In this document: piece by piece, positions 1-60,000 of the stretch | How positions within the stretch are numbered: position 1 is the first letter of the stretch | Layout: each line of letters opens with the position of its first letter | Source of the DNA: Laetmonice hystrix | Taxonomy: Eukaryota | Length of the DNA: 60,000 nt | Assembly: GCA_965235115.1 (NCBI GenBank) | Contig: OZ249436.1 | Span: forward strand, 27,530,001-27,590,000 | Direction of reading: 5' to 3' | The notes under the pieces: model-generated | Databases searched by the model: none | Seen by the model: the letters and a program-made list of their open reading frames with translations, nothing else | Told to the model about the DNA's origin: nothing | Translations under genes and position numbers: made by a program

Positions 1-1911
1 GTCGATGATAATTACCGTCTTGTATTCGAAACATATCTGTATTCTTATTATTTTTCTTTTGTGCCTGTGCTGAAACCCGCTGACGGTGTCGGATTCCAAC
101 GTCAACCAATTATAAATATAAGAAGTGACAGCACGTTGCGATCCAAGTCTTCTTTTGATTAACGTTTCTTGTTTGAATGCATCTGTCGCAGTAAGTATTG
201 CCTTGGAACATTATTTCCCGCGCTATACACCGACCGAAATCGAAGGGCCGTTCGTCTGCTGGCTGAATGGTGGGCCTTGAAGTACGTGGTAACTTGATGC
301 AGAGACTACAGGCCATGGCCAAATAGGTCTCTTGGTGTTCGAGCACTCTCTACTGAATAGGACGCCCGGCCTACCTACTGGCAATAATATTGACACATGT
401 CAGAAAGCGGTCTCAATTATTCTTGTCGTGCCTTTAAAAACGCTCGGGGTAATATTGACGAAAAGCACCAGCTTTGTCCCAAGTCGTCTGCGCGCCAACG
501 CCGGCTGAGATTTCTTTTATTGATCGGGCGTCCCCCTCCCCCCGCCCCTCCACGTACACTGGATGAGACGTGCTGACTGCCTTCCCCCTATCTTTTGCGT
601 GCTGTGGCTTTGCTTGTTTGGTGGATCGATCGGGAACCTATTCCAATATCAAAGTGTTATTAAAACACTTTTTGCAATTATGTCTTGCTGTGAACAGATA
701 CCGCTTAAAGTGATAATGTAGTTCACTTACTCGAGTTACTGTTATCATTCCAGTCAGTTCAATTAGGCCTTACATCACAACGTATAAACTACATCATATT
801 CGCTTGTGAAAAGATGTTTTTTTTACAGTGATGGGCTTTAATATGGGTCCAATACCGTAGCATTTACATATACAGTTTTAAATCAAAACCAACATTATTG
901 TACGACACCTTATACGACATAGTTAAATAAACCTATGGGCTTATATGTATTATTTTTTTGGACGGGCCTTCATTTGATGCGGATGAAGGAGTTTTACGCC
1001 AAACATTTACTTCATCTTTGAGTATAGATTGATGTGTACACATGCTATTCTTTTTTCGCCTGTTTTCACGAGGGAGAGGTCGGAAGGTAGTATTTACCTA
1101 CTATTTTATCTCCCGGTATTCGGGGTATGCCTGGCGGTACTTGAGACCTGTGCCCCCTTCCTTTCCTTAACCCATACCTCGCTCCGTCCCCAACCCCCCT
1201 CTGGTTTTCACCCCACCCCACGTACCCCCAGCTACACCAGATGGATGGTTTTCTAAAGCCATCATGACCGGCTCTCATTGTTGGCCAACTCCCCGGTCCG
1301 TGAGAACATCTCACCGAGCCGTAACCTTTGTCGTGTTTCAACGCTGGCGGCACTCTCCTTTTTTCTCCCCCCTAGCCCCCCTCCCACCCGCCACCAGCCC
1401 GGTCTATGTGAGCAGGGTTCTGTCGACAGGTGTAGGTCTCCACACAATCCGAGAGTAACAACCCCCGGCAGGCTAGCCTTGCGGGAAGCGCCTGCCGCCA
1501 GTCAACCTCACTGCCTGGTGTTGGTGATCTCTTGCCTGATAACGACTGTAAAGAAAACAAACTGCTCCGCGCTCAGCCAGCCCATGAGGAATCGTGATAA
1601 TATACTTGGCATGCTTCTGTCAGTCTCCAGTGACAGATGATACACCATGGAGACTGTGGCAGCCCGGGAGTGGGTGAAAACCCAGGCTCGCCTCCTATAC
1701 CGCCTCCGTCATGCGCCATATAATATAACCTGTCCATTATCACCCAGATGGGCCGCTAAGTCGAAGAAGAAGAAGAAGAAGAAGCAGACCCAGCGAGTAA
1801 TTATTACCGATCAACTCAACGCGTATTTGCCACAGATCACATAATGTATAACTTCATGGCATAATTGAGTATCTATAGAGTTCCACATAAAACGATGATA
1901 TTTCATACTAC

Positions 1912-1946
1912 TTCATACCAACGAGTTGTATACTCGTTGTTCATAC
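1912..1946. mobile_element. Minimal P-superfamily-like remnant or excision footprint (21-bp core, 7-bp TSD)
   Basis: TTCATAC | CAACGAGTTGTATACTCGTTG | TTCATAC. Palindromic core at 1919-1939 with CA...TG ends between perfect 7-bp direct repeats. The same core family recurs at 43804, 52473 and 54228. Confidence 0.7.
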
Positions 1947-2320
1947 CGAGGTTGGAGCTGGCGGGAGGGGGAGAGGGAGGGGGTTAGTTATGTCGGAAAC
2001 GACGGACGTTCTCTGGTGCAATTATTAGTCAGGCAGATATGTGACAATATGTCGAAGGATTGTGCATTTTGTCATAAAAGCGCGAAACTTGGCACAGTCA
2101 TAGACCATACCCAAAGGAACAAGGCCAGAAATGGCGCCACGAGAAAAAGTCCCTGTATCACCGTTGGCAGCCATTTTAAGGTCGCCATTCCCGGAATAGC
2201 TATATCCTTCAATAACTTTGGAATTATACAACCGATTGCGATGAAAATGGTGTCTAATCCCAGGTTTTCTGGGTCAAGGATTGCGATAAAGGCATTTTAA
2301 AATTTGTACGGCGAGTAAAT

Positions 2321-2820
2321 ATGCAAATTACGGCCGCCATTACCGGAAATCCGACTTCGGTCAATGTCTCTGTAAACGTTTGTCATATTTTGTAAAGGAT
2401 GTCATCTAGACCCAGGTTTGCAAGGTCAAAGTATGTGAAAAAGGTACTTTCAGTTTTTTTCCGAATGCTAATTTATGCAAATTAGGGCCGCCATTACCGA
2501 AAATCCGATTTCGGTCTATATATTTTTTAACGTTTGTCATATTTCGTAAAGGGTGTCATCTAATCTCAGGTTTGCATGGTCAAGGTATGTGAAAAGGGTA
2601 CTTTCAGTTTTTCCTAATGCTAATTTATGCAAATCAGGGCCGCTGTTACCAAAAATCTGACTTTGGTCAATATCTTTGAAACCGCTTGTGTTAGAAAGGA
2701 GCTCGTCTAAACCCGGGTTTGCAAGGTTGAGCTCTATCAAAAGGTACTTTCAGATTTAAAAAAAGTTGATTTATGCAAACTAGGGCTGCCATCACCTATT
2801 ACTGAAAATCCGGCTTTGGT
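2321..2820. repeat. About 150-bp subterminal tandem units of the Academ left arm
   Basis: ATGCAAAT..GGCCGCCATTACC.AAATCCGA motif recurs at about 2321, 2475, 2627 and 2773. Inverted copies lie at about 5430-5720. Confidence 0.8.
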
Positions 2821-3358
2821 ATTCTCACACTGGAGTCCTTTCGGCAATCTTCGGCAGTATTCGTTCGTTTGGGGAAAGCACAGATTACATATCACTCATG
2901 GCCCAAAATGGAACATGCGTGCCACCTCACTCGTTAGCTTACTACACCAGTGACATAAAGTAGGTCTAGGCCTATCGAAGAAGGGCATCAAGCAGTGATA
3001 TTTATTTAAACTTCCGCTGGGTGTTTGTCATTAGATTAGCCACTGGTGCGGCTGGTGTCCTGGGCGAAATCCGCCATATAGCTTCTGAAAAGAAATCGGC
3101 CTAGTTCGGCAAGTGGGGTCCTCGTTAGGTTGATCCCCTGCAGCTTACCCAGGGTCCCGTGCAGGATCTCTGATCATTCATTTCAGCAAATGGGCGCGAA
3201 TGTGAGCGTGGGGACCAGCGTCATGTAATTTTGATGTTGTTCGCTTGTTCTAAGTAGGTGTCAGAAGTCCTCAAGTCGTCAATCCTTGACTTAGAGGGTA
3301 GACCTAGAGATGATGGTTAAAGGTTAGTTAGACCTAGTGGTCGTGGTGGTGGCAGTAA

Positions 3359-5025
3359 AAGTCCAAAGCTTATCAGTTTGTTGATTCGGCACAACCTGGG
3401 CCGTCCAAAGTCAAAGAGGCACCCAAAACTGACTGGACCAAGTGTGTTCTTTGCCAAACAGTCACAAGTGAAGCTGTGCAATACCCAGCAGAATCAAAGC
3501 CTCGTGATGTCGTGACGGGTCTTCTCAGGCTCATGAGCAAAATAATGCAACCGTGAAAAGTGAGGGTGGGGCTGTGGGCCTTCCTCAGTCTCCTGCGGGA
3601 CTGAGGCGTTGGATGGTTGCTGGACCTCCAAGAGAGAAATTCAGGAGTGGTTTGCAAGTTTCTTCCCTGAAAAGTGACTGTTCCCTGTTCTTACGACTCT
3701 TCATTGCCTGCCAGTCCAGAGATGCTAACCTGGATGAGTTCTTCCATCACGAGAACCAAGTATGCCCCCCCCCATCACTATCTCAGCATGGCAAGCTAAG
3801 ATCTGGATCAAAATCGGATCTCCTTTTGTGCCTAGAAGGCTATGGTGTAGTTAGAAAACACGATGTTCCATAAACCAATATGACTATCATTGATGGGGCT
3901 GCGCTAGTGAACATTCTCAAGCCACTGGCTGCTAAAACATTCTGTGAATATGCCCTGAATGTTGTCCGCCCATACATCCTAGGCCAACTGCAGCATGCTA
4001 ATCGGGTGGATGTAGTATGGGACCAGTATCTGGAGAACAGTCTGAAGGCTCATGCCAGAAGTAAGCACGGGAAGGGCATAAGAAAGAGAGTTGAAGGATC
4101 CAAGAGTCTCCCATGAAACTGGCAGCAGTTTCTACGTGTTGACGCAAACAAAACGGGTTGTTTGCATTCTTGGCAGAGTATATTTCACTGCTGGAGACTG
4201 ACAAGCAGGTTGTTACCACATATGGTGCACAGGTCCTGTGCCATCCCTCACAAGCTAGCCTACTAGCCTCTTTCAGTCACGAGGAGGCTGATACGAGAAT
4301 GATCCTGCATCTGGCAGATGCAGTGCACAAAGGCTTTCAGAAGATTTTCCATAGGACAATCGACACAGATGTTGTCATTTTGGCAGTGACAGCAGTAGCC
4401 AAGATAAAAGTCCAGGAGGTGTGGGTTGCCTTTGGTACTGGTCAGCACTTTCGATACATAGCTGCTTCTCTTGGACCTGACAAATCCAAGGCCCTCCCAG
4501 TATTTCACGCTTTCACTGGCTGTGATACGGTGTCGTTTTTAAACATGAGGGGAAAAGACCGCGTGGCAGAGGTGGAAGGTTTTTGAGGAGGTGACCTCCA
4601 CATTCTTAGCCTTGTCAACAGGACCAACTGATATATCTGATGCTCTATGACCGCAGGAGCAGGAAGGAGGATATCAGTGAGGCTCGGCAAGAGTTGTTTG
4701 CCAAGAAAGGACGTGCTATGGATGCCGTCCCTCCAACTCAGGCAGCATTGATTCAGCATATCAAAAGGGCTGTGTACCAGGGGGGCACTGCTGGGGAAAA
4801 GATCTTGAAGCGGTCCCTGAATTGCCATCGCCAAGTGACTGGGGATGGAAAGACCCCAATGACTGGAAACCATTCCGGACAACTCTGCCTGAGGCCAGCT
4901 CCTCCTCAAGGGAACTTGTAAGCTGTGGGTGCAAGAAAGGCTGTACAGGACGTTGCAAATGCAAGCAAGCAGGACTGAAATGCAGTGCTTTGTGTGAATG
5001 CAGTGGCAAGGACTGTGATGTGTAG
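3359..5025 (+). pseudogene. Disrupted Academ protein: N-terminal stub, XPG/FEN1-like (PIN/H3TH) nuclease and C-terminal Cys-rich (CXC/Cys8) finger; transposase core largely deleted
   Basis: Motifs occur in order across frameshifted ORFs: TDWTKCVLCQ (about 3428), QAHEQNNATVKSEGGAVGL...LRRWMVAGP, LDEFFHHENQ..PPSLS, IIDGAALV, VDVVWDQY, HEEADTRMILHL, DTDVVIL, FHAFTGCDTVS, PPTQAALIQHIKRAVYQ, WGW, CGCKKGCTGRCKCKQAGLKCSALCEC then stop at 5025. Multiple stops and frameshifts. Confidence 0.85.
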
Positions 5026-6436
5026 TTCAGAAATCCAGCCTTTTCATATCCAGAACCAGAAACAGTATACTGGAACTGTAAACCTGTATACAGCAAAAAT
5101 TATGTAGAAAGGCAATTTGGTAATGGATAAGAACATCATTCAACTATTTTCCGAGTTGTCAATGTCAATCCTTCATACAGTAATCTGGATTTCTATGGAT
5201 AATATTCTGTAAAACGGACATTTGGAATAGAGATTTGCTACAAAGTATACCCACTATACCTTTGTTGCTTATATTATGGGACGGCCAGTTTTAAAATAGC
5301 TGCCAAGAATTAATATTTTGGGTTGACCCAAATTCTGGAATTAATCTTTGAACCATAGTCTAATAAAGTCTGCAAAGTTTCATGCTTGTATGGAAAAATG
5401 CACGATTGTTTCAACAATCTGGCTGACTTGAAAAAAGTACCTTTCTCGTATACCTTGACCTTGCAAACCCGGGTCTAGATGAGATCCTTTACAAATTAAC
5501 ACAACCCATTATAAAAATATTGACCAAAGTCAAATTTTCGGTAATGGCGGTCCAAATTTGCATAATTTAACTTTGAACAAATCTGAAAGTACATTTTTCA
5601 TATACCTTGACCTTGTAAACCTGGGTCTACATGACATCCTTTACAAAATATGGCAAACAGTTGAAAAGATATTGACCGAAGTCGGATTTCTTGTAATGGC
5701 GGCTGTCATTTGCATAATTACTTTGCGTACAAATTTTAAAATGCCTTTATCGTAATCCTTGACCTAGAAAACCTGGACCTAGACACCATTTTCATCACAA
5801 TCGGCTGTATAATTCCAAAGTTATTGAAGGATATAGCTATTTCGGTAATGGCGACCTTAATTTGCATATTTAAAACGTTACCCAGGGTGCTCTTGAAGAC
5901 AGCCAATCAGAAAAATGCTTTAGGGTGGCCCATAGATTGTGAAACTATCAAGAAACTTTGTAACTATAGAAAATTAATGGACTTGCTAATATTTTGGGGG
6001 CGGCCATTTTTAAAATGGCCGCCACGGCTGTGAAATTAATATTTTGGGTTGGCGCCAATTCTGGAATTATTCTTTGGACCATTGTCTATAACTCTGCCAA
6101 GTTTCATGCTTTTATGACAAAATGCACAATTCTTTCACATATCTGCCTGACTATATCACTGGCAGAAACAAGAAACATCTGTTTCTTGCCACCCCCCGGT
6201 ACGTCCCGCCCCTTTCCTACTCGTCACGATCATCTTGCTGATTCCAGCATTCCACTACTAACTCATCCACGAAATACGAGATCCCATCCCATCACATTTA
6301 ATATGATTATGAAGAAAAAAAACCATTTAGGGCTGATTATTATAGTCCGGACTATACTAGTGATTGCATGGCGGCGATAGGTTGTCGCGATGGAGGAAAC
6401 AGGAAGTACTGTCTACTCTCAGTAGCTCAAAACAAT

Positions 6437-7759
6437 CTCCCCACAGTCCATGATGTTGCTCTCCTTACAGTCCATGATGTTGCTCTCCTTACAGTCCATG
6501 ATGTTGCTCTCCCTACAGTCCATGATGTTGCTCTCCCTACAGTCCATGATGTTGCTCTCCCTACAGTCCATGATGTTGCTCTCCCTACAGTCCATGATGT
6601 TGCTCTCCCTACAGTCCATGATGTTGCTCCCGCTACAGTCCATGATGTTGCTCTCCCTACAGTCCATGATGTTGCTCTCCCTACAGTCCATGATGTTGCT
6701 CTCCCTACAGTCCATGATGTTGCTCTCCTTACAGTCCATGATGTTGCTCTCCCTACAGTCCATGATGTTGCTCTCCCTACAGTCCATGATGTTGCTCTCC
6801 CTACAGTCCATGATGTTGCTCTCCCTACAGTCCATGATGTTGCTCTGCCTACAGTCCATGATGTTGCTCCCGCTATAGTCCATGATGTTGCTCTCCCTAC
6901 AGTCCATGATGTTGCTCCCGCTACAGTCCATGATGTTGCTCTCCCTACAGTCCATGATGTTGCTCTCCTTACAGTCCATGATGTTGCTCTCCCTACAGTC
7001 CATGATGTTGCTCCCGCTACAGTCCATGATGTTGCTCTCCCTACAGTCCATGATGTTGCTCCCGCTACAGTCCATGATGTTGCTCTCCCTACAGTCCATG
7101 ATGTTGCTCTCCCTACAGTCCATGATGTTGCTCTCCCTACAGTCCATGATGTTGCTCTCCCTACAGTCCATGATGTTGCTCTCCCTACAGTCCATGATGT
7201 TGCTCTCCCTACAGTCCATGATGTTGCTCTCCCTACAGTCCATGATGTTGCTCTCCCTACAGTCCATGATGTTGCTCTCCTTACAGTCCATGATGTTGCT
7301 CTCCCTACAGTCCATGATGTTGCTCTCCCTACAGTCCATGATGTTGCTCTCCCTACAGTCCATGATGTTGCTCTCCCTACAGTCCATGATGTTGCTCTGC
7401 CTACAGTCCATGATGTTGCTCCCGCTATAGTCCATGATGTTGCTCTCCCTACAGTCCATGATGTTGCTCCCGCTACAGTCCATGATGTTGCTCTCCCTAC
7501 AGTCCATGATGTTGCTCTCCTTACAGTCCATGATGTTGCTCTCCCTACAGTCCATGATGTTGCTCCCGCTACAGTCCATGATGTTGCTCTCCCTACAGTC
7601 CATGATGTTGCTCCCGCTACAGTCCATGATGTTGCTCTCCCTACAGTCCATGATGTTGCTCTCCCTACAGTCCATGATGTTGCTCTCCCTACAGTCCATG
7701 ATGTTGCTCTCCCTACAGTCCATGATGTTGCTCTCCCTACAGTCCATGATGTTGCTCTC
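6437..7759. repeat. 24-bp minisatellite (CTACAGTCCATGATGTTGCTCTCC), about 55 copies
   Basis: Directly visible, near-perfect tandem array with few variants. It generates the long repetitive ORFs in several frames. Confidence 0.98.
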
Positions 7760-7858
7760 GCCAACAGCTGGGTGAATTATCTAGCAGACATTCAGACGAC
7801 TATTTGGTACGTCATTAAAAATGAAATCAAAATCTGATACGACTGGGAAAAGGTAAGG

Positions 7859-8805
7859 CTGGTGTGTAGGCTGATGGGTAGAGGTGTTGCTCAGGCTTGA
7901 TGCAGTGGCACTGCTGCAGTTTCCCATGCCAGCCCTGGTGTGTAGGCTGATGGGTAGAGGTGTTGCTCAGGCTTGATGCAGTGGCACTGCTGCAGTTTCC
8001 CATGCCAGCCTTTTTTTTAATATAATTTTTTATTTTCCACACAAAAATAAGTTTACAACATACATGTACAATTTGCATGTTTACAAAAAGGAACAGGAAC
8101 ACACTCACGGGTACACACACAGGACAGGACACTCTTGACAATTTAAATATTAACAAAAACATACATTTACAGGTACACATATACATGTATTTGGTAGCTC
8201 ATTCTTTAACAACATCATACCTAGGAATACCAAAATAGTTCCCATTTTTAACAACCTTTCTACATACAGTCTACAAGCCCCAATAACTATATAATTTTAG
8301 TTTTATAATCTATTCCAAATTACCCCCCACTTTTTAAGAAATCAAGCCAGCCTTGGTGTGTAGGCTGATGGGTAAAAGTGTTGCTCAGGCTTGATGCAGT
8401 GGCACTGCTGCAGTTTCCCATGCCAGCCCTGGTGTGTAGGCTGATGGGTAGAGGTGTTGCTCAGGCTTGATGCAGTGGCACTGCTGCAGTTTCCCATGCC
8501 AGCCCTGGTGTGTAGGCTGATGGGTAGAGGTGTTGCTCAGGCTTGATGCAGTGGCACTGCTGCAGTTTCCCATGCCAGCCCTGGTGTGTAGGCTGATGGG
8601 TAGAGGTGTTGCTCAGGCTTGATGCAGTGGCACTGCTGCAGTTTCCCATGCCAGCCCTGGTGTGTAGGCTGATGGGTAGAGGTGTTGCTCAGGCTTGATG
8701 CAGTGGCACTGCTGCAGTTTCCCATGCCAGCCCTGGTGTGTAGGCTGATGGGTAGAGGTGTTGCTCAGGCTTGATGCAGTGGCACTGCTGCAGTTTCCCA
8801 TGCCA
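7859..8805. repeat. 76-bp tandem repeat, 2 + 6 copies, interrupted at 8011-8345
   Basis: Unit CTGGTGTGTAGGCTGATGGGTAGAGG...TTTCCCATGCCAGCC at 7859 and 7935, then 8353-8805. Confidence 0.97.
8011..8345 (-). mobile_element. 5'-truncated non-LTR retrotransposon (L1/Tx1-like 3' end) inserted in the 76-bp array
   Basis: The minus strand ends in an A-rich tail (T-run at 8011). It is flanked by duplicated GCCAGCC(TT) at 8004 and 8346. The minus strand opens with FLKKWGVIWNRL*, resembling the last residues of an L1/Tx1 ORF2, followed by an AT-rich UTR-like segment. Confidence 0.72.
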
Positions 8806-10114
8806 TCCCCCTTGACCGAGGGATTGATTTGTGGTCTAGGTCAGGCCATCGCCCTGCAGTGGGATTCGGTGCAGCTTAATCGGCCGATTGGAAGCGTCAG
8901 CCCGGATCTGCCAGCTTAAAGTGATTATAACCAGCCCCAGGTTCTATCATGCAGTTCGGTAGCATAGAGAATTTAAAGGAGGCACAGATGAGGGCAGATC
9001 TACTTGATTCTATCATGCAACCATGAGTCTTTTTTTTCAACATTTTTATTCGCGCTCAACCACATTCATTGCGGCGTATGCACTGTTTATTTGATAAATA
9101 GTCGTTACTGTGTCATCCATATTACCACCAACCAGGCCGTAACCATGGCAACAAGCCTTGGCTTCATTGTAAATATCGTGAAAAGGACGCCATCTACCTG
9201 TCCCTTTAGTTAGTATGAGTGCCGGGGATATCCTACCGGATATTAGACAAACTTATTAACAGACTTAGAGTGGTAGATTCACGGTATTTTAACCTATATC
9301 AATTTCTTCATTAAGGAACCGGTATCCGTTCCCGCTAGAAGACTGTCAGTAATACACCATGTTGTCAAGATTTAATGACGCATTCCGCTTTCACTATTGG
9401 GACTTCATAGGACATTCCTGAAAGCTAATAGGCCCCTTACTGAGAAACTCTGCTGACTCAACGTATAGGTGGATTGTCTGACCTATAACACTTCCATGTA
9501 CAGTGCTATTGAGTGTAATGTCCTGCAGTTACGCGGTATACGAGCGGTAGATCTATATTTACGTGGCAATAGCCTGCCGTTTTGGAACTACACTCGGGGC
9601 AGTACAACCGCCTATTGACCTGTCATCAGATTCGGTCAGAGATCAGTCGAAGGTAGGCTTACACAGGACTTATCAATCATCTTACAGAGGTCGGGGGGGG
9701 GGGGGAGGTCGGGGCCCTGTAATGTTATAGATTTATAGTCAATAATCGTGCCGAGTTTGTCATTGCGCGTCCAGGGCAGGCCGAGTGTAACAACTGGACA
9801 CTGTTTATACGACACGTGACGTGGAGTTTATTAGACACAGGGCTGGGGCAGGAGGCAAGGCTATTTGTCACATTCTTTGCGAGTCAAAAAAGCAGGCTGG
9901 TGACAAGGGACTGGGAGGGAGGGTGGGTTCTGGGGGATGGGGTTGGGGTGGGGTATGATACCCTTGGCCTTCCATGCCCCTGATGATTGCGACAACTTGA
10001 CAGTGACATGAACACGGACATGCATTCATGTACCACGTTACTATGCATGTCATGGCATTTAGTTTACACTGAAGGCCTATTATCTGACGGGCAAAATATT
10101 TTTCAAGGAAGTTT

Positions 10115-10188
10115 GAGGAGGAGGAGGAGGAGGATGAGGAGGAGGAGGGGGAGGAGGAGGAGGATGAGGAGGAGGAGGAGGCGGAGGG
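10115..10188. repeat. (GAG)n microsatellite
   Basis: Imperfect GAG/GAT triplet run. Confidence 0.95.
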
Positions 10189-13100
10189 GGCGGAGATTTT
10201 GATGTCTGGCAAGGGCGGTTAGAGCGGTTCCAGGGCGTCATACAAATCCCGCTTCGGCTTTTTGGCCTCGTGTTTTGAATTTGATTAATTTGAAATGTAT
10301 ACAACCTTGTAGGCTGTAGCTAGGAATGATATAAGTTCCTTTTCTCAAATGAATTAGAATTGTGTTCTCTTATATCAATCCTGTGAACAAAAATCACGTA
10401 AGCACACCGTGAACACTTTTCACCAAGGTTACCCTATAGAATAGCGGGGCACATATGCACACAATGTAAGACAGGCCCATCTGTTCGCGAGCTGTAAATA
10501 AGTTGGCAGCTCTGCCGATAACGGGCCAGGGACAACACGGGCGATAGATGAGGGCGGAGAGGCGTATAGAAGCATGTCCTGGCTACTCTGTTGACACGGT
10601 CCACGTCGGTTTGATAGAGAGAGAAACAAAATGGATGTTGTGGCGCGAACCCAAGAGTCGTTGGTTGTGCCTGCAGGGCCAGCACTCGCTCATCAGAGCC
10701 TGGCCGTGAGCTGGCAGGGTGTTTGTAAAAGTCATCTATTCAACGACAGTGTCAAACAGTTACTGCAGGCCGACTTGGGCACCATTCCGGTTTTAGAGTA
10801 TTTTGAACACCAAACACGCCATCACCAAATCCCTGTGTGGATAATAGACGAAGAAGAAGAAATAGAAAGAATGACATAGATCTATAGGCAACCATTAATT
10901 TCTATATTATGCTCCAGCTGCTGCAGAAGTCTCTCATTCAGTGCTTAATGACATAGACGGGTCCCAATTTACCTGGAGGTAATGTGTGCTATGTATTTCA
11001 GACTGTGCAACGAGGCGATTTTTTGGTCTGGACCTCTCGGTGTTTTAGTACAAGACCCCGGCTGACACATTGAAGTTACCGGCGCTCATCACACCACTCT
11101 CTCAGTGAGTCTGAGTCCGAGTGCCCCCTCCCTCTGTCGGTGCCTCATAACTCAGTCGATGATGTGCTTACATTACAATAACCTCAATGAACCTCGGTTT
11201 TAGTCATACGTCAGGCACTGTGACTTTATATAGTGGATCAGCCTACAGAGGAAGATGTACCGGTAGCGTGATAGGATAAGCCTAGCCGCGCGCCAGATTG
11301 CATAATTCATAAGAAGTGCCCTTTAAGATGATCACCTTACGGTTGACCTCGGGATCGGGAGTCACCGAGTACTACAAGGAGTTAAAAACGGAGTTGTCTT
11401 TTACAACGGCCACGCGAGCCACGAGGTTGGTATTAGGTCGAGTGAGGAATGAATCAGCGTGGTTACATCGGACTCAAGCACCTTCAATATATGCACGATG
11501 AATGCAAACATCTGGACCCTCCTCATTCCTTTTGTACGAGACGATCATAAATTGCTGATAGTGTTTTAAGGCCATGTAATTTGTAGGCAGTGTTACACAG
11601 CCGGCGTCACCCCCGACAGTCAGGTCGTCACTCGCAGGAGTTGCCACTCAGCCACAACTTCAAAGGGGGGCGTTCAGGTTGAGGAGGTCAAACGAGGTAC
11701 GAGTCTGGGACTGATTGGCAGAATGAAATCGGTTCAGTACGAGAAAAAAAAGACAACGTAATTGCTATTTCATGCTGTGAGAAGCCGAGGGATATTACGT
11801 TACCCGTACCGCTGCTGCGGGGTTCTCAGCTGTCTAGGCACGGGTACACGACACTAGAAGGGATTTGAGAGGCCGAGCAGAGCCGCCAATGTCCGTTCTA
11901 CGTCCAATACACCCGCCGGGTCCCCATCTTCTGGGCAGCCTCTTGTTTGCCCCCACTGTTTTCACAGTCAACATTCGAGGCCATAAAAACGCCTTTGACT
12001 CGGTCTGTTCTAACTGACGGCGGCCGGTGAGCTTGGTGGGGGGCTACGAATTACCGGCATTTGTCGAGCGTAATTTACTAGGTGCCCACTTCTCATTCTA
12101 AATGTTTATGTGCTTATTCCCGCGGAAGTGGAAATCTTTTTTGCGCGATTGAGCAGTCTTATCATCGGGCGGATCGTGGCAGGTCCAGAGGGCCACCTTC
12201 CTTTCAAGGGTACTCCCCTCGTGATAACATGTCCACGGACTACGGTCTATCCTTACCATTGTCCTCCAGGTCAATGCTAAGGGCGTAGAGCTAGGTAGAA
12301 GGATATGTTTTATGGGAGGTATAGTTTTAGGTTCAGGGATGTAAGAAAAGTAATAGATTCTTCCTACCCGAATTCATGGCAGTGTACCATGAGTAGTCTA
12401 CCCCATTAAATGTGTAGTTGAGGCTTTGTGCCGCCCACACAGGTCGGTAGGCAGGTATCAACCATTGTTTGCTTGTACCATTTGTGTTATATGAGCAGAA
12501 CTTTGTGGAGGTTCCTCACCTTTCCCATTCATCGTGCAAGAGCCAAGAGCCACACGTCCGTCTGCGCGGTATAGGAGAGAAGGGGGTAGGGGGTCACTCA
12601 GATGTAAAAACAGAGAATTATAATGGTCTGATCTTATGTCCGGGCTCTGTTGACAAAATGTGTTACTCCCATCTTGTTCTATTTATACGTCCGCGTGATA
12701 TTTAAAAAAATTACATGCGTACGTAGGTTTTATGCAAGTATACCTTGCGATATATTTAATGACAGCCTAGACGGTGATTGTAATTTATATACATGTGTGA
12801 ATGTGTATGTACGGAAGTAGTAATATCATTGTATCTGTGCCCAGTATTGATGCAGAGACAGGGCGTTCATATTATAAACCATGAGATTTATCTGTGTAGT
12901 TGGTCAAAAGTATGTGGTTTGGTTCTCATACCACAAATAAGTGTACTTTATATCACCCCCTCACCCCCCAACACCCCCGGGGGCTTTCTAGTTGAGATTC
13001 CAACCATTGTTAATATTGATATACTGACATTAACGAAATAAAAGGCAAATGAACGAGACACGGAAATGAACATGGAAAGAGAGTTTGTGCACGACAGAAA

Positions 13101-15636
13101 ATAGATAGCGCAAGCCAATTTTCTACCGAGTCCCACTACTCGCCATCCGACACTCCAACCACTCGCGCTATATTGCCGCTGACCCATCCATCTGGAAACA
13201 TCGCCTCCCTCCATTTTCCCCTCGCTTCCCCTCCATTCTCAAGCCTGACTGTTCAGTCAGCATAATAATACTAGGCTATCGACCAACGACCATGGTAGCG
13301 TTTCTCTGCCATCAGCCATTCCCTTTCATTTCGCGTCATGTGCGAGGTGCCCTCCCCCCTCCCTCACCACAAGCACCCCCCACCCCAGCCCCACCTCAAA
13401 CTCGCCGCCCCTCAGGCTCCCCGTCGCTGAGCGTGATTCGATTACAGTGTTTGCGGCCTCACTCGCCGGCGGCAATGCCAATTTCCTTGGCTGTCTGCTT
13501 TGTGTGCCCATAACCCAACCGGCCTTCTCTCCCTCACACACCAGCCCCACCCCTTGTCAGGCCTTTTTTTCTTCTTCCCAATCCTCCCATCCCCCCCCAC
13601 CTCCTCCCCCAAACACCCCCTTCTCACACATAGAAACCCTGACCATGCATGTGCCTGCATTGGGGAGGGGGAAACTGTTACTGTTTCTGCTCAAGAAATA
13701 GCATGTCCAAAGGGCAAAGAAATACCAGTCGAATGAATAAGTAGGCCTCGCTAACATAGGCTCACAAGTGATACTGTCTATCGCTCGGCCGCAATACAAG
13801 CCTGCAGCAGTCTATCATTTGAACGTGATCGATAAGGAGCCCATTTCGACTGGATAGCGAGTGAGGCGTGGTGCAAAAGGCATCACGGTTGCGTGCAGTA
13901 GCAACAAAAAGAGAGATAGCCCTATGTATTAACGTATATTTGCTTTCCCCAAAGTATTCGCAATGATAGAATAAGCAATATGACTTTATCACTGTCGGTT
14001 ACAAACTCAAACCAAACCTTTTCCATTATTTCTATGCTCGGAGTAACATTAGCATCGGCGGCTAAGCAGATGACAATGTAAATATGTCCATAAGGCAGCC
14101 CGCGTTTTTCCTAACTCCCCAGGGTATAGACGTAAAATTATACTTGGGTCACTGTTGAATATAAGCCTTGTATCCATCTCAGGGTAATAACACCCCTCCA
14201 CTGTGCTAATGGGCGTGTAATTTAACTCCTCAGTCTGCGGCATTATTGATTGGCAAGCCGAGTTAGGTTGGAATCTTCAGGCGGTATAAGGTAAACGTTT
14301 CATCCCACTGGTCGACCGAGACCCCCTCAGAGGATCATACATCCGTCTGACATCTATTAGGTTTCCATCCGCCGTACCCAAAATTAATGGAAACTTTTAG
14401 AAGCAAGGCCTTAATATGTTTGAGAATAAAATAACCTGGAGAGAGAAATACTCGAAATCATGTTGAGAGAGTCAAGTGTTAAGAGAGATTCAATTAAGGA
14501 TGATTAACTTCAGTGAAAAATCATTATGAATTATCTATTCTGGCTTCCCCTTAGGACGGTCAGTGGTATTACGACTACACCATTACCAGGCTATTGGTTT
14601 AGGGCCACACATATGTTTTGCGATGTTAGACGAGAGAAGTTTTGCTGGGCCAGCCTTGACAGACATTCAGGCTGAAACATATCTATAAACAAAAGTGACG
14701 TGTTCTTCTCGCCGGCTTGTCTACATGAGCTAGTCAAGGTGGCCGTTGGTGTCAGTGAATCTAAGTGACCAGTCTCCTGATACCAAGGACCACCCAGCGA
14801 TTTGATGCGGCAGACTGGTGTTAGGACCTCAGTGTCGGAGGGTACTTTAGTGCGGCGCTGACCTGTAATCCGCGGCTTGATTTACAGCGGCATAAAGCCA
14901 TTAACGCCCTGTCCTCGTCTGCGTAAATATCGGCCCCTACTGCCGTCCGTGCGTTTTTATTATACTCCACAAGCCGAGTGTATAGAATGGCTGGGCAACA
15001 CAGGATGGCCGGGTGACACAGGCAGCGGTTGAGGAGGAGGGTGGGGGTGGGGGGGGGAGGGTCATTTTGGAGTCTATCTAGGTGGGCTCGGCAGGCACAT
15101 ATGTTAGATGCGTCTATTAGCTTCCGTTCGTCCTCGGTCGACCGCAAAACCGAGAGGAGTGACTCAGTTGGTGAATGGTAAACAGTTCGGCAGATAATTT
15201 AGCCACTCTGATAGCGGCAAACTCTCCTATATTGACACTTATCTCAGGAAGAGGTTGGAGGATGTAGCGCAGTGGTGTCGGAGGTTGGAGGAATGAGATT
15301 AGATACAGAATCTATACTACAGGACGCCCCTATATAGGTCTGTGTGGCTATCAGGTTTAACACGATGGCTTCTTATCAGTCGTTGCCAAACCACAAACAC
15401 CTATTTAGACAACCTCGTGGAATCCCTAATACATTTAATTTTATTTTGGGGATATAATTTTATTTGGGGGGGGGGGGGGAGAACTTCTCCTCACTATAAT
15501 GTCAACTCGGAAGTGAAAACGTTGACTAAGCGTTTGTGCAGATGGGAATGTTTTGCTGATTCGCTGCCTCCACTTGCCGACAGATGGTGAGCAGATGGAC
15601 GTGATAAAAACAACGAGTTGGCAGTTTGGCGACGCC

Positions 15637-15963
15637 TTTACTTCTCCAACCAGTCCAGGATCTAACTTTACTTCTCCAACCAGTCCAGGATCTAACTTTA
15701 CTTCTCCAACCAGTCCAGGATCTAACTTTACTTCTCCAACCAGTCCAGGATCTAACTTTACTTCTCCAACCAGTCCAGGATCTAACTTTACTTCTCCAAC
15801 CAGTCCAGGATCTAACTTTACTTCTCCAACCAGTCCAGGATCTAACTTTACTTCTCCAACCAGTCCAGGATCGAACTTTACTTCTCCAACCAGTCCAGGA
15901 TCTAACTTTACTTCTCCAACCAGTCCAGGATCTAACTTTACTTCTCCAACCAGTCCAGGATCT
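15637..15963. repeat. 30-bp minisatellite (TTTACTTCTCCAACCAGTCCAGGATCTAAC), about 11 copies
   Basis: Near-perfect tandem array with a single variant unit. Confidence 0.98.
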
Positions 15964-16532
15964 TATGGTCTGACACATTTTGTCAGATACAGTAACACGA
16001 TATGAGCGCTTGTTACATCTATTAACTGCTCCCATGACGTTTCTCAAATAAATAAATACACACACATTGTATTCTCCAACCATGATGTCGTTGGCTTTAT
16101 ACAAATAAATATGCAGGAAGACATATGACATGAATCTACAATCAGAAAACCTGGTATGAATCGATGTGATTTTTATAATAACACTATGCCACTAATACAA
16201 TCTTCAGAATTAATCTGATTGACGGTTGTTAATTTTGTACAGTACACTCACGAATGTTGTAGAACAGGTCGGTGACACTGCCAGATTTAATACGCCTCCC
16301 TCTGCTGCAGCAGGTTCCTATTTGTTCGCAGGGGGTCGGTTAGTCGCTGCTCCACACCCTCACACCCTCACCCTTGGGGTCCGGGTGGGTCGGCAGACAG
16401 CCCAGTCGGCCGACGCCTCGACCAGGCCGGCTTGATTGACTGTGCGATACGCGTGTAAATTGACGCGTGTTTCGGGTCACGCCGAGCCAACAGCTGTGGT
16501 TGGTCATCAAACAGTGTTTGACCACCGCGCTA

Positions 16533-16639
16533 GGCGACACTGCCCCATGGACCGAGAGTGTGATCAACGCTTGGAACCACTACCGGCGACACTGCCCCAT
16601 GGACCGAGAGTTTGATCAACGCTTGGAACCACTACCGGC
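16533..16639. repeat. 52-bp tandem duplication
   Basis: GGCGACACTGCCCCATGGACCGAGAGT(G/T)TGATCAACGCTTGGAACCACTACC at 16533 and 16585. Confidence 0.92.
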
Positions 16640-17367
16640 ACCACTACTGTCGACACCGCCAGGATGACGGGGGTGGGGTGGGGGGGGGGGGGGGGGTGGG
16701 GGGGGGGGGGTGATCTGTGTGTTGGTCACCGCATCATCGGAGGCTGAGATGATAATCTTCCCTTCTATTGTATTTTCATCGGGAATTCTGGCCAACAGGA
16801 GATTGCAAAATTATGGAACCGATACGGCTGCATGACCTATCATCGTGCTTGGAACGCTTTTATAGACTGCTAAAAGGAAGAGTTTGAGGTGTCACTATGC
16901 AGCGATATACGGTAAACAGGTTGTTAACAACATTATCATCAGTATTAGTATCGTATATATGTTCATTACGACAGGGTCTTAATTATACTTACTCCAGAAA
17001 TACGATAATAATGGCAGTATAGTTATAAAATACGCATTGTCTAACTGTCATTTGAATATACTACTTACACTAATAGCCTGACTTGACATGGTTAGATTTG
17101 TAGGTCAGGAGTGGAAGTGAAAACAAAGAAACGTGAATGTTCATTAGAAACCGTAACTAGCACAGCCAGTAGAATTATTCCTTAATAACGCATCAAATTG
17201 CCATCGGACCATCCAGCCTCTTTGATTACACCAGGTGTTTTATGGTCGTGCAAGAAATGCCCATGTTTTTTTTATTCCTTTAGCCATCACGAAGGTTGAC
17301 CACGAAATGTTCATGACGACTGACGTGCATTCTCTGATAAAGTTGGGTGTCATGAATGAGCAGGTGC

Positions 17368-18114
17368 GGTTCGAACTGTCAATATGATGGGCCCATTCAG
17401 CACGGGGTTCGAACTGTCAATATGATGGGCCCATTCAGCACGGGGTTCGAACTGTCAATATGATGGGCCCATTCAGCACGGGGTTCGAACTGGCAATGTG
17501 ATGGGCCCATTCAGTACGGGGTTCGAACTGGCAATATGATGGGCCCATTCAGCACGGGGTTCGAACATTACTGTCAATATGACGGGCCCATTCAGTACGG
17601 GGTTCGAACATTACTGTCAATATGACGGGCCCATTCAGTACGGGGTTCGAACATTACTGTCAATATGATGGGCCCATTCAGCACGGGGTTCGAACATTAC
17701 TGTCAATATGATGGGCCCATTCAGCACGGGGTTCGAACTGTCAATATGACGGGCCCATTCAGCACGGGGTTCGAACTGACAATATGACGGGCCCATTCAG
17801 CACGGGGTTCGAACTGTCAATATGATGGGCCCATTCAGTACGGGGTTCGAACTGACAATATGACGGGCCCATTCAGTACGGGGTTCGAACTGTCAATATG
17901 ACGGGCCCATTCAGCACGGGGTTCGAACTGTCAATATGACGGGCCCATTCAGCACGGGGTTCGAACTGTCAATATGATGGGCCCATTCAGTACGGGGTTC
18001 GAACTGACAATATGACGGGCCCATTCAGCACGGGGTTCGAACTGTCAATATGACGGGCCCATTCAGTACGGGGTTCGAACTGTCAATATGATGGGCCCAT
18101 TCAGCACGGGGTTC
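17368..18114. repeat. 38/43-bp minisatellite, about 19 units
   Basis: Unit GGGGTTCGAACTGTCAATATGA(T/C)GGGCCCATTCAG(C/T)AC. Four consecutive units carry an extra 5 bp (CATTA). Confidence 0.97.
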
Positions 18115-18382
18115 CTGATTGCCTTGCCCCCTCATTCTCTGTGTCCGGCGCTCTACAGATTTCCACCGGCGCATGCAAAATTTGTGAAACTTCAATGGAA
18201 ATGCGTAGCATTCTTAATGGACCGTATTCCTACTGATTCTTGACTTGAACGTACATACTTTGGATATGATAATTATCTGTTAAAAGAAATCCACGTTTTA
18301 TTGTGATTTCAGCGGATAGACACAGTCATACAGGTGTCTCTTACAGATCGGGGAAGGAAATAAAAATCTTATAATTGAATAT

Positions 18383-18469
18383 GAAGATTGTCAAACAGAA
18401 GTAGTGAACTGAGCGCACAATAAGAAGATTGTCAAACAGAAGTAGTGAACTGAGCCCACTATAAGAAGA
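18383..18469. repeat. 41-bp tandem duplication
   Basis: GAAGATTGTCAAACAGAAGTAGTGAACTGAGC at 18383 and 18424. Confidence 0.9.
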
Positions 18470-20624
18470 GCAGTCCCAAACTGCAGGGGGTATTTTTACA
18501 TCAAAACAACAGGTAGGCCAAGACTAGGAACATAATGAATAATTAATATAGTTTGGATTCACGCCAAAGCAAAATGGTCTTTAATCAAGACACACCTTGG
18601 CAGAATGCTGGTTATAGGATTTTTATATGTGTCGATTTTAGGTTGTGGCGTGCTCCATTTAATTAGTAATAATAGCTGATTTAAAGCCCATCATAGTATT
18701 TTAACTAATCTTAGAGAGCCGTTATGGATTCAGGGATCTTTGACATTCTAAGCGACCTTTAACTAATCTGTAAGTATTATGTATACCTAGAGGCAGCATG
18801 TAACAGCGACATACCTAACCATTGCATTCCCACACCGTCCTGCGTATCTCCGCTACAAGGTTTCTTATTCTTCTACTTAGCTGATGTAAACTAATAAACG
18901 CGCTCGGAAACGTGTTTGCACAAAATGTCCCTGCTAATTGGTGAAGGCAGCTAATACCTTCAGTCTCTTGTTAGAAGATGGGTGCTTGTAAGGAAAGACA
19001 TCTGGGATGACGTCACTGTGCTCTAATTTGATACAGTTCAGAGACCGCAGATGGACTGGACAGGAAGCATCAGTGTGGCTCCCATCTTGTAGTACCTAGA
19101 TCTTTGCTGGCATATTGAGAGAGATTATGTGTGTTTACATATAATCTGCCACAGACAGTTTTGAGTCTCTTTCACTACTTGTGTTTCAACTTTTAGCTAT
19201 TGACTTTGTTATTTTCAGAACAAGTTCACCTATTGACGCAATCATAAAGTCAAGTTCTTCATGGCAATGTCTGAGATATTCTCAAACCATAGACGTCGGA
19301 AACTGCTTAGAGTGCGAATTGGACATTGCAAATATTTGACCTTTTTGAAAATTGGCTTGCGGCGTTAGCGCCATTCAATTGATGTGCTTTGTATATAGCG
19401 CTGTCCCTTTCCCTGGAAATGCCTGAAGGACGTACTTTTGGAAGCCATAACAATGCCGTATAGTAGATCCATAAACTATGATCATTGTAAGTGATGGCAA
19501 GACGCAAATCTACAATTCCCATTGCCATTTTGATTCATCCATATATATTTGACACTTGATGAATTTAATGGCGCACTATACAGTACCTTCACTACCAATC
19601 TACTACGGAATAATGTTTTCACTTTCCCCTTCTCCCTACACCCAGCCATCCGTCAGTGTTGTAGAACCAATATAGCTGTGCCCCCCTCCTCCTCCCAGCG
19701 ACGGACCAGGGACCGGGTAAGTCGCTATATGTGGCTGCGTCTCAGCGATGGCCCATGGTCGTAACTCGTTGGATTTTATTGAACAATCTGAGCCCATCAT
19801 TTCTGTATTATATTATATTAGCCGTCCACACGACAGCTTTACGGCGGTGGTTGGGATGGGCCAGGCGACACGCCCACTGAAGGTCTCGACCTGCCGTCCC
19901 TGTTGTCACCTCCGGCCGGCGATCATCTCATAATTATAGCCATCATATGCACCAACCGGCCGGGGATAAGTTGTGAAGGTAGACTTATTTAAGAGATGTA
20001 ATATTGCGGGCGGGGCAGATTATACTCGGCCTACCAGTCCTGTTTTTAAGAAGCGGTTCTCCTTGGACTTGCTTACATTTTATCACAGTTCCTCATGGTT
20101 GTTGGATGTAAGCCACAGATTGCCGAGAGTAATTGCAGGCAAAAATTCATTTGTCGCCTATAGAGGGCGGTATGTGGGAATACCTGCACCAATTACATTT
20201 ACTAACCCTTTACTAACAGTTATGTAATACAAGTAGGTCACGGTCATGGGTGCTACTTTTGTTCCCGGTATAATAAAGACCTTGGATTGCCCAATCGTTG
20301 TTCGTACAAATTACCGTTTGCATGGGTGGTCAAAGGCGGAATGTTAACTCCGAGAACGTAGGTTGTCTTTGTTAACTCCCATAGTCAATACCATAACACA
20401 GGCCCTGTGTTTGATCTCTCGATGAGCTATGATGGCTGCGCACAAGGGATTTATTTCTCTTTGTTCTCCCCAAGCCAGGTATAACGACGACGTGTCATAA
20501 TCAGAGCATTGTCTTTGTTTATGTGATACCTGGCCCATTACAATATAAGTAGACCCTTCGCTATAGCATGAATTAAAGGAAACACAATTACTGTCTTCGC
20601 TTGCAGGCCTACTGGAAAATGTAT

Positions 20625-20639
20625 GAGAGACAGAGAAAG

Positions 20640-20733
<94 letters not shown>
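20625..20733. repeat. (GA)n microsatellite
   Basis: Long GA dinucleotide run. Confidence 0.98.
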
Positions 20734-22859
20734 CCTGAGAGCCTGAGCCTTAGAGCCTTGACTAAAATTGAGATTATACTACATTTTGCGAATTCAAACA
20801 ATTCGGCAGAGAACCATTTTGCCTCTGTGATGTTTTAGCTGGGGACTATAGTAGCGCGGCGCCAGACGGGCCGAGTCGGTGTCCTTTCATAACCGCCAAG
20901 CTGTAACCATATACACGCAATCCAACTGATTACTGCTAACACTGGCCATGAATAATGTATAGGGCGTGCCGAGCCGGTATTGGCAGCATTGAACATAAAA
21001 ATGGTACTCCCTCTAAAACTCTCTCCAGATACCGTGGCTATAAACATGATGACTAGATTATTTAGAAACCATATTTAAAAACCTGGTCAGTGCCAGGACT
21101 CTCTCATCTCTATGTCAGAAAGTTAGAACAAGGTGCCATGCTCTGACATGACCAGTGTCATGGTTCACGCAACAGTCTTCAATATTCGTTTGATTTCCTA
21201 ATATTTCCTGTGCACTTTTATGACACAGGGAGCGGTCCCTGTTGTCCGTTGCGTGTGGCAAACACATGCAGATTGTCTTATTAATGTCGTCATTATAAAT
21301 CAGATGCCCGTCAAGCACGACTTTGGGATTTTTACGATGTCCAGTCATCACGCTTTGTTTCATAGACACTTCGTGATGCCTCCTTCAAATATAACTCACA
21401 CAGACACAACTACACATTATATTTATGTACTCATATTATAGGATTGTTCCCCCAGATATTGTTCTTCCTACCATATAAAACCTTCACACACACCCTCCTC
21501 ATTCATTAAATGACGACGGTTTGTAATATTTGACCTTCGAACGACTTGGGAACCAGAAATCCATTTCCTGTCCCTGTCAAGATCTGGAAACTATTGTCAG
21601 CAGTTCCTGCCATCATTCTTTATGGGGCCAGCCCTGATGGTCTGAACAATACAAGACAAGACAAGTAAAAGCATTTACTCCTGACCTGACAGACGAGTTC
21701 CATCTCTCTCAGGATATAACATATATAATCGGACTAAAACATATATAATCAAGGCGAGATTTTGTAAGCATTATAGTCAAACATCACATGTCTCAAATAA
21801 CGTTATGTTAGTGGGGAAAAAATATTGATGTAATCAATTGCCTCAGTTGTATTCCTTTGTTCACGATTCCATTTTCCACATTAATGTCATCCAGTTCTAC
21901 AGAATAGCGCATATTTTATTGGCGAGTATTTAAATGACACACATAATAAGTTGAGCCTCCCGCCTGACAGAAAACCTTTATGGAAATGATTCCAAACGTG
22001 CGTGATGCAAACACCTGGGGCGACCACGACACACATTGAGGAAGATTCTAGGAAGGCACGGACCGAGGTCATTGAAGTGTGCACACAACTCTCCTCATGC
22101 ACCATCAGGACATGTACACTGTGATGTGTTCCAGTCAAAGAAATATTTATATTTATTTATAAAGCCAATACTAATATGCGCATAATTCTAACTCCTCCAA
22201 GGCGCCAATGCAGTCGGAGTCAAATCGTTAATGTAACTTTAAAGATACATGTAAACCTTTGAGCAGTCTTCCTTGGTTTGATCACAAACGACAAATCTAT
22301 ACCATGTAGAATGCCTATATAATCCATAACGGTAATACAGGTAATATTATATAGATACTGATGACAAACTAGTTGTGTACTCTAATGATCATAGCTTGCA
22401 AATAAACGACAAACACTAGCCTACGTTAGTATTGCTATAAACTGGTTAGACATGCGATATTCTGTGTCTAATTGACAACACCCTGTCTCGCTCTCACTTT
22501 ATATACCAGGTCATCCCGCAGTAGTGTAGACACGAACCTAAGGTATCGGGCCAGAGACAATAAAGAATTCATGTCGTCAGCCAGTTTAACCGGCGACATC
22601 CGGATTTATTTTGGGTACTGCTCAGAATATATTATTGGGTTTTTTCATTATTCTGTTTTCAACGATGCAGGGGCACGAGAAGGCGTAAGTAACATAATAA
22701 TAAAATCACAGAAAGATTGGGATCATGTCTTAGGTTATCTTAACACTAATGGTAACATACCGTGGTATTTTGTGATTCAGAGGAAAACACAATAAACAAG
22801 GCCACTGCGACAAAATATGATTATTAATTACTTCTCGATAATTATTGTAGCCTACTTTT

Positions 22860-23270
22860 TGAACTGGGAGTCCAGAAGGTCTGATAAGCGGATTTATACA
22901 GGTATGTACATAGTTGGCCAGGGTTCTGCGTAAGTTGGAGCTGAATGACACGTCATTGGTTAGTTGGTTCAGACACTTGCTTAGATAGTGCACTTGAAAG
23001 GGTCTTTTCCTACCTAATGGACCACTACAGCTTGCAGATGGTGCTCGGGAGGCCACCCTACATTTTGCTTTTGTTGGACTCAATGCGCAGCAGTCTTGCA
23101 TCTTTTCACGGCCTCTGCTGCTTTGAAGTCGATTCCAAGACGTCATTTACTCGGATGTGGAGACCCCAAAGACAGACATCCAATGGCTCAGGCGAGTTTC
23201 ACCCCCCTCCTCGTTTTTACGATTACAAGCTTCAAATGATTCCAATGACTATGTGACGACGACCCAGGCT
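22860..23270 (+). mobile_element. Highly decayed non-LTR (RTE-like) reverse transcriptase fragment
   Basis: One plus frame with stops reads LARVLRKLELNDTSLVSWFRHLL...NAQQSCIFSRPLL...DVI...DIQW. GACTATGTGACGAC follows and gives DY(A)DD with a 1-bp deletion. Order fits RT motifs (GV.QGC..SPLLF, GIQW, DYADD). Recognised by eye only. Confidence 0.4.
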
Positions 23271-24117
23271 TAGCCAGATGCTTTCTTTCGAGCGTATACG
23301 TCCCGTCGACGCTCACTGGGGGTGTTGGTTTGATTGCTCTGTTTTCTCCGGCGCCAATAAGAAAAGCTTCAAAGGGAGGGCGACCTCTCTGTATATATTA
23401 GGCTACAAGAAGTCTTGACATATTGATGGGTGCTTGCAGTAGGGGGCAGAGGGTACAGTCACTGAACTGAACGCCTAGTTATCTGCCGGTAGTTATTTAA
23501 CATCAGGAAAATAGATCAAGGGTGAGATGATGCCCTGTTGCCAATTTGGAAATATGACGCGCTGCAAGAGCAAACTCCCCCTAATGTTTCTTTCAACTAT
23601 GTGCCATCAGTCTAATGAGGAGGGCGATGGAATTACTCGAGGCGTTGCTAAGAGGCGTAATGACGTGGGGACTGAGTTCAAGTCAGGCTGTAGGGGGTGG
23701 GGGTGGGGGGGGGGGTGGGGGGGGTAGGGGTGGGGATGGCTGCCCCCTTTCTCCCTCACCCTCGCACGGCGTCCAGTGCCAGTCCCAAGCCACTGTCTCC
23801 TTATGGTGACCAGTCACGACATGCCCTAATCACTTTTACATCTCGTGTTCTCCACTTATAAGTTGTATCGCCTATATTGCAGGGCAGATACTGATCTCTC
23901 AGAAGCTAACCGCCACAGTTCTGTGTGCACGCTCCAGAGATAAACCCCCTTCAAACAACGTATTACTGTGGAAACAAGAGTAGGTCTTCACTCGTTAACC
24001 AGGAGGTAATTTGAAGGACAACATGACAAAAATGGAGTATTTCGTCTTGGTTGTATTCCTCTATTGTCGTGCCCCTTGAACCTCTCGGCGGTCTGCTCTC
24101 GCTGCGAACCCATTAGC

Positions 24118-24211
24118 GAGAGAGAGGGGGAGAGAGAGGGAGAGAGGGAGAGAGAGGGGGAGGGAGAGCAAGAGGGAGAGAAAGAGGGGGGAGAGAGACA
24201 GAGTGAGAGAC

Positions 24212-24280
<69 letters not shown>
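24118..24280. repeat. GA-rich polypurine microsatellite
   Basis: (GA)n with GAGG/GACA interruptions. Confidence 0.97.
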
Positions 24281-24282
<2 letters not shown>

Positions 24283-24879
24283 AAAAGCCACTTTCAGTAT
24301 TGACTCCCTTTTTTCGACATAACGGAAGAGAGCAAAAACTTCAGGTCGCTTATCACCACGCAGCGTTATATCAGACAATAAAAAAACACGGCTTGATTTT
24401 TAAACGGTACACTTCAAACTGGTTGATTGTGTAATCTTTTCTTGAAGCATCTACATACATTCCAACGGCGTAAGGCAATGAGCAGAACAACCAGGGCATT
24501 TTGTAACTAGACTGCTGTTGTATATAATGTGGCCGGTTCAGTGTTGTACCTATAGTGCTGACTCTACGCACAAAGAAGGAACGATTAATCTATTCAACTC
24601 GACCGCGGATTGCATCGTATTGTGAGTGAAGGAGTATTGTATTCTTGACTCTCAATCGGTGCTGTTTCTGGATCGCTGCTGGATGACAAGGAGGGCTCTT
24701 TCATCCGCCCTATCTCCGCCCCCCACGCCTGCCGCTCAGTGCCCCCGATGACAATCTGTCTTCCTTCTTGTCGTATTTACCCCCTCAATGCCAGCGACAC
24801 GAGAAGTATCACGAAGGAGTCGGAACGCTCGGTTGGTCGCGTCCTCTCTCATCCATTTTATTTCACTAGCAAGTCTAAC

Positions 24880-25100
24880 ATCAATATTAGGGGGTAAAAA
24901 ACTTTGTTGGGGTCCGTGAATGGGTTGCCGCAGTCACATATCGTTGTCATCACATAAAGTTGGTTAGGGTGAGTAAGCTGACAGAGGGTCCAGGTCAACA
25001 TTATAGGAACAAGTGCATTTACAAAGCGAGGTAGAGGAAGGTGCCTCTGGACCCCGCAGTCTGAACTTTGAAAAGGGCTGAAATATGACATATCTCAACC
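24880..25100 (-). mobile_element. Decayed L1/Tx1-like RT fragment
   Basis: Minus frame reads SPFQ...GVQRHLPLPRFVNALVPI (compare G.RQGCPLSP.LF..ALEPL). CTTTATGTGATGAC follows and gives LY(A)DD with one base lost. Confidence 0.35.
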
Positions 25101-27910
25101 ACGTTGAAACATAGGTATTACTAATTAAATGCAAGGGGGAAATATTTAAAAGACTAGCCTTTATAGAGGTCTAGAATAACACAACAGGATAACATTTGTT
25201 CACTGAAATTTAGATAAAGAAAATAAGAAAAAAGAAAGAAAAATGTTAGAAATATAGTTTAGGCATTTGAAGTATTACTCTTCATAAATAATTTTTTTTT
25301 TTTTTTATACTGTTATTGGCACCAAGTACCCCACGACACGAGAGATTTGCAATATGATACTGTTCATAAAGTACACTGATAAAGTATGCTTAAGTACAGT
25401 TTTGACGTCTATTGGCAAATAACATGCAGATCTATGCACTCAGTCACGTACGTATAAAACCTCACACGTACGTCTCCACCCCCACATATTACATGCGTGT
25501 ATGTTTGTATACATCACACCCTCATTTAAAAGATCACCAAGGAGGGAGACCTCGAAAAGGGGGACGATTCCCCCGGGCACACATTATATCCGACTTGTCT
25601 TGTGAAACCTTTCGTATCGCCCACAGACCTGATACAAATCGGGGCGCAGTCGGCGTGAAGGTTATAACCCAATCCATTACCTTGTTCCCAAGCCCGAACG
25701 TGTGTGTCTCGGGACCGGTTGAATACCATAGATACCACACACCCCATTACCAGCTGGCTAGGAATAGATCGTACTGTGTTCTTGGTTTCGTGTTGTTCAT
25801 TGAATTCCTGGTGGAGATTTACACCTACATTAGGCCTACTAATAAATAATCCTGTAATGAACAGTCGGGGCCATTATGGTCCTCGTCTCATGGTTGCAAA
25901 ATGAAGTGTGAAAACGCGAAGGCTTTGCCAATGACGTTACAACCCGAGCGTAGCCTCACAACTTACAACCACTCTTACTGCTGCATCTAATATTGAGATA
26001 CCACACAGAATCCTGTATACAATAACCGGTTTTTGCTTATGATATACATTTATTGGTCCTTGTAAATGGGGTTTCACTTGTGTACGTTTTCCTGGTGGTC
26101 TCTGGTGGGTAAATTTAATGGAGCTTGGTAGGCGCCAATGTCTGTCTGTAGCTCGGTTAATGGTACGACAGTGTCGACCCATGGGAAGGGCTTGACGGCC
26201 GGTTGGTCATGTAGAAACGATGTTCACGAAGAACATCTACTGGACACGATTTGTTACGCTGTATTTACCTCCACCATGGTAGATCCGAAAAGCAGCAATA
26301 AGCATCCCCATGCCAACGAGAGGGAAACTTTAATCCTAGTCGGACATTTGTTGGGCTTGTTTTCGATGAAGACGCCATTATCAGTCACTGCAGTGAGATT
26401 ACAGAGTGCGTCTCCACTATTCCTACAGTTCGTGCATGCCATGTACAATAGAAGCCTACTAAAACAATAGTTTAATACAGTTACATGTTTGACACCATGC
26501 ATTACTCATGGTTCTTCTTTGGTTTGTAATTTTTAGTTTGTATACAGGCACGTATTCAACTATTGGCCTTCGTAAAACTATACGTATAGCCTTTTATAAT
26601 TGTAAGTGAATAGCTTCAGAATAAGGACATGTTGTTTTTCTTAATATTAGGCCTACTGGCCCAGGTTAGCCAAAGCTATGCTGACCAACCGATCTTTTGA
26701 AATGGTTAATTTAAAGTAAACACAAATTCTGCCTGATTTATACCTAAACCATCATAATGTAGTTTACAATGTGCCGTCCTAATGGGAGCATGCAGTGTAC
26801 ATTTGGTATCCGACTTGGGGGTAGAAATTAAACTACTTTCAAGAAACGCCATCGGAAACTAAAGATGTCCCTTACAAACCCAGTAAAATTACCATTGTTT
26901 GAATGTAAATAAATGTTTAGTGTAGCGCTCATCAATAAGATTAATATTGTATTTACACTGGAAGAACTATTCCATATAAAGGGAAGAGACGTGCATGTGT
27001 GTAGTTGACAATGAAAACCACGCATAATATCATTTGGGGAATGAATGAATTGGCAATCAATGAATGGATGACATGAATCAGCAATCAATGACGTGGAAAA
27101 TGACAAACTGCCACAAATGATCAAATTTGCATGATATGCTCATGGTAGGCCTACGTGTCTTTGTCTTCGAAGGAAATTGCAAATATTCACAAAAAGGTAG
27201 GAGTGGCATTGTAGAATGTGAAAGGATTAATTGTTTCCAATAACAGTTCTAATTGTAAACAGCAAGAGTTAGTATCACAATCATGAAAGGGGATAATAAA
27301 ATGTACTCCTATACGATCCATATGGCATGATAGAAAGTCATCATCATGCAGTTCCCTTCATTCTTGTAAATGTATAACATGATGTATGGGGTTGTCTGTC
27401 CGTACGCTTTTTGTAAATATGAGATGTATCAAAATGTATAATGTATCAAATAATAGCAAGCCAAGGACGAGAATGCACAATCCTACTCACCAGGTACCAT
27501 GCATGTAGAAATAAAGGCCTTTAATCAAACAAGTCGAGCGACACACAGAGAAACTGGAAATAAACAGTCGTTGAGCTATGTCATTTTAATCATTCATAGC
27601 TTGTGGACGTTTTAGATTTACAGCCTCGTCTATCATTGTATCGTGAATCACGTGTCATAATGTGAACCTGGCAATCGTGTCTCGCCCGCGTCTCAAACAT
27701 TCATGACGTGGCGTCGACAAGCACGGCGACGTCGCGCGCTCTAATGGCCGTGCACGTAAATGGAGAGGTTTCAGCAGACGATATCTCAACTTAAAACCGG
27801 GCCAGAAAGACCCGTAAAACGTGGGTTTAACGACGTTAGATTCACATGCACTTCTACGTGGTTTTTACGACAAAAGGTCGTGTTTTAATATATACAGGAA
27901 ACAATCTGAC

Positions 27911-27985
27911 CTATACAGTATGGGGAAAGGCGACACTATACAGTATGGGGAAAGGCGACACTATACAGTATGGGGAAAGGCGACA
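27911..27985. repeat. 25-bp tandem repeat x3
   Basis: CTATACAGTATGGGGAAAGGCGACA occurs three times. Confidence 0.95.
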
Positions 27986-30650
27986 CATGATGAAAACACC
28001 TCTTTGCGTGCAGGGTATAGAAGAAATATAACGTTCCAACAGAACATGGTTTCGTCTGCCGGTAATTGAATAAAGACCGTAACATGTGCAGAAATTAGGC
28101 AAGCCATGGATGTCACTCACGAGGAGAGGACGTTCAAAATAACTATAAAAGGTTTCAGGTCGAGCGTTCAGGGAACGACTTCACTCTTTACGTGATGTCT
28201 ATTAAACTGGTGCTGGTGAAAAGTCTGGCATCATGACGAAGAAATAAATAATAATATTCCCATGATACCAATAAGATTTGTTATTTTGCTCTCCTCGATT
28301 GACAGATTACCGATTTTTTTCTGTGAATAATTCCGTGTTTCTTGTCAATTTTGTTAGCTGCGCATAAGTAAAACATGGAACTGAACACGGCTGTACTCTA
28401 AATCTAAGTCACTACATTATACCGCCAGTTGTAAGAACCGGCTACGGCCGAGCGTGGCATGCCAAAGCCCATATTCAAGCCCATCTTGTATTTCCTTGAG
28501 AAAATAACCTTCCCCTGACAACAGCGCAAGAAGCATTATCAGGAACGGCCAATGAGGCACTTTTGTATTAGTATTGGATTCGGCAGTCCATTTCTGCTTG
28601 TCGTGCAGCACCACTACCGATAGATTACTTGGGGGGGGGGGGGGGGGGGCTGAGAGAGGCGGCGTCGGCTGGGGGCCATGTCGGCCGGTGCATGCAGGCC
28701 GGCTGGCGGCGGCCAAACTGTTTCTTCCCCCTGTTCCCCCACCGGCGCCACCCGACAGAGGACCTTTGCCAAAGGGGACCGCTGGGACACTGCAGCCGGG
28801 GTGCTCGGGTACCGTTCCCGCGTCGTCTGTGTATTCAAGGACAGGCTCAACAAATTGCCTGCCAACCTCACGACCGGAGCCGTTGACGGCAACGACGTAG
28901 CGACCACACCTGAACCTGAAACGACGACTACACACCCCAGAGATGCTTCATGGCTTTCCGTGCGTTTGGAAGGTCATGGTACACAATACCGCCCTTCCTT
29001 GCACTGCCGGGGTGGGGGGTTGGGGGGGGGGGGCGAGCGGGGCGGATTGGCAGATAGATAGTAGGGGCAATAAAGTGTTGCTTTTAGGTGATGGATTGCT
29101 TTATTTGATTCGCCATCGCGTCGCTGGCTCGTACTGCAGGCGACATGGATGCGTCTCTTGGTGCACGATATATGAATTGAAATATTACAGTGGTGAGCGC
29201 AGACTCGGTTATCACATGCTTTATCCACTTTCAGACAGATGAGTGGCATCAATACAATGAATGTACACCCCCTCACGAAATGAACGTTCCATCCCAGTGG
29301 GCATTGATTGAGATCATGCCCAACAGTACCTATTCAAAACAAATGTTACATGAACGCTAATGGCTCTCGGAATTCCTTTTTGGAAATAAGAAAAGACGCT
29401 CTGACAGTGCAGAAATGGGCGGGGGTTTCATCGATTAACCTTAGGGAATCTCGTGTATAGTCAGGATAAGACGATTGTATTGTATACACTTTAACTATAC
29501 TTTTGTCCATATGAAAAAAAATCGTCACTGTGAGCATTGCCGACTAAACGCGAACGTGGGCAATTAGAAGCAGCTATAGCACAGGTCAACTACCAACCAC
29601 ATCACACTCCAGTCGGTAAAGCTTTCTTTGATGGTTGACGCGTGTCGTGTTCGGTCCTCTAATAGAAGGCCCCTGGGGCAGCAAACATCTATACACACCA
29701 GCTGTAGTGAAACGTCGTCCACCCTCTCAAGATATTTCCAAAAGGAACATCTTCTCTAATCTATATGGGTATATAATCCAACGTATGTACCACCAAGTGC
29801 CCGTTTTGAAAGTCTTATGTCATCACTATTCTTGAACGAGCCCTTGCTGATGATATTTGGCTGGGTCTGAGCTCATTATGCTTTCATATGAGTTAACGCC
29901 GGGAATGGGCCCTGGGGCGTTTACTAGTGTCCCTTGTTCAGACGCCCAGCTACGATCAAAGGTCAGTGTGTATCTCTGCTAGACAGCAGATGGTATATGG
30001 TATAATGACACGCGTGTCAAATTACACTCGCGGCGACGAGGCGCTATCCACCCGACCGACGTATTGAAGGGCAATACCAGGTGAACCTAATGATAGAAAC
30101 GGGAGGAAATGCTAATATATCATAGGCGATCTAGGAGAAAAGGCAGCCCGACTGGTGGCGATGGTGGTCGTCTATTGGCTGAGGTATTTTTTTTCTGTTC
30201 AAGTGTGAGAACTCGTGTACTCTGGCTTGTTCTTGTCCACCGTGATCTGACAGCAAGGCGCGGGATGTTGGGAAGAAATGGTGCTCGTGGCAACCGTTTG
30301 AAAAATGGAGATCAGATTTTTTTTTAGATATATTCAGGGAATCCAGCAGTTGCGTGCATTTATCTTATACGCAATGAACCTTAGTGGGGCTCCCTTACAG
30401 CCTAACCCAGTTGGTGCTGAGCCTTGTGCCTTTTATGGCAACAGGCCATCTTCACTGCACAACGCTAGAAGCTAAGATTCTGTCTCAGAAGGTGGGGTCA
30501 ACAAGAGATCCCCGACGTCATATCCACTCCAGTAATGTAGGCCAATATACCACCAATGACTTAAAAAAGTATGGAGGAGGACGCCTTCTTGGAAAGGTTT
30601 AGTAAAAAGTATAGGCCTAGGAAGGAAGCCTTCTTTTGGTGACATCTTAA

Positions 30651-30990
30651 AGGTGCTATTCGTTTCGCACAGAATGGCATTTCTCCTATCATACATTGTG
30701 CACATAGTACTAGAAAAAATTCCTACCGATACCATTGGCCTGATAAACATTCTATTAGTCTGTGAGCAGCATTTGAAACCTATCTCGGTGCGCACCGAGA
30801 TAGAGCCATTTCCTATGGTGGGGCGTGTCAGGGGCTCCACAGGCCTTCTGAGAGAGCCCCATTTGTGCCGTTATCCATGAAAAATTTTGATTTCCTTTGT
30901 TGTGAATCTATTTCCATGACAGGTGGGATCACATAAACGTCAACAAAATAAAAAATAAAAAAATTGAACTTTTTTTCACGAATAGCACCT
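30651..30990. mobile_element. Kolobok-type non-autonomous DNA transposon (MITE), 340 bp
   Basis: TTAA | AGGTGCTATTCGT ... ACGAATAGCACCT | TTAA. Perfect 13-bp TIR starting with purines (AG) and a TTAA TSD. No ORF. Confidence 0.85.
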
Positions 30991-32289
30991 TTAACATGTA
31001 CTTCTGGATACCATCGGCATGTAAATTGCCGAGTACTGGAACAGGTTGGAGAAAAAAAAAACCAACCTAAACGTCGTATTTTGAACATTCTTTGACCATC
31101 TAAGTCAAAGTAATCAAGGTTCTTGGTGGGCGGGCTAATCCAGTCACTGTTAAATCGGGAGATTGCATGCATGTGCTATATTTACCGTTCGCAAGCCTGT
31201 AATCTGCACACGTATAGGGCAAGGAGAAGAGAGGGCGAGCCGAAAGGAAGGGGAGAACGGTTGGATGTGAACCAACACACTCGTTCCTTGTATTGGCCCA
31301 CAGGTTTAGTTACGACCTGGTCAGGCATGTGACCTTCTTTCATTGCCTCATTCACACTCAACCGCCGTCTTCATCAATAAGACTCTGACAACAGCGCTAA
31401 CTCTTCTACATCTGCCTGCCCTTTGTAAAACGTTACATAACTCTTAAGGACCTTCAAGCAAAATCAGCACGTATTGAATTAAAAAAGCGTATTCAATGCG
31501 CTCGCAGCGACCACATCCGTTGAGACTTTATTACCAGAATGGGCTTTCTTCGCCGTGTTGGTTAACAGGTGCACTTGAAGACTGCATAACATATACCTTT
31601 GTGTGACTAGGTGGTGTTGATACATTCCTTTACACTTCAAGTTCAGTGTTCTGTGAACGTCAGTACTCGCTGTGCAGACTGATACGCCCCCCCCCCTGAC
31701 CAGATAGAACCCGACCCCAAGACATAGAGATGTCTATCTCTCACCAGACGGGTGCGACATTTTGTGCGGCCCTCATAGATTGACATCTCCACTGTGACCA
31801 TGTCGGCGGCGTGAATATATGCTTCGGTTCGCATGGCTGCAATACAAAGGACGAGAAACACGCTCAGACGTTTTATACAGGTACACCGTATCGTCTTGTC
31901 GCCGTACGACAAGGCGGAATCTAGCACATGAAATTATTCCATTTAGATTTCTTCACGCTCAGTTAAACAGAGCTCATTGATAGAGCTGACGATTATTATG
32001 ACAAGGACAGACTGTGAAGAGTAACACGCCGATGTCATCAACCCTGCTCTCGGGGTCGGCTCCGGTGTCGGTATGATTTCTATAATGGACGAGCAAAGTG
32101 AGGACTCAAAGAGCGACTTCTCAAGAGTGCGATGTCAATTTATGCACCGGCAGTTATTTATTTAAACGTGCTGCTTTTGGTCGTCAACAAACACGGTAGT
32201 GCTATGCGTATATTAGTTGTGCGCTATATTACAGTGGGGTTGGACTTTGCATGTTATAACAGGGAGGCTATTATATAGGTATACACCAG

Positions 32290-35100
32290 CGTCTTGTAAA
32301 TCAGGCTAATAACCTGTCAGCGAAACCACTAAGAGTATTGTCATAGTTAGCACTGTGTTGATGTCAGATGTGATATTATAGCAGACTGTTGTAGAGGTGA
32401 CTAGATCGAGCCTCGTCTAGTCTAACAATCACATAGACCTAGACCGAACTGGTCGTAAACCTGCACACGGTCCGAGTATGGTAGACACAAGATGGTTGAT
32501 ATCTCTGCCAAACCGTTCAAGTACGAGGTCGAGCAGTTGATTAATCTCCCTATTAAATGCTAAATTACTATGGGAAAACCATGCTCAATTAAATTAACTG
32601 CACTGTAAAAAATATTCGTAAAATAACAGACAAAATTTACTATTAAATTTGGTGTAAACTTCTTTTACAGTAGAATTATCTGTTAAGTAATACAGTACTT
32701 TTTACAGTAAAAATCATTTACCAATATAGTTACTATAAAATTACAAGTGTTTGTGTTAAATTTACGTTTTTTCCATATTTCTTTATGACACAATGGTAAA
32801 ATGTAGTAAATTCCGTAATATTACTTAAAACCGTGAAAAAAAACTGAGAAAATGGTTAATAAAAATTACAGAATACTGTTATTACCAAATTTTCACAGAG
32901 GAACTTTGTTAAAATAACACATAATAATAGCTGTGTAATGTAAGCCCTCTATTTACACATTTTATTATGGTAAATTTATAGAAAAAAATATTTTATTATA
33001 CATTTCTGATGATAGGAATTTACAAAAAAAACTGGCATTAGGCCTACTTCCCAGTTTTTACAGAAAAAGTTTGTAAAAAAATGTAGAATATCACTAAATA
33101 TACAAAATAATGAAAAAAATGGCCTAATTGCAACGTAAACACATAAAAAATTGGCCCTTTGTTTAACTTAAATACATAAAGTACCCGTGTGCACTGTTAA
33201 GAAAATGGAAATTTGCAAGATATAAAACTGTAAAAGGAACAGCGCATGCTCCTGTTATTGGAAATTACTGCCAATGTTACTGTAGTTTGACAGCTACTGT
33301 TGCTGTATTCGATCTGTACAATAAACGAACTGTAAATTTACAGGACGTAAGACGTTACTGGATAACCAGCACAGTGGTCACGTGATGACTATCACCTGCC
33401 CTTTTTATTGTCTATACCCCGAAGTGTCCTATACCTGTGATAGTCGGTTAATGCAACCGTGGCCATAAATTAACAATAATATGAATACACTCTTTGTGAT
33501 GGTAAGTAGAGTGGAATGTCAAACAGGGGCCTAATTATGAAGTGGGATTTGTTAATATTTCTCATAAAACACCATCTTTGGACGCTAGAGAACATAATAT
33601 TAACTCCTTTGTAAAAGCAGACTATATTATAATGCGGAGTAGCCTCTTAGGTTGCAGACGTTTGAGTTTCCCTTGAATGGACCTTGAATGAAATTATCAA
33701 TCAGGCCATACGTAGGCCTACATGTATTTAAACTAAAAAGCCAGATTTTTGTTTCTCGTTTATCATCGACGATTTTTTAAACAGTATTTACCGTAAAAAT
33801 ACAGTAAATATTCTTTATAGTAATTTTGTAATTTTACAAACGTAGCGTTTATAAACTGGATTCGGTATAATTACATTACTGTATTTCAGTTATAATGAAT
33901 AATTTGCGTTTGTTATTTTACAAACGTTGCGTTTAAAAACTGGATTCTGTATAAATGCATTACAATTTATCTGTCGTTTAACAGATCTGTAAAATTACTG
34001 TTAATATAACTGGCAGCTGAGCTGCCAGTTAAATTAACTGTAAAATTACAGAGAATTTTTTTACAGTGTGAAATCAGATAAAGAAGGAGACTGTAAATAT
34101 TCGGAGGGGGAATTCTTTTGCGAATTCCTTAGCGATAAAGAACGCTAAATGTTGGCCAGATAGCGCCGTGGCTCGCAGTAGTGAGATGACGGGAAGAGAA
34201 AGACAGTCATTCCAATTGGGCGTCTATCTGTTGCCCAACCTTCTGCATAGCAGTCACATTAGCGTCTGGAAGCCAGTCGATTACCCTAGTAGCATGGCTG
34301 TTAGGTTGCCATCAATGCCGTCAAATCCCAACCGAGGCCGCATCAAAATGGCGGCTCTTCATGTGTACGAGGGAGCTCATGAAATTCCCCGCGTTTGCAA
34401 ATGCCCCGCAGACATGGAGTGCCTGCATGGCCTGCACCCGATGGCGCAGGCTGGCCATATCTTGAATTATTACCAGTATAGATGGAGAGTTCTCGGTCTC
34501 CTCCTCCAAGTGCTGCTTAGCGAGCCTTCAAAATGTAATCAAATAACACATCCTGTTATTTCGTGCGTGTTTTTGTGTTTGAAACGCCTTGCTGCCACAA
34601 ACAGAGGTTTATAACTATATCACGTCCCATCGGTGTATATAATGGAGTAGCACAACCACATAATAGTCAGGTATCATATGATATGCATTCCTGTCACTCT
34701 CTGATGGGTCATGCCGACTGTATAAGAGAATCTAAAGCTACTAACAAGCCCATTACGTCTCACTCGAGGCCAGCGTCGGGAGATGCAGATCGGATAAAGG
34801 TCGCTCTTCGCCCTAAGAAAAATACGCACGAAACCAAATGGCTGCCTGCAGAGGCTTCCTGGTGAAAGTAGATAATTATGAAACGCTCAGCTTTTAGAGA
34901 ACCGGCAGTTGCGATCAAAATATGAAACGCAGATGGAATTTGCAGCAACAATCTCCTTTACGAGTCGTCAACCTGCAGCGATTTCTAGTCCTTCAATTGA
35001 CGTGAAGACATACGTTTTCGTTTGTGGCCAAGTGGTCTTTCCTGCAGTGGTTGGGTTAAGATAAGCCATGTTGAAGGCGTTCCCTGACAAGTAGTCAAAT
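32290..35100 (-). mobile_element. Very decayed DIRS/Ngaro-like tyrosine-recombinase retrotransposon remnant (RT end, RNase H, YR N-terminus), split by the EnSpm element
   Basis: Minus-strand fragments in the expected order: GKTTWPQTKTYVFTSIE (compare KT.GP.T...FLGIE), TFIRSASPDAGL (compare FTDAS...G.G), IQSA*P..E* (compare FQG.WP.EW), PLFVAARRF...GCVI*LH, SPSI...ALHVCGAFANAGNFMSSL (compare A.HIPG..N..AD.LSR), then QIDAQLE*LS...GAIWPTF...PPPNIYSLLLYL. Beyond the insertion: LIEHGF...HLVSTILGPCAGLRP. Many stops and frameshifts. Confidence 0.5.
32601..34068. mobile_element. CACTA/EnSpm-type non-autonomous DNA transposon, 1468 bp, AT-rich
   Basis: TG | CACTGTAAAAAA ... TTTTTTACAGTG | TG. CACTG termini, 12-bp perfect TIR and 2-bp TSD as in animal EnSpm. 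Many subterminal CTGTAAA/TTTACAG motifs, an internal duplication at about 33833/33918, and no ORF in the track. Confidence 0.85.
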
Positions 35101-38100
35101 GGTTTGGTGCGGAGCTACTCTGGAGACTTGCCGGTCTCTGCTAAAGGCCGGTAGACTGTCATTACAGCCGCCTCGTCGGGCACGCAACGTTCGACAGGCA
35201 ACCCGGTAATGAGAACTTCTCGTCCTGAAATACATCAATTTTCCTGAATTATTCATAAATCCCCGGCCCCGTCCCACTGGCTTTGCGTAGAGAGACAAAC
35301 GACGAAGCGGCATTAGACGGCTGGGGACTGTTTTGGATGGATCGCCTAGCGTGTTTAATGTGACCGTCTGTCCCTGTCTGACTGCAAGTAGTTTCTTCGC
35401 GCTGCCCTCTCTCATTGTCGAGTTCAGAGAGAGGTATGGACGCCTGCATTAGCAGTCGGCCATATCGACAGAACGTTCTCGCATTCGTTTTAGCCAGTCC
35501 GCCTGTGTGTCACATTGCCATACAATCAGACGCTTTTGATTTGGCATGCCAATTTGAGAACACGGGTCCATTGGTCAACTGGGGTTTGTGCAAGATAATT
35601 GGAAGTCGGTGCTCTCTTCCCTCTCGAGCGCCAAAGATTTCAATAGCACTCATTCTCTAGCAGTCTTGTGATTGGCTATCTTGGTTGCACAGGAACTTGG
35701 TGACCAGTCGTTACCATTTGAGAGGCTCGGGCGAACGCCTAGTGAGTTGAGGTTTGACTGCGAATTCGGGAACGATAATGTCTCCTTTAAAGCCCACCAA
35801 TCTTCTTTTATTTCGGGCTGCATGGTGTGGCGTGGGGTGGGCATTCTAGACGAGGCTTGCTGGAGGTCAGGTCGGTCGTCTCGGTGCTGCAGCTGCTCAT
35901 CTGCTGCGAGACTATGGGATTGATTAGTGCTGAATTTATATACGGTGCACATTCTATATCTTAGGTTATATTATTTCCTAGCTGCTGTGAATCAATGTCC
36001 CTAAATGAATACAGCAATAATACACCAAGAGGGAAATAATTTGACGCTGTATTTTTTCGGGGCAGAGTGCACCTCATATTAGCGAGTGACCACCTTTTCC
36101 GACGACATATATATGGGTTCAGGTCCAGCATTCACCGTTTGGACGACCTGCGAACCTTCCCACTTTATTATTGAAAGGCGATGTGCAAGGCCGACGTTTC
36201 AGATTACTCACATCTGATACATTTTGATTAGTACTCCTCGCTTTAATTTAACCTCATGCAGTAAAAACCAATCTTACCGTTGTCTTATCATGTAGCCACT
36301 GATATGAACAATTATTGTCCCTAACCGGTTTAAATTTCACTCATCTCTTGTCGTACATCAGTTAATGACATCCATTGTTCATTCGATCAGAAATTAGACC
36401 CGTCTTTGGAGGAAACTGGTGTCTAGTTTTGCTGGGGTCTTTTGGGGGTCTGAACACATTCGGAGCCATCTAGAAAAGTACCCATTGGATGAAACTGGTC
36501 TGTGACAGAGAGAGATTTTGGGTTGGGAGCGGGGGAGTTTTGGGGAGTTGAGCACGTCTGCTCCCAAGCACTCTAGAAAAACACCATTTATATTCACCCC
36601 ATCTGAATCCACGGACAAGTCGCGTGACGGAAAGGTCATGACAGATCAACACAGGTCCACTTGACCTAGATATAAAAAAGAGCAGACGGTAGTTTATGGA
36701 ACTTGTCCCGGATGCATCTCATTAACGGGTCAGCCAATGACCTCCTGCTAATGTTGTAGATATAGAACATCTGGGACACTTCTTGAAATTACGAGTACAT
36801 TGACCAACCGTTGGCGCGTTGTTTCAAAAAGAGCACTTTAAAAAATAGAAGGGGGCAACATTCAATGATATTGGCACGGTTAAATATAACCACGTTCTCT
36901 CTATTCTGCTTCTACACAGAATGTGCGGCCATGACTGACCCAGTTGTACATGAATACAGTGGAGGACAGCGGAGGCGGTGAAGGGGGAGGAAGCTTGGTG
37001 TATTTAATACCTTCTGGTTATGTGGCTATACACGTTGAGGCCTGCACTATCCCTTCTTGCATATATTTTGTTACGACACGTGGTATATAGGTACACTGTG
37101 AGACCTGCGGACATGCCAACTGGTCTTTGTATGCCCACCATTTTCTCTCGACCTAGACGTGTGACCGTGTAACACAGGGCTGTAACACGAGAGGAACCAC
37201 TACAGACAGCTCCCTGAGACCCGAGAGGGCCGCATGTGTCGGTAAAGAGTTCAAGCAGGTCTGACTAGCCCATTCACGACATGAGCTGACCTCTGAGTAG
37301 CTCCCTCATCAAGTCGCTATCCCTGCGATGAAACGTTGGCACACGCTGGCGCAGCCGGTGCACCAAACGGGTCAGACGGAATCCATGAGAAGGTTATGAA
37401 TTAAATAACCCTGTCCAATTAGATAGGGTAACCAGCAAAGGGGCTATTTGTTTTGCTACAACGTGTCCAGAAACCAGCCAAGTTCACCCAAGCTGACAGA
37501 CGAGCCTTTCAGACTGATTTCTGCCGCGGTCACATCCTCTTGCATCTAGCCGTCTGGTTTGCTTACTTTACATGCTTCAGTACCAGAGCGACTATCTCCA
37601 TGCCGCATGCATTCACCCCCATCTGGAATGCCATCCACGATGGCCCGGGTGCAGCCCCAAAGCTCCCCCTGCGTGAAGCACAGTAAACCAACGGCTGAGC
37701 CGCCTTCGGTGCCCTTGGCCCGACTATCCAATATTTTCCATTCCATCAGCAGACAGTACAGTACCGCAGTGGCTATAGATACCGAAGCTCCACTCGTAAC
37801 CCCTAAGTCTGGTCCTGAATTGCAACCAGTGGCATGGTCCCAGCTAAACCTAGTCAATATTGAGTGGCAAACGCATTTAGTCGACCGAGGATGGACGTAC
37901 GTCGACCAGTCTTAACAGGCTAATAGGCTTACCGAGATTGAGGCTTCCCCAACCCTACCCGAAGCCGACACTGCCCCCTCAAGTCTCTAATTAAAACGCC
38001 AATGTTCGCCGGGAGCTGGTTATGTGCCAACGGACTGGGGACATTTCACGTAAGCCAGACCTAAAATAAACTTACCCGCTCCACCCCCCATCTTAAGCTC

Positions 38101-41100
38101 GTTGAACAAACCAGCCATCAAAAATTGAAGTGTCACTTTGGAGTGCGCCTATTGCAGATCCTGCATTGATCACAAAGCCACACCACTAACGGAAAGGTCT
38201 GTTTTAATTACAGATAATTGAATGAATAACCGGATACCCATTGCGATAAAATGACGCGGGTAGTCATACTAGTCCTTCGCTCATAAGCTGGCATCCGAGA
38301 GACGAGACATAAAACAAACGACTTGGTCATGAATATTTATAGTGCTGCGATACCCGGGTCAGTGGGTTTTGTCCTCGAGGCCAAGGACTAGAAGCTATTC
38401 GGTGTCAGCAGAGAGTCCCACGTCATCATGGGCCGCCCGTAACCCTTGCAATGAAAGCGTTTGGTTGTCAGGATTAGTCTTCAGCTATCCCGGAATGGCC
38501 AACTAACACACAATATCTGAGCAAGCTGAAATAGTACAGCCATCAAGAAGCTCTACTGCTATCAGTCGGACCCGTATTCTATATCGTCTCTCTGTGTAGT
38601 CGAACAAAGACTCCTCAAGCGCCCGTTAATTCGTCCACACTGACAGTCGCTTTGTCAAGCTGTGCTCAACTTATACTCTACGGCTGTTCTCTCACTCGAT
38701 GACCAAGAAAGTATGGCACTGCGTCTTTAATGATGAATTATTTTATGATAATATAATGCATTACAGATTTTGGCAGAAAGGTTCCTTCTTGTGTCCTGAC
38801 AAAAACAGCACGAGTTGATGGCAGATATAAATAGGAATTTGGGGTTATGACATCGGATTTCGGTCAACTCCATTGAATACTACTGTGTCAAGCCGCGAGT
38901 TGACCGAGGCCAGAGAACCTAGGCCAGATGACCGTCAGTAGTCGTAGGCCTAGCATGTCAATGAGACGGAATCAGCATTAGAACTCATGTTCCTGGAACA
39001 TTTATCAGGGGTATGGAGTGGTAGCACGCTGTTAAGGTCGAGTTTCTGTCAGGGGAAACCGTGCTGAGGCGGAGAACATGAGCGCATCCGGCCAATCGTG
39101 GGAGGGAGGTGGAAAGGGGAAAGGCTTCAGCCTATTTACATGGGCCTGACTCGTTCGTTTGCTAGAACTCCGTGCATTGGTCGCAAATATAAGCAAACCC
39201 AGGCATGTTTGTGCCGCAGTCCGATCACATCTGCCGGGTGTAATGGTGTGTGTGTAAGCCCGGTGCTGTGGGTGTGAATAGATTGCTGCGACGTGGCATG
39301 CCGTTCGAAGTGCAGCCTTCAGAGAACGGTAGACCGGCGCCATATTGGTTTCGGGCGAGTCAACCATTAGCTTTCAAGCGCCTGGTGCCCGGCATGATTC
39401 CAGCACAGAATGCGGACAGCATCTGATGATACTGACGGACATGAAGACTCACTATGGGATTGGAATGTAACGAAATGCAAATAGGATGGACACGTTTCAA
39501 AGGCCCCCATCGAACTATAACTTTCATATGCAGAACCGTTTTGTCCTTCTGTATTGACTACAGGGGCTCCTATAGCCCGTGGCCTTGGCTATAATTATTG
39601 GTAGCAGGCCCGTCACGATATTACTAACAAGAGAGCGGCCCTAATACCAGTGTGTGTACACATTGGGTTACCCCTGATGCCCGTGCATTTCAAAAGAAAA
39701 ATACAGTCTTCACGATATGGTATCAAGGCACTCGGTCTTTAATTCACCTATAGAAGCCGACCTTGGCGCGCTGCGGGCCAGAATGTCTGTGAACACGAAA
39801 AACAGTCATATATCAGTCAGCAAAGGAAAACTATGCAATTAGAAATAGGTGGTGGCCTAATCTATACGTACAGAAGAACACTAAATAAGTAGGTGGATGC
39901 CATTTGCTTTATGGATTACTAGGGTCAAGGTTGTCAGTTAGAATAATGAGCTCGTCGCCCACGGATACCGACAGAAAATTAAATTACATTGGAAGTCTAT
40001 TGACTTTCCCTCCCGAGAGCGGGAGTGCGTTGGGAGATATTATATACAATAAATAAATAAACAAACAGGGGGGTGATCACGTATACTATTCTACCTTGAC
40101 CTCATAGGATTTGGCCAAATATACGTCCTACTTCGCGGCTATTAGCGAAACATGTGACCATATTTCAACTGACATGGGAACGCGTATGGCGCACGCAAAC
40201 AAAGGTACATACGAAACGACAATGATGTATTCAGTCGGCAGACGACAATACAAACCACGTGGTCTCGTTAATGCTCCCCCGGGAGGTCGTATGGTCCACG
40301 ACAAATATTGGGCTGAGCTGAATGTTTTGGCTTCCATTATATTCACGTTTCGTCGATGTAGGCAGACCTCGTGGTTAAACAATAGCCCAAGGCCAAGCTA
40401 TAAGCTTCAAATTACCACCAAACTTATCTTTATTATACAACCAAGAAATAGAACACATGCATGCAACACTTCCGTCTCTAACACGTCGCCATATTCCATG
40501 TGATGCAGGCTCAGAATATCTACAATAAAATATTGTTGAGTCCGATGCTGCTAATAGTAAAAGTTATGAAAAACGAAGCGATCAGAATTGAAAAAAACCT
40601 TATTAACTGAATGAAATATACAAAACGGTAACAATTAGAATATAAAACGAATAGTCATTAGAACATAAAACGAACGGTCATTAATACCATTACAACATTA
40701 CATATCAATCATTGTATGTGACTTAGCATATAAAGAGCCCTTTGCCATGTATGAATGGGGAAAGAGTAGGAGATACCCCCTGGTTTGTTTATTTCTCACG
40801 TCATTCTCATCTGTGACTATAATGGAAACTAAGGTAAATACTATTCCTGCCCTGAGTATGGCTGATAGAAATGGCGTCAATTATTCGCTCACCAATTAAG
40901 ACTTTCGTGTGGGGCGTATTGTGTTGATATCTAGACTAATCTGAAATGTAAAATGTGCGATATAGAAGTGAATCAAATAAAATGAAAGATGGAAAAAAGA
41001 CGTCCGGCGTTTCACATATTATTTCAACGAATTGACAGAAACGCTTAATGTGGGACAGTCTCTTCAGCACACCCGGAACAATGCCCGTTTATCAATATTG

Positions 41101-41905
41101 ACTTCTACACAGGTCAGATTGTAATCACATTCGATTCGTTTAACTTTTTGTAATCTTTGCAATGTCCAACGCTTAGATCGAGTGAAATATTTTTATCAGC
41201 AATTCTGAGCTCGAGATAACTAAATGTAGTACGTTAATACGCCTAACCAGATCACCAAAACGTCATGCACCTTTAGATATACGCCCAGTATGAAGGCCTG
41301 CCAGTATAGTTAGAGTCTTAAAGCTGTATTTTCACTGAGAATCTGAGTGTTGAATTCCATCCACAACATAATGTGAATTACCGATGGCTACGCTTCTAGC
41401 CTAAGGCCTAGCAATAATTGGAATAGCTGTTCTAAGAAGATTGGATGATTTCTGGGCTATATGTATATCCTACATTATATCTCAAGATTATATTGAAGAC
41501 TTCGAAGATTTCATGCAATGAATTGCAGTTAATCGAACACCTCTCCCTAATATCAATGTTTTCAATGGCCAAACGGAGGGTCTACTGTTTCACGGCCGAT
41601 GTTGGATTTGGCGCATTCAGTGGTTTGCATTCATGGCTGTAAATATAGGCCATGCAGGCAGTCTGGCCTTCTGCCACGGGCAAGCCGCACTCAGGCAGGC
41701 CCTGCCGTTGTGTTATACAAGGAGGGCATTATTGACATTTTCATAAGCTAGCGCCTATTGAATTCGGTTCGCTCTATACCTAAATTGAGTACCCACTGGA
41801 TTTCCTTTAAACACAATTTGCCAGCACCATGACTCTCTGCGACAGCTGCTATATTTATTTACGCACAGTCACAAAGGGGCTAGCTTCGATAATGGCCTCT
41901 CTGTC

Positions 41906-41951
41906 AGCCAATCAGAGCGTGAATTTCAACAAACTAGCTTGCTGATTGGCC
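41906..41951. promoter_or_regulatory. Pair of oppositely oriented CCAAT (NF-Y-like) boxes
   Basis: AGCCAATCAG at 41906 and CTGATTGGC at 41942, just upstream of the footprint-dense, CpG-containing region. Could instead belong to a repeat. Confidence 0.25.
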
Positions 41952-42949
41952 CTTGTGGTTTAGCGCGCCTGGTCTGAGATGTCAATTCCCCCTCGAGACC
42001 ATTCTCACGTTACACGCGGTTTTCTGGGCTGCCCATTAAAATAACACAGGTAGGGCCTATACGTTTAGGCCAAATTAAACTCGCTGATATTGTTCTAAGT
42101 ATGATACTTGGAACCAAACTCCATCGCCAGTCGAGTACAGAGACTAAGCACAAACGATTGTGACTTTCAATGTTAAAACGTTCTTATCATAAACGCCTAT
42201 TTCATAAGGACATTTTTGTAAGCGATTAAGGAGAAATCCACGCAAGGCGCCGGGGGGGGGGGGGGGGGGCTGCTCCAAAACATTGAAGGAGCATTGTCCA
42301 GACCCATGACCCAGACCTCAAACCGAACAAGAAGAGGCGTTCAAATAGTCGCATATTTCTAAATAAAAAATATTGGCCTATAGCTGTCCACAGATAGATT
42401 TTCTTCAGTTTAGGCCGAAGTATAGGGCAGCTATAATGCTAGCTGACCGCCTGCTGTGGCTCGATTCACCTGTCCAGACTCTATCCCAAGGGCGGCGGAT
42501 TTGATACAATAAACCACGCATTTGTATCAAATGTTCCCAAAGGAGGAAGGCTATAGGCTTAGGCCTATACCCTGAAGTTGTTCGTTTACAGACCTGCCAA
42601 CCTACAGAGAGAAAGGTTAAAAGTTGATGTCCAAAAAAACCTGGAAATTGGAGGAAAACCTGGAGATGTTTTGGGGAAACCTTGGAGATTACATTATAAA
42701 GCCGATATGAGTGGTGGAGAAACGTCAGTATGGAGCCACTACATTCTACACATGAAGTACACAACTTATAACATACCATCAATTTAATAAATTTAAAATA
42801 TAAACACACTCAAGATTAGTTTGTGTACATAGGTGTACATATACACGAGTTTTCAATTTACCGTGAGAAAATTGTGACATAGGGGGGCCTACCGGTGGGG
42901 GGGGGGGATCAGGTTAAAAACTGGTTATCCCCTGTGAGTTAGATCGAGT

Positions 42950-43243
42950 GAAGGTTATAGGTTTAGGGTTAGTTATATTTGGTTTTAGGGTTAGGGTTGC
43001 TTATTGCATACTTCGGACTAGTGAACCCTAGCTCTTATAGGCCTACTAGTGAACCCTCGGACTAGTGAACCCTATAATTATATACCCTCTAGCTGATATT
43101 TGCGGACATATCCGGATTACTGGACACATCTAGCTGATATTTGCAGATATATCCAGATTATACCGGACATATCTAGCTGATATTTTCGGACATTATATTT
43201 CCTCTCGGACATAACTAGCCGTTCGGACATATCTAGCCGGAGC
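42950..43243. repeat. Unclassified repeat-built element fragment: TTAGGG-like tract plus short internal direct repeats
   Basis: TTTAGGGTTAG and TTTTAGGGTTAGGGTT, then ACTAGTGAACCCT x3, TCTAGCTGATATTT x3 and CGGACATA several times. Confidence 0.6.
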
Positions 43244-43796
43244 AGGCCCTGGCAGCTGCTCACACTCCCCTATCCACGTGCAGCGCTCGTGAATATCGTG
43301 TGCAGTGCCGCGCACCTCGTTTGCAACGCGCAGCGAGCTTGACGTCCGCGCAGACATGGCGCGTGAAAGTAGGTCAATGTACATTGCCATCGCGAGAATC
43401 CTGCAATGTCGAGTCGTCAGCGGGAAAGGCGATCATAGGAAGCCATCATGATGACGTAGGCCATTATGTAGGCCTAGGCCTATGTCTTGCAGGCCAAGTA
43501 ATGTGCATGCACCCTGTGTCTGTCACACTGTACATTCTCTGGGTGTAGGCCTATGTCTGGGTGTGCGCATGGAAAGAAGTAGGGCCTATATCTACTAGCC
43601 TATATTATTGTAATTGTAACATTTAGCCTACTAGGCCTACATTAATTTACAAGCCGTAGCCGTAGGCGAAACAAAGACAACACCGATTTGTAGGCCTATC
43701 ACTAACCGATAATGTAGTAAAGTTATGCCTATATAACCGTTAATGTATCAACCAAGCGATAATTGACAGTTTGTCAAAACTGGGAATATCGACTAG

Positions 43797-43847
43797 ATCT
43801 AATCAACAAGTAGGCCTATCGAATTATTCTATACTCGTTGATCTAAT
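43797..43847. mobile_element. P-superfamily-like footprint (7-bp TSD) carrying a nested GGCCTA insertion
   Basis: ATCTAAT | CAACAAGTA-GGCCTA-TCGAATTATTCTATACTCGTTG | ATCTAAT. Removing GGCCTA leaves a 31-bp near-palindrome (15+1+15, two mismatches). Confidence 0.72.
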
Positions 43848-43855
43848 TTACAAAT

Positions 43856-44382
43856 CAGGGGCGTCGATGGGGGGGGGGGGGGTACCCCCCCCCCCAGCCA
43901 CACCCACCCACCCACCCACACTTTTGCTGGTGGCCTAAAACGGTTAGATCTAAAGGCACCTGAAGTTAGCGTATACCTTTCCTATACGGCCTTTGAAGGT
44001 CAAATGCACAGGGAAAGCAACCGAAAAAATGAACAGAATTCAATGATTATATATTAGAATTTTTTTTATTAATACATAGGCCAAGGCCTAATCATGTACC
44101 GGTAGGCCTATAGGCCAACAAATGAAACGCAAGTAAGGAATTATATCCTGATTGAAGTAGCCTACCTGTTACTATGAACTTTTAGACGTGTTTTTGTTTG
44201 ATTTCAATGACGATGTTGTCCACCTACAAACGTAGTGTAACGCAGTGCAGTAGGTCGATATATTGGGTACTATTTGACAACCCTTTTTACTTTTAGATGT
44301 AACATAAATCTAAGGTGAAAGGTCAAACACATATCAGCCCCCCGCCCCCACTTTGAAATAGGCCTAGGCAGCGACACACCTG
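43856..44382. mobile_element. MITE with CAGG(G/T)G termini and 5-bp TSD
   Basis: CAAAT | CAGGGGCGTCG ... CGACACACCTG | CAAAT. G/C-run subterminal tracts. The right end is locally re-duplicated (44383-44415). Confidence 0.6.
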
Positions 44383-46232
44383 CAAATAGGGTTAGGCAGC
44401 GGCGCACCTGCAAATATGCCTACGCAAATAGGCCTAATCTAAAATTCATAATAAATAATAGCCTATAGGGCCTACTGGGTCAGCCGCCTATAGGCCTAGA
44501 TCATCCAGGCTTTGGTCCTGAAAAATAGGCCTATCTTGGAAAAGATGTCAGCCACTATAGGCCTATTTATGCAGTTCACTGTTATTCGTGCAGTTTTGAT
44601 TATAAATCTTATCTTATGGCTTTCCTTTAATCCTTTGTTGAAAAAGGTCCAGAATTTGAAAATGTGCCCCAGCTGGGCTGGCTAAAAAAGGTCCAGAATG
44701 TGAAATGTGCCCCACCCCAACATTATGGGCTGGCGACGACTTCAAAATACGTTCTCTGACTCGGCTCAGAGCAAAACGCTACCGCTTTTAATTAAAGCAG
44801 CATAAATATACAATGTAATTGTTTCTCATCGACATTGTTAACTATTAACCGCGAAACGTGACGGCCATTCATTCGTCCTAATATAATATCGTACTCTTTG
44901 TAGCATTGTGAACAGATTTGTCACGCTGTTTCAAAACAATTTACTCGATCCATAGAGAATCCGTCTGTCCGTTTTATGATGTCAGAGTCAGAGACATATC
45001 GATGCGTCTACTGACCACAGATCTACGGATGATAAGAAGTTCTTGAAAGTCGATCGGAATGAGACCTTCTTTGGAATTAGATATGATATTGGAAGAAGGA
45101 CTTGAGATATTTTTGAAGGCGGATACAGTCGCCATCAATCAACCAGTGTCTCAATCACAGCCTCGATGACGTTTGATGTATCTCATGCTGCGTTGGCTAC
45201 TCAATCCAACTCCTAGGTCTGCCACCGTCTGGCCCCACAAATGTGAGAAGATGGGCGTATAATTTGGTAAGTAGCCTACTGTAAACAAATCATGTGCATA
45301 GCGCTGCACTGGTTGTGCACGATTCCCTCCACCTCACAATGGCAATGAACTGAGGACCGTGCAAAAAAAACCCACAGAAAACCATTTACTTGTCATTTTT
45401 CAGAGCAAAACCTCCTCCAATGACAATGGAACCCCTGGCCGTATTTTGGGTTGATAAGCTACTTTACCTGTATTAATCTTTACACCCAGCTCTGCTATTT
45501 TGCTAAACTCCTAGACCGAGGTAAGCACACTTTTAAATCAAGCAATTAGCGAGTATCTCATTAACAGTTCAATGACTTTATCGCGCGATGAACCAATGAA
45601 TTTCATTCAAGTTCAATTCAATGCCAGGTCAACAACCAGCCACTGAGCCATGGCATGAGACGTTCGCGTCATGGCGACTAATGACAAGTTTACATCTATA
45701 GGCTACTTATTCTGTATCTATGTGCATTGGACTTCACTTGGTACCGTATGGATCCAGTTGTTTTGTTGTTGACCCTGTGACAGACGGTAAAAATAATACA
45801 TAGGCCTAACAGTCCACTTTTAGTTGTTAAGTAGGCCTAACCATGGACAAACTAGATCTACCTGAGACTGCTAGTGATACTGTCATATCTGAATTTGACT
45901 GACGTTTGACAACTGGGACATAGGCCTATCTATAGTAGGCCTACCAGGTATACATGTTTATAATATAATAATGCACAAGGCGAAAGGAACCTCTAAACTC
46001 TAAACAAGTGCCATTGAACGATCAATACTGGCAAAGCCAAAATGATGATAACAAGATAAATGGGCCTACAAGTAGTACAAAAGATGACAACATGTACTTT
46101 TATTTCTTTCAAGTCTGGGGCGTTGTGCCCTTGAACAAGAATAGTAGAATGGATCCATTCTCTTGCCTTGAGTGCATGTCATGCAGGGAGAATGTAGGCC
46201 TTGAATAGGTGTGGCTATAGTATGTCATTATG

Positions 46233-46569
46233 CAGTGATATAGGAACGGGGGGGGGGCTCTCACGTGTGGGGTTGGGGGGGGGGGGGGGGTGGATGGGTG
46301 GGGGGGGGGGATGTCCTCTTCTAGTCCAAAATTATCATTATTTTATTAAATATCTAGCTATTTATAGCGTTTTAGATTCCAGATTCACACTGGTTCTTTG
46401 AGGACGGACGTTTGACAACTTTGTTTTCGTTTTCTTGTCTTTTTTTTTAATTTTTAAGGGGACCCCCCCCCTCCCCGATCCGGTCCTGACAATATATACA
46501 TGCAGTGTAGTTTGCTTTTTTCTGACCTGCCCTCCCTCTTCCACTTGAAAATTGCTTCCTACATCACTG
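46233..46569. mobile_element. Old MITE (hAT-like CAGTG termini)
   Basis: CAGTGATATAGGAA (46233) vs TTCCTACATCACTG (ends 46569), 13/14 inverted match. No intact TSD. Confidence 0.5.
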
Positions 46570-49500
46570 TTGTGTAAGTTCAGTTCAGTCTTCGGTGACA
46601 CGATATATAGCCTAGGCTATTATTATCTTTGCCGTCTACCCATACCATACTGTAGACTGCAAGAATTTTTTGTTTTGTTTTTAGACTGCAAGTATTGATT
46701 ATGTTTCTCCAGTTAAGATCAAATATTCATCTTATTATTTATCAAATTAAGCTAATATGCATAACAACATTCCCAAAATGACACATTCTTGCATATTTTC
46801 TGAGCAGAAAATGATTGCTGATATTGCTGATTCCATGTTGCCCCCTCCCTGTACGTAGCTTCAGAGCCCGTTAGAATGGTAGAGCTCTACTGTGCCTGGC
46901 GCTCGGATGGGTGAGCACGATTTTCCAGCTCACTGTTAAAGGGCCGGTCGTACTATCATCATTCAGTCAATGTTCTCTTTCAACATCTGGTTTTAAACTT
47001 GGCACGAATAAGACTCACTCAGTACAAGGTCCCAGCTTGGACGATTTATAATAAGTCAAAGGGCTGAGCGAATGTGCAAAGATTGGTATGCGACGCTTTG
47101 CGATTTATAACCACTGTTTGCCGAACAGTTCAGAACATTTTTAGCTACACACAACGGAAACAAAATGGGTCGTTTTTGTTTGAAGATAACTGTTTCTGAG
47201 ACATTCCCCCTATTTACGTAATGGGTTTGTATACTAGTAATTATGTGGATATTATTTCACCAGTACCGGTAGACAATTTTAATATACATCTGTAGTATAT
47301 AGTGTGTTCACTCTCTACTTGCAATGTATGCGATTGGGATCACGTAGTGCAGATAGCCTATCGGCGTTATTCGCGAGGCTTAAATTTAATAGAAGAGTAT
47401 ATTTACGTTCAATGAGCAGTTAGCGCACAAGAATATATCTTGTACGAATAGATGACGAGTCATTTTGTAAACCTTCCAACTATAAACAGTATTGTCATCA
47501 AGGAGCGCGAGATATGTGGAATGAATTAGGCCACTTTGTTGTCGACATTCTGTGCGTTGAAATTTACATTGTGTGCATACAAGATACAGGCCAAGGTTAT
47601 ACAGTACACTCGGTTTATCAGAAATGGAGCTTAAATAATCACAACTTAGACTTTGGTACATAAGCTAAAGCAATAGAGGGACTATTAGCACTGATAGAGA
47701 ATCTAGTGAAACATGAGGAGCAATATTGATGTCGCCATTTTTACATGCTGGTCAGGAAGGAAAGGTTACTGTATGAGAGAGGAAAGATTTTTTAAAGAAA
47801 TGAATGTTCCCCAGACTGAAAATGATTTAGACTTATCAGAGACAAACTTCTATAATAAGATATGAGCAGCATAATGTTTCTTGAATTACCAATAATATTA
47901 TCCTCATCTGAAAATTATGATGCCGGAATTAATAAAAATGTTCCAAATTTTGCATCAGAACAACCGATGACAATTACTCCATACGTAAAAAGTGGGATTG
48001 GGGAGGCCAAATATGATATGGATGTATACGTACTCGATGACTTCTCTGTATCATGTCACCAAACAGATGGGATGTCCTGGACCACAGACTTGGTCTGTGA
48101 TCCCCTGCCCCCCCTCCTCTTCGCCAGCCCCCCCCCCCTGCCTGAGGTGGCCCATTTGAAGACGGTCTTAAAGGACCGACTGGCTTCCATGCATGCCGAA
48201 CATTTAGAGGAATCCTGCCCACCGAGGTCAAGATTTATCCAGATATTGTGCCAACGTTACATTGAGAATGATCTGAGTTGAAATGAAACTAGTAAACTCC
48301 TTTAAACAGCCTTTCATCAAATCTAAAATCTTTGGGGTCTACCTCTGATGCTAAAGAAAAGTTACCTTCAATAACTCAGTTCATTTTGTCGAACTGAAAT
48401 TGAATAATGCAAAAAACATACTTGTTTTAAAATTTTGTTGGTCATGAAAAATGAATCTAAATCATAGTGGCAAATAAGGAAATGCTAACATGATCATTTT
48501 TGACATCGTGGCAAACTGCATGCCTTTTGGGAAAGTGTGCATGGACAAAATGCCCGTCGGCAAACTGTCCTTTGGTCTGTACCTGAGGTCCATCGAGAAA
48601 ATGTCTGGATATCATTTTCTAAGGCAGGTAAAGCTACATTTCTTTTTATGTATTGGATCCTTGATGAAATCATCTCCTTGTACATATCTGGTGCAGACGT
48701 GTACATGCCAGGCAGCTTGTCGGTTTTGAATGTCGCTAGACTGAGGAGGTCCATTTTGAGACTGAAGAGATGGTAGCATTCAAGACAAACCTAGTAAACT
48801 CAGTGGGTAGTTTGTGTTGTGTGTGTGTATGATAGTCTGACTGCGATTTTACCGGTTACTTTACACTTTCGTCGGGTCGGGTTAAGTCACGCTGAGGGCA
48901 GATTTTCCCGGGCGAGATGTGAACGCGTTTAGCCCTGGGTATAACTTAGCACAGATGGGCGGTTACCTCGGCCAGAACTCGGCGGACAAGTTGATGTTTA
49001 ACCTTGTAGAAGAAGAGAGACCCACTTCTATATTATTACTCAAGGCTGATTATCTATTTAAGGTACTGCTAAACTAAAAACACATTTTGGCTGTTTGTAT
49101 CTGATACTTGTTTATCAACTTTAAATGTGTTTATGCAGATGTGCCAAACATTAAGATCACGTCTAATCATTCGGATTTGAGGCTAGTGGCAACGATACGA
49201 CGATCTGTGTGACAAAAATTATGTTTCCTTGTATTCACATTATTCTACACTTGCCACAAATTTACCTTACTCTTCAAAACTGTAAGGCAGATTTCGCGTT
49301 CGAAAAGCATATTCAGGTAATCATTTGCCCAAAACTTAAAGAGATGCTTTGTTTAAAGCACCATTTCACTCCTAGTTTTAAAAAATATTTCAGGGGGAGC
49401 ATGCCCCAGGACCCCCCCCCCCCCTATAAATTTTGCGCCTATGGCTCTCGTTACAGCTGCTTTACCGCTGCATCAGTAGGATTTCACATCCTCAAAGGTT

Positions 49501-51059
49501 GGTACCTCAACAAATATGTGTTTATTTACCATTTTAGAAGCTACCATGTACCTCGATCTTGCTATAATCTCCTATTGAGTGAGAAAAATTGTTTCTATAT
49601 ATTCCTATAATTTTGGTTTGAAAATTACTATATTGCTATAATAATATTTTTTGTGTAAACGGCTGGGCACCCTGCATTATGAATATGGTTGGGATCTATA
49701 CCTTCGGAAAACGGTGTCTCATTGAACCCTTCCTTGTACATTTAGGAGTCCTACCTTAATATACATGTACCTACAATGTATATTCAACACTGATATTATA
49801 GATATTCTGACTAGATATCATATGTTCACTCGCATTATTGAAATATTACCTATAGCCCAGAGGGTTACATTCTGTCTTACACATAGTCCGATATGCGAGC
49901 TTTCTGTTTGCTGTCTACAGTTATTTACAAAACGAACATGTTGGACAGCCCAAAGCAGATTTATGGCATGTACTAGAGTGGCAATATTGGCAATCCATAA
50001 AGAAGTGGCAAGGGTGTTTGTTTACATGTGTTACAAGTCTGACAGCTCGGTGTATGTTGATGTAGTCATACAAACACAGGTGGAACTCTGAGGAGGTCTG
50101 AGTCGTCAGAAGAAAACACCATAGGGGTATGGAGCTGAAACTCGAGTCAGCCTGCCAGTGAGTGGCATGATGTACAATTTGCAAGAAGCAAAACGGAAGT
50201 ATTGCAGTTCCTTCATAGTCCGTTCACGCATGGATATCTTTCCAGCAGAAAAACCTTCCAAATATTTTATAACTGATGTTGTTCTAAAAACTGTTTGTTG
50301 GCAATGAATGTTTTAAATATACCTCAGATCTAAGGACTTGGCCCTATAATATCCATGTCAATAAATGAATGGCTTTTAGATGAATGCCTTTGTTCAGCAA
50401 TGACCCTCCCAATACGTTTAACCTAGGATAAACGCACCGGCGATATTTTTAACCTAGGTTTAACATACCCCGGGGGTAACTTAAAGCCGCTTTCAAAGTA
50501 CCCCCCATCAGGTTCAATTTCCCTCAATAGAAACGTCTAAACCATTATTGGTATATCCTAACTTGGTTACATTAGGGATACAGTGTCTAGAATGTGAAAG
50601 ATTGGTGAAGTAGATTAAGATTTGACAGTACATTGTAAACGGTGTATTCAGAATCCTAAGAGAGTAATATTACCCGTTGTTGATCCGGGCCATGGGACTA
50701 GTCCCTGGGCAAAAGATCCATGGAGACGCAGATTTTCAATGCATTAATTTTCTTCCATTAAATAAAGTGTTATCTAAACAAGTCAATCCGACAACCTTCA
50801 AAATTCAGTATATTGAAATTAAATCTGATAAACCTAGTCCTACCACTATCTTAAATGTCTTTTCCTGAAAAAGGTTAACTAACTGAGTATACTTAATTAA
50901 GATGCCAATTTCAATGGGCGAGGAGCTTCTTTATTTCTGTTATATCTGATAGTTTTTCCAACTGAAATAATGTTGTAAGAGTGAAAGCTTGGGTTTTGTA
51001 GTGAATACTTTTTTCGTTAGTGAATTCCCCAACCCATCAATTATCGCTACTTCTCCATT

Positions 51060-51260
51060 ATGCCTGTAAGTGATGTAAGAACTTTATAATGAATGGGCAG
51101 CATCCTTTTATAAGCAGCTGTGGCCTCAAGGCAATAAATGCATTATTGAAATCAATGAAAGGCCCAAAATATGTAGCTGCTCTTGTTAAATATGTATTAG
51201 AGCTGTATATCTGGTTTATCTTGGTATTTCTATGCATACCGGCCCCTCTCATAACATCAT
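51060..51260 (-). mobile_element. Decayed LINE RT fragment (Rex/Babar- or L2-like)
   Basis: Minus ORF contains FIDFNNAFIALRPQLLIK...PFIIKFL, resembling FIDFSSAFNTI.PQLL..KL...P.I..WI..FL. Confidence 0.45.
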
Positions 51261-52465
51261 AATATTCCTATACATATGATAATGACAAAGATTCGCTAAA
51301 CAAGGACATCATTAATTTTGTGCCCATGGCAACGTGCGTGGTCCGAAACTCTTTATTCAGCCAGCTCGCTCTCTTTGGCTTCGAAACATCTGTTGCACAA
51401 AAATGCTTGTTTCAAGTCACTATCAGAGCTCATTGGAAAAACTATGAAGCCATGCATCTCCGTAGTTCTAATGATCAGGCGGGATGGAGATTTATTTCAG
51501 AGCAATGTTCACATGACACTGGCTGCCTGTCATTAACTTTTTGTGAGGCATTGCTTATAGAGTTTGCTAATGATAGGAATATCAATATGTGATTGATATT
51601 CAAATGAAGGGTTATGATAAATGCTGATAGAAATGATACACATTCCTTAAAATTAATACAAATGCGAAAATGCAATGCTGGAGCTGTAATAAAAGTGCTC
51701 GCCGCTTGACATTGCCATCGGATGGAAATGTTTAGAAGAAAAAACTCGATAAAGCACAGCGTATTGAGTCTCACAAGTGTGCATTTCGTTGATAGAGGAA
51801 TGAAAATGTTACTGATAGCAATGATGTTTTGAGGGAGGTAATTCTCTTTAACCAGTGTTTTGAAAGTCCGTTAAATTAAATGATGGATGCGCCATGCACA
51901 CAGAGGTTACGGAGGTGTAGGCCCACTTCAAACCCTAGAAAAGATGACCCACATGGGTATCCCCACATGAGCTGGTTACGTAAGCTCAGCCGCAGAACAA
52001 CTGCCAGCCATGTAGAGGTGTACGTGAAGCCACTCTGTACGAGTGAAGCAGCGGGTACGACAAGTGGACGCTTCTTCAACTCTATGAGAAAACTTATAAT
52101 ACACATTAAATGACTATTACTATATTTTAATCTAATTTAAGTTGTGGATCAGTTTTAGTTTGTCTATAATGCATGTGCGGATCAGATATAAACGAGCTAT
52201 GACTCCATGTTCCAAACACGGTGAAAAGGTGCTGACTTACTGTCTCCTTTCTTTATTCTCCGAAACAATTTGATTCTAATATTACCAATATAATATGTAA
52301 TTGATCGGACTACGTATTTATATACATCGGGCAAACCAAGGAAAGTTGAGCTGACCGATTATAAATTTAATCGGTTAATGCATATAGACAATACACATAT
52401 AAAGTAACATAGGCCTGAGATGTTCCTAATAATAAAAAATTAATGGTAAATTGTAACATGAGTGG

Positions 52466-52506
52466 CTCTGACCAACGAGTATTTATTCTATACTCGTTGC
52501 TCTGAC
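52466..52506. mobile_element. P-superfamily-like footprint (27-bp core, 7-bp TSD)
   Basis: CTCTGAC | CAACGAGTATTTATTCTATACTCGTTG | CTCTGAC. Confidence 0.72.
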
Positions 52507-54227
52507 ACATCACGAACTCTGAGAAAGAATTAATTCAATAATGATGTATCAAATGAATGTTCATAAGTTCACTAAATCTGAATGTAAAGTTTTTTCCAAT
52601 ATACATTACATAGATTGAATATAGGCTACAATATGTATGTGTATACATCAGACATGTAATTGAAGCATTTTCTCCAGCAACAGTATTATGATAGGCGCAC
52701 AGTTGCTCAAACAGAGGGTCAGTTTATCGGTAAGAATCACATGGAGAGATTTACGATTTGCCTCTAAGCAGGCCATTAAAAGAATGTGCTCGGAGCTGGT
52801 TGCCTCGGGCAATTCATGATCGTCTTTGTTATGTCAAAGATTGAAGTAGTTTTATTTCTCAGTTTCAGTTGTTATTGGCTAGCAAACATTCCACAACGAA
52901 TAGTAATTAGTTAATTTGACCTATACAAAGTGATGATACGTCTGTTTGTAAATTTTCGAGCCTGAGATTGTAGGTTTTAAACAAAACAGCTTGTAAACAA
53001 ACCATTCGCAATCCGTTAGGTCTGAGGGTGCCCTATGACTTCTGTAGATAGCTGGATGTCAAGCATACTTAAGCACAAACCCAACAATGGAGGCTGAATC
53101 CGTATGCGTGTTGCTTCAGATGCTTTAAAACCCCCTAAGCAGTGTTCACGCATTTCACAGTCTGCGAGTGCTTCATTGTGGCCGGGGCCGGCGTGGAGAC
53201 GACATGGTGCCCGTGGTAACAAGAATCATTTGGGCTTGGCCTGCATCCTCTGTGTGTTAGGAGTGTGGCGAAAATGTGCCACGCACAAAGAACTATTGTA
53301 TTGTGGGGATAGCATGGCCACAATGATGCTTTGTTATGCGCCATGCTCAGTGTGAAGTGCTAACTGATTAGTGCAGAACAACAGGGAGGTTAATTTACAG
53401 ATTCACCGCAGATATAAACCTATTCCCCCATCTGCCCTCCTCCCCCTCCCCTCCCCCTCCCCCACCCCCTGTTTTCCCATGATGTGTTCAAAGTGGGTCA
53501 GCACCTATCATAATGGCCATGTTGCCCCAGTAACACGTTGGTGGTCTTGGTGGCATTACATAAAGGCAGGTTGAACAGGTGTGTTGTCACAGGTGGTGGT
53601 CAGTGACACCGCCCTGCTGCTTGGAGTTCAGTGGACAATAAATTGACGTTCAAGTATTCAAGGAAACTATAGCAAGGAGTTGACAGGCAGTCCGATAAAT
53701 AATGATAAATATATACACCAGTGTACCTCTTGTACATACATAGACTTTCATTGGTCGGGTGATTGATCATGTATAGGCAACTTGTATCGTAAAATTAAGA
53801 TCTACGTTCGGTTTGATTCTAAGAACTATGACTGTTCGTCATATTTGGCTCAAGGGGTGATGTAGCTAGAAATGCATGAGAGTAAAATGACACTTTATAA
53901 TGACCCATAGACGTCTGAGCTGCCACCAATGAAGAATGTGGAGTGATTTGAATAAGAGTTCTATATCTACATGAAACCTATCGCTGAATGAGTGTTACCG
54001 AGTTACGAACATAAATCTACATCATCATCTCAATTTACATGACTGGGGAAACCTGATCAAGAATCCTTATCGTAGACGTAGTCAACTCTTCTCATATCGT
54101 AGTTGTCGCCTTTTGAGACCACCACCTTTGACATTTTATAATTGCCGCAGCTGTTTTAGGTGCCAATATTGTTTTAAAGCTATAACACGTTCTTCCATAC
54201 TAAAGTCTGGCCAACAGATTCTTAAAC

Positions 54228-54268
54228 CAACGAGTATAGAATAATCGTAATGCGTTCTAGACTGCATG
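54228..54268. mobile_element. Fourth copy of the CAACGAGTATAGAATAA end, with a degenerate opposite end
   Basis: CTTAAAC | CAACGAGTATAGAATAAT...TTCTAGACTGCATG. The left end matches the family consensus. The right end and TSD are degenerate. Confidence 0.5.
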
Positions 54269-57200
54269 GTTTTAACCAAGGAAAGTTGAGCTCAGCGATT
54301 AAATATTTTAAATGTTCAAGCAGCTTACCTTACCATTAAAACCTTTAGCAACTTAGAAGGTACAGGCGTTAAGCCATCATTAGCTACGTGTATGGATGAT
54401 GGTATGGTGATAGGAGAAAAAGAGGGTGTAGATTTGAAGGCATTACAGTTAGAATGCCAGTGCCCTAGGTGAATGAGTAGTGGTTTTTCTTATAACAAAG
54501 AAAGACAATAGTCTGCCGCTTTAAGTGTGGGTAATGATGACATTTGACTGATGATAATAATAACCTGCTTTTATGAAGGGTCGCCGAGATCACGGTGGAA
54601 GCATTGATTTGCATGCACTTGAGTTTGTAAATCCAGGCCGTGAATGGCATGCTTGACCTAGAGGCTTTGGCTCGGCTGGCAAGCACTCGTGTACAGATAC
54701 AAAGCCGAAGGTGGCCACATGGCTGATGGGTGGGCTGATACGGGGAGCAGGAGGTGGCCCTTGAGTTAGGCCAGGCCAGCGCCAACTATTCACCAAAAGG
54801 AACCGTATTTAAATCCCAACAGATAACGCACAGACAAAGGGGCTGAATAAAGACTGGGGAGTTAAAGTTCAACACCACCACGCAGTGGCAGGCAAACATC
54901 AGAAGAAGAGCCTGTCTGGTATAAAATGCTTGATGTTTATGAAGAGAAAGCACAACGTGAGGTTTTCAGGCAATTAGGGCCCTGAAATTATTCACCACAG
55001 GCCCTCTCCTCTTGCCGACCAATGTGCCACTCCATTACAGAGAATAATATAATATGTAAGGAAGTCGAGTGGTCCTAAGACAGTATTGATGGTTGGCAAT
55101 GGGCTGGTGGAGCGAGGATCGCGTTGGACGTGGCTGGTGTGGCTCTCGGCTCTCGCAGACAAAGAGGCAGCACTGATCGATATGGCTGTGTCCGGCTTCG
55201 AGCCAGCCGGCCTGCAGTCAGTCGGCAGTATCCGCCCTCCCCTCCCCACCCGCCAGCCGATAAGCAGGCTTCGTTATTGAGAATGCAGTCTCGGGGCCGG
55301 CGGGTAGTCATGCATGTGTTGGTTGAAGCAAACCAGCCACAGCCACGCCGGATCTGCTGAGTCCAACCTGTCTGCTTCTGATAAAAGTAATGGAATAAAA
55401 ATGGTATACATGTGTCAGTGCTTGCAAGGAACCCAGCAGCCTTTCTCTGTTGTGGCCATGATTGAGTGCAGGACTGCAGGCTTCGCCTTACATGACAACA
55501 ATTTGCCTGGGTGGCGGTGGGGATGGGGATATGGGGAGGGGGTGGCTGACTTGACCTTGACTGGACTTAAGTGGCTCATGGACTGATGTAATTGCACGTA
55601 ATTAATCATGTATTAAAATCTTGTGTTTGACGGGTGAGACAGCGACGCTGATTATCCGGGGAACAAAAACGATTCGCTTTCCAGTTTCCTGGCATACAAT
55701 CTGCACTCAGTGTGAGGAATCTGCCCCCCCCCCCCCACCACCACCACCACTCCCCCACCACCACCATCACCACCACTCCCCGCTTTAAAATGGGATACGT
55801 GCAAATTACAGTGATTCATTTCAACAGCCTCTTTATAAATACTTTCAGCATATTCATCAGATGGGTTTGTTCATGATGAGGAGAGAATCCAACCGTTCAG
55901 ATTAGACTGTATAAGTGTGGCTTGGCAGGGGAAAGAACTTGATTTGGGGTTGATTTGATCGGTGGAATCAATATCATCAAGGCACTGAGAGGAGACCACT
56001 GGAGAGTTCATGTCTTTAGAGGGCGCCCATTGGCTGGTTTAATTTTAAGGCAGCGCCCAACGTAAGCCTCACATAGTGGCATTGCTGTGGTTGAGTGCAG
56101 GCAACAACTGTCACCTACTATTATGGAAATAGCCGCTCGCTGGAGCGAAGATAAAAGCGAACGTGGCTGCCGCAATTTGGTTATTGTGTTGACTCTGAGG
56201 CAGCTGTGAAGGCGAGCCGAGAGGACTTGCCAAGCCATTGTGGGGACCAGTCTAGCGGGGGCTGTAGCAGCAAGCCAAATTCATTGCATTGTTGGTGCGA
56301 CCGGCTGGGCCCTCTCCAGCACACCCACGGTTGACACCAGGGTAATTTCAAGGGGGTAATATCTGTGATCAGGGTCAGAGTGAAGGAACTGGGGAGGGTA
56401 ATCACCCCACTGGAAGGTAATAGGGCCCTACTGTGTTTCAGCACTGGGCGGGCCAGAATGTGGCGAACTGGGCTGCAAACAGCAAGTGCAGAGCGCTGAA
56501 ACTCATTGAAATACGGACATGGCAGCCACCCACAAATCATGGGAAAGGGCTGCTCACAGGCTCCACTCAGAGAATAGTAGATGGGTTCAGCCTTGGTGCA
56601 AGTGGTCCAGGGCGGTGGTAGGAGGGATGGAATGAAGTACGCCATCACAGCATTATCTTTCTGCTCAATATAACTGGACTGTTACTTGATATCAGTTACT
56701 TTTCTCTCCATTTTAACCCATTTTGAATGATTAATTGGCTGGAGGGTTAACTATGTCTTAGTATTTTGTTGTTGTAATTAATGTATTTCTCAAAGATACA
56801 GTAAAAATGGAAAGCTCCAAGTAATTAAGTGTGTGAAAATGAGTGATAATTGCCGTTTAGATTCTGTAATATCAAAGGAGTTCATTTCTCATTTCTCCAT
56901 TCTCATATGATGGAGGAAAGGCTCACAGACGTCAAACCTTTACCAGTAAGAAGCATAGATCTTTTGGATAATTGACAGGTCTAATTAAAGTCAGTTTTAA
57001 AAAGTTTGGGCCAATTACACTTAAATCTGAGTGGTAACACCAAGAAAATCTATATTTAACTTTGACTCATGGACGGGAAGAAAATTGATCATGCATTTAA
57101 AAATAAAAAAAAATAAACAAACAAAAATCGGTACAAAAATATTTACTAAACGTGTGGCACTCAGACAAAAAAATATACGTATTGTATCGTCACCGAGCTA

Positions 57201-60000
57201 AATGCCACTGGTTTTGAAAGGCTTATTGGTATAGATCCTGATTTCTCAGATGTCAAGGATATGACATCATCAGAGCATGAGCACACTTGGATAGCTTTGT
57301 TTGCAACACTCATTCTCAAGGTGACAAAAACAAATGACATGCCAGCCACCATAATGATATTAAAATATACAAAGGACAACCATACTTGAGGTTATAATTA
57401 TACACATTCGCAGAATAGTTGATAACGTCCTTAGGGACCATGTAGTTATAATATATAGAAAGCATTGATCATTTCTTAGCAGTGGGAAAATCCCACCGTT
57501 GGTCATCAGTCGAACATAACCTTTGGAATAGTTATATACGATTTTATAAATACAGCGTAATTGTAAACATGTGCCATTTCTTAGGCCATGTGAAATTGTT
57601 TTAGAAAATGAACTTAGAGAATGGACATGAACTCCAAGCAGATATTTTCCAAGTGTGGTGATACTTTTGAATGCATGTACATGTACATATTTCATGACAA
57701 TGAATGCATGTCTGACAGTGAGGCCCACAGTGACTCAGTGCTTTGAACGTTAACCTTTCATGAGACCACAAGGGCCACAGGCATGCTGCTAATTGAAGTG
57801 TTTATTGATGTAACATATCAGTCTATACTCCATAATTGACAGCGGGAAATTGATTTTTTTAGAGTTGATGCTATAACCGCTCTAATTTGATAGCAGTAAT
57901 GTCAAACTGGGACAGTGTTTGATAAATAATACTACCTCCAGATTAACATACAAAGTCCACACCTGTTTAAGTTTTTTTCTTCCAACGTTTGATACCCTCT
58001 TCCGTCTGGTTTAGAGCATAAGTATGATGTTGGCTTTTTAATAATGCTGTCGCTTCAGCCCTTTTATGCTGGATAGCCTGAACTAACCGAACTATGCCCT
58101 TTTGGAGGGAGCTTATAAAGGCGAGAGACCGGCAAACTCGTCTGGGTTGGGCGTCTGTTGGCAAGCGGCCAGAACCGTACAATAATAGTTCTGCTCAGTG
58201 CAGTACTTGTGTGTCATTTGGTCACAGCATGGTGCCAACACCAAGTGTCACAAATTTACATAGCAAGACGGAGTCATAAGACAAGCTGCTGAATGAGGGA
58301 CCGTCATCCATTTCTACCATTTCTGTGGCGAGTGGGAAGTGCTGACAAGTAACGCCTTTTTTTTACCATGACGTGTTATGTTGAATATGGTTTAAATCGG
58401 ATTTGTTCACGCATGGTGTTATGATAATGAGAATGACCTGAAAACAGCATAGAAAAGAGAAGTCATCTTATTCACTTCAGTCAGTTCAGAGCGTGAACCC
58501 CTTTTTTCTCTCACTTTGATAGCCCCCTAATAACTAAATTATCCTGCTGATTATAGTCGAGTGCTATAAAATTATTGGGCGTATTATATAAGACAACCGA
58601 CTTTTTTTTATTCCTTGTTGCTAGTCCGTTGTTGCTCGTTGTAGAGTGTCTGGCGTGATGTAGGCCAACTTGTCACGAGTGGAGTGGTATACAAACCCAG
58701 TTGGGGCACCCATATCGCGGGACCAAGCACTCAAGCTGACACTACCTATAGTCGCCTGACCTCCTGCGCCGACCCGCCCTCTGTGAGGCTTTAGGACAGG
58801 AACTAGATGCTCTCGCATTCCAGTCGACTTGTATACAGACAATGACCCTGCATTGTGCACCGGAGACAAGTGTGAAACGGACTCCCGAGGGCCTACCATT
58901 TGTCTGACTGACTGACTGAAATAGGCGGGGCAGGGGGCGCCTGATTACAAGTAAACTGTGAGAATGGTGAAATGGCATAGGCTCAAACAGCTCTCAGCTT
59001 TCTCCGCCCCCCCCCCCCCACACACACACCACCACCACCACCACCACAGGCACGGCTAAAATATAACTACATCTTTTTGTACGTTTGGTTTATGACATAT
59101 GATATAGATGGTTATAATTGGTCGTCTGATGTTCCTTTAGCACTGCGTACTGGGTTCTTTATCGATTGCAAAAATAGTAAAGGTAGAATAACATGATAAA
59201 GTACAGGTTGTTGTCAGTTTATCTAAAGGTATTAAGTATATGAAACCAATATCAAGAACAATCCTTAGCTAAGCCAGCGGTTATAAGCTCAGGATATTCT
59301 AGATAAAAGACACCTAATGTAGTTCATGCTGGTGCAGGTTTTTGTGAGTGAGAAATTGCAGCGGTTCACAGGCCAATCCAATCTGTTTGTCAAACTGTGT
59401 TATTATCAGATGACCAGTAGTACTTTAGCATCGCACCTATTCTTGCCGTGGGACCTACATTGTTCGGGTAGTGGTCGGTGTACTTAGTTCTCCGGTCCTG
59501 CACACTGGGCTTGCAGCTTGTGTATAAAGTGTAGTCTACTGGGTGGGAAGGGAAGCTTCAAATTTCCGCCCCAGACACAGTGCACAACCTAATACTTCCC
59601 TGGTGTGACCCAGTCACTTGAGGTTCTAATACTTCTGCTTCAATTTCCAGCTGCCTTTGCCTGCCCGATCTAATGACAACCACAAAGTCAAGTTTTCGAC
59701 ATTTACTGGGAGGGACATACGGAGGACCTGGAGCCCATCAAAGACGAAGCCAGCTCCTGCTGTGAATTGGGGCCTAACAGAGCGTATATCTCGCACCGAT
59801 AGCGCGGTCAGTAGTTTATCTCTCGCTTCTGCACAGTTTTTCCCCTCTGACAAGTGACATTTTTATGTACACCCTCGAATGTCATCCAACAGAGTGATCT
59901 TTCGGGAACACAGTCTCGGTGAATTATTCAGGGGTGAGGTATATCATGTTATTGGGATGTAAATTCCCACATGTCAGCGTTGCTCTGTTCTTTTTTTCAT

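What the first reader, a model, noticed from the sequence alone, without database searches (positions are those of the whole stretch)
1912..54268. Family of tiny TSD-flanked palindromes that look like P-element-type excision footprints
Seen: three 21-37-bp palindromic cores with the same ends (CAACGAGTATAGAAT / ATTCTATACTCGTTG, variably trimmed) at 1919-1939, 43804-43840 and 52473-52499. Each lies between its own perfect 7-bp duplication (TTCATAC, ATCTAAT, CTCTGAC). A fourth end is at 54228. All the 7-mers fit N-T-Y-W-N-A-N. Known: Drosophila P transposase makes 17-nt staggered cuts, so end-joining leaves up to about 17 bp of each TIR between the TSDs. The P-superfamily members Galileo and 1360 have CA...TG ends and 7-bp palindromic-consensus TSDs. 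Inference: these are fixed germline excision scars of a P-superfamily element that uses the same long-stagger chemistry. Three to four in 60 kb suggests many more genome-wide, too short for repeat finders.
Basis: partly seen in the sequence, partly recalled or inferred. Interest (0 to 1): 0.75.

Follow-up and report, generated by a model that had tools for sequence, protein, structure and literature searches.

The report
P-type transposon excision scars, one nested
Three tiny palindromes in this animal's DNA, each between a 7-base duplication and with look-alikes elsewhere in the genome, are likely scars left when a relative of the fruit-fly P jumping gene cut itself out about 17 bases inside its ends; the parent element was not found.

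Summary
Confirmed: three cores (21, 37, 27 nt) between perfect 7-bp duplications share one 17-nt end. A fourth copy of that end at 54228 has no partner in the window. Contigs of public runs from one sample show about 15 other loci per run with the same ends and varied junctions, so the family is dispersed and each scar was repaired separately. The 37-nt core, the only one above the 34-nt limit for a 17-nt cut, holds a nested TA-to-TAGGCCTA insertion. Without it the core is 31 nt, so it is likely a scar inside a scar. The junctions resemble published fly P-element donor-site repair products, and the 7-bp targets resemble Galileo's. Best reading: germline excision scars of a P-superfamily element cutting about 17 nt inside its ends (0.65). 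Not shown: parent element, transposase, empty allele, or fixation. Contig counts suggest far fewer scars genome-wide than this window's density implies, so the window may be a hot spot. This scan has already reported such scars in this genome (two other places) and in several other animals. This is a new family of a known kind.

The parts
1912..1918 (+). Site 1 left copy of the 7-bp target duplication
1919..1939 (.). Site 1 core, 21 nt: left arm 8 nt, 2-nt filler (TG), right arm 11 nt
1940..1946 (+). Site 1 right copy of the duplication
43797..43803 (+). Site 2 left copy of the duplication
43804..43840 (.). Site 2 core, 37 nt: right arm 16-18 nt exact; left arm about 15 nt (13 of 15 match) once the nested 6-nt insertion is set aside, giving 31 nt
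43813..43818 (+). Nested 6-nt insertion turning the TA at arm positions 8-9 into TAGGCCTA; likely the scar of a different, TA-targeting transposon
   Evidence: word seen 25 times, 0.78 expected; 10 copies in 43501-45000
43841..43847 (+). Site 2 right copy of the duplication
52466..52472 (+). Site 3 left copy of the duplication
52473..52499 (.). Site 3 core, 27 nt: left arm 10 nt joined blunt to a right arm of exactly 17 nt
   Evidence: contigs from other loci pile on it
52500..52506 (+). Site 3 right copy of the duplication
54221..54244 (+). Site 4: consensus-type 7-mer plus a perfect 17-nt arm, with no partner arm or second 7-mer up to the window end; a one-armed scar or the end of a rare longer copy
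   Evidence: interior single-copy in contigs

Best explanation
The three palindromes, each between a perfect 7-base duplication and sharing one 17-base end, are likely the repaired donor sites of a P-superfamily cut-and-paste transposon that probably cut about 17 bases inside its own ends. Shown: the shared end, the duplications, a different junction at each site, and further copies at other loci. Inferred steps: (1) an element with this terminal repeat inserted at an N-T-N-W-N-A-N target and duplicated 7 bp; (2) its transposase cut one strand at the tip and the other about 17 nt inside, leaving each flank a 17-nt 3' tail of terminal-repeat sequence, as the fly enzyme does; (3) end joining trimmed the two identical tails and joined them blunt, on 1-3-nt microhomologies, or with a short filler; (4) this happened in the germ line, because the scars are inherited; (5) at site 2 a TA-targeting element later landed in the left arm and left its own 6-nt scar; (6) site 4 would be a repair that deleted the other arm and duplication, or the surviving end of a rare longer copy.
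For: Site 3 is 10+17 with no filler; site 1 is 8+2+11; site 2 is about 15+16 after the nested insertion is set aside. Fly donor sites repaired without homologous recombination show the same classes between the target copies: short microhomology, blunt, small insertion, and deletion past the target (PMC2895639 Table 1, section 7 read whole). The 17-nt stagger is described as unusual to P elements (PMC7776569 section 8). Galileo and 1360 make 7-bp duplications (PMC3698922 passage), Galileo with consensus GTANTAC (PMC4168063 passages). All 4 seven-mers here share its T2 and A6, and 3 of 4 end in C. In one search, summed contig depth on the site-3 core is 1044 (X1) and 843-878 (X3), against 57 and 45 for the local contig. 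All 12 of 24 loose-end rows shown lie at the duplication edges, with mixed flanks (agreement 0.49-0.78 in multi-contig rows). The piled contigs show at least 5 other junction types. Four of 5 tested indel rows are reproduced by joining two arms of at most 17 nt, and the letters put in (AGA, AGAA) continue the terminal repeat.
Against: No parent element or transposase was found, so neither the superfamily nor the cut was observed. The terminal repeat is known only to 17 nt (position 18 from site 4 alone), so a longer arm could go unrecognised, and 17 could be the repeat's length rather than the cut depth. Only site 3 fixes an arm at exactly 17. Site 2 has a second parse with a 20-nt right arm plus one extra base, using site 4's interior. 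One of 5 indel rows (2 left out at 52489) was not reproduced, and the AGA row fits either 13+17 or 16+16 on a 2-nt overlap. None of the 4 seven-mers starts with Galileo's G on the + strand (3 of 4 do on the other strand).
Confidence: 0.65

Rival explanations
1. The cores are extreme internal deletions made by the host (aborted gap repair or replication slippage between the inverted ends) of an element whose terminal repeat is only about 17 bp; the superfamily is open.
For: The parent is unknown, so 17 may be the repeat length. MuDR-type elements also span 4-10-bp duplications (PMC10045372 passage). In the fly, most wild-type repair is aborted synthesis plus end joining (PMC2895639 passage).
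Against: Aborted synthesis should leave many copies with interior sequence beyond the arm. Contig depth just inside site 4 stays near single-copy, and all three cores and the tested junction rows fall at 21-32 nt (site 2 without its nested insertion).
Confidence: 0.17
2. They are P-type excision scars, but the cut lies deeper (19-21 nt) and the arms seen are trimmed.
For: Second parse of site 2 (20-nt right arm with one extra base). Earlier scan notes report 17-21-nt cuts for another family in this genome and 18-20 nt in other animals (not checked here).
Against: Site 3's right arm meets the left arm at exactly 17 with no letters between. The second parse needs an insertion and assumes site 4's interior is true element sequence, while the first needs one substitution.
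Confidence: 0.11
3. They are ultra-short mobile elements (micro-MITEs) that were themselves inserted at each site.
For: Each has inverted ends and a perfect duplication, as an insertion would. One junction type recurs in 3 contigs of X1.
Against: All three cores differ, and the pile shows at least 5 more junction types. The recurring type is the one a 3-nt microhomology predicts. 21-32 nt leaves no room for the internal transposase sites that P elements need (PMC7776569 passage on end features; the rest is inference).
Confidence: 0.05
4. Chance palindromes or assembly artefacts.
For: Single hits of this shape arise in 4 of 40 shuffles.
Against: An exact 17-mer occurs three times; independent short-read contigs span sites 3 and 4; other loci carry the same ends.
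Confidence: 0.02

Closest known systems
End-joined donor sites of the Drosophila melanogaster P element (PMC2895639 section 7 with Table 1 read whole, plus passages; PMC7776569 section 8 read whole, plus passages)
   Same: Two trimmed terminal-repeat arms of at most 17 nt between the two target copies; blunt, microhomology and short-insertion junctions; ends begin CA.
   Different: 7-bp rather than 8-bp duplication; a different terminal sequence; natural, inherited and dispersed in a non-fly genome rather than recovered from Rad51-mutant crosses; enzyme not identified.
Galileo and 1360/Hoppel, P superfamily (PMC4168063, PMC2775673, PMC3698922; passages)
   Same: 7-bp duplication with a palindromic consensus (T at 2, A at 6, often C at 7).
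   Different: The word 'footprint' did not occur in PMC4168063 or PMC2775673; no long repetitive terminal repeats are seen here; the terminal sequence was not compared with theirs.
P-type scars reported earlier by this scan (e1-9334717 and e1-8074793 in this genome; e1-8655757, e1-9911650, e1-7810740 and skate reports elsewhere; summary lines only)
   Same: Same anatomy and same proposed mechanism.
   Different: One scar here carries a second element's scar inside it.

Membership tests
P superfamily | Transposase with THAP, RNase H (DDE) and GTP-binding insertion domains | not testable with these tools
   No genome held. No THAP or P-transposase Pfam hit in 237 window ORFs. Scars encode nothing.
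P superfamily | 7- or 8-bp target duplication | tested here: met
   3 of 3 two-armed sites have a perfect 7-bp duplication, none 8.
P superfamily | Palindromic target preference (Galileo GTANTAC) | tested here: met
   4 of 4 seven-mers have T2, W4, A6 (4.9% of window 7-mers do); partial match only, n = 4.
P superfamily | Terminal inverted repeats with CA...TG ends | tested here: met
   Cores begin CA and end TG; the fly element begins CA. That this holds superfamily-wide is recalled.
P superfamily | Long staggered donor cut (17 nt in the fly) | tested here: inconclusive
   Arms of 8-17 nt, one exactly 17; site 2 is 16-18 or 20; repeat unknown beyond 17-18.
P superfamily | Subterminal repeats or internal transposase-binding sites in a full element | not testable with these tools
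   No full element found. A 35-bp duplicated motif lies 46 bp from the start of the site-4 arm, role unknown.
MITE (mobile non-autonomous element) | Many near-identical copies of one length | tested here: not met
   3 different cores in the window and at least 5 other junction types in contigs.

The most novel reading that the evidence does not exclude
A non-insect P-superfamily lineage with 7-bp targets keeps exactly the fly's 17-nt staggered cut. Its scars are rare genome-wide but clustered here (three ends within 10.5 kb, beside a hot spot of another element's scars), recording a trail of local hops through germline-open DNA, with site 4 as the surviving end of the parent. The scars would then be a natural, countable record of both cut chemistry and germline end joining.
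Probability: 0.25. Interest if true: 0.55.

Novelty: new member of a known kind. Interest (0 to 1): 0.35.

Why it matters
The papers I read document the 17-nt stagger only for the fly enzyme. Natural scars let one read cut depth for other P-type transposases without purifying them, and they are small insertions that repeat finders are likely to miss. Four full-text searches listed no paper on natural genome-wide P-type scars outside flies, but subscription journals are largely missing from that library.

Tried and rejected
Whole-genome scan: no genome is held for this window. Collection scans with the 17-mer gave 67 metagenome loci and 1 viral locus. 0 of 68 had a partner arm with a duplication; 2 had a 10-letter look-alike downstream with 3-4 mismatches in the 7-mer. 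I treat these as chance hits. Pfam found no transposase: 96 ORFs of at least 55 aa from position 41000 on plus 4 from 3508-5022, and 137 of 172 ORFs of at least 62 aa before 41400, leaving out tandem-repeat regions and 35 low-complexity or overlapping frames; only sub-threshold hits appeared. The ORF at 47859-48278 has no homologue, so no nearby gene was identified and a promoter link is untested. No right end for site 4 was found in the window. First idea for site 2, an 11-nt filler templated from 43690: rejected, because GTAGGCCTA occurs 10 times on the + strand and the nested-insertion parse restores the arm. Candidate at 50416-50464: not counted; it contains an 11-bp direct repeat around a palindrome, and no other-locus contigs pile on it. 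Look-ups of earlier findings by sequence and relatives were blank. PMC10983969 (zebrafish THAP9; passages) gave no cut position for that enzyme in the passages shown; its supplements were not seen. PMC7165386 was not held.

Full report
Observation. The three cores and their perfect 7-bp duplications are at the stated places, and the fourth end is at 54228. The shared end is 17 nt, exact at three places. A motif-blind scan found 4 such structures in the window, 3 of them these; 36 of 40 shuffles gave none and 4 gave one. All four 7-mers fit N-T-N-W-N-A-N, which 4.9% of window 7-mers fit. A loose 12-letter search alone is not enriched.

Anatomy. Site 3 is a 10-nt left arm joined blunt to a right arm of exactly 17 nt. 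Site 1 is 8 nt, the filler TG, then 11 nt. The filler completes a small fold-back of the left arm, as snap-back synthesis would; with two letters this is weak. Site 2, at 37 nt, seemed to break the 34-nt limit for two 17-nt tails. It contains TAGGCCTA at 43811-43818. Earlier scan notes read this word as a 6-nt scar written at TA sites in this genome. In the window it occurs 25 times against 0.78 expected, 10 of them in 43501-45000. Setting aside 43813-43818 leaves 31 nt, whose first 15 letters match the terminal repeat at 13; that is the best value of the 32 possible 6-letter deletions, reached only at the three equivalent offsets. Site 2 is therefore likely a scar inside a scar. A second parse, with a 20-nt right arm and one extra base borrowed from site 4's interior, cannot be excluded.

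Copies elsewhere. No genome is held. Three public runs, all one sample, hold the region as assembled contigs. On 50350-54330, 26 contigs (X1) and 25 (X3) were laid; the 8 listed for each run are local. Summed depth on the site-3 core is 1044 and 843-878, against 57 and 45 for the local contig, or about 15 contigs from other loci per run (at most 18 and 17). The 12 of 24 loose-end rows shown all lie at 52465-52470 or 52503-52507 with mixed flanks. The 12 of 17 indel rows shown include, inside the core, AGA put in, AGAA plus C put in, A put in, 4 left out (3 contigs in X1) and 2 left out. Joining two arms of at most 17 nt reproduces 4 of 5 of these rows: the 4-letter loss is a 23-nt core on a 3-nt microhomology, and the added A fits a 28-nt core on a 2-nt microhomology. 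The 2-letter loss was not reproduced. Substitutions near alignment ends appear not to be listed, so these reconstructions are inferences. The family is dispersed and its junctions vary.

Abundance. A rough simulation says 7-52% of family scars would be laid on site 3 under lenient alignment rules. That implies tens to a few hundred scars in 517-599 million letters of contigs, or low thousands if the real seeding needs a near-exact 7-mer match (my estimate; the tool's seeding is unknown and it leaves some records out). Three per 60 kb would extrapolate to about 26,000. The window is thus probably enriched. Local hopping and a promoter preference are documented for the fly element, but no gene was identified here.

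Alleles. Contigs spanning sites 3 and 4 keep the features at full depth, some with nearby differences from the window, while two neighbouring small indels appear as paired half-depth contigs. No empty allele was seen. With one sample, fixation is not shown.

Site 4. It has a perfect 17-nt arm after a consensus 7-mer and no partner to the window end. Depth just inside it is close to single-copy, so it is not the end of an abundant MITE. It may be a repair that deleted past the other target copy, a class present in the fly data, or a rare longer copy. A 35-bp stretch at 54274-54308 recurs at 52334-52368 (31 of 35 letters) and is unexplained.

Parent search. 0 of 68 collection hits had paired ends. 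No P or THAP domain was found in 237 ORFs. Membership of the P superfamily is therefore inferred from the 7-bp palindromic target, the CA...TG ends and the arm ceiling.

Mechanism and comparison. In the fly, excision leaves 17-nt non-complementary 3' tails on both donor ends. End joining gives two trimmed arms between the target copies, joined blunt, on short microhomologies or with small insertions (PMC2895639 Table 1). The long stagger is described as distinctive of P elements (PMC7776569 section 8). Galileo and 1360 make 7-bp duplications, Galileo at GTANTAC. The sites here work like those repair products; membership is not proven because the enzyme is unseen. I put P-type scars with a cut of about 17 nt at 0.65, host-made deletions of a short-ended element at 0.17, a deeper P-type cut at 0.11, mobile micro-elements at 0.05 and chance at 0.02.

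Novelty. Four searches of the open library listed no paper on natural P-type scars outside flies. The scan itself has reported them at two other places in this genome and in skate, shellfish and other genomes; I saw only summary lines and did not test them. Verdict: a real feature, a new family of a known kind, interest 0.35.

Noticed in passing
window 2026-6153: A 4128-bp element with TAG...CTA ends, a 3-bp TAT duplication, long terminal repeats built of about 152-bp units and broken ORFs with many animal homologues, one named a Tesmin/TSO1-like CXC protein. Likely an AcademX transposon: 3-4-bp duplications per PMC10045372; the TAG end and motif assignment are recalled. It starts 80 bp right of site 1.
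   Followed up: partly
window 50416-50464: GTTTAAC-flanked 35-nt core with CTAGG...CCTAG ends. The 7-mer fits the same target pattern and the length fits about 17+18, so it could be a scar of a second family, but it also holds an 11-bp direct repeat and no other-locus contigs pile on it.
   Followed up: partly
window 52334-52368 and 54274-54308: 35-bp direct match (31 of 35, first 19 identical) between the interior of site 4 and the left flank of site 3, with a looser match over about 130 bp; an old local duplication or a decayed element end.
   Followed up: partly
window 42560-45943: Hot spot of TAGGCCTA (17 of the window's 25 copies fall in 42001-46500) that contains site 2; already noted by the scan as e1-9014747.
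   Followed up: partly
window 1902-1918: A third copy of the site-1 seven-mer lies 10 bp upstream of the left duplication, forming a short tandem repeat.
   Followed up: no
window 33825-34052: Two 66-bp copies 84 bp apart followed by a 67-bp near-perfect palindrome at 33986-34052; possibly a small element end.
   Followed up: no
window 6292-8874, 15576-16025, 17292-18194: Minisatellite arrays with periods of 24, 76, 30 and 38 bp.
   Followed up: no
window 44641-44733 and 49106-49553: Short dispersed repeats with many contigs from other loci and loose ends; the second shows joints skipping about 400 bp, as for a MITE.
   Followed up: no

Follow-up and report, generated by a model that had tools for sequence, protein, structure and literature searches.

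Clustered copies of the palindrome TAGGCCTA in a 60-kb window as probable excision footprints of a putative TA-targeting transposon

Introduction

The locus described here raises the question of why one short palindromic word, TAGGCCTA, is repeated so densely between positions 42560 and 45943 of the window, by which we mean the whole 60-kb stretch of DNA that was analysed. A preliminary description of this DNA had proposed that a transposon with GG(C) ends repeatedly entered TA sites of this interval and left it again, marking a germline-accessible and possibly promoter-like region. This interpretation is partly supported. On balance, we consider it probable that a putative cut-and-paste, TA-targeting, GGC-ended element left the words behind as excision footprints, which piled up at a presumably accessible 5' gene edge. 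Features are given without strand unless a strand is named.

Clustering of the words in the window

The span 42560..45943 contains 18 exact copies of TAGGCCTA as claimed (42560, 43038, 43469, 43475, 43546, 43632, 43691, 43811, 44103, 44359, 44429, 44491, 44526, 44558, 45801, 45832, 45921 and 45936), with one coordinate corrected from 44525 to 44526. The entire window has 26 copies, against a mean of 0.78 and a maximum of 3 in 100 dinucleotide shuffles and 0.84 expected under an order-2 Markov model, and the word is the most over-represented among the 136 TA-NNNN-TA words as well as among the 3720 words of the form XY-NNNN-XY. When 26 sites were placed randomly on the TA positions of the window, no span of 3384 nt received more than 10 in any of 10,000 runs. 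The cluster is real, and no copy lies 3' of 45943 in the window.

The variants TAGCCTA, TAGGCTA and TAGGGCCTA, found 11, 5 and 3 times in the window, gather in the same place, with 6 of the 16 7-mers (p 1.6e-4) and 2 of the 3 9-mers (p 0.009) inside the span. Between 41.3 and 47.5 kb, one-mismatch neighbours of TAGGCCTA likewise exceed expectation (12 vs 2.5), which fits scars of mixed age. Two further words had been named as companions. The first, TACCGGTA, does lie at 11258, 44097 and 47264, but its 3 copies against 0.42 expected are not significant among 136 words. The second, TACATGTA, has 6 copies, is not enriched once tandem arrays are masked (4 vs 1.4) and is absent from the span. Separately, the TAGCCTA at 4256 was ruled out as an insertion, being a regular part of a transposon gene's coding sequence, with a gap-free alignment to a homologous protein; some of the 7-mers are therefore chance.

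Altogether, the hotspot consists of 27 TA-core-TA modules (18 TAGGCCTA, 6 TAGCCTA/TAGGCTA, 2 TAGGGCCTA and 1 TACCGGTA), summing up to 158 of 3384 nt if every module is an insertion. Sub-cluster 1 (43469..43818) comprises TAGGCCTA at 43469 and 43475, which have one TA in common, and at 43546, 43632, 43691 and 43811, together with TAGGGCCTA at 43580 and TAGCCTA at 43596 and 43624. Sub-cluster 2 (44097..44565) opens with TACCGGTA at 44097 and TAGGCCTA at 44103, again with a common TA, and continues with TAGGCCTA at 44359, 44429, 44491, 44526 and 44558, TAGCCTA at 44158 and 44459 and TAGGGCCTA at 44466. Sub-cluster 3 (45699..45943) has TAGGCTA at 45699 and TAGGCCTA at 45801, 45832, 45921 and 45936. 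By contig depth, most of the TAGGCCTA sites checked in the three sub-clusters are single-copy (bins 43340-43767 in the first, 44485 and 44580 in the second, and the third), so that the cluster is not the consensus of one repeat.

Chains of modules sharing a TA number 2 in the span against 2.5 predicted from density and, showing no excess, were dropped as evidence there; outside the span, 2 were found against 0.19. An outlying chain at 33713..33726 is a TAGGCCTA whose last TA starts TACATGTA, and another right outside the span (46608..46619) joins TAGCCTA and TAGGCTA by a common TA.

The preliminary description had also placed MITEs and a P-like scar here. High-copy repeats do crowd the span, with contig depth up to ~95,000 against ~50 in single-copy bins. 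The P-like scar was not found, 41.5-47.7 kb showing no element that combines inverted ends with a duplication of 7-9 nt. One high-copy stretch (42698..43240, depth 9,000-96,000) contains the 43038 copy of TAGGCCTA, where some other repeat copies join across with different letters and give no clean TA-only site.

Length series and flanks

The cores in the window are of 3 letters (GCC 11, GGC 5), 4 letters (26) and 5 letters (3). This is the length scatter, with both end-derived orientations, of Tc1/mariner footprints, the 5-letter core lying one past the published range. For comparison, 122 public contigs were fetched by motif from other organisms, unrelated to the window, of which 114 loci were used for counts (L005, L007, L038, L045, L083, L092 and L110 were left out as tandem or low complexity, and L061 as overlapping L060). 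In these loci, forms that had not been selected for are again abundant, the 7-letter form at 90 against 23.7 expected and the 9-letter form at 18 against 1.3. TAGGTA/TACCTA (17 vs 22.7 in the window, 60 vs 74.9 in the loci) and TAGCTA (9 vs 8.9 and 46 vs 45.3) are not enriched, and the contrast favours a 3-nt overhang over a 2-nt one. The GG(C) ends proposed earlier are thus borne out to the extent that the co-clustering length variants point to GGC ends.

A purine precedes or a pyrimidine follows the word at 37 of 52 half-sites in the window, against 0.54 for all TA (p 0.008), and at 442 of 646 in the loci, against 0.51. This symmetric bias amounts to G/A at -1, with G at 0.39 vs 0.21 in the window and 0.34 vs 0.22 in the loci, and further out an A/T bias is weak. 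The flanks therefore lean towards G and do not show the palindromic AT-rich target preference ATATATAT of ZB and Sleeping Beauty (SB); since target preferences differ between families, this lowers the likeness to SB/ZB only. Direct repeats of 3 nt flank 1 of the 26 sites and those of 4-9 nt none, so there is no longer duplication.

Insertion at TA

Insertion at TA with duplication of the TA, as had been proposed, is shown in the contigs of other organisms. Self-hairpin alignment rows being left out, a further copy of the surrounding repeat could be aligned at 13 motif sites in the 122 contigs, and 4 of these 13 testable sites stand opposite a bare TA. They are L070:1010 (+5, empty in L053, L066 and L035), L053:2058 (+5, empty in two L060 copies), L018:455 (+6, empty in L059) and L057:611 (+7, empty in the second L057 copy and in L006), in alignments that are ~65-81% identical and come from organisms other than that of the window. 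Among the remaining nine, 3 are present in each of the two copies, a substitution produced 1 (L060:818), 1 is +8 and 4 are without clear class. Judged by these alignments, the word family arises by insertion at TA in those other contigs.

In the window itself, paralogous repeat copies gave no empty site covering a motif. Alleles were sought in three sequencing runs of one sample, possibly the window's own source and with no RNA run listed, aligned to the repeat-swamped interval 41200-47600. Among the matches listed, contigs cover 7 of the 18 sites (42560; 43469, 43475; 45801, 45832; 45921, 45936), where a TA-only allele was seen at 0 of 7 and none loses 6 letters.

Scans for a TA-flanked element whose inverted ends start with GG or GGC, which the preliminary description had called for, found none in the 60-kb window or the 122 loci, the apparent hits being pairs of the TAGGCCTA palindrome itself. 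A TAG-ended element is present at 2026-6153; its next letters are TC, not GC, and it duplicates TAT.

CpG step and candidate promoter

The CpG o/e changes at 45,000, inside the span, from 0.81 to 0.60 (0 of 1000 block permutations). Such a step is expected where a body-methylated gene starts, and it could equally mark a 3' end; the direction suggested here leans on two weak donor-like sites on the + strand at 45267 and 45521 (45267..45526), which could end short non-coding exons and were scored with an approximate matrix. Two CpG-rich, module-free cores, with bounds set by eye, lie in the span. Core A (43237..43460, o/e 1.18) is a candidate promoter or enhancer, and core B (44740..45100, o/e 1.5), which coincides with the change point at ~45,000, is a candidate transcription start. 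In 3 of 3 sequencing runs, a contig over core A (43217-43495) and one over core B (to 45090) equal the window sequence, and the TA-core-TA words avoid both invariant cores.

The promoter-like setting proposed earlier thus has the CpG step in its favour, but no Pfam, homolog, Atlas or Rfam match nearby. Of the 153 frames in 36-60 kb with at least 50 aa, 150 were compared with Pfam at E 0.01 and gave no hit, a search that exons shorter than 50 aa would escape, and 10 frames at E 0.1 gave nothing except two sub-threshold DUFs. For the 139-aa frame at 47862-48278, neither a homolog among longer proteins nor an Atlas match of at least 0.9 turned up, Rfam has no match in 38-52 kb, and an exon scan returned one unconvincing candidate; these searches yielded no coding exon.

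Origin of the words

According to the reading that we favour, a putative element would enter R-TA-Y sites and duplicate the TA, and its excision would leave a 3-nt overhang, GGC, on each flank, like the CAG of Sleeping Beauty. If all three letters were joined with a central mismatch, the +5 form TAGGCTA or TAGCCTA would result. If the self-complementary last two letters paired (GC/GC) and two one-letter gaps were filled, the result would be TAGGCCTA, the commonest, +6 form; the +7 forms would be slips. A 3-nt overhang would account for the +5 and the dominant +6 forms alike. The hotspot may owe its position to accessible, unmethylated DNA, presumably open in the germline, at the 5' boundary of a gene with a methylated body, where scars would survive next to two constrained CpG-rich cores but not within them.

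The alternative that survives best, although we think it unlikely, is that TA-duplicating insertions arose without any GGC-ended element completing both insertion and excision. Abortive integration, a domesticated transposase or repair of staggered TA breaks with a fixed filler would be examples, and the hotspot would still be accessible DNA. This alternative would agree with TA insertion being seen and no matching element turning up, but 60 kb and 122 loci are a tiny search space, and no repair path is known to add a fixed GGCC. Terminal overhangs, moreover, yield just such a fixed core with +5, +6 and +7 forms (PMC6943129).

Somewhat less probable still is that a ZFX-like zinc-finger or dimeric factor binds the words and that selection has held them around a CpG-rich promoter as a homotypic site cluster. 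Sites of bZIP factors are likewise a palindrome in 8- and 7-letter forms, and the 0 of 7 TA-only alleles among the sites covered by the listed contigs would suit such a cluster. The words also flank the CpG-rich cores much as AGGCCTAG, the ZFX motif, flanks CpG-island start sites (PMC5848610). However, the preferred final G of AGGCCTAG appears in 8 of 52 orientations against a background of 0.19, T and A flank 26 of 40 AGGCCT, spacings between copies of TAGGCCTA are irregular (6-1243 nt), the invariant cores are avoided, and in other contigs the word family appears as whole-block insertions within repeats. Scars may nevertheless have been used later as binding sites.

It seems very improbable that the footprints stem from an element of the PHIS/Harbinger or Academ type with GG or TAG ends, instead of a Tc1/mariner-like one. 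Harbinger excision is usually near-seamless, and the TAG-ended element at 2026-6153, whose presence would favour this origin, reads on TC and duplicates TAT. PHIS ends are AG/GG in Pangu (PMC4482050) and PHISTA duplicates TA (PMC12730594), but the AT or 3-nt duplications of the animal PHIS groups (PMC4482050) are not what is seen here, where 3-nt repeats flank a single site of 26. Local amplification by slippage, tandem duplication or a single word-carrying repeat family, as hinted by a 28-nt tandem unit at 44349-44404 with the word in one copy and by certain public loci that are satellites built on the word (L005), deserves hardly any credence and is largely refuted already by the unrelated flanks, while most checked sites have single-copy depth and no tandem array spans more than one site.

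Implications

Excision footprints have mostly been studied singly, in assays. If all 27 modules of these 3.4 kb at a 5' gene edge go back to one footprint type, transposon traffic would be a main author of promoter-flanking sequence in this animal, and motif finders would misread the scar as a regulatory motif. Scar density could then serve to find promoters and to date earlier transposon activity even where chromatin data are lacking. From the overhang model, a TA-flanked element beginning with GGC is predicted. More speculatively, and with considerable doubt, an undescribed TA-targeting, GGC-ended family, active in this and further animal lineages, might home to germline-open promoters and enter and leave them so frequently that its scars form ~5% of start-site-adjacent DNA; the density of TAGGCCTA would then map ancestral germline-accessible chromatin from sequence alone, and the scars would be a standing supply of new promoter motifs with a ZFX-like core.

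Comparison with known systems

No paper on the word TAGGCCTA was found in the open-licence literature searched; one on the trout RAG region contains the strings, according to a search listing (PMC2275977). ZFX binds AGGCCTAG (core AGGCCT), often in multiple copies, at ~240 nt to both sides of start sites in CpG islands (PMC5848610). The words here have AGGCCT in common with this ZFX/ZFY/ZNF711 motif and lie in multiple copies around a CpG-rich, promoter-like region, but they lack the final-G preference (8/52), their outer T and A are near-obligate, and they come with length variants and whole-block insertions.

PHIS inverted repeats mostly start with A or G, and the animal groups duplicate AT, TWA, ANT, CWG or TNA (PMC4482050); PHISTA, the TA-duplicating lineage, is described only from rust fungi (PMC12730594). 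The putative ends beginning with G recall PHIS and the duplicated TA recalls PHISTA, whereas the AT or 3-nt duplication of animal PHIS is absent.

The closest likeness is to Tc1/mariner footprints, which consist of TA, 2-4 terminal letters and TA, with TACAGTA/TACTGTA for Sleeping Beauty (PMC6943129); for ZB, footprints of 0-3 bp and a preference for enhancers and active start sites are described (PMC7913693). The words share with them a short fixed core between TAs, two reverse-complementary 3-letter cores, length scatter and, in the contigs of other organisms, insertion at a bare TA, and the apparent bias to regulatory DNA would resemble that of ZB. Unlike in Sleeping Beauty, the cores are GGC/GCC/GGCC and not CAG/CTG, with the 4-letter palindromic core predominant, and unlike in SB and ZB, the flanks are G-biased and not AT-rich. 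In contrast to footprints from excision assays, the putative scars of this locus are fixed and lie densely together in natural sequence.

The TAGGCCTA hotspot and its sequence context

The palindrome TAGGCCTA, in which the core GGCC lies between two TA dinucleotides, has 26 copies in the window, where shuffled sequence would give 0.78, and it ranks first among the 136 TA-NNNN-TA words and the 3720 XY-NNNN-XY words (26 vs 0.84). Eighteen of the 26 copies fall within 42560-45943, at the positions claimed in the preliminary description with 44526 for 44525 as the sole correction, and none lies downstream of 45943 in the window. When 26 sites were randomly dropped on the TA positions of the window, an equal-sized span held at most 10 (10,000 runs), and the existence of the hotspot is certain. 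The companion words TACCGGTA and TACATGTA are present as described, but neither is significant among the 136 words (3 vs 0.42 and, after masking, 4 vs 1.4). TAGATCTA (43794, 43945, 45853, 9548 and 10877; 5 vs 0.59 expected), with three copies inside the hotspot, is more plausible as a second type, possibly a second footprint; its enrichment is absent in the public loci treated below (3 vs 2.3).

The window DNA is animal-type and rich in repeats, with a CpG observed/expected ratio (o/e) of about 0.7 and no long reading frames except in tandem arrays (6436-7767, 24-nt unit; 7859-8809, 76-nt; 15636-15963, 30-nt; 17368-18114, 38-nt) and a broken transposon gene. The latter is frameshifted and internally deleted, has 74-78% identity to unnamed 920-aa proteins, and belongs to a 4.1-kb element with TAG...CTA ends (2026-6153; TAT target duplication, long arms, subterminal repeats of 152-154 nt), which we take to be Academ-like. 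A 340-bp inverted-end element (30651-30990; AGG...CCT ends, TTAA duplication) is presumably Kolobok- or piggyBac-like, and an AT-rich 1.5-kb element (32601-34068; CACTG...CAGTG ends, TG duplication), which contains TAGGCCTA at 33039 and 33713, is presumably CMC/EnSpm-like. The very high-copy repeat at 42698-43240 (GGTTAG-like runs, internal repeats of 16 and 43 nt) resembles, we assume, non-autonomous Helentrons; its depth rises to about 96,000.

The cluster as the consensus of one repeat was largely ruled out, the flanks being different at every site and the depth at the checked places mostly single-copy. In contigs from three sequencing runs of one sample, depth is about 25-65 at the checked places of the three sub-clusters, and up to about 96,000 in the intervening high-copy repeats. 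The copy at 43038 is the only one of the hotspot in a high-copy repeat, other copies of which span that spot with different letters. Among public contigs, a satellite-like array whose unit includes TAGGCCTA (L005:1-1260) represents a different route to many copies, and a near-perfect (97%) hairpin of about 200 nt carries TAGGCCTA on each arm (L078:759-962).

Length series and probable insertion at TA

The 7-letter forms TAGCCTA and TAGGCTA number 16 in the window vs 5.45 expected, six of them within the span, which also holds two of the three copies of the 9-letter form TAGGGCCTA; TAGGTA/TACCTA (0/18) and TAGCTA (0/9) do not occur there. One-mismatch neighbours of TAGGCCTA (12 vs 2.5 expected in 41.3-47.5 kb) are in excess, as expected of scars of mixed age. 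Apart from the TA itself, the word is not flanked by a target duplication. Four chains of words share TAs, two inside the span, where density predicts 2.5 (no excess), and two outside, where it predicts 0.19 (excess).

For comparison, public metagenome contigs with two TAGGCCTA at most 30 nt apart gave at least 122 loci, 114 of which were kept for counts. None of the longest 90 of 94 matches involves the window, and the loci are therefore taken to come from other organisms. In the 114 loci the 7-letter forms are enriched (90 vs 23.7), as is the 9-letter form (18 vs 1.3), although the loci were selected for neither, and enrichment of TAGGTA and TAGCTA is absent. The flank bias is also the same: a purine precedes or a pyrimidine follows in 37 of 52 half-sites in the window (0.54 for all TA) and in 442 of 646 in the public loci (0.51).

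Insertion at TA had been proposed in the preliminary description. By-eye counting gave 13 motif sites in the public loci that can be aligned to another copy of a repeat, and in four the partner has a bare TA: L070:1010 (five letters gained; three empty partner loci), L053:2058 (five; two empty copies), L018:455 (six; one) and L057:611 (seven; two). The other nine comprise one gain of eight letters, three shared motifs, one arising from substitution and four ambiguous cases. In the genomes of the public contigs, at least, members of this word family are therefore inserted as whole blocks at TA, and the insertion nature of the words is fairly well supported. Within the window, no repeat copy spans a TAGGCCTA site, and none of the seven of 18 hotspot sites covered loses six letters among the contigs listed.

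A candidate promoter at the hotspot

Within 9-60 kb the best-supported change point in CpG lies at 45,000, which is inside the span; o/e drops there from 0.81 to 0.60, and none of 1000 block permutations matched it. Among invertebrates whose methylation is mosaic, a step of this kind marks the edge of a body-methylated gene. Two CpG-rich cores with bounds set by eye (43237-43460 and 44740-45100) contain no TA-core-TA word; contigs over both are identical to the window in all three runs, while adjoining contigs carry substitutions and indels. Two weak donor-like sites (45267, 45521) follow the cores on the + strand. A promoter at the hotspot is probable, and the promoter-like character proposed earlier agrees with the CpG step, but searches turned up neither a coding exon nor a homolog, nor a known RNA family, and for an open frame of 139 aa at 47862-48278 (+ strand) Pfam, homolog and Atlas searches gave no support. 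A history in which insertions hit accessible DNA and selection kept the CpG-rich cores clean would fit the step, the clean cores and the donor-like sites. ZB, which is Tc1-like, inserts preferentially at enhancers and active start sites (PMC7913693).

Origin of the words and comparison with known elements

When a Tc1/mariner element excises, its terminal letters stay behind as 3' overhangs, and the footprint is TA, 2-4 letters and TA; Sleeping Beauty leaves TACAGTA or TACTGTA (PMC6943129). With the same chemistry, an element beginning GGC would leave TAGGCTA or TAGCCTA. The last two overhang letters, GC, could self-pair, and the palindrome would dominate because a join at that pair, once its two one-letter gaps are filled, yields TAGGCCTA. 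We infer the whole of this mechanism, the GGC-ended element included. A 2-letter overhang with fill-in would likewise yield TAGGCCTA, but it should also leave TAGGTA/TACCTA, which are not enriched.

The TA-flanked element with GGC ends postulated at the outset was found neither in the 60-kb window nor in the public loci. This absence would agree with insertions that involve no mobile element with GGC ends, an explanation that we consider unlikely. Less likely still, the words would be binding sites of a ZFX-like zinc finger or a dimeric factor: ZFX binds AGGCCTAG, clustered around CpG-island start sites (PMC5848610), but the ZFX-type final G occurs in just 8 of 52 orientations of the window words, and the outer T and A, which flank 26 of 40 AGGCCT in the window, speak against a ZFX site. 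Footprints of a PHIS/Harbinger-type or Academ-type element are very improbable, since PHIS ends do start with G but in animals PHIS duplicates AT or 3 nt (PMC4482050). Here, of the 26 sites, one has flanking 3-nt repeats and none has repeats of 4-9 nt. PHISTA, a PHIS lineage that does duplicate TA, is known from rust fungi (PMC12730594).

No paper on TAGGCCTA as a word or on fields of such scars was found among the open-licence papers searched. Footprinting by a GGC-ended Tc1/mariner-like element would place the hotspot within a kind of feature, the excision scar, that is already known, and the variant, in which words with a GGC-type core crowd the edge of a probable promoter, appears to be undescribed.
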